A stretch of DNA of 64,000 nucleotides, taken from assembly GCA_963663275.1 (NCBI GenBank), contig OY760183.1, positions 3,104,001 to 3,168,000 on the forward strand, read 5' to 3'. Positions 1 through 64,000 of this stretch are shown one piece after another. The first letter of the stretch is position 1, and every line of letters begins with the position of its first letter. The notes under the pieces were generated by a model that was not told the DNA's origin, did not search any database, and worked only from the letters and a program-made list of their open reading frames with translations. The position numbers were made by a program, and so were the translations under genes. Source of the DNA: Chloroflexota bacterium. Its GTDB lineage: Bacteria > Chloroflexota > UBA11872 > VXOZ01.

Positions 1-1493
1 ATGAGCGCGCGGTGCACGTGTTCGTTGACGCACATGTTTTCAGGATAGACGATGTGCTTGCGGTGGGAGGTCTCCACCAGGCGGCCGTTGCGCAGCAACT
101 CGGTCACCAATTCCTCCGATTCGCTGAAAGGCGTGGCCGGATCGGTGTGGTTGCCGATAACCAGTATGGGCACGCCGCCGCCGTCCAGCGGCGCGGCGAG
201 CGGCGCAGGCGCGAACTGATCGTAGAACGGGCAGGCGCTGGGAACCGACGGATTCGCCGCCCAGATCAGAGGCAGCCGTTCCCGCACCAAGGCGTCCAGG
301 AGCGCCGAATCCGCCAGTTTCGTCTCCCGGTCCAATTCCGGCTTCAGCGCAAAGCCGTCCAGGCAATTGACGTGTTCGGTAAAGCTGGCGGCGGTGGGGT
401 CTTCGCCCAGTTGAATCTCGGCGAGGGCCAGCAGGATGCCCGGGTCGTCGTTTTCGTTCAGCTCGAACAGGCCTGCCCAGAGGATATGCCAGTATTCTTC
501 GCTATACAGGGGCGTAACCACGCCGATGAAGCCGGCCGCGGTATTGCCCCCGGCCGCCTCGTTGACGAGATCCAGTTTCTCCGCCGCGCGCAGGTAGTAG
601 CCGATCGGATCGCCGTCGTTGTAAATCGGGCACTCGGCGTCGTCGCACGCCAACAGCGCCTGCTCCAGCAGCGTCTCGAACGTGGAGATTTCCTCGATGC
701 TCTGGTTCACGCGCTCCTCCTGGCTGGCGGCCGCGTCAACCGGATTGTCGGCGCCGTCAACCACCATGGCCCGTACCGAGTCGGGGAAGAGCGTGGCGTA
801 CCAGACGCCCAGCGCCGAGCCGTAGGAGAAGCCCAGGTACGAGATTTGCGCCGCGCCCAGCGCCTGGCGTATTTCGTCCATGTCCCTGGCGACGTATTCG
901 CTGTGCAGCAGGCCGCCGACCGGCCCCATGGTCTCGATGCACAGGAGGGCCGCCGCCTCGCCGGCCCGCACTTCCGCCGGCGTGTCTACGTCATCCTCGA
1001 ACGTGTTGAGCAGCGCCAGCCGTTCGCCGGGAGTGCCGCAGGCGAAATCCGGCTCCGACGCGCCCACTCCGCGCGGGTCGAACCCCACCACGTCGAAGCG
1101 CGCCAGCACCTCAGTGGAAAACTGCGACTCCGCATTCTGCACGAATTCCACGCCGCTCACGCCGGGTCCGCCGGGGTTCACCAGCAGGTAGCCGATCCGC
1201 TCGTCCTCAGAAGCCGCCCGGCGCACGGTGAGCGCTATTTTGATGCTGCCCGCGCCGGGATCCCGGTAGTCGGCGGGAACTTCCACGAACCCGCACTCCA
1301 GCCCTGCCGCGCACGGAGTCCACGCAACGGACTCGCCTGCGGTTGCCGCCCCCGCGTCGGCCGCGCCCGGCGGCTGCGCGGGAACGGCGGGATCCTCCGC
1401 AAGCGCGGCGCATCCAACCAGAGCAAACACACCCGCAAGCAACGCCAATCCGATGCGGAAGCCAACCGTGAACCGGCTCAAGACGCGACGCAT
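1..1493 (-). CDS. Secreted/lipoprotein alpha/beta hydrolase (TAP-like tripeptidyl aminopeptidase family); 3' end runs off the window
   Basis: Manual minus-strand translation: MRRVLSRF..signal..LECGFVEVPADY..LLVNPGGPG..FDPRGVG..GFSYGS..VVDGA. Absent from the ORF track because the stop lies outside the window. Alternative ATG at 1505. Confidence 0.85.
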   Translation of the reverse strand, partial: MRRVLSRFTVGFRIGLALLAGVFALVGCAALAEDPAVPAQPPGAADAGAATAGESVAWTPCAAGLECGFVEVPADYRDPGAGSIKIALTVRRAASEDERIGYLLVNPGGPGVSGVEFVQNAESQFSTEVLARFDVVGFDPRGVGASEPDFACGTPGERLALLNTFEDDVDTPAEVRAGEAAALLCIETMGPVGGLLHSEYVARDMDEIRQALGAAQISYLGFSYGSALGVWYATLFPDSVRAMVVDGADNPVDAAASQEERVNQSIEEISTFETLLEQALLACDDAECPIYNDGDPIGYYLRAAEKLDLVNEAAGGNTAAGFIGVVTPLYSEEYWHILWAGLFELNENDDPGILLALAEIQLGEDPTAASFTEHVNCLDGFALKPELDRETKLADSALLDALVRERLPLIWAANPSVPSACPFYDQFAPAPLAAPLDGGGVPILVIGNHTDPATPFSESEELVTELLRNGRLVETSHRKHIVYPENMCVNEHVHRAL

Positions 1494-1657
1494 CTGTTCT
1501 ACCATCCTGCTTATGACTTCCTACTATCGCGCAACCCTGGCGCATGAAGACGGGCTTGCGCTTGTTTGGCTGAACGCCCTCAGGAATGGCCGATCAATAG
1601 GAGCGCTCGTCATCATGTTCTAATAGTCCGGCGGCGAACCCATGCGCTGAGCGGTCG

Positions 1658-2686
1658 CTACCGCCGCGCGGCAGGCGTAAGAGCCGGACCATCAAGTTCA
1701 TCACGCGGCGCGCGTTCCAGCAACTCCACCGTCGCTTGAGCCACCGTAATGCCGCCGGAGAGCACTTCATGCAGCAACTCGGTGATGGGCAACTCGACAT
1801 CAAGTTGCCGCGCCAGGCGCATGGCTGCGCGGGTGGTCGGCACGCCCTCGGCTACGTTGTCCATCGACGCCAGAATCTCATCCAGCGGCTTGCCTTGCGC
1901 CAATTGCTCGCCGACGTGCCGGTTGCGGCTCTGGCGGCTGGCGCAGGTGGCCATGAGATCGCCGAGGCCGGCCAGTCCCGCGAACGTGAGCGGCTGCGCG
2001 CCCATCGCCACGCCCAGGCGCGTCATCTCGGCCACGCCGCGCGTCAGCAGGGCCGCCTTGGCGTTGTCGCCCAGCCGCAAGCCGTCGCAGATGCCGGCCA
2101 CAATCGCCATCACGTTCTTCAACGCCCCGCCCAGTTCAACGCCACAGACGTCCGCGCTCGTGTAGATGCGAAAGCGCGGCAGCATCAACTTCTCCCGCGC
2201 CCGGCGCGTCAGGCCGGCATCGGCGCCCGCCAGCACCGCGGCGGCCGGCTGGCCTTGGGCGATTTCGCGGGCAAGGTTGGGGCCGGAGAGCGCCAGCACA
2301 CGATCCGCCGCAAGTTCCGTTGCCTGTTCCTGAATGACCGCCGACATCGTCTCGCCCGTTGCGGTATCGAGACCCTTGGTGGCCGAGACGAGGACGGAGC
2401 GATCCGTCATGCCCGGCGCGATCCAGCGCACGTTGCGGCGCATCGCTTCCGACGGCACGACGAGCAGGACGAGATCACTGCTTTCCAGCGCCTCCCGCGG
2501 CTCGCTCGTAATGCGCAGGCCGGACGGAAAAGGAAAACCGGGCAAGAATCGCGCATTCTCGCCCGCCCGGCGCAACTCCGCCGCCTCTTCTTCCGTGCGG
2601 GCAAGCCAGCGGACCGCGCGGCCCGCCTGCGCGAGTTGCACGGCCAGCGTGGTACCCCACGTCCCCGTGCCGACAATCGTAATCAC
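1658..2686 (-). CDS. gpsA: NAD(P)H-dependent glycerol-3-phosphate dehydrogenase
   Basis: GTGTWG Rossmann motif, LSGPNLA, GGALKNV, GLGDL, SRN, VAEG motifs. Confidence 0.95.
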   Translation of the reverse strand: MITIVGTGTWGTTLAVQLAQAGRAVRWLARTEEEAAELRRAGENARFLPGFPFPSGLRITSEPREALESSDLVLLVVPSEAMRRNVRWIAPGMTDRSVLVSATKGLDTATGETMSAVIQEQATELAADRVLALSGPNLAREIAQGQPAAAVLAGADAGLTRRAREKLMLPRFRIYTSADVCGVELGGALKNVMAIVAGICDGLRLGDNAKAALLTRGVAEMTRLGVAMGAQPLTFAGLAGLGDLMATCASRQSRNRHVGEQLAQGKPLDEILASMDNVAEGVPTTRAAMRLARQLDVELPITELLHEVLSGGITVAQATVELLERAPRDELDGPALTPAARR

Positions 2687-2713
2687 GTCATCACTTCTTT
2701 GCCTGGCCGCCCG

Positions 2714-3670
<957 letters not shown>

Positions 3671-3745
3671 AGAACGAGAAACATCCTGTGCTCTGCATTT
3701 GCCGCCACGCCTACGAGAAGTCTACCCCATGATAGCAGAGGACTC

Positions 3746-4780
3746 ATGATCCGGCTTGAAGACCTCGATTACGCGCTGCCGCCGCAGGCCGTCGCGCAAC
3801 ACCCGCGCGAGCCGCGCGACGCCGCCCGCCTGCTCGTCTATCGCCGGGACAACCGAGAGATTCGGCACAGCCGGGTCGCGCGCTTGGAGGACTTCTTGCA
3901 GCCGGGCGACCTGCTGGTGGCGAACGACACCCGCGTCATTCCGGCGCGGCTCTATGGCAAACGCGAGTCCACCGGCGGCAAGGTGGAGATTCTCTTACTG
4001 CGACCATGCGAGGAACGCGAATGGGAGGCGCTGGTAAAACCTTCACAGCGTCTCAAGCCCGGCGCCCGCGTGCTTCTGGACAGTGGCAGCGGCAGCAACG
4101 CCGACGTTGTCACGGTTGGCGAGAGACTGCCCCACGGCAAGCGGCTCGTGCGTTTTCACGCTGAACCCAGCGCCGTCATCAAACGCCGCGGCACGACGCC
4201 CCTGCCGCCGTACATCCGCGAGCCGCTCGCCGACCCCAACCGCTACCAGACCACCTACGCCCGCGTGCGCGGTTCCGCCGCCGCGCCCACCGCCGGACTC
4301 CACTTCACGCCCCGGCTCATCGACTCCCTTGAATCCTACGGCGTGCGCTTCGCCTTCATCACCCTCCACGTCGGTTTGGATACCTTCCAACCCATTCGTG
4401 AAGCGGATCCGTTGCGGCACACCATCCACAGCGAGTATTTCGAAGTGCCGGCGCAGACGGCACGTCGCATCCAGGAGACCAAAGCCGGCCGCAAGCGGGT
4501 AGTGGCGGTGGGCACAACCGTGGTGCGCGCCCTAGAGAGCGCCGCCGGCTCGACGGGCGTTGTCCGGCCTTTCAGCGGCGAAACCCGGCTTTACATCTAC
4601 CCCGGCTATCGATTCCGCGTGGTGGACGGCATCATGACCAACTTCCACCTGCCCCGCTCGACCCTGCTGCTGCTCATTGCCGCCTTCACCGGCCTGGACC
4701 AACTGAAGCGGATCTACAGCGAAGCAGTCGAGGCCGACTACCGCTTCTACAGCTTCGGCGACGCCAGCCTACTGCTCTGA
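3746..4780 (+). CDS. queA: S-adenosylmethionine:tRNA ribosyltransferase-isomerase
   Basis: NDTRVIPARL, PLPPYI, AAPTAGLHF, TNFHLP, YSFGDA; ATG at 3746 after GAGGA. Confidence 0.97.
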   Translation: MIRLEDLDYALPPQAVAQHPREPRDAARLLVYRRDNREIRHSRVARLEDFLQPGDLLVANDTRVIPARLYGKRESTGGKVEILLLRPCEEREWEALVKPSQRLKPGARVLLDSGSGSNADVVTVGERLPHGKRLVRFHAEPSAVIKRRGTTPLPPYIREPLADPNRYQTTYARVRGSAAAPTAGLHFTPRLIDSLESYGVRFAFITLHVGLDTFQPIREADPLRHTIHSEYFEVPAQTARRIQETKAGRKRVVAVGTTVVRALESAAGSTGVVRPFSGETRLYIYPGYRFRVVDGIMTNFHLPRSTLLLLIAAFTGLDQLKRIYSEAVEADYRFYSFGDASLLL

Positions 4781-4786
4781 GCGCCG

Positions 4787-6982
4787 CTAGACCAGCTTCT
4801 CCAAAGGCGCGAACGAGGCGGAGAGGCGCTTGATGCCGATCTCCGGGAAGGCGACGGTCACTTCTTCATCGAAGTCGGTGACCTTGCCGCTCACCACCGT
4901 CCCCTCGCCAAAAGCCGCGTGCCGCACCCGGTCGCCGTCGCGGTACTGCCGTTCGGACGCAGTCTGCTTGCGCGGCGGCCGGGCCGGGGCCTGCGACCCC
5001 TGCCACGCGGCCTCGGCCGGCGGCGGCGCCTGTATTGTCGGACCCGCCACAAGTTCCGGCGGCAATTCGGTAATGAAGCGGGAGGGCAGCCGCCCGATTG
5101 ACTGGCTGCTATAGCGCCGCGCCGCGTAGAGCAGATGGAGCCGCTCCTTGGCCCGGGTGAAAGCCACGTAGCAGAGCCGCCGCTCTTCCGCCATCTGTTC
5201 CGGATCGTCGAACGAGCGGATGTGCGGGAACAATTCCTCCTCCATGCCGGTCACGAACACCGCCGGAAACTCCAGCCCCTTGGCGTTGTGCGCGGTCATG
5301 AGGGTCAGGCCGCCCTCCACGTCCATGCGGTCCACGTCGGCGGCCAGCGTCGCCGCGTGCAGGAAGAGGTCCAGGCCCTGGGGCGGGTCGGCGTCGTCGT
5401 AGCGCACGGCGGCCGCGACCACCTCCGCCAGATTCTCCTCGCGCTCCTCGGCCTCATCGGCATCGTCGCCCGCGCGCACGTGCTCCAGGTAACCGCTCTC
5501 GCTGATCACCATGTTCACGAACGCGCTCAGCGGCATGCGCTTCACCTCCTGGCGAAACGCGCGCAGCATACGGCCCACGTTCTCAAGCGCGGTCCGCGCC
5601 CGGGTCGTCACCGGCAAGGGTTCCGCCAGCGTGCCCTCGGCGAGGCCCAGCAGCGCCGCGGCCGGCGGGACGCCCTGCATCTCCGACCAGAGCGTCAGCG
5701 CCGCCAGCGTCTTGGCGCCGATGCCGCGCGGCGGCACGTTCACGAAGCGCCGAAAGCTCACGCTATCGTTCAGATTGTAGATCACGCGCAGGTAGGCCAG
5801 GGTGTCCTTGACCTCCCGCCGCTGGTAGAAGGCCACGCCGCCCACCAACTGATACGGGATGCCGTAGCGCACCAGGGCGTCCTCCAACGCCCGCGACTGG
5901 GCGTTGGTGCGGTACATCACCACGCAGTCCCGCAGGCCCAGGCCCTCATCCTGCAAACGGCGCACGGCGTTCACGACCAACCGCGCTTCATCCTCTTCGT
6001 CCAGCGCCGGCATCACCACCAGCGGCGCGCCGCGCCCCAGGTTCGTCCACAGCCGCTTCTCCCGGCGGTGGGGCAGGCGGCTGATGATGCCGTTGGCGGC
6101 GTCGAGAATGGTCTGGGTGGAGCGGTAGTTCTGTTCCAGCTTGACGACGGCGGCGTCGGGATATTCGCGCTCGAAATTGAGGATGTTGCGCACGTCCGCG
6201 CCGCGCCAGCTATAGATGCCTTGGTCGTCGTCGCCCACCACGCAGATGTTGCGGTGCTTGGAAGCCAGCAAGCGCACCAACTCATACTGGGCGTGATTCG
6301 TGTCCTGGTACTCGTCCACCATCACGTAGCGGAAACGCTCCTGGTAGTGTTCCAGCACGTCGGGATGCTCGCGAAAGAGGCGCACGGTGAACATGATGAG
6401 ATCGTTGAAGTCGAGCGCGTTGGCCTTGCGCAGAATGTCCTGGTAGCGCCGGTAGACCCTGGCCGCGGCCTCTTCGAACGGGCCTTGCGCGTGCTCGGCG
6501 AACACGTGGGCCGTGATGAGTTCGTCTTTGGCGCGGGAGATGGCGTTCAAGACGGCGCGCGGGCTCAGGCTCTTCTCACCGATGCCCAGCGACTTGAGCA
6601 CGTCTTTCACCACCGTCAACTGATCGGCGTCGTCGTAGATGGTGAAGCCGTCTTCCCAACCCAGCAGCCGCAGTTCGCGGCGCAGAATGCGCGAGCAGAA
6701 GGCGTGGAACGTGCTGAGCAGCACGTTTTCGCCAATGGGCCCGGCCAGTTCACGCACCCGCTGCCGCATCTCCTCGGCGGCCTTGTTGGTAAAGGTGACT
6801 CCCAAGATCTGCCACACCGGCACGCGCTCGGCCAGCATCAGATAAGCGATGCGGTGGACGATCACACGCGTCTTACCGGAACCGGCGCCGGCCAGGATGA
6901 GCACCGGCCCGGCCGTGGTCGCGACCGCCCGCTGCTGCGGCTCATTCAGATTTGCCAAGAGGGATTCTGGGTTTATGACCAC
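4787..6982 (-). CDS. pcrA: ATP-dependent DNA helicase PcrA/UvrD
   Basis: AGAGSGKT, DEYQD, NYRST, KGLEF, C-terminal Tudor-like HAAFGEG; GTG start at 6982 (the ORF-track extension is repeat DNA). Confidence 0.93.
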   Translation of the reverse strand: MVINPESLLANLNEPQQRAVATTAGPVLILAGAGSGKTRVIVHRIAYLMLAERVPVWQILGVTFTNKAAEEMRQRVRELAGPIGENVLLSTFHAFCSRILRRELRLLGWEDGFTIYDDADQLTVVKDVLKSLGIGEKSLSPRAVLNAISRAKDELITAHVFAEHAQGPFEEAAARVYRRYQDILRKANALDFNDLIMFTVRLFREHPDVLEHYQERFRYVMVDEYQDTNHAQYELVRLLASKHRNICVVGDDDQGIYSWRGADVRNILNFEREYPDAAVVKLEQNYRSTQTILDAANGIISRLPHRREKRLWTNLGRGAPLVVMPALDEEDEARLVVNAVRRLQDEGLGLRDCVVMYRTNAQSRALEDALVRYGIPYQLVGGVAFYQRREVKDTLAYLRVIYNLNDSVSFRRFVNVPPRGIGAKTLAALTLWSEMQGVPPAAALLGLAEGTLAEPLPVTTRARTALENVGRMLRAFRQEVKRMPLSAFVNMVISESGYLEHVRAGDDADEAEEREENLAEVVAAAVRYDDADPPQGLDLFLHAATLAADVDRMDVEGGLTLMTAHNAKGLEFPAVFVTGMEEELFPHIRSFDDPEQMAEERRLCYVAFTRAKERLHLLYAARRYSSQSIGRLPSRFITELPPELVAGPTIQAPPPAEAAWQGSQAPARPPRKQTASERQYRDGDRVRHAAFGEGTVVSGKVTDFDEEVTVAFPEIGIKRLSASFAPLEKLV

Positions 6983-7142
6983 GGGAGTACACCTATGTTT
7001 GCGCCGGAGGGAAGCGCCAGTGGAGACTGAAGTAAGAGTGAGACGGAGAAACCGGCACCCAAGGAGGGGTCCTCGTATCGGGAACGACCAAGCATTGCCG
7101 GTCTTGCCGGGTGGGAAAGAAGCGGCGAGGCTGCATGGAAAC

Positions 7143-7293
7143 CTCCCTCTCCCGTGGGAGAGGGCCGGGGGCGCGGCAGGATCCGATAGTAGGCGCCGGC
7201 TGCTCTCACTGTGGAAGAGGGCCCGGAGCGTAGCAGGATCCAATAGTTCGCACCGGTTGCTCCCTCTCCCGTGGGAGAGGGCCGGGGTGAGGG
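7143..7293. repeat. About 2.5 tandem copies (~58 bp) built on a BoxC-like palindrome
   Basis: CCCTCTCCCGTGGGAGAGGGCCGGGG at ~7145 and ~7262 with a degenerate middle copy. Confidence 0.75.
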
Positions 7294-7511
7294 CAAGAAA
7301 CCCTCAGCGATCCCGCCTATCGTCATCTCAGGTCACGCAAAAGCCTCAACAGGGATTGTAGCACGTTCGGCCGTCGCGCGCACTTCATCCGAAAGAGACC
7401 TTTGCGAACTCTGTCATTCTGGCGAAAGCCGGAATCCAGGGCGCTGTTACGACTCAACAAAATATACAGTCAATACCTGTCACCCCCATCCCAACCTTCC
7501 CCCTCAATGGG

Positions 7512-7658
7512 CTGAAAGGGGTATGTAAATGTCATTCCGAGCGGAGCGAGGAATCTAGGAACGATGAAATGGCAGGGATACGCCTTAGATTCCTCACTCC
7601 GCTGCGCTCCGTTCGGAATGACACGTGATGTCGGATATAGGATACGTACCCCTATCAG
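7512..7658. mobile_element. MITE family A copy 1 (147 bp)
   Basis: Ends CTGAAAGGGGGTA..TACCCCTATCAG; flanks CCCTCAATGGG / CCCTCGATGGG; internal GTCATTCCGAGC REP pair. Confidence 0.8.
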
Positions 7659-8000
7659 CCCTCGATGGGGACGAGGTTATGCTAGAGCCTGCCAAGCCAA
7701 AGAACCGCGGCCCACGCAATACCTACCGCGTTCCTATGAATTCACCTGCCGCAATCGTCGTCCGCCGCTAACCGGGCGCGCTCGCAACGCGCTTTCAGTC
7801 TGATCCCCCACTCGCGCCGCAGCCTCTTCCCTGAGCATGGGTAAAGGCTCGCGGCCTGGTTATCCGCCGAATTCCCTGGAAAACCGCACGCGCCGCGCCA
7901 AAAACCCAGTTCACCATAGCGCCAAGAGCGCATTTCTAGGCAATGCGGGCAATTTTAGTCCGTGCCGCGGTCCGCTCGGTGGCATCCAAAGCTCCTTCTT

Positions 8001-8071
8001 CTAATTCCCAGTATTTATCTAGGGATTTAGGCCGGAATCGCTTGACTCGCCATCTGGGGTTAAGCTACCTT
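8001..8071 (+). promoter_or_regulatory. Putative sigma70 promoter with upstream AT-rich inverted repeat for the iron ABC operon
   Basis: IR CTAATTCCC..GGGATTTAG (8001-8030); TTGACT (8042) and TACCTT (8066), 18-bp spacer. Confidence 0.5.
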
Positions 8072-8077
8072 AATATC

Positions 8078-8257
8078 TGACAATCGGGATAACCCCTCGC
8101 AGGGCGAACGCGCAGGCCGGCGCTCACGTCGAGCGGCGCGCGGGCGCTTTGCCACCGGGGATCCGGTTGGTTGTCAACGTATGTGTCCTGAGGCCTCGAG
8201 ACACACGACGGCTGTTGGTAATTCGCAGGTTAGCTGCACGGAAAGGAGCAGTTCACC
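8078..8257 (+). promoter_or_regulatory. Structured 5' leader, candidate cis-regulatory RNA
   Basis: ~100-nt rod (TGACAA..TTGTCA), hairpin TGTGTC/GACACA, and a hairpin enclosing the SD. Confidence 0.4.
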
Positions 8258-9313
8258 GTGCCCCTAAATCGTCGTACCCTTCTCAAGACATCGCTTGCGG
8301 CGCTGCCGGTTGCCCTCGGAGCGGCATGCGGCGCCGTCAGCATACCTTCCGGTGAACAAGCGGGCGAGGCAACGGTAACCCTCGAGTCACCCTCCCTTAC
8401 GGTCTACTCCGGTCGCAACGAAAGCCTGGTCGGGCCGCTGTTGACGCAGTTCGCGGAAGACACCGGCGTCTCCATTCAGGTAAAATACGGCGGCACCGCC
8501 GAAATCGCGGCGACTATCCTCGAAGAGGGCGATAACAGCCCGGCGGACGTCTTCTACGCCCAGGACGCCGGCGCGTTGGGCGCGCTGCAAGCGGAGGAAC
8601 GACTGGCCGCGCTGTCGGACGACATCCTGGACGCCGTGGAGCCGCGCTTTCGCTCGCCCCAGGGGATGTGGGTCGGCGCTTCCGGCCGCGCCCGCGTGGT
8701 GGTGCACAATACCGATAACGTCAAGCCTGACGACCTGCCGCCGTCGATTCTGGATTTCGTGGCGCCGGAGTGGAAAGGGCGCATCGGCTGGGCGCCCACC
8801 AACGGCTCGTTCCAGGCGTTCGTGACCGCCATGCGCGTGGTGCTCGGCAACGACCGGACCCGCGACTGGCTGGAAGGCATCAAGGCCAATGAGCCTAACG
8901 TCTACCCCAAGAATACGCCCACGGTACAGGCCGCCGTGGACGGGGAAATCGACGTGGGGTTCGTCAACCACTACTATCTCTTCCGCATTCGCGCCGAGCA
9001 GGGCAACGTGCCGGCGGACAATTACTTCCCGCCCAACGGCGACCTGGGCTCGCTCGTCAACGTGGCCGGCGCCGGCATCGTCGCGGGCTCGCAGAACCAA
9101 GACGCCGCCGAGCAGTTCGTGGCCTATCTGCTCTCCCAGCAGTCCCAGGAGTACTTCGCGTCCGAGACCTACGAGTACCCGCTGGCGCGCGGCGTGGCCG
9201 CCCATCCCGACCTGCCGCCGCTCTCCGAGATCCAGACTCCCGACATCGACCTGGGCGACCTGGCCGACCTGCGGGGCACGCTGGAACTCCTGCAAGCGGC
9301 GGAATTGATCTAG
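8258..9313 (+). CDS. fbpA: Fe3+ ABC transporter substrate-binding lipoprotein (FbpA/FutA family), Tat signal
   Basis: NRRTLL..AACG, YSGR, SPADVFY, VNHYY iron-binding tyrosines. Confidence 0.88.
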   Translation: MPLNRRTLLKTSLAALPVALGAACGAVSIPSGEQAGEATVTLESPSLTVYSGRNESLVGPLLTQFAEDTGVSIQVKYGGTAEIAATILEEGDNSPADVFYAQDAGALGALQAEERLAALSDDILDAVEPRFRSPQGMWVGASGRARVVVHNTDNVKPDDLPPSILDFVAPEWKGRIGWAPTNGSFQAFVTAMRVVLGNDRTRDWLEGIKANEPNVYPKNTPTVQAAVDGEIDVGFVNHYYLFRIRAEQGNVPADNYFPPNGDLGSLVNVAGAGIVAGSQNQDAAEQFVAYLLSQQSQEYFASETYEYPLARGVAAHPDLPPLSEIQTPDIDLGDLADLRGTLELLQAAELI

Positions 9314-9328
9314 TAGCATAAGGAGCCT

Positions 9329-10978
9329 ATGGCGACCTCGTCCCAGACGCCGACTTCATCGGAAACAGCGTTTTCCACCGCGCTGCGCGAGACAATCCAA
9401 GGCGGCTGGCGGACTTACCGGTCCGCCGGTCCGCCTTTGCCTCTCGTGGCAACGAGCGCCGTCGTCGGAGCGGTCATCCTCCTGCCCCTCGTCTACCTGA
9501 CGCTGCGCGCCGCGGGCGCGGGGGACGAACTCTGGCCGCTGCTCTTCCGTCCGCGCACGGCCGTCATTCTGTTTAACAGCGTCGCGCTCGCCGCCGCCGC
9601 CACGCTCGGCGCGATCGTCCTCGCCGTCCCGCTGGCCTGGCTCGTTGCCCGCAGCGATCTGCCCGGACGGCGGCTCTGGACCGGCCTTCTCGTCGTGCCG
9701 CTCGCCGTGCCCAGCTACGTGGGCGGGTTCGTCCTCATCGGGGCGCTTGGCCCGCGCGGCATGTTGCAGAGTTTCCTGGAACCCCTGGGCGTCACGCGGC
9801 TGCCGGAGATCTACGGCTTTCCCGGCGCGTGGCTGGCGCTCACGCTCTTTACCTATCCCTACGTCTTTCTCGTGGTGCGCGCCGCCCTCCAAGGCATGGA
9901 CCGCACGTTGGAAGAAGCCTCGCGCAGCCTTGGACAGAGCGGGTGGTCAACCTTCTGGCGCATCACCCTGCCGCAACTCCGGCCGGCGATCGCCGCGGGC
10001 GGTCTGCTGGTTGCCCTCTACACCCTGAGCGACTTCGGCGCGGTCTCGCTCTTGCAGTTCGACACGTTCACGCGGGTAATCTACGTGCACTACCAGGGCT
10101 CGTTCGACCGCCATCTCGCCGCCGGCCTTGCCCTGGTGCTCGTCTGCATGACCCTGCTCATCCTCGTTTTCGAGCAGTGGAGCCGCGGCCGGGCCGTCTA
10201 CCATAGCGGTACCCGGGGTAGTTCGCGCCCCCAGCGCCGCGTGGCCCTGGGAAAGTGGCGGGCGCCGGCCATCGCGTTCTGCGCCGGCGTCGCGTTGCTC
10301 GCCATCGTCATGCCCGCGCTTACCGTCGGCTACTGGCTGCTGCGCAGCGTCTCGTACACCGCGCGTCTTGGCGCGCTGCCAGTCCTGGTATGGAATTCGC
10401 TCTGGGTTTCCGCCGCCGCTGGCATCGCCGCCGTGATCCTGGCCGTGCCGGTGGCGTATCTGACGATTCGCTACCCGCGCCGGTACATCAAGCCCTTCGA
10501 ATACGCGATCTATCTGGGTTACGGCCTGCCGGGGATCGTCATTGCCCTTTCGCTCGTCTTCTTTGGCGCGAACGCCGCGCCGCTCATCTACCAGACCTTC
10601 TTCATCCTGATAGCCGCCTACTTGATCCGGTTCATCCCGCAAGCGTACGGCAATGCCCGCGCCGCCATCATGCAGGTAAATCCGTCGCTGGAAGAAGCCT
10701 CCCGCAGTCTCGGCCACTCGTGGCACGCTACCCTCCGCGCCGTCACGCTGCCGTTGGTGCGCGGCGGCGCGACCGCGGGCGGCATTCTGGTATTCGTCAC
10801 TACCCTCAAGGAACTGCCCATCACCCTCTTGCTGGGGCCGATCGGCTTCAAAACGCTGGCCACCGAGGTGTGGACGTTGACCGCGGAAGGATTCTTTGCC
10901 GCGGCCGCGCCGGTTATCCTCGTGCTCCTGGGCGTCTCCCTTCTCCCCACCTTGCTTTTTGCGGGTAAGGAGCCTTAA
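9329..10978 (+). CDS. fbpB: Fe3+ ABC transporter permease (two EAA loops)
   Basis: Hydrophobic; LEEASRSLG twice; SDFG and KELP motifs. Confidence 0.88.
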   Translation: MATSSQTPTSSETAFSTALRETIQGGWRTYRSAGPPLPLVATSAVVGAVILLPLVYLTLRAAGAGDELWPLLFRPRTAVILFNSVALAAAATLGAIVLAVPLAWLVARSDLPGRRLWTGLLVVPLAVPSYVGGFVLIGALGPRGMLQSFLEPLGVTRLPEIYGFPGAWLALTLFTYPYVFLVVRAALQGMDRTLEEASRSLGQSGWSTFWRITLPQLRPAIAAGGLLVALYTLSDFGAVSLLQFDTFTRVIYVHYQGSFDRHLAAGLALVLVCMTLLILVFEQWSRGRAVYHSGTRGSSRPQRRVALGKWRAPAIAFCAGVALLAIVMPALTVGYWLLRSVSYTARLGALPVLVWNSLWVSAAAGIAAVILAVPVAYLTIRYPRRYIKPFEYAIYLGYGLPGIVIALSLVFFGANAAPLIYQTFFILIAAYLIRFIPQAYGNARAAIMQVNPSLEEASRSLGHSWHATLRAVTLPLVRGGATAGGILVFVTTLKELPITLLLGPIGFKTLATEVWTLTAEGFFAAAAPVILVLLGVSLLPTLLFAGKEP

Positions 10979-10987
10979 AATAGGCGC

Positions 10988-12070
10988 ATGAGCATTAACC
11001 CTTGCGCCATTAGCTGCAACAACGTTACCAAGCGTTTCGGCGCCGTGGTGGCGGTAGACCGGGTAGACCTCACCGTCGCGCCCGGCGAATTCCTCGGCCT
11101 GCTGGGACCCAGCGGGTGCGGCAAGACGACCTTCCTCCGGCTGATCGCCGGTTTCGAAGTGCCCGATACCGGCACGATCGACGTCGGCGACGCGCGCGTC
11201 GCCGGCCCCAAGCGGTGGATTCTGCCGGAACGGCGGCGCGTGGGCATGGTCTTTCAGGACTACGCGCTCTTTCCGCACATGTCGGTGGCGGATAACGTGG
11301 CCTACGGCGTGCGCAAGTGGCCCGACAAACGCGAACGGGTCGGCCGGGCATTGCGCCTCGTCGGCCTGGAGAGCCTGCGCCAGCGGATGCCGGGCGAACT
11401 TTCCGGCGGACAGCAGCAGCGCGTCGCCCTGGCCCGCGCGCTGGCGCCGGGACCCGACGTAATCCTGCTGGACGAGCCGTTTTCCAATCTGGACGTAGCC
11501 CTGCGCGCGCGCATCCGCGCCGAGACGCGCGAAATCCTGGCGCGGGCCAATGCGACGGTCATATTCGTGACCCACGACCAGGAAGAGGCGCTCAGCCTCG
11601 CCGATCGGGTGGCCGTGATGTGGGGCGGACGCATCGCCCAGGTGGGCGCGCCGGAGGAACTCTACCGCAAGCCCACCTCCCGGGAAGTGGCCGAGTTCGT
11701 GGGCGGCGCGAACTTCCTCGATGCCCACGCCGTCAACGGCCACGTGGAGTGCGCCCTCGGCCGCTTCGCGCTGAACGGACACGACAACGGCGCGGACGCC
11801 TCGGTCTCGCGCTTCGCCCACAACGGCGAACTCGAACTTATGTTTCGACCGGAGGACATCGCCCTGAGCGCGGCCCCGGACGGGGCGTCGCAGGTGGTGG
11901 ACGCCACCTTCTACGGCCACGACAGCACGGTGACGATTCGCCTGGAAAGCGGCGAACACGTCCAGGTGCGCCTGCTGGGCGCGCCGCTGGCGCCGGGCAC
12001 CCGCGTCCACTGCCAAGTCACGGCTGAACCGCGCACCTTCACGCGCCACCCCCAGGCGGCGTCTGCGTAA
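10988..12070 (+). CDS. fbpC: Fe3+ ABC transporter ATP-binding protein
   Basis: GPSGCGKT, LSGGQQQR, LLDEPF, C-terminal TOBE-like region. Confidence 0.88.
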   Translation: MSINPCAISCNNVTKRFGAVVAVDRVDLTVAPGEFLGLLGPSGCGKTTFLRLIAGFEVPDTGTIDVGDARVAGPKRWILPERRRVGMVFQDYALFPHMSVADNVAYGVRKWPDKRERVGRALRLVGLESLRQRMPGELSGGQQQRVALARALAPGPDVILLDEPFSNLDVALRARIRAETREILARANATVIFVTHDQEEALSLADRVAVMWGGRIAQVGAPEELYRKPTSREVAEFVGGANFLDAHAVNGHVECALGRFALNGHDNGADASVSRFAHNGELELMFRPEDIALSAAPDGASQVVDATFYGHDSTVTIRLESGEHVQVRLLGAPLAPGTRVHCQVTAEPRTFTRHPQAASA

Positions 12071-12142
12071 TTCCGCCCGGCGCGGTATAGTGTGCATGTC
12101 TGGTGTTCGCCTGAGCGTCTGTCAGGAACCCTCTACCGGCCC

Positions 12143-13300
12143 ATGCCTATCTACGACTGCGCCGCACTGCGCGAAGCGATTCCGCTTCTCAAAGACCGCA
12201 CGTACCTCAACACCGGCACGGAAGGCGTGCTGGCCGAACCGGTCCTGGCAGAGTACCAGGCGGCCATCGCCCGCCAAGAGCGCGAAGGCCACGCTGCGCT
12301 GGGGTGGCGTTACGCCGAACTGGAACGCGCCCGCGAAGCGGTCGCGCGTCTGCTGCGCGCCCAACCCGACACCGTCGCCTTCACTCGCAACGCCACCGAC
12401 GGACACAACATCGTGCTACAGGGTCTGCGCTGGCGGCCCGGCGACGAACTGCTGATTTCCGACCAGGAGCATCCCGCCTTGACCCATCCGGCCGCCTATC
12501 TTGCGGACCGGGGCGGGCCGGCGGTGCGCGTCTTCACCATCGCGGCCGATGCCCAGGCCACGCTGGAGAACGTCCGCGCGGCCCTGAGCCCGCGCACACG
12601 CCTCATCGCCTTCAGCCACGTGAGTTGCGAAAGTGGCATCCGCCTGCCGGCCGCGGAAATCTGCCAACTTGCCCACGAGCGGGGCGCGCGGGCGCTGCTG
12701 GACGGCGCGCAGTCGCTGGGCGCGGTGCCCCTCGACCTGCCGGCCATCGGGTGCGACTTCTTCGTCAGCAACGGGCACAAATGGCTCTGCGGCCCCAAGG
12801 AGACCGGCATCCTCTACGCGCGGCCCGACCGGCTCGAATCCCTTACGCTACGGGCGGTTGGGGCCGGCACGTTCGCCGACTTCAGGCGGCGCGGTGAAGA
12901 CTTCGACTTTCGTCTGCATCCGTCCGCCCGCCGTTTCGAGTTCGGCACGCGCAACCACGCCGCGCTCGTCGGCCTGCGGAGCGCAATCGCGTGGCTTGAA
13001 CGCTTGGGCTTCGCCAACGTCTACGCGCACGTGCGCGACACGGCCCGCCTCGGGCGCGAGATGCTCGCCTCGACCCCCGGCGTGGAGGCGCTCACCCCGC
13101 GATCCGCGGCGGACTCGGCGGGTCTCATTACGTTCAACCTGCCGGGCAAGGATCCGGCGGCGATCGCCCGAACTCTCTGGCGCGAAGGCATCATCACGCG
13201 CCACACCACCACGCCGCCCGGCGTCCGCGCCTCGGCCGCTTATTTCAACACCGAGCGGGACTTCGCGCGGCTGGCGGCGGCGCTGCGGGCAATCGCGTGA
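12143..13300 (+). CDS. Aminotransferase class V-fold PLP enzyme (cysteine desulfurase/isopenicillin-N epimerase-like)
   Basis: YLNTG, SDQEHP, DGAQS, NGHKWLCGP, RFEFGT. Confidence 0.85.
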   Translation: MPIYDCAALREAIPLLKDRTYLNTGTEGVLAEPVLAEYQAAIARQEREGHAALGWRYAELERAREAVARLLRAQPDTVAFTRNATDGHNIVLQGLRWRPGDELLISDQEHPALTHPAAYLADRGGPAVRVFTIAADAQATLENVRAALSPRTRLIAFSHVSCESGIRLPAAEICQLAHERGARALLDGAQSLGAVPLDLPAIGCDFFVSNGHKWLCGPKETGILYARPDRLESLTLRAVGAGTFADFRRRGEDFDFRLHPSARRFEFGTRNHAALVGLRSAIAWLERLGFANVYAHVRDTARLGREMLASTPGVEALTPRSAADSAGLITFNLPGKDPAAIARTLWREGIITRHTTTPPGVRASAAYFNTERDFARLAAALRAIA

Positions 13301-13331
13301 GAGCAGCCATCGAGGGAGCCTTCTTCCGCCC

Positions 13332-14531
13332 ATGACGACCAACCGGCGCGGCGTGCGCGTTCTCGTAACCGGCGGCGGCTCCGGCGGCCACGTGACGCCC
13401 GCCCTCGCCACCATTGACGCCATCACGGCGCTTGCCGAACGCGACGGCGCGTGGACGCCCACGTTTCTCTACGCCGGCAGCCACCGGGGAATCGAACGCC
13501 AGATGGCCCAGGCCGCCGGGTTGCCCTTCAAGGCAATCGCGACCGGCAAACTCCGCCGCTCGCACCGTCTGCTCGGCCACCTCACCTGGCGCAATCTGCT
13601 CGACGCGCTGCGGCTGCCGTGGGGCGTATTACAGGCGCTCGCGCTGGTGCTGCGCTTCCGTCCCCACGTGGTGCTGAGCACGGGCGGCTTCGTCTGCGTG
13701 CCCCCGGTGCTTGCCGCCTGGCTGCTGCGCGCGCCGGTGATCACGCATGAACAGACCGTGCAGATGGGTCTGGCAAACCGCATCGCCTCCCGCTTTGCGC
13801 GCCGCATCGCCCTCACGTATGAGTCCGCGCGTGACGACCTGCCCGCGGGACTACGGCCCAGGGCTTTCGTAACCGGCAATCCGGTGCGCCCGGTCATCTT
13901 CAACGGCCAGCGCGCGGCGGCGCTCGCGCTTGCCGGTTTTGCGGGAGACGACGCGCTGCCGACCCTGTACGTGACCGGTGGCGCACAGGGTGCGCAACCC
14001 GTCAACCGCGCCGTGGCGGAGGCGTTGCCCGCGCTGCTCGCCGCCTGCCGCGTTATCCACCAGTGCGGCCGCCAGGCAACGGCTGAAATGTCCGAACTTG
14101 AACGCCTGCAAGCGTTGCGGGCATCATTGCCAGGCCCTCTGCAAGCGCGCTACCACGTGATCGATTTCGTGGCGGACGAAATCGGAGACATCTATGCGCT
14201 GGCGGACGTCGTCGTAAGCCGCTCCGGCGCGGGCACGCTGGCGGAACTCTTCGCGCTCGGCAAACCGGCGATCCTCATTCCGCTGGTGCCGACCGGCGGC
14301 GACGAACAGCGGCGCAACGCCCGGCACGCCCAGCAAGCGGGGGCGGCTACCATTATCGAGCAGGCGGACTTGACCGGGGATGTCTTATGTAAAGAAGTGC
14401 GCAAACTTCTCGCAAACCAACCGCAGCAGGATGCAATGGCGCGCGCCGCACAAGACCTCGCGCAGCCCGATGCCGCCCACCGCCTGGCGGAATGCGTCAT
14501 AGCCATAGCAACACAGGACAGGCAACGATGA
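13332..14531 (+). CDS. murG: Undecaprenyl-PP-MurNAc-pentapeptide GlcNAc transferase
   Basis: GGGSGGH, STGGF, HEQ, TGNPVR, GGAQGA, SRSG, EQRRNA. Confidence 0.92.
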   Translation: MTTNRRGVRVLVTGGGSGGHVTPALATIDAITALAERDGAWTPTFLYAGSHRGIERQMAQAAGLPFKAIATGKLRRSHRLLGHLTWRNLLDALRLPWGVLQALALVLRFRPHVVLSTGGFVCVPPVLAAWLLRAPVITHEQTVQMGLANRIASRFARRIALTYESARDDLPAGLRPRAFVTGNPVRPVIFNGQRAAALALAGFAGDDALPTLYVTGGAQGAQPVNRAVAEALPALLAACRVIHQCGRQATAEMSELERLQALRASLPGPLQARYHVIDFVADEIGDIYALADVVVSRSGAGTLAELFALGKPAILIPLVPTGGDEQRRNARHAQQAGAATIIEQADLTGDVLCKEVRKLLANQPQQDAMARAAQDLAQPDAAHRLAECVIAIATQDRQR

Positions 14532-14612
14532 CATGCATCTTCATCGTCCCAAAAACAGCCGGCGCGGAGCCCGTCAGGCCATGAAAGCAGACCGCAGCGT
14601 GTCCGTCACTCC

Positions 14613-14868
14613 TGTAAGTGTCAGGTAATTCATTGACGGATATTGTAGTCGAATTGAGGTGACTTCAGTTCGGCTCACTGCTCGTCCACATGTCATTCCA
14701 AACGGAGCGCAGCGGAGTGTCGAACCCTGTTCGCGGAATCTACAGTGCTGAGCCAATCAGACTTCGCGTAGCATGGACTCTACATTCCTCGCTGCGCTCG
14801 GAATGACAGTAATGATCAACTCTTCCTCCTGGTGGGGGATTCTGTCAACGAATTACCCAACACTTACA
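14613..14868. mobile_element. MITE family C (256 bp, TGT..ACA ends)
   Basis: ~28-bp imperfect TIR TGTAAGTGTCAGGTAATTCATTGACGGA / TCTGTCAACGAATTACCCAACACTTACA; flanks ACTCC / ATTCC. Confidence 0.72.
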
Positions 14869-15179
14869 ATTCCCGCGCACACGGGAATCCATCCGCTCCT
14901 CATGCCCGAGACACCCGCGATCGCGGGACTCCATCCGCGTAGGGGCGGTTCGCGAACCGCCCCTACCGGTAGCGCAGGTTTGTAACCTGCGTCTGCTCTC
15001 TCCGGTAGCGTAGGTTTGTAACCTGCGCACGCTGTCGTACTTCTTACACACCGGCGCACAATAACCCATCCCCGTACGGGCCGTTCGCGAACCGCCCCTA
15101 CCGGTAGCGTAGGTTTGCAACCTGCGTCTGCTGTCGTCATACCAACGCAAACGGGAATCCGGCGGCGGGGGACAAGCCC
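14869..15179. repeat. Mosaic (BIME-like) cluster of GTAG-type and GTCATTCCC-type REP palindromes
   Basis: GTAGGGGCGGTTCGCGAACCGCCCCTAC-type x2; GGTAGCGYAGGTTTGYAACCTGCG x3; ATTCCCGCG..GGGAATCC. Confidence 0.8.
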
Positions 15180-15341
15180 CAATACTGTCGCATTAACGTA
15201 GCGCGGGGGCTTGTCCCCCGCCGGAATAAGAGAAATGCTAACGAAATGGATTGACCCTACGGAAGACGCAGGTTACAAACCTGCGCTACCAGAGAAACGG
15301 GCGTAGTTTTCACTCTCATTGTGTTTAATGCGACAGCATTG
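15180..15341. mobile_element. MITE family B copy 1 (162 bp)
   Basis: TIR CAATACTGTCGCATTAA / TTAATGCGACAGCATTG; perfect 11-bp direct repeat GGGACAAGCCC. Confidence 0.85.
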
Positions 15342-15399
15342 GGGACAAGCCCCCGCGCTACGTTTGCTCGGGGGTGAAACGCGGGGCCGCCGCCCTTTG

Positions 15400-15948
15400 T
15401 CACTCTTCGCTCACCTTATAGATGCTGAACATCGAATCCCCATGCTGGCGGCGGCGCAGCAAGCGCAGCCTGCCCCACTGCTCGGCGGGTAGGTTCTTCT
15501 TCCAATGTCCCACCACGACGATCGTCTCTTCCTGGACTGCGCGCGAATCGGCCAGCGCCGGCAGCCAGTCGTCATGCGCGACGGTATGGTAGGGCGGATC
15601 CGCCAACACCAGGTCGTACGGCTCCCGCAAGCGCGCCAGCGCACCCGGCACGCGCGCCTGGATCACCCGCGCCCGGCCGTGCAGAGACGCCGCGCGCAGG
15701 TTTTCGCGAATTACGCGGCAGGCGGCCGGCAGCGCGTCGACGAAATCGCACCGGTCGGCGCCCCGGCTCAACGACTCGATGCCCAGCGCCCCCGTGCCCG
15801 CGAATAGCTCCAGCACGCGGCCTTCTCCCCCGCGCTCTCCCAGCGAGTTGAAGATGGCCTGCTTTACTTTGTCGAGCGTCGGCCGCACCAAGTCGGTCTT
15901 CGGCGCGCGCAAGCGTCGTCCGGCCGCCGTTCCGCTGATGATTCTCAT
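15400..15948 (-). CDS. rsmD: 16S rRNA (guanine966-N2)-methyltransferase
   Basis: MRIISG, RPT, LFAGTGALG, DPPY. Confidence 0.93.
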   Translation of the reverse strand: MRIISGTAAGRRLRAPKTDLVRPTLDKVKQAIFNSLGERGGEGRVLELFAGTGALGIESLSRGADRCDFVDALPAACRVIRENLRAASLHGRARVIQARVPGALARLREPYDLVLADPPYHTVAHDDWLPALADSRAVQEETIVVVGHWKKNLPAEQWGRLRLLRRRQHGDSMFSIYKVSEE

Positions 15949-16037
15949 GCTCGTTCTTCCACTTAAGTGCCCTGCCTGGGATGGGGTTTGCTTTTCGCGC
16001 CAAGCCCGTTCACACGCATTGCCTATGCGGTCATGCT

Positions 16038-16721
16038 CTAAATCGAGATATGCGGATAGTTCTTGTAGAGCAAGTCGATCTGCACGCACAAACGGTAGAA
16101 ATAGCGGTCCGCACGGGGTTGCAGAACAAAGTCATCCGCGCGAATTCGCTGCTCCGCCAGCCACGCTTCGTTGGGGTGACAGCGCTGGTTGCAGAGCGAC
16201 TTGGCCGTAATGAAAGCACGCCTTCCCGTAAAGAGCTCAAGCGCGTTTGGAACCGGAATCTCTACCAGGGCTGAAACCTCGGCCGGGTTCGGCGTGAACG
16301 CGGTGAGCGGCAGGCTGGTCCGATGCAGGAAGACATACTGCACCTCGTAGTCGCGCACGCCGGGCTCCACGTCGCTCGCCGCCTGGCGCACCCCCAGCGG
16401 CAAGAGGTCGCGCATGGCAAGGGTAAGGCCAATCTCCTCTTCCGATTCGCGCAGCGCCTCCTCCACGGACTCACCCGCCGCCAAGTGTCCGCCCACCGTC
16501 GCGTCCAGTTTGCCCGGCGACGTATCCTTGCTCTCCGATCGCCGCTGAAAGACCACGTAGGGCGTGCCGCCGGCGTCCTGCCCCACCACCCAGCAGTGGA
16601 TTGACCGGTGCCAATCGCCGTCCCGGTGCACGTCCGCGCGGCGCTTGCGCAGCCCCAGCGGACGCCCCAGCGAATCGCACACGTCGAAGAGTTCATCCGC
16701 GTCGGTATAGGAATCGCTCAT
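16038..16721 (-). CDS. NUDIX hydrolase (IPP isomerase-like)
   Basis: VHRDGDWHR, GGHLAAGES..ALRESEEEIG Nudix box. Confidence 0.85.
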   Translation of the reverse strand: MSDSYTDADELFDVCDSLGRPLGLRKRRADVHRDGDWHRSIHCWVVGQDAGGTPYVVFQRRSESKDTSPGKLDATVGGHLAAGESVEEALRESEEEIGLTLAMRDLLPLGVRQAASDVEPGVRDYEVQYVFLHRTSLPLTAFTPNPAEVSALVEIPVPNALELFTGRRAFITAKSLCNQRCHPNEAWLAEQRIRADDFVLQPRADRYFYRLCVQIDLLYKNYPHISI

Positions 16722-19222
16722 GAAAGCTCGCTCTCCACCTGCCAGAAGTCCTGCACCCGCTCGGCAAGTCCCGCGTGTTGCGGCGCGCTCAGCAACGGGT
16801 CGGCGGCGAACAGCGCCTTGGCTTCCTTCCGCGCCAGTTCCAGCGTCGCCAGATCGGAAAGTTTGGCCACCTTGAGCGCCGGCAGCCCCGCCTGGCGCGT
16901 GCCGAAGAACTCGCCCGGCCCGCGCAGCATCAGGTCTTTTTCCGCCAGCGCGAACCCGTCGCGCTGCTCTTCCAGAATGCGCAGGCGTTCATTTTCCTCC
17001 GCATTGGCCGAATCCGACAGCAGCAGGCAGTACGACTTATGCTCGCCGCGTCCCACCCGGCCGCGGAATTGGTGCAACTGCGCCAGGCCGAAACGCTCGG
17101 CGCTCTCGATCATCATCACCGTGGCGTTGGGCACGTCTATGCCGACCTCCACCACCGGCGTGCTCACCAGTATGTCGGTCTCGCCGGCCGCGAAGGCGCG
17201 CATGACCTTCTCCTTCTGCCGGCTCGTCAGCCGCCCGTGGAGCAAGTCCACCGTGAGTTGCGGAAAGACCTCCTCTTGCAGGCGCTTGAATTCGCCCTTG
17301 GCGGCGCGCACCTCCAGGGTTTCGGACTCTTCGATGAGCGGAAAGATGATGAACGCCTGGCGTCCTTGCGCGATCTGTTCCGCCACGAATCCATACGCCG
17401 CGCCGCGTTTCTCCACCGGTACCCAGCGGGTACTGATGGGCAAGCGCCCGCCCGGCAGTTCGCGTATGGTCGAAACGTCCAGGTCGCCGTAGAGAGTCAG
17501 CGCCAGCGAGCGCGGTATCGGCGTAGCCGTCATCACCAGCACGTGGGGATTGCGGCCCTTGCGCCGCAGCACACCCCGCTGGCGCACGCCGAAACGGTGC
17601 TGCTCGTCCACCACCGCCAGGCCCAGGTCGCCAAAGTGCACGTCGTCTTGGATGACGGCGTGGGTGCCCACCAGCAGTTGCAGCGCGCCGGCTTCCAGGT
17701 CCGCCAGAATCTGGCGGCGCTCCTTCTTGCGCGTGCTGCCGGTCAGCAAGGCGCAGCGCGCGCCGAACGGCTCCAGGAAACTCTCGAAGGTGCGAATGTG
17801 CTGTTCCGCCAGCACCTCCGTCGGCGCCATCACCACCGTTTGCAAGCCGTGCTTTGCCATGTGCAGCGCCGCCGCCGCCGCGACCACCGTCTTGCCCGAG
17901 CCCACGTCGCCCTGCAACAGGCGGTTCATCGCCGCCGGTTTGCTCACGTCGTCCAGGATTTCGCTTAGCGCCTCTTGCTGGCCGGGCGTCAGCGCGAAGG
18001 GCAGCGACTCCAGGAAGTCGCGGGTTACGGCGGGGTCAACCGCAACCGGCACGCCGGGTTGATCGAGTTGCCACTCCCGGCGGCGCAGCAACGCCCCAAG
18101 CTGGATGAAGAAGAACTCGTCGAAGGCCAGCCGCTGCACCGCCCGCAGACGCTGCCGCTCGTTATCCGGAAAGTGCAACTGGCTCAGCGCCTCTTGCGCG
18201 CCCATGAGCGTGTTGCGCCGCAGGATCTCCGCCGGCACCACCTCGGCTACCCCGTGCAGCGCCAGGTCGAGGGCGGAACGCACCCAGCGGCGCATCCACT
18301 TGGCCGAAAGCTTGGCCGTCAGCGGATAGACCGGCGCCAGGCGGCCCACGTGCAGCCCTTTCTCCGGGCTTTCGGCAAACTCATACTCCGGCGAGCGCAT
18401 CTCCAGACCGGAACGGCTGATGGAGACGGTACCCGCCACCGTGACGCGCCGCTTGTTCGCCAGGGCGGGCTGCAAGAATGGTTGGTTGAACCAGACCGCC
18501 TTGATGTAGCCCGTCTTGTCCGCCAGGGCCGCCTCGGTGATTGTCATGCGGCCCTGGGTAACGCGCCGGTTTTCCACCTGCATCACGTTGGCTTCGATCG
18601 TCACCTCTTCCCCGGGCTTGAGGTCGGCAATCGTCTTGATGCGGCTGCGGTCGATGTGCCGGTGCGGAAAGTGGTGGATGAGGTCGTCCAGCGTCGTGAG
18701 GCCGAGCTTTTCCAGCCGCTTGGCGTCCTCCGCCTTCAACATGGGGATGACGGTGAGCGGGGAATCGAGACTGGCGCGCGGCGCTTTGGCGCGCCGCTGG
18801 CGCGCGCGCGGTTTCTCCGCCGCCGGTTTCGAGGGGGCCGCGCGCGGAGGCTTGTCCGGTGTTTGCCCGGGGGTCGAACGAGAAGGCTTTGCCGGTGTTT
18901 GCGCGGGAGTCGCGCCCGGCTGCCGGTTTCTTGACTCGCGCTGCGCGGTGGCGGCAGGCGCCGCGCCGCCGCCGAGGATCTGCAGCGCGTTCTTCACGCG
19001 CCCGGCCCGCGCCGCCGGGTCGAGTTCGTGATAGCCCTTCAGCGCGCGCCCAATCTCGCTGAGGCTGCCGGCCTGTGCCGCGCCGCCGCTCTCCGCTTCC
19101 CAACTGGAGAGAAACCGCTCCAGGCCGCCAATCACCGCGCCGTCGTCATATCCCCGCCGCGCCTCTTGCCGCAGAATGCGGCGCAGGGTCTCGCTGCGGT
19201 CGCGCGGTTCGGAGCGGAGCAT
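16718..19222 (-). CDS. recG: ATP-dependent DNA helicase RecG
   Basis: GDVGSGKT, DEQHRFG, TATPIPR, QLHQFRGRVGRG; Pro/Ala-rich N-terminal linker. Confidence 0.96.
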   Translation of the reverse strand: MLRSEPRDRSETLRRILRQEARRGYDDGAVIGGLERFLSSWEAESGGAAQAGSLSEIGRALKGYHELDPAARAGRVKNALQILGGGAAPAATAQRESRNRQPGATPAQTPAKPSRSTPGQTPDKPPRAAPSKPAAEKPRARQRRAKAPRASLDSPLTVIPMLKAEDAKRLEKLGLTTLDDLIHHFPHRHIDRSRIKTIADLKPGEEVTIEANVMQVENRRVTQGRMTITEAALADKTGYIKAVWFNQPFLQPALANKRRVTVAGTVSISRSGLEMRSPEYEFAESPEKGLHVGRLAPVYPLTAKLSAKWMRRWVRSALDLALHGVAEVVPAEILRRNTLMGAQEALSQLHFPDNERQRLRAVQRLAFDEFFFIQLGALLRRREWQLDQPGVPVAVDPAVTRDFLESLPFALTPGQQEALSEILDDVSKPAAMNRLLQGDVGSGKTVVAAAAALHMAKHGLQTVVMAPTEVLAEQHIRTFESFLEPFGARCALLTGSTRKKERRQILADLEAGALQLLVGTHAVIQDDVHFGDLGLAVVDEQHRFGVRQRGVLRRKGRNPHVLVMTATPIPRSLALTLYGDLDVSTIRELPGGRLPISTRWVPVEKRGAAYGFVAEQIAQGRQAFIIFPLIEESETLEVRAAKGEFKRLQEEVFPQLTVDLLHGRLTSRQKEKVMRAFAAGETDILVSTPVVEVGIDVPNATVMMIESAERFGLAQLHQFRGRVGRGEHKSYCLLLSDSANAEENERLRILEEQRDGFALAEKDLMLRGPGEFFGTRQAGLPALKVAKLSDLATLELARKEAKALFAADPLLSAPQHAGLAERVQDFWQVESELS

Positions 19223-19228
19223 AGCGCC

Positions 19229-21016
19229 TCATTCAAGCGTCAGCAGGTAGGGATAGTGCGGCTGGCCGCCGGCGATAACCTCGACTTCCAGCGACGGGAA
19301 CTGCTCCCGCAGCCCGTCGGCAACGGTTTCCGCCCCCTCCTCGGTCACGTCGGCGCCGTAGTAGCAGGTGAGCAGTTCGGCGGTCTCCGGCTTCATCCCC
19401 TCGATAACCGCCAACAGCGCGGCCTCCAGACTGTCGTCAGCAGCGCATACCCGGTTGTTCGCCAGCGCCAGCCACTGCCCTTGCGCCACGGCCACGCCGT
19501 CCACGGTGGCGTCGCGGGTGGCGAGGGTCACCGCGCCGTACTGCGTGCTCTCGGCCGCGTCCCGCATGGCGGCCGCGTTCTCGTCGGGGTCGCCATCCGC
19601 TTGAAACGCGAAGAGCGCCGCGATGCCCTGCGCCATCGAATACGTCGGCAGCACGTGCACGGCAGTGTCCGTCAAGCCGCGCGCCTGTTCCGCGGAGAGG
19701 ATGACGTTCTTGTCGTTGGGCAGCACGAAGACGTGTCGGGCATTGACGGCCTCGACGGCCCTATGGATCTCCTGGGTGCTGGGGTTCATGGTCGGCCCGC
19801 CGCTCACCACGGTTGCGCCCAATCCCTCGTAGACCTCTCTCAGGCCCGCGCCGTCCGCCACGGCCACCACGCGCTGCTCGCTCAGTTCGCCCAATGCGCT
19901 CTGTCCACCCGGTGCGCCTCCTTCACCCAGCGCAACCCCTTCGCCCCGCGCGCTCCCCTCGCCCAACGCAACACCTCCGCCCTGTCCACCCCGTTCGCCC
20001 TGAGCCTGTCGAAGGGCCGCCGGCGCCTCCACACCCGGCAGGTCTCCGTCCGCCGCCGCCGACTGCATCCGCTCGTGCTGGTCGTCCATGTTGAAGATTT
20101 CGATGCGGTGGAGGTGGCCCGCGCCGCGCGCCAGCGCCAGCACGTCGCCCGGATTTTCCGTGTGCACGTGCACGCGCACCAGGTCCTCGTCGCCGACCAC
20201 CACCACCGAGTCGCCGCGCGCGGCCACGGCGTCGCGCATCGCCATTACGTCCAGTTCCGCGCCGCTGACCAGGAAGCCGGTGCAATAGCCGTAGAGGGTC
20301 TCCGTGACCGCGGCGATCTCCGGCAGCAAGGCCCGTTCGCTGGTGGGCAGCGCCACTTCCTCTACCGGCTCCCCGGCCGCGTAGCGCCGCGCCCCTTCCA
20401 GCAGCAGCCACAGCCCCTGCCCGCCGGCGTCCACCACACCGGCGTCTCGCAGCACGTCCAGCAACTGCGGCGTGCGCGCCACGGAGCGCTCCGCCGCCGC
20501 GACCGCCGTTGCCAACACCGCGTCAATCGGGGCGTCCGGCGCCAGCTCCTCGCAGGCTTCCGCCGTTTCGCGCGCCACCGTGAGCATCGTGCCTTCTTGC
20601 GGCTCCTGCAACGCCGCGTAAGAGGAATCCGAGGCCGCGCGCAGCGCCCGTGTCAAACCGGCCGCGGTGATCTCCGCCGCGCCCGCGAGCGCTTCCGCCA
20701 CCCCGCGCAGGCACTGCGAAAAGATGACGCCGGAATTGCCCCGCGCGCCCATCAACGCGCCGCGATATACCGCTTGCGCCACCTCGCCGGCGTGGTCGCT
20801 GTCGGCCTGCTTGCCGGCCTGCAAGGCGGCTTCCAGCGTGAGCAGCATGTTGGTGCCGGTATCGCCGTCCGGCACCGGAAAGACGTTCAGCCGGTTGATT
20901 TCCTCTTTATTGGCCGCCAGCAGATGGTAGCCGTACTCCAATGCCCCAATCAGGCTGGCGCCGTCGCCGCTCTCTATCGCCGCCTGCGCCTCATGTCCGG
21001 TTGTCGTATCAGCCAC
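19229..21016 (-). CDS. DAK2 domain protein (fatty acid kinase subunit A-like)
   Basis: LNVFPVPDGDTGTNM, GARGNSG, VVDAGG, HVHT, MNPST, GGQPHY. Confidence 0.9.
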   Translation of the reverse strand: MADTTTGHEAQAAIESGDGASLIGALEYGYHLLAANKEEINRLNVFPVPDGDTGTNMLLTLEAALQAGKQADSDHAGEVAQAVYRGALMGARGNSGVIFSQCLRGVAEALAGAAEITAAGLTRALRAASDSSYAALQEPQEGTMLTVARETAEACEELAPDAPIDAVLATAVAAAERSVARTPQLLDVLRDAGVVDAGGQGLWLLLEGARRYAAGEPVEEVALPTSERALLPEIAAVTETLYGYCTGFLVSGAELDVMAMRDAVAARGDSVVVVGDEDLVRVHVHTENPGDVLALARGAGHLHRIEIFNMDDQHERMQSAAADGDLPGVEAPAALRQAQGERGGQGGGVALGEGSARGEGVALGEGGAPGGQSALGELSEQRVVAVADGAGLREVYEGLGATVVSGGPTMNPSTQEIHRAVEAVNARHVFVLPNDKNVILSAEQARGLTDTAVHVLPTYSMAQGIAALFAFQADGDPDENAAAMRDAAESTQYGAVTLATRDATVDGVAVAQGQWLALANNRVCAADDSLEAALLAVIEGMKPETAELLTCYYGADVTEEGAETVADGLREQFPSLEVEVIAGGQPHYPYLLTLE

Positions 21017-21298
21017 GTCGTACACACCTTTGCTTGCATCGCCGGGCCGCTCGCCGCCTGCCCGTTGCCGGGGAAACTGAGGACTCTCTCAATCACTCGT
21101 CTTGAAATCGCCGCCGGCGCTCTTCGCCCACGCCACCGCGCGTTGGCGGGAGAGCCGCAGACGCCGCTACAGCGCCCGGCATTGAGCGCGCGGCCACTTC
21201 TATGCTACCATTGGGCTTGTACTACGCTCAACATTGCGACAGATTGAACGCGCGGTCGAGAAACTCCACCGGCAAAAGATTGAACTGAGGATAGGCTC

Positions 21299-21511
21299 AT
21301 GGCGGTTTGTGAAATATGCGGCAAAGGCGCGCAGGTAGGCCACAATATCCAGCACCAGGCCTCCGGGCAATGGCGCTACCGTGCCCCAAAGACGCGCAAA
21401 GTTTGGAAAGCGAACGTCCAGAAAGTGCGCCTGCTCATCGAGGGCCGGCTCAAGAAGGTCAACATCTGCACCCGCTGCCTCCGCACCCAAGCCAAAGCCC
21501 CCGCGGTCTAG
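21299..21511 (+). CDS. rpmB: 50S ribosomal protein L28
   Basis: CEICGK..KANVQK..CTRCL; divergent from the DAK2 gene. Confidence 0.93.
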   Translation: MAVCEICGKGAQVGHNIQHQASGQWRYRAPKTRKVWKANVQKVRLLIEGRLKKVNICTRCLRTQAKAPAV

Positions 21512-21557
21512 CCTCGACTGCCTGGGCCTAATCCTCTGCTGCCTCTGGCTAAGAGGG

Positions 21558-21717
21558 CTGACAGTGGTATGAATCCTAAGATCGACTTCACGTGTCATTC
21601 CGAACGGAGCGCAGCGGAGTGAGGAATCTAAAGCGCAGCCCCGCAAATCAGCATCTCTAGATTCCGCGAACCCTGTTCGACGCTGCACTCGGAATGACAC
21701 TCACATTCCCCTGTCAG
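21558..21717. mobile_element. MITE family A copy 2 (160 bp, opposite orientation)
   Basis: CTGACAG..CTGTCAG ends with perfect 11-bp direct repeat GGCTAAGAGGG. Confidence 0.85.
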
Positions 21718-21843
21718 GGCTAAGAGGGCGAGTGAGAAGCTTCCAGCCGAGCGCGGATTGTGGACTTGCTCCACGGCAGGTCCAAGCAAGGCACGCGCTC
21801 CGCGAAGTAAAGCTCAAGGAAGCAGAGTACAAGAGTCCACCGG

Positions 21844-21983
21844 AAAAGTCCGTATCCGTTCGTCCCGAGCTTGTCGAAGGACGAACGGATACGGACTTTT
21901 CGCACCCGATAGGGAAACCCCTGGAGAGGCTTGCAGCGGACCAGAGGTTTCCCTCTCCCTGGGGAGAGGGTTAGGGTGAGGGG
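21844..21983. repeat. Perfect 22-bp-arm hairpin with GAGCTTGTCGAA REP core, followed by a BoxC-like element
   Basis: AAAAGTCCGTATCCGTTCGTCC (21844-21865) and its exact reverse complement (21879-21900); BoxC-like 21951-21983. Confidence 0.75.
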
Positions 21984-21988
21984 AAATC

Positions 21989-22696
21989 CTACCGCAAGGT
22001 TACGTGCACCTCATTCCGCCGGAACCAGGGGATGGTGAATGGCGGGTCGTAGGTGGCGATCTTCCAGTCGCCGTAGTGTTCCAGGCCATTCGCGTTTAGC
22101 CATGCGGCCAGTTGCGCGCGGTGGCGTTCGGCGCTGTGGTTGGTGAATCTGCCGCTAAAGCGAATGCTGGCCACCCGGCGCTGCTCCACCTGGCGCAGCC
22201 TGACCCGGTGGTTAGTCGGCAGCGGCGCCGTGTCGTAGGTATAGCCCTCCGGCAAGACGAAGGCCATCGTCCAGGACTCGATTGCTTCCCCGGCCAGTTT
22301 CCCGGCGTAGCCGCGTTCGCCAACCGGGCGCGGTTCCACCAAGACCGGAACCGTCATCGCCATTTCTTCCGACGGAGCCGCGCCGGCGGGTTCAACCAGC
22401 ACCGGCGCGGTCATGTCAATGCTCTGGCGGCTTCGATTTTCCCCGGTAATGTACCCGTAGAGCGGCTGGAATGAACTGTTCGTTGCCCGGTCGAACGACC
22501 CGGCAAGCGTAATCTCGGCCATCACGTAGCCCGCGTAATCGCGAATCTCGATGTTGCCCTCTTTCACCGCGACGTCGTAGGCGGGCTCACCGTACTCGCT
22601 GCCAAAGAACGAGCCGAAGAGCAACGACCTGAAGAGATATGCCCCCGATCCCAGCAAAACCAGGATTGCCAAAACCACGACCGTTCTCCAAATCAT
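21989..22696 (-). CDS. SOUL heme-binding family protein
   Basis: N-terminal TM helix, IEIRDY, LYGYITG, MTAPV, FSG, YDPPFTIPWFRRNEV. Confidence 0.88.
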   Translation of the reverse strand: MIWRTVVVLAILVLLGSGAYLFRSLLFGSFFGSEYGEPAYDVAVKEGNIEIRDYAGYVMAEITLAGSFDRATNSSFQPLYGYITGENRSRQSIDMTAPVLVEPAGAAPSEEMAMTVPVLVEPRPVGERGYAGKLAGEAIESWTMAFVLPEGYTYDTAPLPTNHRVRLRQVEQRRVASIRFSGRFTNHSAERHRAQLAAWLNANGLEHYGDWKIATYDPPFTIPWFRRNEVHVTLR

Positions 22697-23005
22697 GCGA
22701 ATCGCCGTCTTTCCCGTGCGCCAAGCCTCTGAATCCATTATTCCACAGTTTCTCAACCGCCGCGCGGGTGTGAGGCAGCGTCGCTCCGGCGGGGGACAAG
22801 CCCCCGCGCTACGAGACTTGCTGCTCGGCTGGCGAAATTCGTACGGGCAGGGACATTCGCCCCCAATGGCAGAGTTCGCGCTATTCTGCCAAACTGGTGG
22901 AACGAGTCCGGTTTTGCGCCGGTTCCTCTTCTTCCCAGGGAGAGGGAGCGCCAGCGCCCGCCGGGCCAGTTTTGCTACCGGACGGAAAGGAGCCTTGCGG
23001 CCACC

Positions 23006-23815
23006 ATGGCGAACACGGGGCAGTCTGCGCGCGCCGCCGTGCGGCTGGATCGACTGCTGGTAGAGCGGCGCTACTTTCCCAGCCGCGAGAAGGCCGTCTT
23101 CAGCATCCGCGCGGGCGGCGTGCGGGTCGATGGCCGCGCGCTCACCAAACCGGCCGCGACGGTGAATCCCCATGCGCGCATCGAGGTTGACACGCGGAGC
23201 GCGCTGCGTATCGGCCGGGGCGAGCGCAAACTGGCGGGCGTGCTGGAGCGCTTTGGCATCGATTGCGCCGGCAAGGTAGCCCTGGACGTGGGCAGCGGCG
23301 CCGGCGGCTTCACCTGGCGCCTGCTGCAACTGGGCGCGGCGCGGGTCTACGCGGTGGACGTGGGACGCGATCAACTCCATCCCGAACTCCGGGCCGACCC
23401 CCAGGTCACCGTGTTCGAGCAGACGGACGCGCGCCAACTCACGGCGTTGCCAATAGCGCCCCATCTGGCCGTGATCGACGTTTCTTTCATTTCACTGCGG
23501 GCAGTGCTGCCGCCGGTGCGCACCGTGCTGCGCGCGGACGCCGCCATGGTGGCGCTGCTCAAGCCGCAGTTCGAGACCGCTACGGTTGCCAGCGCCGCGG
23601 ACGCCGGCCTCACGCCGGCGCCCTCGCCGCGCCGGCCGGAGACGCAAGACCGCATCCGCGCGGCCTTTCGCGACTGGTGCGCCGCAAACGCTCTCACCGT
23701 GCGGGATGAGATGGCCAGCCCGCTACCGGGCAAGCACGGAACCCGCGAAGTCTTCTTCCACCTTACCAACGCAAACTCCGGTGCGCCTGCCTCCAGTGAC
23801 CTTTCTCGCAGTTGA
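23006..23815 (+). CDS. tlyA: TlyA family rRNA methyltransferase
   Basis: S4 domain RLDRLLV, DVGSGAGGFT, DVSFISL, KPQFE. Confidence 0.88.
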   Translation: MANTGQSARAAVRLDRLLVERRYFPSREKAVFSIRAGGVRVDGRALTKPAATVNPHARIEVDTRSALRIGRGERKLAGVLERFGIDCAGKVALDVGSGAGGFTWRLLQLGAARVYAVDVGRDQLHPELRADPQVTVFEQTDARQLTALPIAPHLAVIDVSFISLRAVLPPVRTVLRADAAMVALLKPQFETATVASAADAGLTPAPSPRRPETQDRIRAAFRDWCAANALTVRDEMASPLPGKHGTREVFFHLTNANSGAPASSDLSRS

Positions 23816-23854
23816 AAGCCCTCTAAGACCGCAGCCATGTTCCCTTTCCAATTG

Positions 23855-24001
23855 CCGACAGGGGTAGGCAAACGTCATTTCGAGCGGAGCGAGAAATCTA
23901 GTATTGCTGGTTTTGCAGGGTGGCGCCTTAGATTCCTCTCTCCGCTGCGCTCCGTTAGGAATGACACGAGAAGTCGGATGTAGAGTGCCTACCCCTGTCA
24001 G
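23855..24001. mobile_element. MITE family A copy 3 (147 bp)
   Basis: CCGACAGGGGTAGGCA..TGCCTACCCCTGTCAG; flanks CTTTCCAATTG / GTTTCCGATTG. Confidence 0.8.
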
Positions 24002-24182
24002 GTTTCCGATTGGAAAAGGGCTAGGGAGAAGGCGAATGTCCTCTATCCGGCCCGTTTTCGCCGGTACGCGCAGTCCGCGCAAGCCTACCCCTCACCCCGG
24101 CCCTCTCCCCAGGGAGAGGGGGCAGAATCGCGCTTCTTACGAGAAAGGAAGCCTTGCGGCGCCGCCTAGTCCGCCGCACTGC

Positions 24183-25796
24183 CTAGTCCGCCGCGCCGCC
24201 GGGGGCGGGTTCGGGCTGCGATGTGTCGGACGCATCGGTCTCGCTTGCGCCGGAGCTTTGCATCAGGGCGCTGAACGGGTGGAGTTTGTGCAGGCAGTGG
24301 TTGCCCGTATCCGCCACGTAGACGTGGTCCCGCTCATCCACCGCAATCCCGCACGGGTCCGAAAACTGCCCCTGCTGGCCCGCCACCAGCGTGCCCCATT
24401 GAAAGAGCGGCTCACCGGCGGGCGACAACTCCTGAATGCGGTTGTTCCACGTATCGGCCACGTAGATCCTGCCCCGGCGATCGAGCGCAATGCCGTTCGG
24501 ATTGCGGAACTGGCCCGGTTCGGCGCCTTCCGCGCCCCATTGCTGCGCCGCAGCGCCGTCGGACGTGAGTTTCTGAATGCGGTGGTTCCCCGAATCGGCC
24601 ACGTAGACCCAGCCTTCGTAGTCCACCGCGATTCCCACCGGCGCGCGAAACTCTCCCGGCTCGTCGCCGTGCGCGCCCCACAGCGCCAGCAACTCGCCCT
24701 TCGGGGAAAACTTCTGCACGCGATGGTTGCCGGTATCGGCCACGTAGACGTTGCCGTCCGTGTCCACCGTAATGCCGCTGGGCGTGCGGAATTGCCCGGG
24801 TTTCGCGCCCTGCTCGCCCCATTGCGCCAGCGGCTCGCCGTCCGCGGAAAGTTTCTGAATGCGGTGATTGAGCGTGTCGGTCACGAACACCTGGCCTTCC
24901 GCGTCAACCGTTAGTGCACGCGGCGAACGAAATTGGCCCGCCTTCTGCCCCGTCGTCCCCCATTGGGCGACCGCCTCGCCGGCGGCGGAGAGTTTCTGCA
25001 CGCGGTTATTCAGCGTATCGACGGCGTACATATTGCCGTGCCCGTCCAGCGCCACGTCGTGCGGAGAACTGAACTGGCCCGGCCGCGAGCCGCCCTCCCC
25101 CCAGATTGCGATACTGCGGCGGCGCTGGCCGGCTTGCACGCGGCGGACGAGCCGCACGGCCCACACCAACGATACGACGAGAGCGATGAGCGAGAGCGGC
25201 AGCAACCACAGCGCGCCCAGCAACAACGGAAAGTCGTACAGGGCATGCAACGCCACCGGGGCCAGCCAGGCAATCAGCAGGCTCCGTCTGCGGCGCTCGC
25301 TATCGAATACCGCCTGGGCGATGAAATAGCCCATGATTGCGCCCAGTGCGGCGTGGACCGGTAGCGAGGTGAGCGCGCGCAGGAGCGCCCCCAGCGCATC
25401 ACCTTCCAACACGTAGGCGATATTCTCCAACGTCGCGAAACTCAGCGAGGCGACCACACCGTACACCACGCCATCGAACGGCTCCGCCAGCCGTTTGCGC
25501 TGGCAGGAGTAGTTGGCAAGCACGATGAACTTGAACGACTCCTGGAGTACGGCCGCGCCCAGGATTGCCTGTATCAACGACACCAGTAAGCGGCTGCCCG
25601 TGGCGCCGTACGCAACTGAGAAGATGATTGAAATGGGAAAGGTCAGGATGATAACCGGCAGGATGGCGAGGATGCCAAACCCGAGGGTTGCCCAGAGGAT
25701 GGCGCGGGGTTGGGGAAACTGGGGCCGGGTGTGCAGGACCCACATGATAACAAGCCCCGGCGCCACCGCGGCGGTAAACATCAATAGTGGTTGCAA
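24183..25796 (-). CDS. PrsW-family intramembrane protease domain fused to an NHL-repeat beta-propeller
   Basis: TM domain with QESFK, FATLEN, VHA, HALYD; six GQF..P.GIAVD..VYVADT.N.RIQK repeats; TTG start after GGAGG. Confidence 0.85.
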   Translation of the reverse strand: MQPLLMFTAAVAPGLVIMWVLHTRPQFPQPRAILWATLGFGILAILPVIILTFPISIIFSVAYGATGSRLLVSLIQAILGAAVLQESFKFIVLANYSCQRKRLAEPFDGVVYGVVASLSFATLENIAYVLEGDALGALLRALTSLPVHAALGAIMGYFIAQAVFDSERRRRSLLIAWLAPVALHALYDFPLLLGALWLLPLSLIALVVSLVWAVRLVRRVQAGQRRRSIAIWGEGGSRPGQFSSPHDVALDGHGNMYAVDTLNNRVQKLSAAGEAVAQWGTTGQKAGQFRSPRALTVDAEGQVFVTDTLNHRIQKLSADGEPLAQWGEQGAKPGQFRTPSGITVDTDGNVYVADTGNHRVQKFSPKGELLALWGAHGDEPGEFRAPVGIAVDYEGWVYVADSGNHRIQKLTSDGAAAQQWGAEGAEPGQFRNPNGIALDRRGRIYVADTWNNRIQELSPAGEPLFQWGTLVAGQQGQFSDPCGIAVDERDHVYVADTGNHCLHKLHPFSALMQSSGASETDASDTSQPEPAPGGAAD

Positions 25797-25834
25797 TACT
25801 GCCTCCGTAATCGTTTCGCGGCGACTGGCGGCCT

Positions 25835-28189
25835 CTAGGGCGCGAATTCCATCCACACGGGACTTGACCAGGCCCGGGGGCCCCAGGCGGGCGCAACGTT
25901 CGAGAGATGGTTGCGCCAAGGCATCGACTGTTCGACGGAGAGATAGTAGAAGTGCGCGCCCGGCGCGGCGCCCGCGTCCGTAAACGCGCCCGCGGCCTGC
26001 GCCTCCGCCGCCTCCCAGGTCTTGACTACCTCGCCGTCGCGCGTCAGCGCAACGATCGCCGGCCGCTCCGTCAACTGCGCCTGCCAGCGGATTTCCGGCG
26101 GCGTCCGGGTGCGGCCCTCACCGCCCATGAAGACGCCGGCAACCCAGAGTTGCACGGCGATGCGGGAGCCGTCGGTGGCAAAGCAGCGATGTTGCCGCAG
26201 CGCCTCCAGGATTGCCGGACGAGTCAACTCCGCGGCGTAGATGCCGGTCAGGCCGCCGCCGGTGCCCGCCGTGCGCCGGTGGCCGTCGCTGCAACCGATG
26301 AAGCCCAGCTTGCGCCCGCTCCGCAACACCGCGTGAATCTTCTCCCGATACGCCGGATCCAGCATGTGCACGCGCCAGCCGGAACAGACTTCCATATTCG
26401 TTTCCGTCGCTGAGTCCGACAAGTGCTGCCAATGCTCGTGGTGCGGATGCAGGATTGCGCCGTACTCTTCAGCGTGCGCCGCCAGCGCCGCCAGCGGTTC
26501 CCCCTCCACCTCGGTATAGCGCAGCAGGGGCAAGTCCTGATCACCGGCAATTACCGTGCGGTGGTTCGACGTCCGTGTGCCGGTTGCGCGGCTCATCTGC
26601 GACCACTCGAACGCCGGCAGCAGCACCAGGTCGTCCAGGTGGCCGAAGTGGCGGGCGAAGTGGCAGTCCAGGTCGTATTCCGACCCCGTGAGACTGAGCA
26701 GGTGCTTGTCGTTATCGGAAATCGCCATGCAGTCCAGGTGCGCCAGATCGCGCGCGTAGGCGATCAGTTCGTCAACGTACCCCTCCGCGTCGGCGGAATG
26801 GGTAGAGTGCACGTGCAAGTCCGCCCAATAGAGGGAAAGCCGCTCTTCCTCTCTCCCATCCGCCTCCGCCTGGCCGCCGGCGGGAGTGCGCGCGCTCGGC
26901 CTCGGCTCGAGGCGCTGCTCATCCACCGTTACCGGCCGCCAGCCGTGCCACGCGCCCTCAACCTGAAAGACCGGCGCGTCATCCACGCTGTACGCGGCCA
27001 GGCATACGTCCTCCACCGAAATCTCCGGCGCAACTCGCGCCGTCAGCCAGAGGTCTTTCCGCCCGGCGGCGTTGGCGACCGGCGTGTAGTAGCGCGGCCC
27101 TTCCGCGATCGCGCGGGTTTCCTGCGCCACCGGTGTGGCGCCCTTCGCGGCAGGCTCGATGAAGCGTCCGCAGAGCACGCCCGGGGTGGTGTGCGTGCTG
27201 CCGTTGGGTAGTTGCTTCCGTTCCCAGAGCAGCCGCGCGCCGCCATTGGGACGCGCGACCACCAGCGGTTTGCGCCGCCTCCCAAGATAGCCCCACACGC
27301 CCAGGCCTTGCCACTCCAACATCCCCCAGGCCAGCACGCCGAGGTCCGGCGAGCCGTCGGCAGCGCGCACGAGGTCCCAACGCCCGCCAAGCCGCCGCGC
27401 GACTCGCGCCACCGGCCACTGGTCGAGCACGTTCGTATCGCTCACGACTTCCTGCCGGCAGAGCCACGCAATCCAGGGAGCGCCGTCGGCGTCCAGCGTG
27501 AGCGAGGGCGCAAGTTGCCACGCCGCCGCCGTAACCATGTCCGTTTCCGCGGCGCGGTCGCTGACCACTTCACGCCGGACAACGGAGCCGTCGCGGCTCA
27601 CGAAGGCGGCGTGGACGCCGAAGGTCTTGCCATCGTACTCGTCCCACGCAACCCAGCAGCCGTCCGCGGCCACGGCCACCTCCGGCCGCTGTACCCAGCC
27701 GGGCGCGCCGGTCACGTCCACAGGTTCCGACCAGCCCTCGCCGTCGTTTACGGCAAGGCGAATGGCGTACGTGCCGGACGCGGCCGCCTCGCACCACACG
27801 ACCGCCATGCGTCCTTGAGCGGAATCGGCGTGGAGCGACACCACAAAACCCTGGCTGCCGAGCGGTTGCGGCGATTCCCAGCCGGACTCTGAACGCGCGG
27901 CGCCGACCGCGGCATAGGAACCCGATGAGTCTTGGGAAATCCAAACGCTTGTGGGCGCATCCTGTATTAGACCGACGTGGGGCGAGTGGTTACCGTTGCC
28001 CGAAGCAGAAACCGCTTCGAGCGGCGCCAGTTCATCGCCGTGAAGCGCCCGGGCGTAGATGCGCTCGGCATCCCGGTGGTAGCCCTGCCACACGGTCCAG
28101 GTGGTGTCGCCGCTTTGCGCCGCATGGGGCGTATGGCACTCGATGCCTTCCAACTCCGCCGACAGGACCGCGTGCAGGGTAGTCTTCAT
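25835..28189 (-). CDS. Large protein with C-terminal PHP-like metal-dependent hydrolase domain (DUF3604/CehA-like)
   Basis: WADLHVHSTHS, SDND, FEWS, HPHH, SDGH, RAWSSPVW; Trp-rich repeat-like N-terminal half. Confidence 0.7.
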   Translation of the reverse strand: MKTTLHAVLSAELEGIECHTPHAAQSGDTTWTVWQGYHRDAERIYARALHGDELAPLEAVSASGNGNHSPHVGLIQDAPTSVWISQDSSGSYAAVGAARSESGWESPQPLGSQGFVVSLHADSAQGRMAVVWCEAAASGTYAIRLAVNDGEGWSEPVDVTGAPGWVQRPEVAVAADGCWVAWDEYDGKTFGVHAAFVSRDGSVVRREVVSDRAAETDMVTAAAWQLAPSLTLDADGAPWIAWLCRQEVVSDTNVLDQWPVARVARRLGGRWDLVRAADGSPDLGVLAWGMLEWQGLGVWGYLGRRRKPLVVARPNGGARLLWERKQLPNGSTHTTPGVLCGRFIEPAAKGATPVAQETRAIAEGPRYYTPVANAAGRKDLWLTARVAPEISVEDVCLAAYSVDDAPVFQVEGAWHGWRPVTVDEQRLEPRPSARTPAGGQAEADGREEERLSLYWADLHVHSTHSADAEGYVDELIAYARDLAHLDCMAISDNDKHLLSLTGSEYDLDCHFARHFGHLDDLVLLPAFEWSQMSRATGTRTSNHRTVIAGDQDLPLLRYTEVEGEPLAALAAHAEEYGAILHPHHEHWQHLSDSATETNMEVCSGWRVHMLDPAYREKIHAVLRSGRKLGFIGCSDGHRRTAGTGGGLTGIYAAELTRPAILEALRQHRCFATDGSRIAVQLWVAGVFMGGEGRTRTPPEIRWQAQLTERPAIVALTRDGEVVKTWEAAEAQAAGAFTDAGAAPGAHFYYLSVEQSMPWRNHLSNVAPAWGPRAWSSPVWMEFAP

Positions 28190-28241
28190 CAGGCTCTCTT
28201 CCGCCGTTTGTTGCTTTGGTTGCTTGGGGCCGCGTCCGCCG

Positions 28242-29780
28242 TCACGCCTGGCCGAGATCTTTCAGAATCTCGTGGGCCGCGTTATGGCCGGGCACGCCGC
28301 TGATCTCGCCGCCCGGATGCTGGCCCGCGCCGCAGAGGTAGAGTCCCGGCAGCGGCGCGCGATAGTGGGCAATCTCCGGCAGGGGGCGGTTCCACACCAG
28401 ATGTTCGCCGATGTGCTGGACGTGCCAGATACAGCCGTCGGTCAAGCCGTTCTCCCGTTCCAGGTCCAGCGGGGTGCGCAGCTTGTAGTCCCGGATCGAG
28501 CGGCGGAAGTTCGGCGCGTGCTCGGTGATCTGGTCTATCAATCCTTCCGCCACCTGCTCGCGCACGTCGTCCCACGACCCGTTCCGCAGTTTCCCCGGCG
28601 CGGCGTAGATCCAAATCGAGGCGGTGTGGTAGCCCGGCTGGGTCAGGCTGTCGTCAACCGCCGACGGAATCGAATAGCTCACCAGCGGCTTGCGCGGCGG
28701 GCGCCCGGCCTCGAGGTCGTCGTAGCAGGCGGACATCTCGGCCCGCGTGAGGCTGATTACGACCGCGCCCTTACTGGGCGTCTCCAGATCGCCGTCCCAC
28801 GCGGTCCATTGCGGCAACTCCGAAATCACCGCCAGGAACTTATAGCAACTGACGTGGGTGACGAGACCCTCGATCCGCTTACGGAAACCGCTGTCCAGAT
28901 GCGCCGCCGGTATGAGGCGCAGGAACGTGCGTTTGGGGTCGAGATTGGACGCCACCACGCGGCTGCGGACGTCGCCGCCGTTGGCAAGCCGGATGCCTAC
29001 GACCGCTCCGCCTTCTACCAGGAATTCTTCGACCTTATGGTCGGTGTGGATCGTGACGCCGGCCTCTTCCGCCGACTCCCTGAACAGTTGGCTGATCACG
29101 CCAACGCCGCCGCGCACGTAGCCGTTCGGCGGCTTGATGCCCGTCTCCTCATCCACCGCGTTCAAGGAGGCGTAGGCGAGTTGAAAGGCCAGCGGGTTGC
29201 GCCCGGCGGCGCCCGCCTCGTATCCCAGGCGGTCCTTGAGATGCCCGTCCGGCAGGAATTCGTCCTGGAGGTCGTAGATTCGGGTGGTCAGGGCCTTCTC
29301 CAGCACGTCCGCCGCCGGCGTCCCGGCGACCTTTGCCCGCACCTCGGCCAGCGAGGGCGGCGGTTGCAGCCGGTACGGCGAAATCGTCCGCTGCAACGTG
29401 TTCTTGAACTCCCCGTAGCGGCGCTGGCCGTCGCGCTCCTCCTGGGTCAGGTGGAGCGCGCGATTGCGGGGCGATTCATGGGTCTTCGGCCCAAAGTACG
29501 TCCCGTCCGGCAGCACCTGAATCCCCTGGCGGGGGATGACCTCCATCCCGCGTTCGAGCAGGCGAAAGTCGCGATAGATCTTCGGCTGGATACCGTGGAC
29601 CATGTGGGCGCAGGTGGAAAACTTGAAGCCCGGCCACAGTTCCTCCGTAATCGCCGCGCCGCCGGTGAAAGCGCGCCGTTCGAAGACGTGCACCTTAAGC
29701 CCGGCCCACGCCAGATAGGTCGCGGCCACCAGGCCGTTGTGCCCGCCGCCGACCACCGCTACGTCGATGTCGCCTGCCAC
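28242..29780 (-). CDS. Phytoene desaturase-family FAD-dependent oxidoreductase
   Basis: GGGHNGL, GGAAITEE, TPLDLER, LYLCGAGQHPGG..GHNAA. Confidence 0.88.
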   Translation of the reverse strand: MAGDIDVAVVGGGHNGLVAATYLAWAGLKVHVFERRAFTGGAAITEELWPGFKFSTCAHMVHGIQPKIYRDFRLLERGMEVIPRQGIQVLPDGTYFGPKTHESPRNRALHLTQEERDGQRRYGEFKNTLQRTISPYRLQPPPSLAEVRAKVAGTPAADVLEKALTTRIYDLQDEFLPDGHLKDRLGYEAGAAGRNPLAFQLAYASLNAVDEETGIKPPNGYVRGGVGVISQLFRESAEEAGVTIHTDHKVEEFLVEGGAVVGIRLANGGDVRSRVVASNLDPKRTFLRLIPAAHLDSGFRKRIEGLVTHVSCYKFLAVISELPQWTAWDGDLETPSKGAVVISLTRAEMSACYDDLEAGRPPRKPLVSYSIPSAVDDSLTQPGYHTASIWIYAAPGKLRNGSWDDVREQVAEGLIDQITEHAPNFRRSIRDYKLRTPLDLERENGLTDGCIWHVQHIGEHLVWNRPLPEIAHYRAPLPGLYLCGAGQHPGGEISGVPGHNAAHEILKDLGQA

Positions 29781-29891
29781 GAGAGACTCCTCACTAATTG
29801 GATTGACCGCCCAATCGTCCGCGCGCCCGCCTTGGCTGCGGCAAACCAACGACTTAACTCGTCCCGCAATATATAGCTCTGTGCAGACTGC

Positions 29892-30150
29892 CCTTCGACA
29901 GGCTCAGGGCGAATGGGAAGCGCCTCAGGACGAACAGGAAGCCGCTCGGGACGAACGGGAAGCGGCAAGGGTTAACGAAGAACCGCTATACCCGTTCGCG
30001 CTGAGCCTGTCGAAGCGTCCGCTGAGCCCGTCGAAGCGTCCGCTAAACCTGTCGAATCGCTCAAACCGTAGGGGTGCCCCTCGTGGGTACCCCCACCGGC
30101 GTACAACGGGACTGCCCTCGCCAAGGCACCCACAAGGGGCACCCCTACGG
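29892..30150. repeat. REP cluster: CTTCGACAGGCTCAG palindromes with ~21-bp degenerate tandem copies and a GTAG inverted pair
   Basis: CCCTTCGACAGGCTCAGGGCG; GCTGAGCCTGTCGAAGCG-type x3; GTAGGGGTGCCCC..GGGGCACCCCTAC. Confidence 0.7.
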
Positions 30151-30211
30151 CTGAGGGCACAAAACGCCCAGCACGCGCGCGGGCCACGATTGCGTTTTAG
30201 CCCACCGCCGC

Positions 30212-31633
30212 CTAGATGCCAAGCTCCTTGCGCCACTCCTCGGCGATGATGTTCATCTGCTCTTCAGCCGTGGCCAACGCCTCCTGGATGCCCACCTCAC
30301 CGTTCCAGATCGAGCCGACCCATTTGCCCGAGAGCACTTGCTGGCGCATCTGGTCGGAGCCGGGCACGCCAAAGCCCAGCGTTGACGTGCGGTACTGCAT
30401 GTTCTCCGACATGTGGAGCACGAACGGATCGTTCTCGTGGAACTCCTCGGACAGCGTTGCCGACTTGCGTACCGGCACCCGGTCGAAGGTCTTGGTGAAG
30501 GCCAAGGTGTTCTCCGGCCGCGCCAGGAACTCAAGCAACGCGAACGACTCTTCCGCCACCTCGGTCCAACCGGAAACCATGTGAATCCACGCGCCGCCCA
30601 GGCTCACCTGCCGCGCGGCATTGGCGGGTAAGGGGAAGCCCGTGTACCCGAACTCGTAGTCCGGATCGATCGGGCGTATCTGCTGCTTGCGCTCAGCGTA
30701 GGTCATGTAGATGCTGGCGCACTTGGCGTTGATGAGCGCCGCTCCCCGGTCTCTGCCGGAAGGCCGCGCTGATTCTTGAAACTCCTTGATGGCGGCGAAC
30801 CCGTCCTGCAGGTCCCACAGCCGCTTGACGAACGTAAACGCCTCGACCCCCTCAGGCGTATTGAAAGTCATCTTGGTGCGGTCTTCGTTGGTGCGGCTGC
30901 CGCCAAGTTGCAGCAGCGGGAGCATGAAGAGCCACGTGCCGTTGGAGCCCCAGTCGGGCGGAAAACCCGCCACCGTCAGCTTGCCCGCGGCGTCCTTCTG
31001 CGTGGTCTTCTGGATGGCTTCCTCGAATTCGTCCCACGTCTGCGGCCCCACCGCCGGATCCAGACCGCCCTTGATGTAGAGGTCGATGTTCATGTAGAGC
31101 ACGCGCATGTCCGGGCCGTAGGGCATGCCGAACACCCGGCCGTCGCGCCACACCACAGGCTCCATCAGGCCTTCCCACACGTCGTCCATGTCGAGGCCCG
31201 TCAGCTTGATGTAGTCATTCAGAGCGAGAACCGTGCCCTGCAAGCCCCGGTCGATCGGCGTGCCTTCGCCGCCGGTCACCACGTCGTAGGGGATGTTGGC
31301 GGCCGCGGCGGCCGCGAACGCCTCGTTGCGATTGCCGGTGTACGGCTCCACGAGCAGATTGATATTGTCAAATTCCGCGCTGAACGCCTCCATGAGACCG
31401 GCGGACACGTGCCCTTCCTCATGGAACTTGAAGGCGGGATTGGGCACGAAGACCACGTCTACCGGCTCGGCCGCCGGCGGCGCCGCTTCCGCCTTCTGCT
31501 CGGCGGGCTTCTCTTCGGCCATCTCCGGCTGGGTCGCCACCGCGCCGCAGGCGGCAAGGGCGGCCATCACGGGAACACTGCTTGCCCCAATGAGCACTTT
31601 TCGTCGGGTTAGCGCCGTCGCTTGCTTGGACAT
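30212..31633 (-). CDS. Extracellular solute-binding lipoprotein (carbohydrate family 1), Tat signal
   Basis: TRRKVL..LAACG, GMP, LYMN, PQTWDEF; no cognate permease in the window. Confidence 0.85.
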   Translation of the reverse strand: MSKQATALTRRKVLIGASSVPVMAALAACGAVATQPEMAEEKPAEQKAEAAPPAAEPVDVVFVPNPAFKFHEEGHVSAGLMEAFSAEFDNINLLVEPYTGNRNEAFAAAAAANIPYDVVTGGEGTPIDRGLQGTVLALNDYIKLTGLDMDDVWEGLMEPVVWRDGRVFGMPYGPDMRVLYMNIDLYIKGGLDPAVGPQTWDEFEEAIQKTTQKDAAGKLTVAGFPPDWGSNGTWLFMLPLLQLGGSRTNEDRTKMTFNTPEGVEAFTFVKRLWDLQDGFAAIKEFQESARPSGRDRGAALINAKCASIYMTYAERKQQIRPIDPDYEFGYTGFPLPANAARQVSLGGAWIHMVSGWTEVAEESFALLEFLARPENTLAFTKTFDRVPVRKSATLSEEFHENDPFVLHMSENMQYRTSTLGFGVPGSDQMRQQVLSGKWVGSIWNGEVGIQEALATAEEQMNIIAEEWRKELGI

Positions 31634-32070
31634 CTCACGTCTCCTCTCAAAGTTCCCACTTGCTTCACAACCAAGGTTCGTAAAGGAACACGCCTCCTTT
31701 GCGCTGCGCTACGAACCAATTGCCACAATAACGGCAGACACCGCTTGCATGAGAGTATACCACGCTCCGCATCTCTTCAAATCCGGCACTACCCAAAGAC
31801 GCCGACCCGCGCGGCTAACCCAAGCGCCCTGCCAAAAGTAGTGGACAAGCCCTAACGCTATCGCCCACCCGTAGCGCGGGGGCTTGTCCCCCGCCAGGGG
31901 AAATCACCCACCTGTTGTCGCACCACCGTAGCGCGGGGGCTTGCCCCTCGCCTGGGGAAAACGCCCAAACGTCGTCGCCCAACCGTAGCGCGGGGGCTTG
32001 CCCCCCGCCAGGGGAAAACGCCCAAACGTCGTCGCCCTCCCGTAGCGCGGGGGCTTGTCCCCCGCCTGGG

Positions 32071-32217
32071 CAGATAGGGGTAAGCACGTGTCATTCCGAG
32101 CGCAGCGAGGAATCTAGAATTGATGGTCTTGCAGCGTAGCGCCTTAGATTCCTCTCTCCGCTGCGCTCCGTTCGGAATGACACGTGAAGTCGATTGTAGA
32201 GTACATACTCCTGTCAG
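32071..32217. mobile_element. MITE family A copy 4 (147 bp)
   Basis: CAGATAGGGGTA..CTCCTGTCAG; 10-bp direct repeat CCCGCCTGGG. Confidence 0.8.
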
Positions 32218-32284
32218 CCCGCCTGGGGAAAGCGCCCACCTGTTGTCGCACCACCATGGCGCGGGGGCTTGTCCCCCGCCTGGG

Positions 32285-32431
32285 CAGACAGGGGTAAGCA
32301 CGTGTCATTCCGAGCGCAGCGAGGAATCTAGAATTGATGGTCTTGCAGCGTAGCGCCTTAGATTCCTCTCTCCGCTGCGCTCCGTTCGGAGTGACACGTG
32401 AAGTCGATTGTAGAGTACATACCCCTGTCAG
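32285..32431. mobile_element. MITE family A copy 5 (147 bp)
   Basis: CAGACAGGGGTA..TACCCCTGTCAG; 10-bp direct repeat CCCGCCTGGG; near-identical to copy 4. Confidence 0.8.
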
Positions 32432-32471
32432 CCCGCCTGGGCGAAGAGCAGGTGCGCGGCTTCCCGGACGA

Positions 32472-33302
32472 CTAGAGTCTGCGCCCCGCCGCAATCACCG
32501 CCGCCATCGGCAAACTGATGCTGTCTCCATCGCCAAGCGCCAGCACGTTTTCCCTTACCGCCTGGCGAATAGCGGCCAGCGCCGCCGGCGACTGTGCCTG
32601 CAAGAGCGCGCCGGTGCGCACCGCGCCGTGGTAGAACGTTTCGAAGAGGGTATCCGCGTGGGGCATCTCCCACGCGACGCGCGCCTCCTCCACCGCAGGC
32701 GCGTTGAAACCCGTCTCTTCCAGAACGCGCCTGCTCTCAGCCGGATCGCTGAAGCGGAAGAAGGGCGGGCCGTCCGGCAGCGCCACGTCCATAGCGCCAT
32801 GCTCGGCAATGGCGTCGAGCATAATCTTGAAACCCAGGCAAATCTCGGGCGCGCCCCATACGCTGTAGGCAACCCGGCCGCCCGGCCGCAGCACGCGATA
32901 CGCCTCGGCCAGCGCCTTCTCCGGCTGAGCCACGTGCAGCAGGCCGAAGTTCATGACAACCGCGTCGAAATCGGCATCGGGAAACGGCAGGTCTTCGGCG
33001 CTGCCGACGTGAAACGCAAGCGCGGGATACTGCCGCCGCGCCACCGCCACCGCCGCTTCCGCAAAGTCGATGCCGACCACCGCGGCCCCGCGTTCCGCCG
33101 CCGCGGCCGCCACGTAGCCCGGCCCGCAGGCTACGTCCAGCACGCGGCGCCCCGCCGCCACGCCGCCGGCATCGAGCAGGGGCGCGATAAAGCGCGTGGT
33201 CAAAGCCGCGAAATAGCGGTGGTAGTCATCCGCCACCCGCTCCCAACCGGCCCTTTCGAATTCGTAGAAGGCGCTCACGGCGCCCTGATCGCGCTCCGCC
33301 AT
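32472..33302 (-). CDS. Class I SAM-dependent methyltransferase
   Basis: VLDVACGPG, AEDLPFPD, RVLRPGG. Confidence 0.88.
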   Translation of the reverse strand: MAERDQGAVSAFYEFERAGWERVADDYHRYFAALTTRFIAPLLDAGGVAAGRRVLDVACGPGYVAAAAAERGAAVVGIDFAEAAVAVARRQYPALAFHVGSAEDLPFPDADFDAVVMNFGLLHVAQPEKALAEAYRVLRPGGRVAYSVWGAPEICLGFKIMLDAIAEHGAMDVALPDGPPFFRFSDPAESRRVLEETGFNAPAVEEARVAWEMPHADTLFETFYHGAVRTGALLQAQSPAALAAIRQAVRENVLALGDGDSISLPMAAVIAAGRRL

Positions 33303-33571
33303 ACCGTACTCCTCGATCGGCTCCTTACCACTCTCCCCATTGTAGCGGCAGTCGCGGCGCGGAAGCGTCCCCAACCGCCGCAGCCGGCAGCCGCCGCTCA
33401 AACCCACGTGCGACGGGCATGTACGCTCTGCCCCCAAGAATGCTATAGTATGGGATGAACATCCTCTCAAGGAGACGCGGAGCCGTATCGCCTTGCCGAA
33501 TGCGCGCGGCGCCGCTCTAATCTTAATGAGGCAACGCAGTCGGCCTTTCGACGGCAGGTAAGGAACGTCGC

Positions 33572-34483
33572 ATGTGCGGCATCATCGGCTTTCTCGAAAA
33601 GGACAGTGAGGGCGCGGCGCCGGTTGGCGCCACGGTGCTCACCATGCTCGACGCCCTGGCGTGCCGCGGGCCGGACTCCGCCGGCGTGGCGCTCTATACC
33701 GGCGCCAGCAACGGCCATACCGTCTTGCGCGTAAAGCTGGGCGAGAACGGCGACTTTGCCGGACGCCGCGAAAACATCACCGCGCGCATCGAATCGCTGG
33801 GCGAAATCCTCGACTCCTCAACCACCGAGGAATACCTGCGGCTGGAACTCGACTTTGCCGGAGACCCACAACAGCTTAGCGCCCTCATCGAGGCGGAAGC
33901 GAATAACGTGGAAGTGGTGAGCATGGGCAATGCCCTCGAAATCGTCAAGCAAGTGGGTTCGCCTGAGAATCTGGAACAGACCCACGGCGTCTCGCGCATC
34001 ACCGGCACCCACGGCATCGGGCACACGCGCCTTTCCACCGAATCGCGGGTGGACCTGAGCCACTCGCAGCCCTTCTGGGCGCACGGCACGCCGGACCTGG
34101 CGGTGGTGCACAACGGGCACATCACGAACTACCACAATCTGCGCCGCCGCTACGAGCAGCACGGCGTGCGCTTCTATACCGATAACGACTCCGAGGTCAT
34201 CGGCGTCTACCTGGCCGACCGGCTTGCCCAGGGCCTGTCGCTGCAAGAGGCGCTCACCGCTTCTCTCTACGACCTGGACGGCTCCTTCAGCTACCTGGCG
34301 GCAACCCGGAACGAGTTGGGTTTTGCCAAAGACCGCTTTGCCCTCAAACCGCTGCTCTTTACCGAAACGGACGACACCGTGGTGGTCGCAACCGAGGAGA
34401 TTGCCATCGAGAACGCCTTTCCCGGCATCGGCGGTGTGCGCGAGGCGCAAGCGAAGGAAGTGCGGGTATGGCAGTTGAACTAG
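33572..34483 (+). CDS. mgsA: N-methylglutamate synthase subunit A (class II glutamine amidotransferase, GlxB-like)
   Basis: MCGI N-terminal nucleophile, RGPDSAG, GHTR, HNG, NDSE; operon context. Confidence 0.82.
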   Translation: MCGIIGFLEKDSEGAAPVGATVLTMLDALACRGPDSAGVALYTGASNGHTVLRVKLGENGDFAGRRENITARIESLGEILDSSTTEEYLRLELDFAGDPQQLSALIEAEANNVEVVSMGNALEIVKQVGSPENLEQTHGVSRITGTHGIGHTRLSTESRVDLSHSQPFWAHGTPDLAVVHNGHITNYHNLRRRYEQHGVRFYTDNDSEVIGVYLADRLAQGLSLQEALTASLYDLDGSFSYLAATRNELGFAKDRFALKPLLFTETDDTVVVATEEIAIENAFPGIGGVREAQAKEVRVWQLN

Positions 34484-35181
34484 ATTGCGCCGGCAAGACC
34501 ATCCGGGAGATAAACACCGCCATCAAGGAGCGCATCGCCGGCGGAGAGTCGGAGGTGCTGGTGCGCAATCCCGGCGCGCGGCACAATCTTGGCGTGGCGC
34601 TGCTGCAACCCGCCACGGTGACCTTCGACGGCAGCGTGGGCTATTTCTGCGCCGGTTTGATGGACGGCGCCACCGTCGAGATCAACGGCAGCACCGGCTG
34701 GGGACTGGCGGAATCGATGCTCTCCGGCACGGTTGTCGTGCGCGGCAGCGCCGGCAACGGGGCCGCGGCCACCATTCGCGGCGGCACGGTGGTCATTCAC
34801 AAGCACGCGGCCGCCCGGGCCGGCGTGGCCATGAAAGGCGGCCTGCTCTTGATTGGCGGCAACTGCGGCTACATGGCCGGCTTCATGGGGCAGCGCGGCA
34901 CCATCGTCGTCTGCGGCGACGTGGGCGACGCCTTTGCCGATTCGATGTACGAGACCGTCTGCTACGTGGGCGGCAAAATCGGCGAACTGGGCAATGACAC
35001 GGTGGTTGAGGAACTCGCCGCCGAAGACCTGGCGTTTCTGGAAACCACGATTGCGGAGCATCTTCCCGACCGGCTGGCCGACCTGAAGCCGCGCCTGGCG
35101 AATTTCAAGAAGATCGTCTCCGGACGAAGGTTGTGGAACTTCGATAAGGCCGATTGGGAAGCCTGGCAGCAGGTAGTGTAA
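34468..35181 (+). CDS. mgsB: N-methylglutamate synthase subunit B (GltB C-terminal/FwdC GXGXG domain, GlxC-like)
   Basis: Gly-rich beta-helix repeats, GYFCAG, AGFMGQ. Confidence 0.82.
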   Translation: MAVELDCAGKTIREINTAIKERIAGGESEVLVRNPGARHNLGVALLQPATVTFDGSVGYFCAGLMDGATVEINGSTGWGLAESMLSGTVVVRGSAGNGAAATIRGGTVVIHKHAAARAGVAMKGGLLLIGGNCGYMAGFMGQRGTIVVCGDVGDAFADSMYETVCYVGGKIGELGNDTVVEELAAEDLAFLETTIAEHLPDRLADLKPRLANFKKIVSGRRLWNFDKADWEAWQQVV

Positions 35182-35425
35182 GCGGAGAGACGGCCCCCGC
35201 AAGACGCGCCGGCGTCCACCGTTGTACGCGGTACACGAGGCAAAATTGACTCAGGGTCACGCCCCCAAACAGTCCGGTTAATGTCACTTGTACGTTGGAC
35301 ACGACTGTCATTCCGAGCGGAGCGAGGAATCTAAGCGCGGCAGGGCGCCTGAGGAACATCAAACGCCTGATTCACACCGCCGCCGCCATTGCGAAGCACA
35401 CGCCCGATAAGAGGAGCAAGGGACT

Positions 35426-36775
35426 ATGCCAGACGGCGAGAACGGCCGCCTGCGACCGAGCGGAACGTACACCCCCGATGTGATTGCCGAGATTCAAGAG
35501 AAAGCGCAACTGGGGCGCTACATCATGCGCGGTTTCGGCACGCTGCGCGAACGGAACTGGGCGACGTTCGACGACCTGACGTTTCTCCCGTGCACCCTGA
35601 CCCGCATCCCGCTGGAGGGCTACCGCGAACACTGCTCGACCAAGACGGTGATCGGCAGACGCCATGCCGAACAGCCGATCGAACTCGATATTCCCATTAT
35701 GATTACGGGCATGAGTTGGGGCGCGCTCTCGTACAACGCCAAAGTGGCGCTGGCCCAGGGCGCGGCCGCGGTCGGCTCTTCCAACACCACCGGCGACGGC
35801 GGCATGTTGGAGGCCGAACGCGAACACAGCAAGACCCTGGTCTACGAGGTCTTGCCCTCGCGCTACGGCGTCAGCATCCACCACGCCCGCGCCGCCGACG
35901 CCATCGAACTAACCATCGGCCAGGGCGCGAAACCCGGCACCGGCGGCCTGCTGCTGGGCTCGAAGGTTTCCGACGTGATTGCCGAACAACGGGATCTGCC
36001 CGTGGGCGTGGACCAGCGCAGCCCGGCCAGGCATCCGGACTTTCTGGGCCCGGACGATATGATCATCAAGGTGGAGGAACTGCGCGAGGCTACCGACTGG
36101 AAGGTGCCGATCTTCATCAAGATGGGCGCGACGCGCGTCTTCGACGACGTGCGCCTGGCCGCCAAAGCCGGCGCCGACGCGGTGGTGGTGGACGGCATGG
36201 AAGGCGGCACGGGCGCGTCGCCGGAAATGCTGCAAGAGCACACGGGCATCCCCACCCTGGCTGCGGTCTGCGAGGCGCGCGCGGCGCTGGAAGACCTGGG
36301 GCTCTACGGCGAGGTGCAACTCATCATCGCCGGCGGCATCCGCCACGGCGTGGACGCCGCCAAAGCCCTTGCCCTCGGCGCGGACGCGGTCTACATCGGC
36401 ACCTCCGCCCTGATCGCGCTCAACTGCAACCGCCCGCTCTACGTGGAAGATTATGAAAAGCTAGGCGCCAAGCCCGGCTTCTGCCACCACTGCCACACGG
36501 GACGCTGCCCGGTGGGCATTACGACCCAGGACCCGGAACTGATGCAACGCCTGCCGATCGACGAGGCCGCCGAACGGGTCTCCAGCTACCTGCGCGCAAT
36601 GGTCTCGGAAATGCAGATGCTGGCGCGCGCCTGCGGCAAGGCCGACGTGCACGACCTGGACCCGGACGACCTCCGCGCCCTGACGTCCGAAGCCTCGATG
36701 ATCTGCGGCATCCCCCTGGTCGGCACCAACCGCATCGTCGGCGGCGGCCCGGGCTGGGAAGAACGCGGGCACTAG
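35426..36775 (+). CDS. mgsC: N-methylglutamate synthase subunit C (FMN-binding glutamate synthase family, GlxD-like)
   Basis: GMSWGALS, GQGAKPG, DQRSPARHPD, CHHCHTGRCPVGITTQD. Confidence 0.88.
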   Translation: MPDGENGRLRPSGTYTPDVIAEIQEKAQLGRYIMRGFGTLRERNWATFDDLTFLPCTLTRIPLEGYREHCSTKTVIGRRHAEQPIELDIPIMITGMSWGALSYNAKVALAQGAAAVGSSNTTGDGGMLEAEREHSKTLVYEVLPSRYGVSIHHARAADAIELTIGQGAKPGTGGLLLGSKVSDVIAEQRDLPVGVDQRSPARHPDFLGPDDMIIKVEELREATDWKVPIFIKMGATRVFDDVRLAAKAGADAVVVDGMEGGTGASPEMLQEHTGIPTLAAVCEARAALEDLGLYGEVQLIIAGGIRHGVDAAKALALGADAVYIGTSALIALNCNRPLYVEDYEKLGAKPGFCHHCHTGRCPVGITTQDPELMQRLPIDEAAERVSSYLRAMVSEMQMLARACGKADVHDLDPDDLRALTSEASMICGIPLVGTNRIVGGGPGWEERGH

Positions 36776-36810
36776 ACAGTTGCGGTCATAAGACAGAAGA
36801 CACCGCTGCC

Positions 36811-38109
36811 ATGGCCATCCGCCGCCTCAAAGTCTCCAACTTCCGCAGTTTCAACGAGTTAGACGTCGAACTCGGCGACTTCAACGTGCTCATCGGCGCA
36901 AATGCGTCAGGCAAGTCGAACTTCGTGGAAATCTTCCGCTTCTTGCGCGACATCCGCAAGGAAGGCTTGCGCGACGCTATATCCCTGCAAGGCGGTAGCC
37001 GGTACATACAAAACCTTCGGATAGGAACGGCAGAACCGCTAAGCATGGACATTTCTGATGTACAAGACATCGAATACGAAGTGATGTCGAATCATGAAGT
37101 GGAGACGCGGCACTTAGTTCGTGTCAATGAAATGAAATACGGATTCTCGCTTGACTTTCTAGAAAAGAACCTTGGGCCACATGCTAATAACTGGAATATA
37201 CAACGTGATAGCATTGTGCGAAGCTTCTCCGTATTTCCTGACAGGGCAAGAGACCACAATATGACCGACGGGAATAGGTTTCCTGGCACGTTAGAATTCT
37301 TGGCTTGGCGGGATGATGATATCCTGAAACGGAAATATTGCGGAGACCCCTCCCTCATCGCACTCCTAAAACAGAAAGAGGGCGTTGGACACTTTGACTC
37401 GGACTTGTATCCGAAGGATTCATTGCTTCTAGAGTCTCGGCTATTCACTTATCTGCTCACGGGGAATTTGGCTCCGCCGTTTAGCACAATTCGTGATCCA
37501 GGTATCTTCCGAACTGATGCGGGAGCATCCCAGCATACCCAGCCGTTGCGGGCTCCTGCGGCCCTCACCGAAAGCGCATCGAATCTTGCGCCGATTCTAG
37601 ATCGGATCCTCTCCGACGGGGATCAGCGGAAAACGCTTCTAAACCTCGTCCGATACCTCTTGCCGTTTGTCAATGACATAGGTGTGCGGAAACTATCAGA
37701 TGAGTCTTCCTTACTCTATGTGAAGGAGACCTTTACCGATGAGAATAAACTCTACGCCGGTATGATGTCCGAAGGGACAACCGCCGCTATCGCGCTCGTC
37801 GTTGCTCTCTATTTCGAGGAGAATCCGCTGGTGATTTTCGAGGATCCCGACCGGGGTATGCATCCCAAACTGATGTCCCGCGTGGTGGAAATGATGAAGG
37901 AAGTTTCCAAAGAAAAGCAGATCATCGTCACGACGCATCATCCTGAGATGGTGCGCTACGCTGGCGTGGAAAACCTCCTCCTCGTTTCTCGTGACAATGA
38001 CGGTTTCTCGCAAATTACACGCCCGGCGGATAGAACAATGGTCAAGCGATTCCTCAAAAACGATATTGGCATCGATCAGCTCTACGTTGACGACTTGCTG
38101 GAAGTCTAA
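36811..38109 (+). CDS. ABC-type AAA ATPase (AAA_21/AAA_15-like)
   Basis: NFRSF, GANASGKS, MSEGT, VIFEDPD..HP, TTH. Confidence 0.85.
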   Translation: MAIRRLKVSNFRSFNELDVELGDFNVLIGANASGKSNFVEIFRFLRDIRKEGLRDAISLQGGSRYIQNLRIGTAEPLSMDISDVQDIEYEVMSNHEVETRHLVRVNEMKYGFSLDFLEKNLGPHANNWNIQRDSIVRSFSVFPDRARDHNMTDGNRFPGTLEFLAWRDDDILKRKYCGDPSLIALLKQKEGVGHFDSDLYPKDSLLLESRLFTYLLTGNLAPPFSTIRDPGIFRTDAGASQHTQPLRAPAALTESASNLAPILDRILSDGDQRKTLLNLVRYLLPFVNDIGVRKLSDESSLLYVKETFTDENKLYAGMMSEGTTAAIALVVALYFEENPLVIFEDPDRGMHPKLMSRVVEMMKEVSKEKQIIVTTHHPEMVRYAGVENLLLVSRDNDGFSQITRPADRTMVKRFLKNDIGIDQLYVDDLLEV

Positions 38110-38112
38110 ATA

Positions 38113-38643
38113 ATGCCCAAGGAACTATTCGTTTGGGTTGAGGGGGATTCCGATCAGCGCTTTTTTGAAGAAATCATCGAACCCCTACTGAGCGATCGGT
38201 ACGCGTCCGTACATAAGGGTCAGTATGCCCAGCAGCCCGACAACTACACGAGTAGAAAATTACACGAGGTTACACGATCACATACAATCCTGGACTACTT
38301 GTGGCTGGCCGACCTAGATCCAGGGAAGTTCCCCTGCGTAACAGCAAAGAAGAACGCCCTGACGTGCCAACATCCCCTGCTAGACCCGGATAGAATTGCA
38401 GTCGTAGCGCCGGAAATCGAAGCCTGGTACTTAGCAGGACTGGATAGTGCGGCCTGTGAAGCGCTTAGCATCCCCGAGTATCAAGACACCAGTTCCGTTA
38501 CCAAAGAGGACTTTAGCAGGCTCATGCCAAGCACATACAGATCTGAAATTGCCTTTAGAATGGACGTTCTCGATGAATTCTCAGTGGAAGTCGCCAAGCG
38601 CAAGAACGCCTCGTTCGCGTACTTTTGCAAGAAACACCTATAG
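38113..38643 (+). CDS. Small TOPRIM-like protein partnering the ATPase
   Basis: VWVEGDSD, LADLD, EIEAWYL. Confidence 0.65.
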   Translation: MPKELFVWVEGDSDQRFFEEIIEPLLSDRYASVHKGQYAQQPDNYTSRKLHEVTRSHTILDYLWLADLDPGKFPCVTAKKNALTCQHPLLDPDRIAVVAPEIEAWYLAGLDSAACEALSIPEYQDTSSVTKEDFSRLMPSTYRSEIAFRMDVLDEFSVEVAKRKNASFAYFCKKHL

Positions 38644-38742
38644 GTGATATAAGCGTATCAATACAGTTGCCTTTGGTTTGCCTGTTTCCTTCGTAATCGG
38701 CCAATAAGGCACAGTCAGATTGCGCCTCTAACCGGAGTCACC

Positions 38743-39003
38743 ATGTCTTTCCTGATCCCCTGTCCCAACTGCGGCCAGCGCAGCGTCTACGAGTTTCGCT
38801 TTGGCGGCGAGGTGAAGGCGCGGCCGGAGGCGGGGTCGAGCGACGAGGCGTGGCTGGGGTACAGCTATGCCGCGGCGAACCGCGACCGCTCGCAGAAGGA
38901 GTGGTGGTTCCATACGCACGGCTGCCGCCAGTGGCTCTTTGCCGTGCGGGATACGGTGAACAATGAGGTGACGGAGACCAGCCTGCCCGAGGAGACGCCG
39001 TGA
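38743..39003 (+). CDS. soxD: Sarcosine oxidase delta-like subunit (MgdB)
   Basis: CPNCGQR..EFRFGGE..EWWFHTHGC. Confidence 0.9.
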   Translation: MSFLIPCPNCGQRSVYEFRFGGEVKARPEAGSSDEAWLGYSYAAANRDRSQKEWWFHTHGCRQWLFAVRDTVNNEVTETSLPEETP

Positions 39004-41768
39004 GCCGCGTTCCAGATTCCCGTCATTCCCGCGAAAGCGGGAATCCATCTTTGGCCGCCTCAGGGAACAACGGGCAGTCCTCTGTCACCTTCTCCTTCAA
39101 CGGCAGACCGATCGAGGCCCTGCCGCAGGACACCGTTGCCTCCGCGCTCTATCGCTCCGGCCGGCGCGTCTTCAGCCGCAGTTTCAAGTACCATCGCCCG
39201 CGCGGCCTGCTCTGCGTGGCGGGCAATTGCCCCAATTGCCTGATGAACGTGGACGGCGCGCCCAACGTGCGCGCCTGCACGCAGCCGGTGCGAGGCGGCA
39301 TGACGGTCGCCCACCAGAACGCCAACCCTTCCCTGGAGACCGACTTCCTGGCGGTTGCCGAGCGCTTTTCCTGGGCCATGCCGGTGGGCTTCTACTACAA
39401 GACCTTCACCCATCCCTGGATGTGGCGCCTTGCCGAGCCGCTCATCCGCCGCGCCGCCGGACTGGGCACAATCGACAACGACCCAAACTCGGTCGCGCAC
39501 CACGACTACGAGCATGTCTTCCTGCACACCACAACGACCGTAGTCGGCGGCGGGCCGTTCGGACTGCGGGCCGCCCTGGATGCGGCGGCACAAGGCGAAG
39601 ACGTCGTCCTCATCGACGACCAGCCGGAACTCGGCGGACACCTACGCTACACGGACGCCGGCGCTTCAAGGGCAGGCTCGGAGTCCACGGCCTCCACCGG
39701 CGGTGAAACATTCGAAAGCCTTGAAAACCTCTTGCGGCGCATCGACGAAAGCCCCCGCATTACCGTCTTCACCAACGCCACCTGCTTCGGTCTCTACGAG
39801 GGCAATCTGCTGGCCATCGCGCATCGGCAAGCGGATTCTCCCGAAGCCCAGCGCCTCACCCAACTGCGCACCGAGCGCATCGTCATCGCCACCGGCGCGC
39901 ATGAAGTCCCGCTGCTCTTCGAGAACAACGACTTGCCCGGCGTCATGTTGAGCAGCGGCGTCCTGCGCCTCAGCGGGCTGCACGGCGTCAAGCCCGGCGA
40001 CCGCGCCGTCGTAATTGGCAACGTGGAATTAGTGGGTTCGCTCATTGGCGCGCTCGAGTCTGCCGGTATCCAGGTTGAAAGCATCATACCGCCCGCGCAG
40101 GTCGTGAAAGCCATTGGCCGCAAGCGCGTCACCGGTCTCCAAACCACCGCGGGGCGCTATTCATGCGATCTCATCGTCGTCTGCGGCGACTGGGTTCCCG
40201 ACGCGGGACTGGTCGCGCAGGCCGGCGGCAGCGTGGAATGGGACGAAGAACGGGCCGTGTTCGCCACCAGCGGCCTGCCGGACGGAGTCTCCGCCGTGGG
40301 CGCGGTTACCGGAGAATCCTTGCCGCCCGCCGCCGGCCTCGCGTCCAGCGCCGCGTCGAATCCGAAGAAGGTCTTCGTCTGTCCCTGCGAGGACGTTTCG
40401 CTCCACGACCTGCGCACGGCCATCGACGAGGGATTCGACCATATCGAGACGCTCAAGCGCTACACCACCACGACCATGGGACCCTGCCAGGGCAAGATGT
40501 GCCAGCAGGCGGCTATCAGCGTCTGCGCCCAGGAAACCGGGCGTACGATCCAAGAAACCGGCAGAACGACCTCCCGTCCGCCCACCTCGCCCGTGCCGCT
40601 GGGCGCGCTGGCCGGGCCGCACCAGCATCCGGTCAAGCGCACGCCCATGCACGCCAAGCACGACGAGGCCGGCTGCGTCTGGATGGACATGGGCGAATGG
40701 AAGCGCCCGCTCTACTACGGCACGCCGGACAGCAAGCAAGAGTCAGTGGAGCAGGAGTACTGGGCGGTGCGCGAGCGCGTCGGCCTCATCGACCTGAGCA
40801 CCCTCGGCAAACTCGACGTCGTTGGCCGGGACGCCGGCAAACTCCTGGACAAGGTCTACACCAATCGCTTCTCCGACCTGCGCGTGGGCCGGGCGCGCTA
40901 CGGCGTCATCTGCGACGAGGCGGGCATCATCCTGGACGACGGCACGGTCTCGCGGGTGGCCGACGACCGTTACTTCATCACCACCACCACTGGCAACATC
41001 GAATTCGTCCAGGAGTGGCTGGAGTGGTGGCTGGCCGGCAGCGGCATGTGCGTCCACGTTACCAACGTCACCGGCGGCCTGGCGGCCGTGAACGTGGCCG
41101 GCCCCCAGGCCCGCGCCACCCTCGCCAAACTCACGGAACGCGACCTCAGCAACAAGCGCTTTGGCTACATGCGCTGCCGCCGGGCGGAAGTGGCGGGCGT
41201 GTCCAGCCTCATGCTGCGCATCGGCTTCGTGGGCGAGACCGGCTGGGAAATCCACTATCCCGCGGAGTACGGCGAACACGTCTGGGACGCCATCATGGAA
41301 GCCGGCAGGGAGTTCGACATCCGGCCCTTTGGCGTCGAAACGCAGCGCGTGCTCCGCCTGGAAAAGAAACACGTCATCGTCAGCGTGGATACCGACGCCA
41401 CCAGCAACCCGATCGAATCCGACCTGGCCTGGGTGGCCAAACTCGACAAAGAGGACTTCATCGGCAAGGCGGCCATCAGCCGCGCCACGGAACGCGCCCC
41501 CCGCGAAAAGCTGGTAGGGTTCGTCATGGATGAGAACGTGCTGCCGCCGGACGGCTGCGTGATCATCGCCGACGGCCAACCGGCGGGGCGGGTTACCAGC
41601 GTCCGCTACTCGCCAGTGAATGAGAAGGTGATCGGCCTCGCGTGGGTGGCGGCGGAGCTTGCCACGGCGGGCCAAGCCATTACCATGCGCGTCGACGACC
41701 GGCCCGCATCCGCCCGCGTGGCGGACGAACCCTTCTACGATCCCGCGCAGAAACGGCTGCGCCAGTGA
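39000..41768 (+). CDS. soxA: Sarcosine oxidase alpha-like subunit (MgdC)
   Basis: RSFKYHRPRG, CPCEDV, GPCQGK, DLSTLGK, GcvT-like C-terminus. Confidence 0.9.
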   Translation: MSRVPDSRHSRESGNPSLAASGNNGQSSVTFSFNGRPIEALPQDTVASALYRSGRRVFSRSFKYHRPRGLLCVAGNCPNCLMNVDGAPNVRACTQPVRGGMTVAHQNANPSLETDFLAVAERFSWAMPVGFYYKTFTHPWMWRLAEPLIRRAAGLGTIDNDPNSVAHHDYEHVFLHTTTTVVGGGPFGLRAALDAAAQGEDVVLIDDQPELGGHLRYTDAGASRAGSESTASTGGETFESLENLLRRIDESPRITVFTNATCFGLYEGNLLAIAHRQADSPEAQRLTQLRTERIVIATGAHEVPLLFENNDLPGVMLSSGVLRLSGLHGVKPGDRAVVIGNVELVGSLIGALESAGIQVESIIPPAQVVKAIGRKRVTGLQTTAGRYSCDLIVVCGDWVPDAGLVAQAGGSVEWDEERAVFATSGLPDGVSAVGAVTGESLPPAAGLASSAASNPKKVFVCPCEDVSLHDLRTAIDEGFDHIETLKRYTTTTMGPCQGKMCQQAAISVCAQETGRTIQETGRTTSRPPTSPVPLGALAGPHQHPVKRTPMHAKHDEAGCVWMDMGEWKRPLYYGTPDSKQESVEQEYWAVRERVGLIDLSTLGKLDVVGRDAGKLLDKVYTNRFSDLRVGRARYGVICDEAGIILDDGTVSRVADDRYFITTTTGNIEFVQEWLEWWLAGSGMCVHVTNVTGGLAAVNVAGPQARATLAKLTERDLSNKRFGYMRCRRAEVAGVSSLMLRIGFVGETGWEIHYPAEYGEHVWDAIMEAGREFDIRPFGVETQRVLRLEKKHVIVSVDTDATSNPIESDLAWVAKLDKEDFIGKAAISRATERAPREKLVGFVMDENVLPPDGCVIIADGQPAGRVTSVRYSPVNEKVIGLAWVAAELATAGQAITMRVDDRPASARVADEPFYDPAQKRLRQ

Positions 41769-42613
41769 TGGAGCCTATGCAAGCGCCGCTCAAACAATCG
41801 CCGCTCTTCCACGTTCTGCGCGAACTGGGCGCTACGTTCAGCCCCTACCACGGCTGGAACCTGGCCGCTTCCATCGCCGCGCCCGAGGCGGAAGCGGAGG
41901 CGCTCAAGACCGGCGTGGGTCTCGCCGACGTAAGCTGGCTGGGCAAGCTGGAACTCAAAGGCCGCCAGGCGGCGTTGGATGCCCTCACTCTCGACGATGG
42001 CAAAGTCTGGCCCCTGGCGCGGGGGCACTGCCTCATCGTCTGCGACCCCGCGCGCACTGACGCGATCTCCCAGTCGATCGAAAACCAGACTGCAAAGCAA
42101 GAGGCCGACAACTCTCCTGACGCCAACTCCAACAATTCTGCCGACGCCAACTCCAACGATTCCGCTGACGCCAATTCCACCGTTCGCCCTGAGCCTGTCG
42201 AAGGGCAATCGGCTCATGGTTCGACAGGCTCACCACGAACGGACGTTTCCGCAAACCGCACCAGTCAAGAGACCTCGATAAGTACGCCTTGCGCGCACAT
42301 CATTGACGTAACCTCCACCTATGCCGGTCTCCTGCTCGCCGGCCCGCACAGCCGCGACGTGCTGCGGCGGCTCGCGGCGCCCGACGTTTCCCATGCCGCG
42401 CTGCCGAACGGGTCGTGTCTCAGCGCCAAGGTTGCGGGCGTGCACGCGCGCGCCTTGCGGGACGACCTTGACGAGACCCTCGCCTATTGGCTCTTCGTCG
42501 GCACCGAATACGCCGCCTACGCCTGGGAAGCAATCATGCATGCCGGGCGGCCGTTCGGCATCGTGCCGGTTGGCTCCGAAGCCGCGCGGAAGATGCGGAG
42601 CGGCGACCCATGA
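41768..42613 (+). CDS. soxG: Sarcosine oxidase gamma/GcvT-like subunit (MgdD) with in-frame repeat insertion
   Basis: DVSWLGKLELKG, DVTSTY..LAGP; translationally coupled to both neighbours. Confidence 0.7.
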   Translation: MEPMQAPLKQSPLFHVLRELGATFSPYHGWNLAASIAAPEAEAEALKTGVGLADVSWLGKLELKGRQAALDALTLDDGKVWPLARGHCLIVCDPARTDAISQSIENQTAKQEADNSPDANSNNSADANSNDSADANSTVRPEPVEGQSAHGSTGSPRTDVSANRTSQETSISTPCAHIIDVTSTYAGLLLAGPHSRDVLRRLAAPDVSHAALPNGSCLSAKVAGVHARALRDDLDETLAYWLFVGTEYAAYAWEAIMHAGRPFGIVPVGSEAARKMRSGDP

Positions 42614-43875
42614 TCCAGTTGTTTCGCAAAGAGCGCATGTGGCGTGAGCACGAACTCAAGCGCAGTTACGACGTCGTCATCATCGGCGCGGGCGTGCACG
42701 GCCTCGCCACGGCCTACTACCTGGGCAAAGACCACGGCATCACCAACGTGGCGGTGCTGGAGAAGCGCTACCTGGGCGCGGGCAACTCGGGACGCAACAC
42801 CGCCATCATCCGCGCCAATTACCGCACGCCGGAAGGGGTGCCCTTCTTCGCGCGCTCGTTGGAACTCTACGAAGACCTCTCGCGCGAGCTTGAGTGGAAC
42901 CTGCTCTTCAACCAGTGCGGCCACCTGACGTTGGCGCACACGGACTCGTCGGTAGACGGGCTGCGGGTGCGCGCCGAAACCAACCAGATCATGGGCGTGG
43001 ACAGCCGCGTCATCTATCCGGAGGAGATTCAAAAGCTGGTCCCCGCGCTGGATATGAGCGACCGTCCGCGCCTGCCCGTCATGGCGGCGCTCTATCACCC
43101 GCCCGGCGGCATCATCCGCCACGACGCCGTGGTGTGGGGCTACGCCCGCGCCTGCGACCGCATGGGCATCGAGATTCATCCGTTCACGGAAGCCACGGGG
43201 ATTGGTATCAACGGCTCGCCGGCGGACGACAACGCGGCTGCGCCAACCGGTCTCAACCCGCCGGACGGCGCAATCACCGGCGTGGAAACCACCAGGGGCA
43301 GCATCGCGACCAACACCGTGGTGAACTGCGCCGCGGGCTGGGCCACGGTGGTCTCGCGCATGGCCGGCGTTGCCCTGCCCATCGTCACCCAGCCTCTCCA
43401 AGCGTGCGTCACGGAACCGCTCAAGCCTTTTCTCGATAAGGTGATCGTCTCGGCAAACCTGCACGTCTACGTCAGCCAGACCGACCGGGGCGACTGCGTG
43501 ATGGGCGCTGAAGTTGACCCACTTCAGTCCTACAGCATGTTGGGCACGCTGCCGACGCTGGAGCAGATGGCCACCTACACGTTGGAACTCTTCCCGCAGT
43601 TGCACAACGTGAACGTCCTGCGGCAATGGGCCGGCATCTGCGACATGACCCCCGACTTTTCGCCCATCATCGGCGCGGTGGAGGGGCTGGAAGGCTATCA
43701 CCTGGACGTCGGTTGGGGCACCTACGGCTTCAAGGCCGGCCCGGTGGCCGGCAAGTATCTGGCGGAACGCATCGCCACCGGCAAGACGCCGCCGCTAATC
43801 GAGCCGTTCCGGCTCTCGCGCTTCCGCGAAGAAGCGCTCGTCGGTGAAAAAGCGGCGGCGGCGGTATCGCACTAG
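42610..43875 (+). CDS. soxB: Sarcosine oxidase beta-like FAD subunit (MgdA)
   Basis: GAGVHGL, GRNTAIIRANY, RHDAVVWGYA, GWGTYGFK, AAAVSH. Confidence 0.92.
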   Translation: MIQLFRKERMWREHELKRSYDVVIIGAGVHGLATAYYLGKDHGITNVAVLEKRYLGAGNSGRNTAIIRANYRTPEGVPFFARSLELYEDLSRELEWNLLFNQCGHLTLAHTDSSVDGLRVRAETNQIMGVDSRVIYPEEIQKLVPALDMSDRPRLPVMAALYHPPGGIIRHDAVVWGYARACDRMGIEIHPFTEATGIGINGSPADDNAAAPTGLNPPDGAITGVETTRGSIATNTVVNCAAGWATVVSRMAGVALPIVTQPLQACVTEPLKPFLDKVIVSANLHVYVSQTDRGDCVMGAEVDPLQSYSMLGTLPTLEQMATYTLELFPQLHNVNVLRQWAGICDMTPDFSPIIGAVEGLEGYHLDVGWGTYGFKAGPVAGKYLAERIATGKTPPLIEPFRLSRFREEALVGEKAAAAVSH

Positions 43876-44026
43876 CGCCCGCTTCACTTTGTGTATGATG
43901 TATACGGCCGATAAATTACCCCTATCCGTCATTCCGGCGAAAGCCGGAATCCAGAGGTGGGTAGGAGACAATTGCCGTATCAACAGCGCCCGGAGACGGC
44001 AAAAGCGCATTGAAGGAGGCACACCC

Positions 44027-45361
44027 ATGAATCTCGATCAAGTCAAGGAACTGGTAGCGGAGCGCGGCATCAAGTTCTTTCTCTGCTCCTACGTGGAGAT
44101 GAGCGGCGCGCCCAAGGCGAAGCTGATACCCGCCACGCACGTGGAGGACATGGCGGACGGCAGCGCCGGTTTTGCCGGTTTCGCCGCGGGCGAGATGGGC
44201 CAGAGTCCCCACGACCCGGACATGCTCTGCCATCCCGATTTCAACTCGCTGCTCGTGCTGCCCTGGCGGCCGGACATTGCCTGGGTCTCGGGCAACATCC
44301 ACGTGAACGACGCGCCGTGGCACTACGGCCCGCGCACCATTCTGGAGCAACAGTTGGAAAAGGCGGCGCAGGCGGGCTATCTCATGAACGTGGGCACGGA
44401 AGCCGAGTTCATGCTCCTCAAGCAGGACGAGCACGGCGGCTACGCGCCCTGGGACGCCCTCGACACCCTGGACAAGCCCTGCTACGACGTGCGCGCCCTC
44501 TACCGCAATCTCGACGTCATCACCACGCTGGTCGGCCACATGCAGGAACTCGGCTGGGAACCCTACGCCTCCGACCACGAGGACGCCACCTGCCAATTCG
44601 AACTCAACTGGCTCTACGCTGACGCGCTGACCACCGCCGACCGCCACACGTTCTTCCGCTGGATGGTCAAGACCGTGGCCGAGGAGCACGGCCTCACCGC
44701 CACGTTCATGCCCAAGCCGTTCCAGAATCTGACCGGCAACGGCGCCCACTGCCACGTGAGCCTCTGGGACCCCGCCAACACTACCAACCTCTTCCTGGAC
44801 GAAGACGACGAGAACGGCCTCTCCCAACTGGCGTACTGGTTCACCGGCGGCGTGCTGCATCACGCCCGCGCGCTGACGGCGGTTACGTGCCCGATCGTGA
44901 ACAGCTACAAGCGCCTGATCCGGGGCCAGCCCCGCTCCGGCGCGTCATGGGCCCCCGTGTACGGCACCTACGGCGGCTCCAACCGCACCCAGATGATCCG
45001 CATCCCGGACCCGGGACGCATCGAAAACCGCATCGTGGACGGCGCGACGAACCCCTATCTGGCCTACACCGTCTTGCTCGCCGCCGGCCTGGACGGCATC
45101 GCCAACCAGATCGACCCCGGCGTGCGCAACGACGACAACCTCTACGAACTCGACGAGGATGAACTCCACCGCCGCGGCATCACCTTCCTGCCCACCAGCC
45201 TGCCGGAGGCCCTGGACGAACTCGACAAGGACGACGTCCTCAAGGATGCCCTGGGCCGCGAATACGCCGACTACTTCATCGCCGTCAAACGCGAAGAATG
45301 GAACCGCTACCACCTGAGCGTGAGCCAGTGGGAACTGGATAACTACATCGGGGTGTTCTAG
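44027..45361 (+). CDS. glnT: Gamma-glutamylmethylamide synthetase GmaS (GlnT-type glutamine synthetase family)
   Basis: KAKLIP, AGFAGFA, KPCYD, DHEDA..QFE, TFMPKPF, SGASWAP, NRTQMIR; context with mgs/mgd. Confidence 0.88.
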   Translation: MNLDQVKELVAERGIKFFLCSYVEMSGAPKAKLIPATHVEDMADGSAGFAGFAAGEMGQSPHDPDMLCHPDFNSLLVLPWRPDIAWVSGNIHVNDAPWHYGPRTILEQQLEKAAQAGYLMNVGTEAEFMLLKQDEHGGYAPWDALDTLDKPCYDVRALYRNLDVITTLVGHMQELGWEPYASDHEDATCQFELNWLYADALTTADRHTFFRWMVKTVAEEHGLTATFMPKPFQNLTGNGAHCHVSLWDPANTTNLFLDEDDENGLSQLAYWFTGGVLHHARALTAVTCPIVNSYKRLIRGQPRSGASWAPVYGTYGGSNRTQMIRIPDPGRIENRIVDGATNPYLAYTVLLAAGLDGIANQIDPGVRNDDNLYELDEDELHRRGITFLPTSLPEALDELDKDDVLKDALGREYADYFIAVKREEWNRYHLSVSQWELDNYIGVF

Positions 45362-45505
45362 TCGGCCGGGCCCCCTTGTCGATTTCTTTTTGTGGAATTG
45401 GCGGCAGGATCACGATTGAGGCCGGTAGCGTAGGTTTGAAACCTGCGCACATTGGCGGACAACCGCTATCACACAAATGGCGGTCATTGCGGACGGGAGG
45501 GAATG

Positions 45506-46666
45506 ATGGCGCAATACCACGACGCAGAATCCGGCATCACTTTGGACAATGAGTTCGAAAGCGCCAGCGCGCGGGCGTTTAGCAAGCTCGGCCCCGGGCA
45601 ATACCAGGTTGATTTGCTCATAGAGAACTACAGCCCGGACTACCCGGTCGTCTGGGAGTACATGTTCTGCTTCCGGGTGCGGTCGCAGGCGGACGAAGCG
45701 CAGAGGGTCACGTTTCGCGTCATGCAGGGGCGCGGCGGCATCAGCTACATCGACGGCCCGCACTTCGCCAAGCGCAACGGCAATTGGGCGCTCGTGCCCC
45801 GTTCCCAGACGCACATGAGCAATGAGTACGTCGAGGTCACCCTCGACGTAGCGCCGGGCGACGAGTTCCTGCTGGGCAATCATCCCTTCCCCACGCCTGG
45901 CGAGGTAGAGTCCGCCATGCACGCCACCGCCGCGGCCTTAGACGACTTCTCGGTGCGCGAGTTTGGCCGCACGCCGGAGGATCGCCCGCTGCTGGCGCTG
46001 GAATCGGAGCCGCGCGACAAAGTCGTTATCGTCTTCGATACCATGCAGCCCGCCGAGCCGGGCGACGTGCCGATACTCTTCCTGGCCCACTGGCTCAGCA
46101 GCCGGTCCGCCGAGACCGAAAAGCTGCTGGAGGAATACCAGTTCTGCCTGCTGCCCCTGACCAACCCGGACGGCACAGCCCACGGCCATTCGGTAACCAA
46201 CGCCGCCGGCGAGGTGCCGCGCTGCCACTTCGAGGACGCCAAGCTGGGCAAACCCGTTCCCGGTGAAAGCAAGGTTATTTGGGACTACCTTGCCGCGAAA
46301 GCGCCCACCCTCTTCATCGAGTTCCACATCCACTACCTGGTGAGCGCCCCGCACAAGCTGGTGGGCATCGCCGTGAACGAACCCTCGGACGAACGGGGCG
46401 TGGTCGCGCTGCCGGCGGCCACCGTCCTCTGGGGCGAAATGCTCAAGCTGAACAGCCACTGGCGGGCTCGCCTGATCGAGGCCGAAAGCGATACCTTCCG
46501 CAACGCCCTGGACGCAACCCTGGCCCGCGATTTCGGCACCTTGGCATACGTCTACCAGATATACGCGCCCACCGTGGAGGCCGCCTGCGCCCACGCCGTG
46601 GACGTGACGCGCGCTACGCTGCAAGGCGCGGCCGCGGCATCCTCCCTGACGCTCCGCAACGCCTGA
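45506..46666 (+). CDS. M14 zinc carboxypeptidase-like protein
   Basis: FES N-terminal domain, FGRTPEDR, PLTNPDG, IEFH; first Zn motif degenerate. Confidence 0.6.
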   Translation: MAQYHDAESGITLDNEFESASARAFSKLGPGQYQVDLLIENYSPDYPVVWEYMFCFRVRSQADEAQRVTFRVMQGRGGISYIDGPHFAKRNGNWALVPRSQTHMSNEYVEVTLDVAPGDEFLLGNHPFPTPGEVESAMHATAAALDDFSVREFGRTPEDRPLLALESEPRDKVVIVFDTMQPAEPGDVPILFLAHWLSSRSAETEKLLEEYQFCLLPLTNPDGTAHGHSVTNAAGEVPRCHFEDAKLGKPVPGESKVIWDYLAAKAPTLFIEFHIHYLVSAPHKLVGIAVNEPSDERGVVALPAATVLWGEMLKLNSHWRARLIEAESDTFRNALDATLARDFGTLAYVYQIYAPTVEAACAHAVDVTRATLQGAAAASSLTLRNA

Positions 46667-46809
46667 GCGGGCTCCGCTTGCGCTTTGGGATTGCTCAGCT
46701 TGCGCGCCGGTTCAATCCGGCGCGGGCCGCCGCTATATGTCATAATGGCAGGTGAGCCGTGTACTATTGCCGCGTTGCGCCGGGCGCGCAAGCAAAGGAG
46801 CGTTGCGCT

Positions 46810-47457
46810 ATGCAGAACCTAAATCCCGTAATCTGCGGTATTCGCCGGATTGGACGGCGCTTCCGCCCGCGTGGGCAGCGCGCGGCGCCCGCCGCACGCG
46901 CCGGCCTGGCCGCGCTCGCGCTCTGCCTCGCCTGGGTCCTCCTGGCGGGCTGTGAAGGCAGCGCGGCCTACTCGTCCGAGGCCTCCGCCGACAGCGCCGA
47001 CAGCGTGGTCGTCCATGAAAACCCCAACGGCGAGCAAATCAACCTGGACAGCAGCCAGAACGAGGCGCTCTACACCGCGCAACCCCTGGACCTGGTGAAG
47101 TGGACCAAATTGCCGGCCATCGAGGACGGCGGGCTGACGGCCGCCGGCGAGGTGCTGGACGGCGCGCGGCTCTTCAATCCCCAGGACGGCGAGGGTTTCG
47201 CTTTCGAGGTGCGCTACAAGACCCACGAGGAACCCATGGTGGTGCTCCTGCCCGACCTGGGCCCCGCCAAAGTGTGGGAGTCGTTCCTCACGATCGCGCC
47301 CACCGACTTTGAAATCTCCGGCGCGACGTTCAGCTTCCGCGCCTACTCGCCTCTGCTAATGGACGTCGGCTCCGGCGACTTGGAACTGCGCGTCTACGGC
47401 TACGACAAGGACGGCAACCCGGCCCTGCTCGCCGTCCTCACCATGGGCGAGGATTGA
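46810..47457 (+). CDS. Hypothetical lipoprotein
   Basis: AAGGAG SD; hydrophobic stretch ending LLAGC; host-like codon usage. Confidence 0.7.
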   Translation: MQNLNPVICGIRRIGRRFRPRGQRAAPAARAGLAALALCLAWVLLAGCEGSAAYSSEASADSADSVVVHENPNGEQINLDSSQNEALYTAQPLDLVKWTKLPAIEDGGLTAAGEVLDGARLFNPQDGEGFAFEVRYKTHEEPMVVLLPDLGPAKVWESFLTIAPTDFEISGATFSFRAYSPLLMDVGSGDLELRVYGYDKDGNPALLAVLTMGED

Positions 47458-47464
47458 TGGGTGT

Positions 47465-47589
47465 CCCCTCTCCCCGGGGAGAGGGTTAGGGTGAGGGGAA
47501 AAAGCATTGCGGTTCGGCTTGGCAGCGCAACCCGGCCGGTGGACGAAGAGACTCCCTCTCCCAGTGGGGAGAGGGCCGGGGTGAGGGGG
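47465..47589. repeat. Two BoxC-like palindromes
   Basis: CCCTCTCCC..GGGAGAGGG..GGGTGAGGGG twice; also at ~24088, ~48604 and ~57358. Confidence 0.75.
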
Positions 47590-47647
47590 AAAGAGCGCCT
47601 GCCCCAGCGCGCGCCGGACGGTAGTATCTCAATCCCGCGCGGCTGGC

Positions 47648-48046
47648 TCACTCCGTCGCGCGCACGCGCTCCAACGCGCCCGGCCACGCCAGGATGCGCT
47701 CATCGGCGGTGACCAATTGGTGGCCTTCCAGCGCCGTAGCCACGATGATGCGGTCCGCCGGGTCGCCGTGCAGGTCCGAAAGCTGTGCGGCCCGGACGCC
47801 GATCGCGCCGCTCACCGGGATTTCCACCACGCCCTGCGCCAACTGCTCATCGCGCCAGCGGCCCACGTCATCCGGAAACCTGAGCCGCCCCTTCGCGTGC
47901 AGCAGCGCAACTTCCCAGAACGAAATCGCGGAAACGCACACCCCGTTGGCGAGCCATGCCGCATCGATCGCGTCACGCGCGCGCGGACCCAGGCGGTCGC
48001 TGCCCACTCTCAGCCACAGCATCACGTGCGTATCCAGGATGATCAC
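47648..48046 (-). CDS. vapC: PIN-domain toxin VapC
   Basis: ILDTH, SAISFWE, HGDPADRIIVATA. Confidence 0.92.
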   Translation of the reverse strand: MIILDTHVMLWLRVGSDRLGPRARDAIDAAWLANGVCVSAISFWEVALLHAKGRLRFPDDVGRWRDEQLAQGVVEIPVSGAIGVRAAQLSDLHGDPADRIIVATALEGHQLVTADERILAWPGALERVRATE

Positions 48047-48345
48047 GGTTCCAGCGTCCGCTCAGGCTCGCTCTCGGCCTCCCATTCCTCGTCCAACGGC
48101 GCGACGATGTCGCCGAGAATCTCGATGCGCCCTTTATCCACGCCAAAGAGGCTCCGCGGGCGGTCTTGATACGGCATCAGGCGCGAGACCGGACGCCCGT
48201 GCTTGGTAATCACGATCTCCTCGCCGCTTGCCGCCACCTCGTCCATCAGTTTCAGGCACTTCGCCTTGAACTCCGACGCCTTCATCACCCGCGCCCCGCC
48301 GGTATCGATGCTGTTGTCGTTACCCATGCCGCTGTCGTCTCCCAT
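48043..48345 (-). CDS. Phd/YefM family antitoxin (start may be 48285-48288)
   Basis: MKASEFKAKCLKLMDEV..IVITKHGRPV; overlaps the vapC start. Confidence 0.9.
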   Translation of the reverse strand: MGDDSGMGNDNSIDTGGARVMKASEFKAKCLKLMDEVAASGEEIVITKHGRPVSRLMPYQDRPRSLFGVDKGRIEILGDIVAPLDEEWEAESEPERTLEP

Positions 48346-48377
48346 GCCCCGCCATCCTGGTTTGGAGGATTTTGGTC

Positions 48378-48410
48378 AATTGTACCATAGTCATGACCAT
48401 AGTCATAACC
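48378..48410 (-). promoter_or_regulatory. TA promoter -10 with overlapping operator repeats
   Basis: Minus strand GGTTATGACTATGGTCATGACTATGGTACAAT: TGnTACAAT plus ATGACTATGG direct and palindromic repeats. Confidence 0.55.
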
Positions 48411-48444
48411 GCGCTGATGATACCCTCTTGTCCCCTCTCCCTGA

Positions 48445-48603
48445 CTGACAGGGGTAGGCAATCTTGAATCGGCTTGACGTGTCATTCCGAACGGAGCGCA
48501 GCGCAGTGTCGAACCCTGTTCGCGGAATCTAGAGCGGAGAGCCGCAAATCCAGCATTCTAGATTCCTCGCTCCGCTCGGAATGACAGTTGCATCCCTCCT
48601 GTC
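48445..48603. mobile_element. MITE family A copy 6 (right end degenerate), within a BoxC-like element
   Basis: CTGACAGGGGTAGGCA left end; internal REP pair; CCCTCTCCC on both sides. Confidence 0.65.
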
Positions 48604-48713
48604 CCCTCTCCCGCTGGGAGAGGGTTAGGGTGAGGGGGAAGGTCGATTTGCCAAGCCAGAGGGCATACGCTACTCTGATTCTTAGCCGGACGTTCACCGA
48701 AGGAGAGCCGCGC

Positions 48714-48998
48714 ATGAGCAGAAAGTGGCCGGCGCGCGAGGCCGCGGCGCGCTTCAGCGAATTCCTTGAAGCCAGCATCGCCGACGGCCCCCAAATCGTC
48801 ACCAAGCGCGGCGTAGAAGTTGCCGTGCTCGTGCCCATCGCCCAGTGGTGCGCGCCGGAGCAGCCGGCGCAGCCGGATTTGAAAGCGTTGCTGCTTGCCC
48901 CGGAAGCGCGCACCGAAGCCCTCACCCCGCCCCGCGTCACGCGCCGGCGCCGCGCCCCCGCGCCCATCGTGTATGAAGACCCGCAGCCGAGCCCTTAG
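48714..48998 (+). CDS. Orphan Phd/YefM-like antitoxin
   Basis: EAAARFSEFL..GPQIVTKRGVEVAVLV; AAGGAG SD. Confidence 0.75.
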   Translation: MSRKWPAREAAARFSEFLEASIADGPQIVTKRGVEVAVLVPIAQWCAPEQPAQPDLKALLLAPEARTEALTPPRVTRRRRAPAPIVYEDPQPSP

Positions 48999-49621
48999 CC
49001 GAATAGCGCGGTCAGCCAAGCGACGAAATCCTGGCAGAGCGCGCCGCCAACGTCCAGGTCTGTTGCGCCAATCGCCGCGCCCATCTGCCGCGGATCCTCC
49101 CGCGCCGCCAGCCAGGCGTGGACTTGCGCTCTCAGTTCCTTCTTATCGCTGAACTTCCGCTCCGCTTGGGGAATGCCGTCGATATAGCCTCGCGCCCGCG
49201 GCCAGACCGGATCGCCGGCGGGGATCATCTGTGCAACGAAATCCTCAAGTTCGCCTTGCGAGGAGTTGTCCGGCATCAGCCACACACCGACGCGCGGGGG
49301 CCCCGCGATGATTGTGCCCGAGGGAGACTGGTGCGCGGGCAGGGATGGGTAATAGCCGGTTTCCGCAAGCCTGTTCTTGACCGCTTGCCAACGCCCGGCC
49401 AGGTTCGTGTTCGCATCCACCAGAATGCCCAATGACTGTAGTCCAGGCGTCTCGATTTCAGTGTCAATGGAATCGAGCAACTTTTCAACACTGCCCTTCT
49501 CTCTGATGCAAAAATCAGATTGAACTTCAGTGCGCTGGCAGATGTGCAAAACCACGTGTAAATCGTCCTGCCCTTCCACCAGGAGCACGCGGCTTGGCGA
49601 CGGGCCGGTGGGTGTCGCCAT
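48995..49621 (-). CDS. DUF3226-like TOPRIM-fold protein
   Basis: LLVEGQDD, GILVDAN, GVWLMPDN..GELEDF. Confidence 0.75.
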   Translation of the reverse strand: MATPTGPSPSRVLLVEGQDDLHVVLHICQRTEVQSDFCIREKGSVEKLLDSIDTEIETPGLQSLGILVDANTNLAGRWQAVKNRLAETGYYPSLPAHQSPSGTIIAGPPRVGVWLMPDNSSQGELEDFVAQMIPAGDPVWPRARGYIDGIPQAERKFSDKKELRAQVHAWLAAREDPRQMGAAIGATDLDVGGALCQDFVAWLTALFG

Positions 49622-49624
49622 GGG

Positions 49625-50734
49625 TTAGCGCACCTCGATGCCCTGCTCGGCCGCCACGCGGAGTTGGCGCTCGGAGTATTCCACCGCGCGGGTGTGGACG
49701 CCGTCGCTCTCCAGGCGCACCAGCGCGCCCGACACGTCCTCCGTATCCACCGCCGCCCGCGCGAAACCGGCCGCGCAATCCCAGCTATGCGTCGTAGCAA
49801 ACACCTGCACGTCGTTCGCCTCCGCCGTCAGCAGCACCATGCGCCAGAAATCGCGCTGGATTGTGTGGTGGATGCCGTTCTCCGCCTCGTCGATCAGCAG
49901 GAACCCGCCCTGGCTGTTCGCCAGCGCCAACGCCACCCCAAACAACCGCACCGCCCCGTCACCCAAACTGCGCAATGGTACCGGCCGCTCCTGCCCCGCA
50001 AGCCGCACCATCACCCGCCGGCCGTAACGAGAGCGCGAGCTTGTATCATCGCCAATAACCGCGACACGCTCCACCGTGTCGCCATAGATAAGCCTTAGCG
50101 CCTCTACCGCGCGGTCTTCATCGTCCGTGAGCGCAACCTTGTCCCACAACCGTGCGATATCCCTATTGGCCAACACGTTTGGCCCTATGGACTCGCACCG
50201 AACTTCGGGGGAGAGTTCAGATTCGTCACCTCGCTCTTTGGAACGCCATACACTTCTAAGGCCGAATATTGGCGCGTTAGGTTCTTCGCCTTCAAGTAGT
50301 ATTCCAAGCCTGTTCCCTGCTTCGTCCAATAGGTGGTCTGACACAAAACTCTGCCACCCATGCGCTTCCTCGTCACTGAGTTGCGTGGGTTTGATTACAA
50401 GGGTGCCACAATCATCTAGTGGTCCTATTGCGATGGGATGCCCTATCAAGGCGCGGCGGCCGTAGAAGAGCGCGTCCCAGTGAGGCGCAACCACATCGTC
50501 TCCATCTTCATTGACCGACCGATTAAGCTCCTCATTCTTGCGCAAGATGCTCGCAATTACTGAAGACTTACCGCGCACGGCATAGGTCCGCACGGCGTCC
50601 AGCACCGTCGTCTTGCCGACGCCGTTCTTGCCAGCAATGAGCGTCACGCGGCCCAAGCGCTCAATCGAAAGGTCTCGAATGCCGCGAAACCTTCTGATGG
50701 TCAGACTGGGAAGTTGTAGGTCAATTCCAGACAT
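49625..50734 (-). CDS. ABC-type AAA ATPase (AAA_15/AAA_21-like)
   Basis: FRGI, GKNGVGKT, SLGDG, LLIDEAENGIH, TTHS. Confidence 0.88.
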   Translation of the reverse strand: MSGIDLQLPSLTIRRFRGIRDLSIERLGRVTLIAGKNGVGKTTVLDAVRTYAVRGKSSVIASILRKNEELNRSVNEDGDDVVAPHWDALFYGRRALIGHPIAIGPLDDCGTLVIKPTQLSDEEAHGWQSFVSDHLLDEAGNRLGILLEGEEPNAPIFGLRSVWRSKERGDESELSPEVRCESIGPNVLANRDIARLWDKVALTDDEDRAVEALRLIYGDTVERVAVIGDDTSSRSRYGRRVMVRLAGQERPVPLRSLGDGAVRLFGVALALANSQGGFLLIDEAENGIHHTIQRDFWRMVLLTAEANDVQVFATTHSWDCAAGFARAAVDTEDVSGALVRLESDGVHTRAVEYSERQLRVAAEQGIEVR

Positions 50735-50800
50735 AGCGGCTTCTCATTCGGCCTTGAAGTGCACTTAGACTTGGCATTGCGAGCACTTCCGAGCTTTCAA

Positions 50801-51724
50801 TCACCTAATTCTTGCGTCCAGTTCTTTCGCCAATCGGCCAAGCGTTTCTATGTTTATGCGCAATCGATCTGTTTCCAACGGGAGAATTCGACCCACCATG
50901 TGGGCAACTGCTGGCTGTTTAGCGGCAAATCGATTATCCACAACTCCCGCATTGTGGTTATATATGTGTCGGGCTTGAAAGAACCACTTCAATTCCTCCC
51001 AGGCATTCACTCCGACAAGCTCTTTGATGCGAGGAATGTCCATCACCTGCAACTCCGCGTCAAGCGCCTCAATGGCCTGAAACAGATTGCTCCTGGCTTT
51101 GGAACGGAAGCCAGTGCGCCGGGAGCGCAGGGCCTTGCCGAAGGCGTCGAAGGCGCCGACTGCTCCAACGAGTGCATCCCGGAGAAAGTCGCTCTTGAGG
51201 TCGTCGTCGAGGTTTTGGTCTTGCGACAGTTTCAGCTTCTTCTTTGCAGTTTCAAGAGAAGCCAGACAGACGCTTAGCGCATTGAGTTGCCCACAATCTG
51301 GGCAAGTACTGAAGACTCCATAGATGGCGAATTCCAATCCACACTGATCGCAGCTAATTTCTGTTTCAAGCTGCTCTTCCATGTACTCGTGAGGTGGCAT
51401 GATTTCATAACGGACGGAGAAGCCAAAGCGAATAAGACTATCTGGCTGGTTGCGGTTCAATTGCTCAATGTTCTGCGCAAACTCCCTTGCTGCAGGCTCC
51501 ACGATCTCTTTGGCAACTACTGACTTTATGAATTGCAATTGGTCTCTTGTGAAGAATTCAACCATTTCTGCTTCTGTCTCACAGTAAGGACAACGAGTCA
51601 CTTGGATGGGTAGGCCCGTTCCAAGCTTCAATTTGAAGTAGAGACCGCAGTCTTCACTCGGACACTCGCGGCCTATCATCCCTTTGTCATCGGTCTTCAT
51701 CGGGATTTGGATTCCTAGGTTCAA
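50801..51724 (-). CDS. Hypothetical protein with two Zn-ribbons and a C-terminal HEPN-like RxxxxH motif
   Basis: CPSEDC, CPYC, CDQC, CPDC; RHIYNH; GGAGG SD before TTG. Confidence 0.7.
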   Translation of the reverse strand: MNLGIQIPMKTDDKGMIGRECPSEDCGLYFKLKLGTGLPIQVTRCPYCETEAEMVEFFTRDQLQFIKSVVAKEIVEPAAREFAQNIEQLNRNQPDSLIRFGFSVRYEIMPPHEYMEEQLETEISCDQCGLEFAIYGVFSTCPDCGQLNALSVCLASLETAKKKLKLSQDQNLDDDLKSDFLRDALVGAVGAFDAFGKALRSRRTGFRSKARSNLFQAIEALDAELQVMDIPRIKELVGVNAWEELKWFFQARHIYNHNAGVVDNRFAAKQPAVAHMVGRILPLETDRLRINIETLGRLAKELDARIR

Positions 51725-52004
51725 GACTTATCCTCCAACTACAGCCACACTCGCCTCTCAGCAAGGAATTGCTGTTCACTCTTCTAATTATGTTGATCTT
51801 ATAATGAAGGTTTCAGTCTTCAATGTTGTAAGTGGATTGTTGAAAGTCTGTACAGCGTTCAAGGCAGCTTCGCGAGACTTGCTGATCAACTCACGCCAAA
51901 CGGTAGGTCTGCGTGTTCTTGCCACAACTCTACTTTCATCCCAATTTGCAATTCAGCGCGCTCAACTCTGCAAATGCGGTAGCCAGAACTGTAAATCAAA
52001 TGGT

Positions 52005-52346
52005 TTACTGGTTTGCCCGTGAAAGCTCCTCTGCCAATGCATAAATTCGGCGAGCGATCTCCTCTGCTCTCTTGTAACGCATGTGCGACAGTGTCGCCCC
52101 TATCCTGCCTTCATATCCTTCAACTATCTCGCCCTGAATTAGGGCACGTCGCTTTGCTGGATTCTTGGTGAGGGATTCCTTTATCCAGCCATACTCTTCT
52201 CTTAGATGCTCCGGTAGGTCTGCCATAGAAACCGAATGGAACTCCCGGAAGGCCTCTGCCAAGCGTTCCATTATGTTGCCTCTGCCCGTCGCCAACACGT
52301 AGACGGCCATACTAAGTTTCTCCTCCGCGTAAAGGGAATTACCCAT
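52005..52346 (-). CDS. Small helical hypothetical protein
   Basis: GGAGGAG SD before ATG at 52346; 113 aa; AT-richer. Confidence 0.6.
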   Translation of the reverse strand: MGNSLYAEEKLSMAVYVLATGRGNIMERLAEAFREFHSVSMADLPEHLREEYGWIKESLTKNPAKRRALIQGEIVEGYEGRIGATLSHMRYKRAEEIARRIYALAEELSRANQ

Positions 52347-52476
52347 GTTAGCTCCTCCCAAGCGTGCAATTCCTGGTACGATCTGCCTTCTCCAAGACAT
52401 AGTGTGAAGTGTACTTACAATTATAGCAGGATATCTAGAGTTTGACCCTTGCTCCCCGCCAAAGTATCTTCGGTTT

Positions 52477-52680
52477 CTAAATGACCAACTTCGCGTCTTT
52501 GGGACGGGGTTTGCCGCCGTGGACTGAGGGTTCGGCGCACCATTTGGCGGATAGGCGGCGGACGGCTGTATAGGTTTGTTCGTCGAAGCCTAAGAGGTCG
52601 CAGATGACGCGGCGGTCGAGGAGGGCGCGGTTGGGGTCGGCGTCGGCAAGGTAGGCCGGCTGCAGATCTTTGTTGTGGAA
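52477..52680 (-). pseudogene. Orphan 3' fragment of the fused R-M gene (diverged copy of 54082-54285)
   Basis: Encodes FHNKDLQPAYLADADPNRALLDRRVICDLLGFDEQTYTAVRRLSAKWCAEPSVHGGKPRPKDAKLVI-stop. Confidence 0.88.
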
Positions 52681-52754
52681 AGTAGCGTCACCCCAACACT
52701 AGCTCCGATGAAATCTTGCTCATTGAACTGAACAGTTGGGACTTGAGTGCTCGA

Positions 52755-53960
52755 CTACTCTGACTTCCCCAGTGCAGCGGCGATCTCAATCCCCTTTTGT
52801 GTTATCTCAAATCTCTTGTCCAGCCCATTAGTATATCTGACAAGCCCTCTATCAATCAGGTCAGTCAGAGCCTGTTCCCACTTTGCCTGAGATTCCACAT
52901 CGCCACTCTCCCCAAAGACTCTGCCATTTGTCTGAATTAGTAAGTCTATTGTTGGCCCAGACTTGACAACAAATCGGATTTCGTCTTTGGTTGCTTCTGC
53001 GAGAAGCTGTTTTGCTTCCTCCGAAAGATGCGTGTCCTCACTCTTTTTCAGCTCCAATGCATCTGTAGATTCTGATTGTACTCGTACCACCGATTCAATT
53101 GCAGCCTCAAAGTCTCCCACGCTTTGCTCGTCTATTCCATCCCAATTCACTGGACAACCAGCAGTCTCCAAGCGTCTAGCCAATTCCTGGAGTTGCTCGG
53201 TGCTGCCATCCAGCCGGACGACATGAAGTCCCTCAATGTCGCTGAATCGCCTTAGCCGGCCAAGTTCCACCAGTACCGTTCGTTCATTGTTCCGCCCCAT
53301 CGCCATGCCAGCTTCAAACAGCACGTTTGGTCTGGCTTGGCCTCTAAACTCAGTCTCATAGTCAGGTTCGTTTTCGTTCCACAACTGAGCGTTTAGCCTA
53401 GCTTCATCGTCAGGCGTAAAAAGCACTATCACTGCATGCGCCTGTGAAAAAGCAGCGTCAAGGACTTCACCCACATAGGGAGTCGGTTTGCCTGTGGCCT
53501 GGACGAGTTCGGACCATTCCAGGGGATGAAGTCCAATAGACCTCAGGAAGGCAAAAAGCGCATCGCGGCCCTGCTCATTCCTGCCATGAACAACAAAGAC
53601 ATCGCGAGTGTCACTAGACGGAACTTGTGCTTCTGACAATTCTTCAGGATCCTCATGGCTGCCTCCGGGTGGTCCCACAATGAAGTCATTTGTAACATCG
53701 TTCTCCGCTGGGATTTCCCCGTCATCAAACAAGTGTGCGGAGTCTTGTCCTCCCGCTACCTTCTCTTGGGTTGCCAATATTTGGACCCTGCTGGCTCCAT
53801 GCACATCGATTTCCCTTGCGTTCAGGGTTATCGGAGTACCCTGTTGGTAGGGCTTCAATATGCGTTCTTCGACAAAGTCTTTTGACACATTCAAGGCGTA
53901 ACCATTAGATTGCCAGTGCTTAACACGTACGTGATAGAACAACAAAGACCTCCTCCACAA
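52755..53960 (-). CDS. TIR-like nucleotide-binding domain protein (Cap12/Pycsar-type TIR) with probable C-terminal winged helix
   Basis: VFVVHGRN, PLEW, FTPDD, ARPNVLFEAGMAMG; start may be ~53942-53945. Confidence 0.8.
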   Translation of the reverse strand: MWRRSLLFYHVRVKHWQSNGYALNVSKDFVEERILKPYQQGTPITLNAREIDVHGASRVQILATQEKVAGGQDSAHLFDDGEIPAENDVTNDFIVGPPGGSHEDPEELSEAQVPSSDTRDVFVVHGRNEQGRDALFAFLRSIGLHPLEWSELVQATGKPTPYVGEVLDAAFSQAHAVIVLFTPDDEARLNAQLWNENEPDYETEFRGQARPNVLFEAGMAMGRNNERTVLVELGRLRRFSDIEGLHVVRLDGSTEQLQELARRLETAGCPVNWDGIDEQSVGDFEAAIESVVRVQSESTDALELKKSEDTHLSEEAKQLLAEATKDEIRFVVKSGPTIDLLIQTNGRVFGESGDVESQAKWEQALTDLIDRGLVRYTNGLDKRFEITQKGIEIAAALGKSE

Positions 53961-54081
53961 TTCAGTATGCCTTTACATCACTGGTCAGCTCGATCAATGG
54001 GCGTTGCTCACGTCTCAATCACTGTTCTCAGTATAGCCCACTAATTTCAGATTTCGCTACACATCGGAATCTACTTGGCCA

Positions 54082-56984
54082 CTACATGACCAGCTTTGCA
54101 CCTTTCGGACGGGGTTTGCCGCCGTGGACGGATGGTTCGGCACACCATTTGGCGGCTAGGCGGCGGACGGCGGTGTAGATGGCTTCGTCGAAACCCAAGA
54201 GGTCACAGATGACGCGGCGGTCGAGGAGGGCGCGGTTGGGGTCGGCGTCGGCGAGGTAGGCGGGTTGTAGGTCTCTATCGCGGAACTCTTCGAAGATGAG
54301 TTCCGCCATGATGAGTTGGTCGTCGCTAAGTGCGCGGAAGTCGAGGACGGGCAGGGATGGGGCGACAAGCCGTGTCATGCTCGCCTTGCTCGATTGCTGT
54401 CGGCTAGAGAGCCACCAATAGGAAAGGAGACCGAGAGTGCAGTTTCCCCAAACTGCAAAGGCGAAGTCAAACGCCTCCTCGTCGAAGATCACGTTGGGCC
54501 AGACTCTGCCACCGATGGCTTTTTCTTGCGTAAACGCTACGGCAAGTGCCTGTGATCCGAACGTAAAGTCTCTGTTCAAGTGGCCGCGACTAGCAGTCGC
54601 CCAAAGTTCGGCCGCTCTCTTCTCCATTCCTTGCTTCACGCGCAACTGTGAATCGGGCTCGCAAGTCAACCTTGTCTCTTTTGGCGCATCGTGGTTGTAG
54701 AGCGATGGGTAAGTGGCCGTAGGACTTGCCGCTTCCTTGGTGAAAGGCCCATTGTGAGTCTTTAGGGTTAACATTGAGTCGTGAACTCCCAACCGACCTA
54801 TCTCGTTTAGAGAGGCTATCGGCAACTCCCGGCAATTCGGTTCTGCGGGAAGCCACAGCTTGCCCGTCGATAAAGAGTGCGCAACCTGCATAACAGAGGC
54901 ATCTAGTATGCGCGCCGCGCCCCATCCGTTTTCGTGACTCTCAATGGTAGCCTCTACCATCTCACCAGCAATTGCGTCACCACAATAAATGGTATCTCCC
55001 CCGTAGGGTCCATCTTCCAGCTTGCGGATTTCCTTACCGGAATGTATCGCCTTAGCCATGTCCTGAGCTTCCGCAAGGTTGCCTGGCCTATGCCGCAAAG
55101 ATATGAAAGTGCCCCTACCGCTTGGCTTTTCATTTGGCGCCAGGCTGCGGCCGATTACCAGGCACTCCGCCATGCCGGTGTCGGACGAAAACGACATGTC
55201 GTGACCGTTGGCGGCAATGCTGACCACGGTGACATCGGTGCATTGCGTCGCTATCAACTTTCTAAACTTGGTCCAGGACGCGCCATTGATAGCGGTAAAC
55301 GGCAAAACGAGCGCAACAACGCTGTTGGGAGCCATCTTTCTAGCAGCGAGAGACCCGAAGGCGGAACCAAGCCCGGCGTGACCGTGGTAGAAGGTGTTCT
55401 TGGCAAGTTGCTTCAATCGCCCTGCCATTTCAGCCTGGTCATCATCAGAAGAGTCGAAAGCGGCAAAGGCGGCATTGAGAACACCGTCTCTCGCGTTATA
55501 GTGCTTGGTATTGCTGGTAAACGGCGGGTTCATTATCACCAAATCAAAACTCTCATCCGGCATATCCACCGTCACTTGCGCCGCGGTTTCCTCACCCACG
55601 CTGCCGGTGCGCAGGGCGGGGTCGCTGGTATTGAAGAGGGTTTGCACGTCGGAGGGTTGCAGGAGTTCCAGGGAGCCGATTTTCACCGTGCCGTCGTCCT
55701 GGCGGCCGTAGGGCATGGTGTAGAGGCGCGAATTGCGGAAGCCGACGGCGGGTTCCACCCCGGAAAGCGTGGAGCCGGTGATGTGGATGGCCGAGGGCAT
55801 GACGTCGCAGCCGTAGAGCACTTCTTCCATCATGGCCTGGTGCAGGGCGGCGGGATTGCCGCCGGCGCGCTCGTGGCGGGCGGCGACCTGGGCATAGACC
55901 GCCGAGAGCAGCGCGCCGGTGCCGCAGGCGAAATCGCCGACGCGCAGCCGGCCGATGGCCCCGGCGTCCGCCCAATCCACGCCCGGCAACTTGGCCACCG
56001 CCAGCCGCGCCAGCAACGCCGCCGAGGCGGGCAACTATAAAAAGTAGCCAGATACTTGCGGTCGGCAATCAGGCGCTGGAAGATGCGGCCGGTGAGGTCG
56101 TGGGAGTTCTCCACGCCCATGGCGCTGACCTCCTGCGCGGTGTGCCGCAGGCGTCCCAAAATCTGCGCCGCCTCGGCCGCGGGCAAGTGCGCCAGAATGT
56201 CTTTAGCCACGGCAAAGATCGCCCAATAGTTGATCTTCAGTATCTCCCCCCACGCCGCGCCTACCGCGCTCTGCGGATTGGCGACGGCGTCCCCACAGAC
56301 GATCTCCAACGGCTTGATTGCGGCATACATGCCGGCGATGCGCTCGTGAAAAACGAGAGCGTTGGCGATGATGGCACAGGCCATGCGGCGGGTCTGGGGG
56401 ACGTTGCTCATGCCCAATAGACGCGCAATATCCATGGTGACGGCCTGGCGGTTGACGTCCATTTCGTCCAGGATCTGCGCGGCGGCGCTGATGCCTTGTT
56501 CCAGCGTGTCGGTGGCTGCGTCTACGGCGCGCTGGGGCACGGATACTAACCGGATGAGGTCGGCTACGTCCGCGGGCGCGCCGTCCAACCAGCCGGACGC
56601 GGGAAAACGATTGATACCGTCCTTTTCTTCGGTGAACACACAATAAGAAAGCCGCGCCCGGCCTAAGGCGAGCGGCAGGTCGTCGGCGTCGCCTATTTCG
56701 TGCGGGTAGCGCAAGGCGACGGCGGCCTCGATGCGCCGCCCGCCAGCGGCAACCGCCAACCCTAACCGCGATTTGGCCTCTTCCTCAACAGTAGCGGCCG
56801 GTAAATACTCGGCTTCGACGACCACCGGCGCATGGTCCGGCGCGGTGATGAGCAAATCTGGCCGCAACCCGGGCTGCCCAACTATGGCACGAGTATTCTC
56901 CGAGCGCACCCGGCTGCGCGCCATCATGCCCTGCAAGACAGCCTGAAGGGCGTTGTTGACACTGGGTTCGGTCTGGCGCGGCAT
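54082..56984 (-). pseudogene. Fused type IIG-like restriction-modification enzyme (nuclease + N6-adenine MTase + TRD), frameshifted at ~56036
   Basis: PDLLI..VVVEAEY nuclease-like motif; LATFY|LPASA frame break; DFACGTG motif I; MNPPF motif IV. Confidence 0.8.
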
Positions 56985-57109
56985 GGATGTGCCTTTCAGT
57001 GAAGATGGTGTTTGCGGTTTTGGGCGGTGTGGTGGGTTGGCGTTTGGTGTTGCGCGGTTTCGTGAGATGGCGTTTGGTTTTGTGCGCGAAAGAGGCGGGG
57101 GACAAGCCC

Positions 57110-57271
57110 CAATGCTGTCGCATTAAACACAATGAGAGTGAAAACAACGCTCGTTTCTCCGGTAGCGCAGGTTTGTAACCTGCGTCTTCCGTAGGGTCAA
57201 TCCATTTCGTTAGCATTTCTCTTATTCCGGCGGGGGACAAGCCCCCGCGCTACGTTAATGCGACAGTATTG
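57110..57271. mobile_element. MITE family B copy 2 (162 bp, inverted relative to copy 1)
   Basis: CAATGCTGTCGCATTAA..TTAATGCGACAGTATTG; same 11-bp direct repeat GGGACAAGCCC. Confidence 0.85.
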
Positions 57272-57573
57272 GGGACAAGCCCCCGCGCTACGGCGATTCC
57301 GTGTTCAAGAGGCGGGGGATAAACCCCCGCGCTACGGCTCCTTTGTGCGCGATTGACCCCCTCTCCCTGGGGAGAGGGCCGGGGTGAGGGGACTCTTGGC
57401 GCTGCCAGTTCACCCCCATCCCAACCTTCCCCCCAAAGGGGAAGGGGCAATGCAAAGGTCTACTTGGAGAAATCCCCTGCACAACTGTACCACGCCGGTG
57501 TAGATGGGTTGCGCGGCGCCGGCGCGGGCTTGCTACAATACGGTCAATACCGTTTTCTCAGTTCTCATCGGCC

Positions 57574-60126
57574 ATGAATGAAGCTACCGCGCGGCTCAAG
57601 ATCAATAAACTGCTGGAGCAAGCCGGCTGGCGATTCTTCCCGGGGGAGAATGGCCCTGCCAACATCCAACTTGAGCACAACGTCGCTCTCGACCGCACGA
57701 AACTAGACTCTCTGGGTGACAACTTCGAGAACACGCGGCGCGGTTTCGTTGACTTTCTCCTGCTGGATGCCAAAGGCTTTCCCCTGGTTGTCCTGGAAGC
57801 CAAGTCCGAAGCGAAAGAACCCTTGGCGGCGAAAGAGCAGGCGCGGCGGTATGCGCGTTCCCTGAACTGCCGGTTCGTCATCCTCTCGAACGGAAACCTG
57901 CACTACTTCTGGGACCTGGAACGGGGCGACCCGCACATCATCACCGCGTTCCCGAGGCCAGAGTCGGTCGCGGGGTACACCAAGGTCGAGCCCAATCCAC
58001 AACGCCTCGTCGACGAACGGGTTCACCACGACTACATCGTCCTCAGCCAGCGACCCCATTACGAATCCGAGGCGGCGTGGATTAACCTGAAAGAGCGCCC
58101 GGGCTTCATAAAGGCCAACAACCTGCGCTTTCTGCGCGCCTACCAACTCCAGGCCGTCCACGCCTTGCAGCGGGCGGTAAGGGATGGCAAAGATCGCTTT
58201 CTCTTCGAAATGGCCACCGGCACGGGCAAGACCCTCACCGCTGCCGCCATTGTCAAGCTCTTCCTGAGCACCCGCAACGCCTCGCGCGTGTTGTTCCTCG
58301 TAGACCGTCTGGAACTTGAAGGGCAAGCCAGCAAGGTCTTCACGGATCTCCTCTCAGCAGACTTCCAGACGGTGATCTACAAGGAGAAGCGCGACGACTG
58401 GCGGTCGGCGGAAATCGTCGTCACCACGGTCCAGTCGCTGCTTTTCAACAGCAAGTACCAGCATCTCTTCTCACCGACCGACTTCGATCTGGTAATCTCC
58501 GATGAAGCGCACCGTTCCATCAGCGGCAACGCGCGCGCCGTGTTCGAATATTTCGTTGGCTACAAGCTCGGCCTCACCGCCACGCCGCGCGACTACCTGC
58601 GCGGCACAAAGGGTAGCGGCCCCATTGCGCGCGACCCGCGTGAGGTGGAGCGCCGTTTGCTGGAGGACACCTACCGCACCTTCGGCTGCGCGAGCGGGCA
58701 GCCCACCTTCCGCTACTCGCTGCTCGACGGGGTGCGGGACCGCTATCTCATCAACCCCACCGTCGTGGACGCCCGCACTGAGGTAACGACCCAATTGCTG
58801 GCGGATGACGGCTTCGTCGTTGCCGTCACGGACGATACCGGCGATGAGCACGAGGAGTCGTACAAGCAGCGTGAGTTTGAGAAGCGCTTCTTCTCCGCGG
58901 CGACGAACCAGGTCTTTTGCAAGACGTTTCTGGAGAATGCGCTGCGGGACCCGGTCAGCGGCGAGATTGGCAAGTCCATCGTCTTTGCCGTCAGCCAGCG
59001 CCACGCCGCCAGGCTGACCCAGACCCTCAACCAGATGGCAACGCGCATGTACCCCGGCAAGTACCAATCCGACTTTGCCGTTCAGGTCACCTCGCACGTG
59101 CAAGACGCGCAGCAGTTCACCAGCAGATTTGCCAACAACAACCTGATGGGCTCCGGCAACTTCCTGCCCGCCTACCGCACCAGCAAAGCGCGGGTCTGCG
59201 TCACTGTCGGCATGATGACCACCGGCTACGACTGCACCGACATCCTCAACCTCGGCCTCTTCCGGCCCATCTTCTCGCCCACGGACTTCGTGCAGATCAA
59301 GGGACGGGGCACGCGCAGGCACAACTTCCTCGATGAAGTTCACGCTCACGGCGCAGCGGAGCGCGTGGAACACCCGGAGAAGACCACTTTCAAGCTCTTC
59401 GACTTCTTCGGCAATTGCGAATACTTCGAGACCGAATTCAACTATGATGAAGTTCTCACGCTGCCCAGGCCGCAGTCCTCATCAGGGGAAGCGGGCGGAG
59501 GAGCGGGGCAGCCAGCGCGGTTCGACGGCGCCTACCAACACCTCGGCGCGGACATTCTCGCAACCATCAAAGAAGAGCCGGTCGGCTACGAAGGCATGAA
59601 GATCGACCGCATGTTGTTCGACCGTTTTGCCGACACCGTGCGTGCGGATGAAGTCGTCACGGAGGCGGTCGAAACCAGGCAATGGGACCGCGCCATCGAC
59701 CACGTCCACCGGGAGATCTTCGACAAGCCTGAGGACTTCATCAACCTCAAGAAGCTACGGCAAGCGGCCGGCGTCGACCGCCGCGTAACCCTGCGTGAAT
59801 TTCTCGAATGGGTTTTCGACCTCATTCCCAACATCAAGTCTAAAGACGAGTTGCTGGAAGAGGAATTTGCCAGGTTCGTCAGCGACCACAAGCCCGATGA
59901 GGCCCGGTACATCCCCGTCATCAAGGCGTTCTTCAAGGCCTACGTTACCAGCGACCTCACGCGCCACAGCGTTGACGCCGGCAAGCTCACGGATCTGGCT
60001 ACGAACCCCATCTTCTCTCTTAAGGATTACCGCTCGGTACCCAGAAAGTATCGGGGCTTGGTGCCGGAATATGTCAAAGATTATGTCTCGTTGAACCGGT
60101 TTGAGGACTACGAATCGTCATGCTAG
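57574..60126 (+). CDS. hsdR: Type I restriction enzyme R subunit (EcoAI-like helicase/nuclease)
   Basis: VDFLL..VLEAK, MATGTGKT, DEAHRS, LTATP, QIKGRGTR. Confidence 0.9.
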   Translation: MNEATARLKINKLLEQAGWRFFPGENGPANIQLEHNVALDRTKLDSLGDNFENTRRGFVDFLLLDAKGFPLVVLEAKSEAKEPLAAKEQARRYARSLNCRFVILSNGNLHYFWDLERGDPHIITAFPRPESVAGYTKVEPNPQRLVDERVHHDYIVLSQRPHYESEAAWINLKERPGFIKANNLRFLRAYQLQAVHALQRAVRDGKDRFLFEMATGTGKTLTAAAIVKLFLSTRNASRVLFLVDRLELEGQASKVFTDLLSADFQTVIYKEKRDDWRSAEIVVTTVQSLLFNSKYQHLFSPTDFDLVISDEAHRSISGNARAVFEYFVGYKLGLTATPRDYLRGTKGSGPIARDPREVERRLLEDTYRTFGCASGQPTFRYSLLDGVRDRYLINPTVVDARTEVTTQLLADDGFVVAVTDDTGDEHEESYKQREFEKRFFSAATNQVFCKTFLENALRDPVSGEIGKSIVFAVSQRHAARLTQTLNQMATRMYPGKYQSDFAVQVTSHVQDAQQFTSRFANNNLMGSGNFLPAYRTSKARVCVTVGMMTTGYDCTDILNLGLFRPIFSPTDFVQIKGRGTRRHNFLDEVHAHGAAERVEHPEKTTFKLFDFFGNCEYFETEFNYDEVLTLPRPQSSSGEAGGGAGQPARFDGAYQHLGADILATIKEEPVGYEGMKIDRMLFDRFADTVRADEVVTEAVETRQWDRAIDHVHREIFDKPEDFINLKKLRQAAGVDRRVTLREFLEWVFDLIPNIKSKDELLEEEFARFVSDHKPDEARYIPVIKAFFKAYVTSDLTRHSVDAGKLTDLATNPIFSLKDYRSVPRKYRGLVPEYVKDYVSLNRFEDYESSC

Positions 60127-62093
60127 ACGCCGACACCAAACGCCGCATCGACACTGCCCGCGACATCCTGGTGGGCAAGGTGCCCGACCCCAAGAGCCAG
60201 GTGGAGCAGATCACCATCGCGCTCATCTACAAGTTCATGGACGACATCGACGCGGAAAGCGAAGAACTCGGCGGCCAGCGCAGTTTCTTTGCCGGCGAGT
60301 TCGCGCAATACGGCTGGGCCAGGCTCATGCGCTCCGGCCTGAGCGGTCACGAAGTGCTCAATCTCTATGGCGAGGCCATCACGCGCATGGCGGAGAACCC
60401 CGGCATTCCGCCGCTCTTCCGCACCATCTTCAACAACGCCTACCTGCCCTACCGCGATCCCGAGACCCTGCGCGCCTTCCTCAAGGTCGTCGACGAGTTC
60501 GTCTACGACCATTCCGAGCGGCTGGGGGACGCCTTCGAATATCTGCTCTCGGTGCTTGGTTCTCAAGGCGATGCGGGACAGTTCCGCACGCCGCGCCACA
60601 TCATCGACTTCATCGTGGCCGTCGTCGATCCCAAGAAGGACGAGACGGTCCTGGACCCGGCCTGCGGCACGGCCGGCTTCCTCATCTCGTCCTACAAGCA
60701 CATCCTGGCGGCCAACACCGGCGCGGACGGCGCCAGCGCCCTGACGCCGGATGAGAAAGCGCGGTTGGCCGCGAACTTCAAGGGCTACGACATCTCGCCC
60801 GACATGGTGCGCCTCTCGCTGGTCAACATGTATCTACACCAATTCGCCAATCCCCAGATCTTCGAGTACGACACCCTGACCAGCGACGAACGCTGGCACG
60901 AGTACGCCGACGTCATTCTGGCCAATCCGCCGTTCATGTCGCCCAAAGGCGGCATCCGGCCCCATAGCCGCTTCTCGGTGCGATCCAAGCGCAGCGAAGT
61001 CCTCTTTGTGGACTACATGGCCGAGCATCTGAGCCCCACCGGCCGCGCCGGCTTCATCGTGCCCGAGGGCATCATCTTCCAGAGCCAGAACGCCCACAAG
61101 CAACTGCGCAAAATGCTGGTGGAAGATAACCTGGTAGCCGTCGTCTCCCTCCCCGCCGGCGTCTTCAATCCGTATTCCGGCGTCAAGACCTCCATCCTCT
61201 TCCTGGATAGAACCCTCGCCACACAGACCGACCGCATCGCCTTCTTCAAGGTGGAAAACGACGGGTTCGACCTCGGGGCGCAGCGGAGACCTATAGATGA
61301 GAACGACCTGCCGGAAGTGCAGGAAGAACTATCCGAATACCTGCGCTGCCTGCGGGCAGGCGAGCACCTGGACGACCGCCGGCCCTCCAAAGGTTCAATT
61401 GTTGATAAGGTGAAGATAGCGGCGGATGAGGATTACAACCTAAGCGGAGAGCGGTACCGGCGACGTGCCGTGGGAACGCACACCCATCCATTAGCCAGGC
61501 TCGGCGATATCTGTACCATCAATCCCCGCAAGAGTCGGTTGAACGGCCTTGATCCAAACACGCGCGTCTCGTTTGTCCCCATGGCCGATCTCAATGAGTT
61601 CAGTTTGACCTTCTCTCCTGACAAGGAAAGACTGCTGTCTGAGGTTTCCTCAAGCTACACGTACTTTGAGGATAACGACGTTCTTCTCGCCAGGGTTACG
61701 CCGTGCTTTGAAAACGGCAAAGCCGGTATCGCTCGTGGCCTGACCAACGGCATTGGTTTCGGCTCCAGCGAGTTTCTCGTGTTTAGAAGTGGCGAGCGCG
61801 TCCTACCTGAGTGGATATTCTATTGCGTTACCCACGAGTCGTTTCGCAATTCCGCTACCGCGCAGATGACGGGCACGGGAGGCCTGCAACGTGTGCCGCG
61901 TGCCTATGTGGAGAACTTCCAAATCCCCCTCCCTCCGCTGGAAGTGCAAGAAGAGATCGTCGCCGAGATCGAGGGCTACCAAAAAGACATAGACGCCCAC
62001 CGTGAGCTAATCGAACGCTTCGAGCGAAAGATTCAGTCCGCCGTGGCGCGAGTATGGGGAGAGGACGTCTCCACCCAGAGAGATGCCCCGTAG
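60120..62093 (+). CDS. hsdM: Type I N6 DNA methyltransferase fused to a single-TRD specificity domain (HsdM-S)
   Basis: GQFRTP, DPACGTAGF, ANPPF; then TPCFENGK, GSSEF, GLQRV, IPLPPLEVQEEIV. Confidence 0.9.
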   Translation: MLDADTKRRIDTARDILVGKVPDPKSQVEQITIALIYKFMDDIDAESEELGGQRSFFAGEFAQYGWARLMRSGLSGHEVLNLYGEAITRMAENPGIPPLFRTIFNNAYLPYRDPETLRAFLKVVDEFVYDHSERLGDAFEYLLSVLGSQGDAGQFRTPRHIIDFIVAVVDPKKDETVLDPACGTAGFLISSYKHILAANTGADGASALTPDEKARLAANFKGYDISPDMVRLSLVNMYLHQFANPQIFEYDTLTSDERWHEYADVILANPPFMSPKGGIRPHSRFSVRSKRSEVLFVDYMAEHLSPTGRAGFIVPEGIIFQSQNAHKQLRKMLVEDNLVAVVSLPAGVFNPYSGVKTSILFLDRTLATQTDRIAFFKVENDGFDLGAQRRPIDENDLPEVQEELSEYLRCLRAGEHLDDRRPSKGSIVDKVKIAADEDYNLSGERYRRRAVGTHTHPLARLGDICTINPRKSRLNGLDPNTRVSFVPMADLNEFSLTFSPDKERLLSEVSSSYTYFEDNDVLLARVTPCFENGKAGIARGLTNGIGFGSSEFLVFRSGERVLPEWIFYCVTHESFRNSATAQMTGTGGLQRVPRAYVENFQIPLPPLEVQEEIVAEIEGYQKDIDAHRELIERFERKIQSAVARVWGEDVSTQRDAP

Positions 62094-62130
62094 GGCCGCC
62101 AGTTTGCGCCTGTTATTCCCCACATACCCC

Positions 62131-62384
62131 TTGCGCGAAACGCTATATCTGGTACACTGGTGAGGTATGCACCACACTCTGTGGTGTTTGTCTGCCAGTC
62201 CCGTCCTGTTCAGTTTCTCTCGCTTCAACCGCATACCGGCCATGCTGTGCATTGTAGATTCCCGCTGCTTTAGTGCGCCAATGGGAGCGGGGAGCTTGTG
62301 CGACAGGCCTGGCAAATACCCAGTGGGGTCTCTCCCCCAGTAGCAGTGGCGGCATCCGCCACATCCAAGTAAGGAGAATAGAAC
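62131..62384 (+). promoter_or_regulatory. Promoter and ~220-nt structured leader or candidate ncRNA upstream of the SIR2 gene
   Basis: TTGCGC (62131) and TGGTACACT (-10 at 62153); four stem-loops. Confidence 0.4.
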
Positions 62385-63467
62385 GTGATTCTCGTTTTCG
62401 CCGGCGCCGGCGCCTCGGCCGCGATCGACCCTGAACAATATCCAACTACAATCGAATTCTTCGAGCGAATCCCGGGTGACATCAAGAGTAACACTTGGTT
62501 TGTACACGCCTCTCAATTCCTGAGCAGCCGGCATGACGGTTTGCCTTTGGACATTGAAAAGATACTTGGCGCCTTGAGTGAGATGCGAGACTATTGCTTG
62601 CAGTCTTACCAAAACAGCAAGTTTTCTGGATGGATGCTGGCGGAGGGTCGCCTCTTGGACCTAGCAAATTCTCGCACAGTTTTTCGGACATTGACCAACT
62701 CTTCTCTAGGAGAATTCGTGCGTGAGATGGAAAATGAGCGTGCTCTGATCGAGGAATTGCAGGGCGACATACATTCTCTTGTATATCAATACTATGAGCC
62801 GGTGCCTCCCCCCGAAGCATTGGCGACTTGGATGACCCTAATCGAAACTCTCTTGCATCACAATCGTAGCCTGGAGATCTTCACGACGAACTATGACCGT
62901 GTGCTAGAAGAGGTTATCCTTGAAAGCAACCACACGTACCTCACTGTGCCTGATGCCGAGGAGTCGGCAACCGGCAAACGGTACGACCGCAGGCATCCGT
63001 GGCTGGACCTCTCGTGCTGGGATCCTCGGCGAGAGTCCCGGGACGCCCTTCGAGTGCGCCTAACCAAACTTCACGGCTCAGTCGAATGGCAACGCCATAC
63101 CAGCGGCAAGATAGTCATCAGCAACCCCGTCTACACAAGAAGCGACCAAAACCACATTCTCTTGTATCCCGGGCACAAAGGAGAGCCCAACAGGGAACCC
63201 TTCATCACCTTTCACAATCACCTCCGGTCGATCGTACTGCAGGCGGAGGCCGCCATCTTCATTGGCTATGCCTTTCGGGACGAGCATATCAATGGAATAC
63301 TCGCCAATCTTCCTCCCGATATCCCAATGTATCTCATCAACAAGGGGGAACGGCCAAGTCTCCCAGCATTCCTGGACGACGCGATCTACTTCGATAGTGG
63401 ATTTACAGACCAGTCCGTCGCAGAGTGCATAGACAGCCTGAGGAGTCTCAATCTCATCTCTGAATGA
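62385..63467 (+). CDS. SIR2-like domain protein (SIR2_2), probable defence NADase
   Basis: FAGAGAS, FTTNYD, KLHGS, FIGYAFRDEHIN. Confidence 0.85.
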   Translation: MILVFAGAGASAAIDPEQYPTTIEFFERIPGDIKSNTWFVHASQFLSSRHDGLPLDIEKILGALSEMRDYCLQSYQNSKFSGWMLAEGRLLDLANSRTVFRTLTNSSLGEFVREMENERALIEELQGDIHSLVYQYYEPVPPPEALATWMTLIETLLHHNRSLEIFTTNYDRVLEEVILESNHTYLTVPDAEESATGKRYDRRHPWLDLSCWDPRRESRDALRVRLTKLHGSVEWQRHTSGKIVISNPVYTRSDQNHILLYPGHKGEPNREPFITFHNHLRSIVLQAEAAIFIGYAFRDEHINGILANLPPDIPMYLINKGERPSLPAFLDDAIYFDSGFTDQSVAECIDSLRSLNLISE

Positions 63468-63548
63468 TCTTGTGTTGAGATAGCGCAGCGCGATGGCGCC
63501 TGCCTGCGCTGCGCCTACCCGCATCTTCAGCTACGCGAGCGGGCGCTG

Positions 63549-63965
63549 CTACTCTGCATTCCGCGCCTCCTGTTCCTCGGTCGGCCAGTGGCCGGGGACG
63601 GGGTAGGCTTCCTGTTCGCCCGGCCAGGGGGGCATGGTGACGATGATGAAGCGCAGGGGGCGCTTGCCGGTGTTCCGAAACTGAAAGCGCGCGCCCACCG
63701 GGATGGAGAAGCTGACGCCCGGGGCCATGTCCACAATGCGCTGCGCGCCGTCCAGCCGCCGCCAGACCTGGCCCGTGCCCTCCAGGCAGTACCAGACCTC
63801 CTCCACCGTGCGGTGCGCCACTGCCACGGACACCTGGCCGGGCGGCAGCGTGCAGTGCACCATGCTGCCGCGTCCCGTCTGCGCCAGCAGGCGGATCTCC
63901 GACCCATCCGGCGCCAGGACGTCGTAATCCGCCGCCAGGTGTTTGCGGTCCAGGTCTTCGTTCAT
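63549..63965 (-). CDS. Cupin domain protein
   Basis: APDGSEIR, HRTVEEVWY, FQFRN, TMPPWPG; GGAG SD before ATG at 63965. Confidence 0.85.
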   Translation of the reverse strand: MNEDLDRKHLAADYDVLAPDGSEIRLLAQTGRGSMVHCTLPPGQVSVAVAHRTVEEVWYCLEGTGQVWRRLDGAQRIVDMAPGVSFSIPVGARFQFRNTGKRPLRFIIVTMPPWPGEQEAYPVPGHWPTEEQEARNAE

Positions 63966-64000
63966 GCCGGTAAACTCCTCTCCCAAATACGGGCTTTCGT

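Follow-up and report, generated by a model that had tools for sequence, protein, structure and literature searches.

IS231A prefers a palindromic target of the GGG-N5-CCC type. For the IS231 subgroup and the MIC231 cassettes, direct repeats of 10-12 bp and marked insertion specificity are described (De Palmenaer et al. 2008, PMC2266710). ISRm22 from Sinorhizobium meliloti is an autonomous, REP-targeting insertion sequence (IS) of the IS4 family, reported with 6-bp repeats (Tobes & Pareja 2006, PMC1525189), and REP-specific IS are also described in the IS3 family (IS1397, ISKpn1) and the IS110 family (ISPpu9/10) (PMC1525189; PMC12288879). REPINs are moved by RAYT (PMC3116915). 

The elements analysed here, termed MITE-A, and an IS with the same ends from other Chloroflexota (the partner IS) resemble ISRm22 in belonging with IS4-family DDE transposases and in having copies within REP-type palindromes, on or close to the symmetry axis of a palindromic consensus. 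The repeats, however, are 6 bp for ISRm22 and 11 bp for the partner IS, and ISRm22 is autonomous whereas MITE-A is a 147-bp non-autonomous element, present in about 150 copies, for which no transposase was found in its genome. Repeats of 10-12 bp, insertion specificity and non-autonomous derivatives reduced to their ends are shared with IS231 and MIC231; the IS231 ends begin with CAT and the elements measure at least 1450 bp, whereas here the ends begin with CT, the IS measures about 1325 bp, the core target is CCC-N5-GGG, and the hosts are Chloroflexota and not Bacillus. IS1397, ISKpn1 and ISPpu9/10 likewise insert specifically into REP hairpins but are autonomous, use transposases of other families with other chemistries, and make short duplications or none. 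REPINs share the inverted doublet of short repeats, the long hairpin and the high copy number but have neither DDE-type terminal inverted repeats (TIRs) nor target duplications. No description of MITE-A or of MITEs in Chloroflexota was found in literature searches, and a word search of a 2024 review of prokaryotic MITEs found neither "IS4" nor "nested".

As argued below from sequence comparison, MITE-A is very probably a non-autonomous derivative of an IS4-family IS, moved in trans into hairpin repeats. The following features were located in the window (the whole 64-kb stretch of DNA that was analysed), with copy lengths measured from inverted end to inverted end.

7512..7658, plus strand: MITE-A copy 1, 147 bp
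14687..14811, minus strand: only the inner inverted-repeat module (model positions 16-116), lacking MITE-A ends, within a different outer element
21558..21717, minus strand: MITE-A copy 2, 160-bp variant
23855..24001, plus strand: MITE-A copy 3, 147 bp
32071..32217, plus strand: MITE-A copy 4, 147 bp, adjoining a GTAG-REP
32285..32431, plus strand: MITE-A copy 5, 147 bp, with the same perfect flanking repeat CCCGCCTGGG as at copy 4
35301..35334, plus strand: arm fragment of the inner module
48445..48600 (end approximate), minus strand: MITE-A copy 6, about 156 bp

The six copies of 147-160 bp claimed in the preliminary description were all confirmed by sequence and alignment at the coordinates that it gave, and they belong to a genome-wide family. 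The 12-nt end motif (≤ 2 mismatches) occurred 17 times in the window against 2.4 ± 1.5 times in shuffled sequences, with 17 or more in 0 of 100 shuffles. The window had no match to Rfam at gathering scores, and the segment 31900-32600 had none at E values up to 1. Copy 1 is flanked by 11-bp direct repeats with one mismatch (CCCTCAATGGG at 7501-7511 and CCCTCGATGGG at 7659-7669) and sits in a ccttcccc...ggggaagg-type hairpin, part of the end of an IS30-family element. Copy 2, in which one arm carries an additional small hairpin of 14 nt, has a perfect 11-bp duplication (GGCTAAGAGGG, 21547-21557 and 21718-21728). At copy 3 the direct repeats are 10 bp with one mismatch and a one-base offset (TTTCCAATTG at 23845-23854 and TTTCCGATTG at 24003-24012), and the target is the palindrome CCCTTTCCAATTGGAAAAGGG. 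Copy 4 has a perfect duplication (CCCGCCTGGG, 32061-32070 and 32218-32227). Copy 6 has one perfect and one degenerate end and lies in a ccctctcc...ggagaggg hairpin. Copies 4 and 5 do lie in the GTAG-REP array, as had been described, but do not count as separate insertions; their 98% identity and identical flanks, at a period of 214 bp, fit a single insertion that was later duplicated, copy 5 being a tandem duplicate of the REP-plus-MITE unit.

Across the source genome the family comprises 232 loci, 147 of them full length, and 123 of the full-length copies have two recognisable ends (each ≤ 3 mismatches to the 12-nt motif). The TIRs are 16-18 bp and begin CTGACAGGGGTA. Lengths of these 123 copies fall at 144-147 bp (81 copies), 156-161 bp (31) and 165-189 bp (11), with no coding capacity. 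An exact direct repeat of 10-12 bp flanks 46 of the 123 copies, and 70 have one with at most one mismatch, against 1 of 123 in a control with flanks displaced by 15 bp. When end shifts of ± 2 and up to two mismatches were allowed, a duplication was present in 93 of the 123 (53 of 11 bp, 18 of 10 bp and 13 of 12 bp) and was not recognisable in the other 30; at some of these the two flanks come from different hairpin types. The repeated sequence varies from locus to locus while its length has a mode of 11 bp. Tabulation of flanks genome-wide places a target site duplication (TSD) at most copies. Seven copies at seven different loci are 100% identical, and 25 match the consensus at 95% or more; by this measure of copy identity, the young subfamily of seven shows the last burst to have been recent.

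Insertion was claimed to be mostly into palindromic repeats, and this was borne out. In a relaxed test, 114 of 123 copies adjoin a half-site from one of the three hairpin families, as do 400 of 5000 random positions (8%); in a strict test, 65 of the 93 duplication-bearing sites lie in palindromic repeats. The three intact families cover 0.50% of the genome. A logo of 42 clean sites has C at position 1 and G at position 11 in 42 of 42, with symmetric flanks, and the preferred target approximates a TCC-CCC-N5-GGG-GGA palindrome, which occurs mostly in loops and inner stems of hairpins from the three abundant families. Like REPs, the targets are short GC-rich palindromes of high copy number, with 342 ctctcc...ggagag hairpins and 400-589 GTAG-REP cores counted. 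Since 52 of the 55 exact ccttcccc hairpins adjoin the end sequence of the IS30-family element, the ccttcccc class is, as judged from this adjacency, the terminal hairpin of another mobile element and not a free REP. A stem test centred on the duplication discriminated weakly, with at least six of eight outer pairs in 6 of 93 occupied sites (6.5%) against 1.6% of all CCC-N5-GGG sites, and therefore the duplication is often off-centre in the hairpin. As many as 1005 of 1226 CCC-N5-GGG sites lie outside repeats and are unoccupied; many of these are probably in genes, so selection and targeting are inseparable. REPs may serve as safe landing sites, as had been proposed, and selection against genic insertions could also give the enrichment.

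Empty sites were found among paralogues. The resident IS30-family element has nine copies, three of them with a MITE in the terminal hairpin, and removing MITE-A plus one repeat from the three filled copies restores an intact end as in the empty ones. Other genomes yielded no precise empty site: the closest species (G011), whose flanking blocks are 78-84% identical, is without both of the MITE-A copies that were tested, but its spacers are too diverged to align; copy 2 lies in the gap that separates the conserved blocks. Contigs of four public runs were compared with positions 20500-33000 of the window, and in one of them (run X6, record 26) position 23811 is followed by seven other letters and then by 24181. 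In a relative of about 95% identity, copy 3 is therefore missing along with 222 bp of flank, which is neither a precise excision nor an empty site. Short joints and loose ends of run contigs at hairpins were not used, as their sides of 20-30 nt could come from any repeat copy.

The same data bear on the possibility that the flanking repeats are not TSDs and that the copies belong to a larger composite repeat spread by recombination or segmental duplication. Tandem spread with the REP does occur, in the window (32071 and 32285) and elsewhere in the genome (1081631 and 1081929, and a triple near 3248031), and because targets resemble each other, about 5% of random pairings between the flanks of different copies agree over 10-13 bp. 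Against this, the ends are sharp and constant beside at least three unrelated flank types and occur in both orientations relative to asymmetric loops, the flanking repeats are direct and not inverted (an inverted match of at least 9 bp in only 3 of 123 copies), filled and empty IS30-family copies differ exactly by MITE-A plus one repeat, and an autonomous element with MITE-A ends exists. This explanation is already largely refuted and is extremely improbable.

The autonomous element with the same termini was recovered by scanning a genome collection with the 16-nt end, which returned elements of 1322-1330 bp, with ends identical to those of MITE-A, in Dehalococcoidia bacterium MAGs (genomes G098-G102). 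All five examined have direct repeats, three of them perfect at 11 bp, one of 11 bp with one mismatch and one of 13 bp with one mismatch, so that the duplication is about one helix turn in each, as for the IS4 family. Insertion sites are ccttcccc or ctctccc hairpins. The single ORF encodes 412 aa and matches Pfam PF01609 at 30.1 bits (cut-off 23); D124, D187 and E290 (spacings 63 and 103) do not vary among 10 homologues, and Y283, R286, E290 and K297 are likewise invariant. These residues agree with the IS4-family pattern given in PMC2266710, D(60-110)D(100-150)E together with Y(2)R(3)E(6)K; the best NCBIfam IS4 model scored 92.4 bits, below its cut-off of 152, and no PDB chain matched by sequence. 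One genome (G098) has 15 IS matches, 13 of them at 95-100% identity. The IS-bearing genomes also contain a 204-bp deletion derivative and MITEs of 287-290 bp with the same ends, and the 147-bp form was not found in those examined.

These findings agree with the claim of a DDE-mobilised MITE, in that an IS4-family element elsewhere has the same 16-18 terminal bases, an 11-bp duplication and hairpin targets. The features expected of a MITE (small size, TIRs, a target duplication of fixed length and an autonomous element with matching ends) are all present. The more specific attribution to IS10/IS50-type elements stands for the IS4 family and fails for the two subgroups, whose direct repeats are 9 bp (IS10) and 8-9 bp (IS50) (PMC2266710, Table 1) against 11 bp here; placement in either was ruled out by duplication length. 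As compared by size, ends and repeat length, the IS10 subgroup is otherwise similar, at 1200-1350 bp with ends 5'-CT (same table).

The partner IS was found in other Chloroflexota genomes and not in the source genome, where the partner transposase had no match at E values up to 10 (best tblastn match, E 0.45). Of the 16 other members of the genus, 15 likewise yielded no cognate transposase, and the sixteenth (G014) has only a broken relative of 39% identity. The PF01609 elements of the genus (33 loci, in 15 of 17 genomes) have no inverted pair of end motifs. Pairs of end motifs 250-6000 bp apart in the source genome were considered as a possible autonomous element and all proved to be separate MITE copies. 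In the genomes searched, MITE-A and the transposase were not found together, and movement in trans by the partner IS is argued from identical ends, duplication length and targets.

A resident enzyme would account for the recent burst without an outside source, and the single candidate belonging to the right family is a four-copy element in GTAG-REP loops. It is of the IS4 family (NF033592, 156.9 bits, cut-off 115), also targets REP hairpins, and has a duplication of about 13 bp, about one helix turn. Its ends (CAATGTTGTCGCATTAA...), however, are unlike those of MITE-A, the MITE end motif and its reverse complement are absent from them at all four loci, and its protein aligns with the partner transposase at only 27% over 124 residues (E 0.039). 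That this element moves MITE-A is very unlikely.

The interior of MITE-A had been described as enclosing a pair of REP palindromes. The arms are instead halves of one long hairpin: singly they are weak (-2.7 and -5.0 kcal/mol) and together they pair along its length, and the whole of MITE-A can fold likewise. The inner inverted-repeat module is common to several elements, being found alone and within other outer elements. Its arm of 28-32 nt recurs at 97-100% identity in three of the five IS-bearing genomes that were checked. At least three different outer elements contain this arm, which could be under selection of its own as a functional site and not be filler.

An inverted doublet in this position, together with one Y1_Tnp gene in the genome (G000:C1:383050-383358), might suggest a REPIN-like doublet moved by that single RAYT-like Y1 transposase. 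Y1 transposition is not known to yield TIRs or target duplications, whereas MITE-A has TIRs and 11-bp duplications. Its arms are weak hairpins, its ends are shared by a DDE element, and the 400-589 GTAG-tagged REPs, among which the Y1 gene sits, are a separate sequence family. The earlier distinction from RAYT-driven REPINs holds on these grounds, and the probability of mobilisation by RAYT is close to nil.

For the preferred reading, a derivative of an IS4-family IS moved in trans, the following mechanism can be outlined. In MITE-A, transposase-binding ends (16-18 bp) would frame an inner inverted repeat that is unrelated to them. A DDE transposase provided in trans would bind both ends, and excision would be by cut and paste, as we infer from the IS4 family. 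Joining to target DNA with an 11-bp stagger would leave the 11-bp duplication, and the short palindrome in hairpin repeats described above would be the preferred target of the transposase. As no cognate transposase was found in the source genome, the copies are either fossils or moved only when the IS is present. Given the recent burst, and as no cognate transposase was found in this genome or in 15 of its 16 sister species, MITE-A might also be maintained by visiting transposases that the chromosome does not encode, brought in for instance on transient DNA, with the arm possibly a functional site; this variant is unlikely. Co-occurring Chloroflexota that carry the IS, outside the 98 genomes searched as the class of the source genome, would be one example of such a source.

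MITE-A is ordinary selfish DNA in an unusually clear form, the MITE of a REP-targeting IS4-family element. A recent burst set against no transposase gene found is the single point that deserves follow-up. For annotation, about 230 repeat loci are explained, and an abundant and almost wholly unnamed transposase clade (1448 protein clusters) is tied to its ends, duplication length and target. In this genome a MITE and three IS families (IS4, IS30 and IS481) occupy the same few hairpin repeats, mutually nested, a clear and countable case of the known theme that REP-type hairpins are landing pads for mobile DNA.

Six copies of MITE-A, a short gene-less transposon family, were confirmed in the window by an alignment in which they could be matched end to end. 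Each runs from inverted end to inverted end:

Copy 1, window 7512-7658
Copy 2, window 21558-21717
Copy 3, window 23855-24001
Copy 4, window 32071-32217
Copy 5, window 32285-32431
Copy 6, window 48445 to ~48600

The direct repeats that the preliminary description had placed around these copies were also found. The 12-nt end motif (≤ 2 mismatches) occurred 17 times in the window versus 2.4 ± 1.5 times in shuffled sequence. Within one contig of a public sequencing run (X6), window 23812-24180 (369 bp; copy 3 plus 43 bp of left and 179 bp of right flank) is replaced by 7 letters, with ~95% identity on both sides. A 1.2-kb segment (window 45422-46618) recurs once, at C1:3091332-3092528 of the same genome (G000), ~11.5 kb before the window, and contains a 404-aa ORF that by eye lacks transposase features.

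The window is contained in one 3.53-Mb contig (C1, 64% G+C). A profile of the six copies was searched against G000, and merging of the 432 raw matches left 232 loci, of which 147 are full length and 85 partial. Of the full-length copies, 123 had two recognisable ends, and these 123 fell into length classes of 144-147 bp (81), 156-161 bp (31), and 165-189 bp (11); in the six-copy alignment, longer forms carry an extra 14-nt hairpin in one arm. Seven copies at seven separate loci were 100% identical, and clean 11-12 bp repeats were read at five of them. With a further 25 copies at ≥ 95% identity to the consensus and a median copy at 84%, the family comprises both old layers and one of very recent date. 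Tandem REP-plus-MITE units with the same flanks were seen at window 32071-32431 (period 214 bp), at C1:1081631 and 1081929 (~298 bp), and at C1:3248031, 3248361, and 3248732 (~330-370 bp). These units are local duplications rather than repeated insertions, and the number of independent insertions first counted in the window must be corrected for the pair at 32071-32431.

Exact direct repeats flanked the 123 two-ended copies at 10 bp in 9, 11 bp in 30, and 12 bp in 7 cases, and 70 had a 10-12 bp repeat with ≤ 1 mismatch. The same was true of 1/123 copies when flanks were displaced by 15 bp, and inverted flank matches of ≥ 9 bp were found in 3/123; these counts show that the inverted ends do not continue into the flanks. 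Allowing end shifts of ±2 and ≤ 2 mismatches, a repeat was found in 93 copies (11 bp in 53) and none in 30. The commonest target has an asymmetric loop, which runs in the same direction on either side of MITE-A; both element orientations occur relative to this loop. The strongest single evidence for target duplication by MITE-A is a comparison of filled and empty IS30-family ends: 3/9 copies of this element carry MITE-A inside their terminal ccttcccc-loop-ggggaagg hairpin, and in silico deletion of the MITE and one repeat restored the end that the six empty copies have. At C1:441853, 938161, and 1342729, MITE-A has a ccttcccc-type left flank and a ctctcc-type right flank, as would be expected from recombination between two copies.

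In the 42 clean 11-bp sites the duplicated core is CCC-N5-GGG, with C at position 1 and G at position 11 in 42/42, and it is bordered symmetrically by cTCC and GGAg. Sorting of the 93 duplication-bearing sites gave 30 in ccttcccc hairpins, 25 in ctctcc...ggagag hairpins, 10 at the side of GTAG-REPs, and 28 "other" sites (many of them degenerate ccttcccc or ctctcc types). Under a relaxed test, a hairpin half-site lay ≤ 24 bp from an end in 114/123 copies versus 400/5000 random positions; intact hairpins (55-142 ccttcccc, 342 ctctcc...ggagag, and 400-589 GTAG-REP) jointly make up 0.50% of the genome. Given that the duplication is off-centre at GTAG-REPs and many ctctcc hairpins, and that scoring stems with the duplication at their centre separated occupied sites from background only weakly, the data fit recognition of palindromic sequence better than recognition of the hairpin itself. 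All 1005 of the 1226 genomic CCC-N5-GGG sites that lie outside repeats are empty of MITE-A, and part of the site bias may be purifying selection in genes. Base composition predicts ~3900 such sites; GGG-N5-CCC occurs 1698 times.

The ccttcccc "REP" is the end of another mobile element, since 52/55 exact hairpins adjoin an IS30-family end. This nine-copy element (C1:40127-41302 and eight more; NF033563, 237 bits) has the MITE-A-preferred hairpin at its right end, and by eye 5/9 copies are flanked by the halves of a ccctctcc...ggagaggg hairpin. All seven copies of an IS481-family element (C1:75968-77248 and six more; NF033577, 290 bits) likewise lie between such halves. A four-copy IS4-family element of ~1.24 kb (C1:381613-382874, 1063147, 1097960, and 3017998; NF033592, 156.9 bits) is seated in GTAG-REP loops with a duplication of ~13 bp; the genome's single Y1_Tnp (RAYT-like) gene (383050-383358) adjoins one copy. 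By these placements, three IS families and MITE-A share the same landing pads.

The whole of MITE-A folds as a single long hairpin (DNA −41.6 kcal/mol, z −7.4; RNA z −6.3), within which each arm of the inner module, the inverted repeat between the ends, is on its own a weak hairpin. "REP doublet" is therefore the wrong name, and the REP cargo initially ascribed to the element needs correcting. In G000, 55 loci (including window 14687-14811) have the module but no MITE-A ends; reading of flanks placed some within two or more other outer elements, which have different inverted ends of their own, and some inside a longer MITE-A variant. No duplication was found around the module, and Rfam gave no match.

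None of the PF01609 elements of G000 and 14 sister genomes had MITE-A ends. The 16-nt end was searched in one genome per species, yielding at least 116 stretches, of which 80 were retrieved. The matches listed included many chance matches in unrelated phyla and, in MAGs titled Dehalococcoidia bacterium, inverted end pairs 1322-1330 bp apart. These pairs are complete insertion sequences (here, the partner IS) with ends identical to those of MITE-A over 16-18 nt. Direct repeats flanked 5/5 copies examined (three perfect 11-bp, two with one mismatch), and copies were located in ccttcccc and ctctcc hairpins, two types that MITE-A also occupies. The single 412-aa ORF passed Pfam PF01609 (30.1 bits, cut-off 23) and matched NCBIfam IS4 models below their cut-offs. 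D124, D187, and E290 together with Y283-R286-E290-K297 were invariant among ten homologues, so that the transposase conforms to the IS4-family definition in PMC2266710. It belongs to a large clade, almost all of it unnamed (1448 protein clusters at E ≤ 1e-10, one named among the best 120).

Five Chloroflexota MAGs bearing the partner IS (G098-G102) were compared. G098 had 15 matches, 13 at 95-100% identity, which shows the IS to be active there; in G101, all four matches had a stop codon. IS-bearing genomes also held a 204-bp deletion derivative with the same ends, 287-290-bp elements with the same ends enclosing the same inner arms, and composites of 795-998 bp. In G099, G100, and G102 the inner-module arms matched over 28-32 nt at 97-100% identity. 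The 147-bp form was found in none of the five, and three had only the inner module or its arms. Full-length MITE-A was present in genus members G008-G011, G014, and G016, and other members had the inner module only, among the matches listed.

A search of G000 with the 412-aa transposase gave no match at E ≤ 10, and the best tblastn E was 0.45. Among 17 genomes of the genus, one (G014) matched, through a broken relative at 39% identity whose end, as read, resembles that of MITE-A; the best relatives in the 98 genomes searched as the class were 33-48% identical. The sole resident IS4-family element has unrelated ends, and its protein is 27% identical to the partner transposase over 124 residues. 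Even so, MITE-A has produced seven identical copies in this genome.

PMC1525189 describes REP hairpins as targets of five IS families, IS4 (ISRm22) included. According to PMC2266710, duplications made by IS4-family elements are roughly one helix turn long, and the IS231 subgroup shows target specificity. The partner IS resembles the IS10 subgroup in size and CT ends but differs in its 11-bp duplication, and the original IS10/IS50 assignment needs revision accordingly. Literature searches found no description of MITE-A. The main inference of the preliminary description was right: MITE-A is a genuine and clearly delimited family of MITEs belonging to an IS4-family element that targets REPs.
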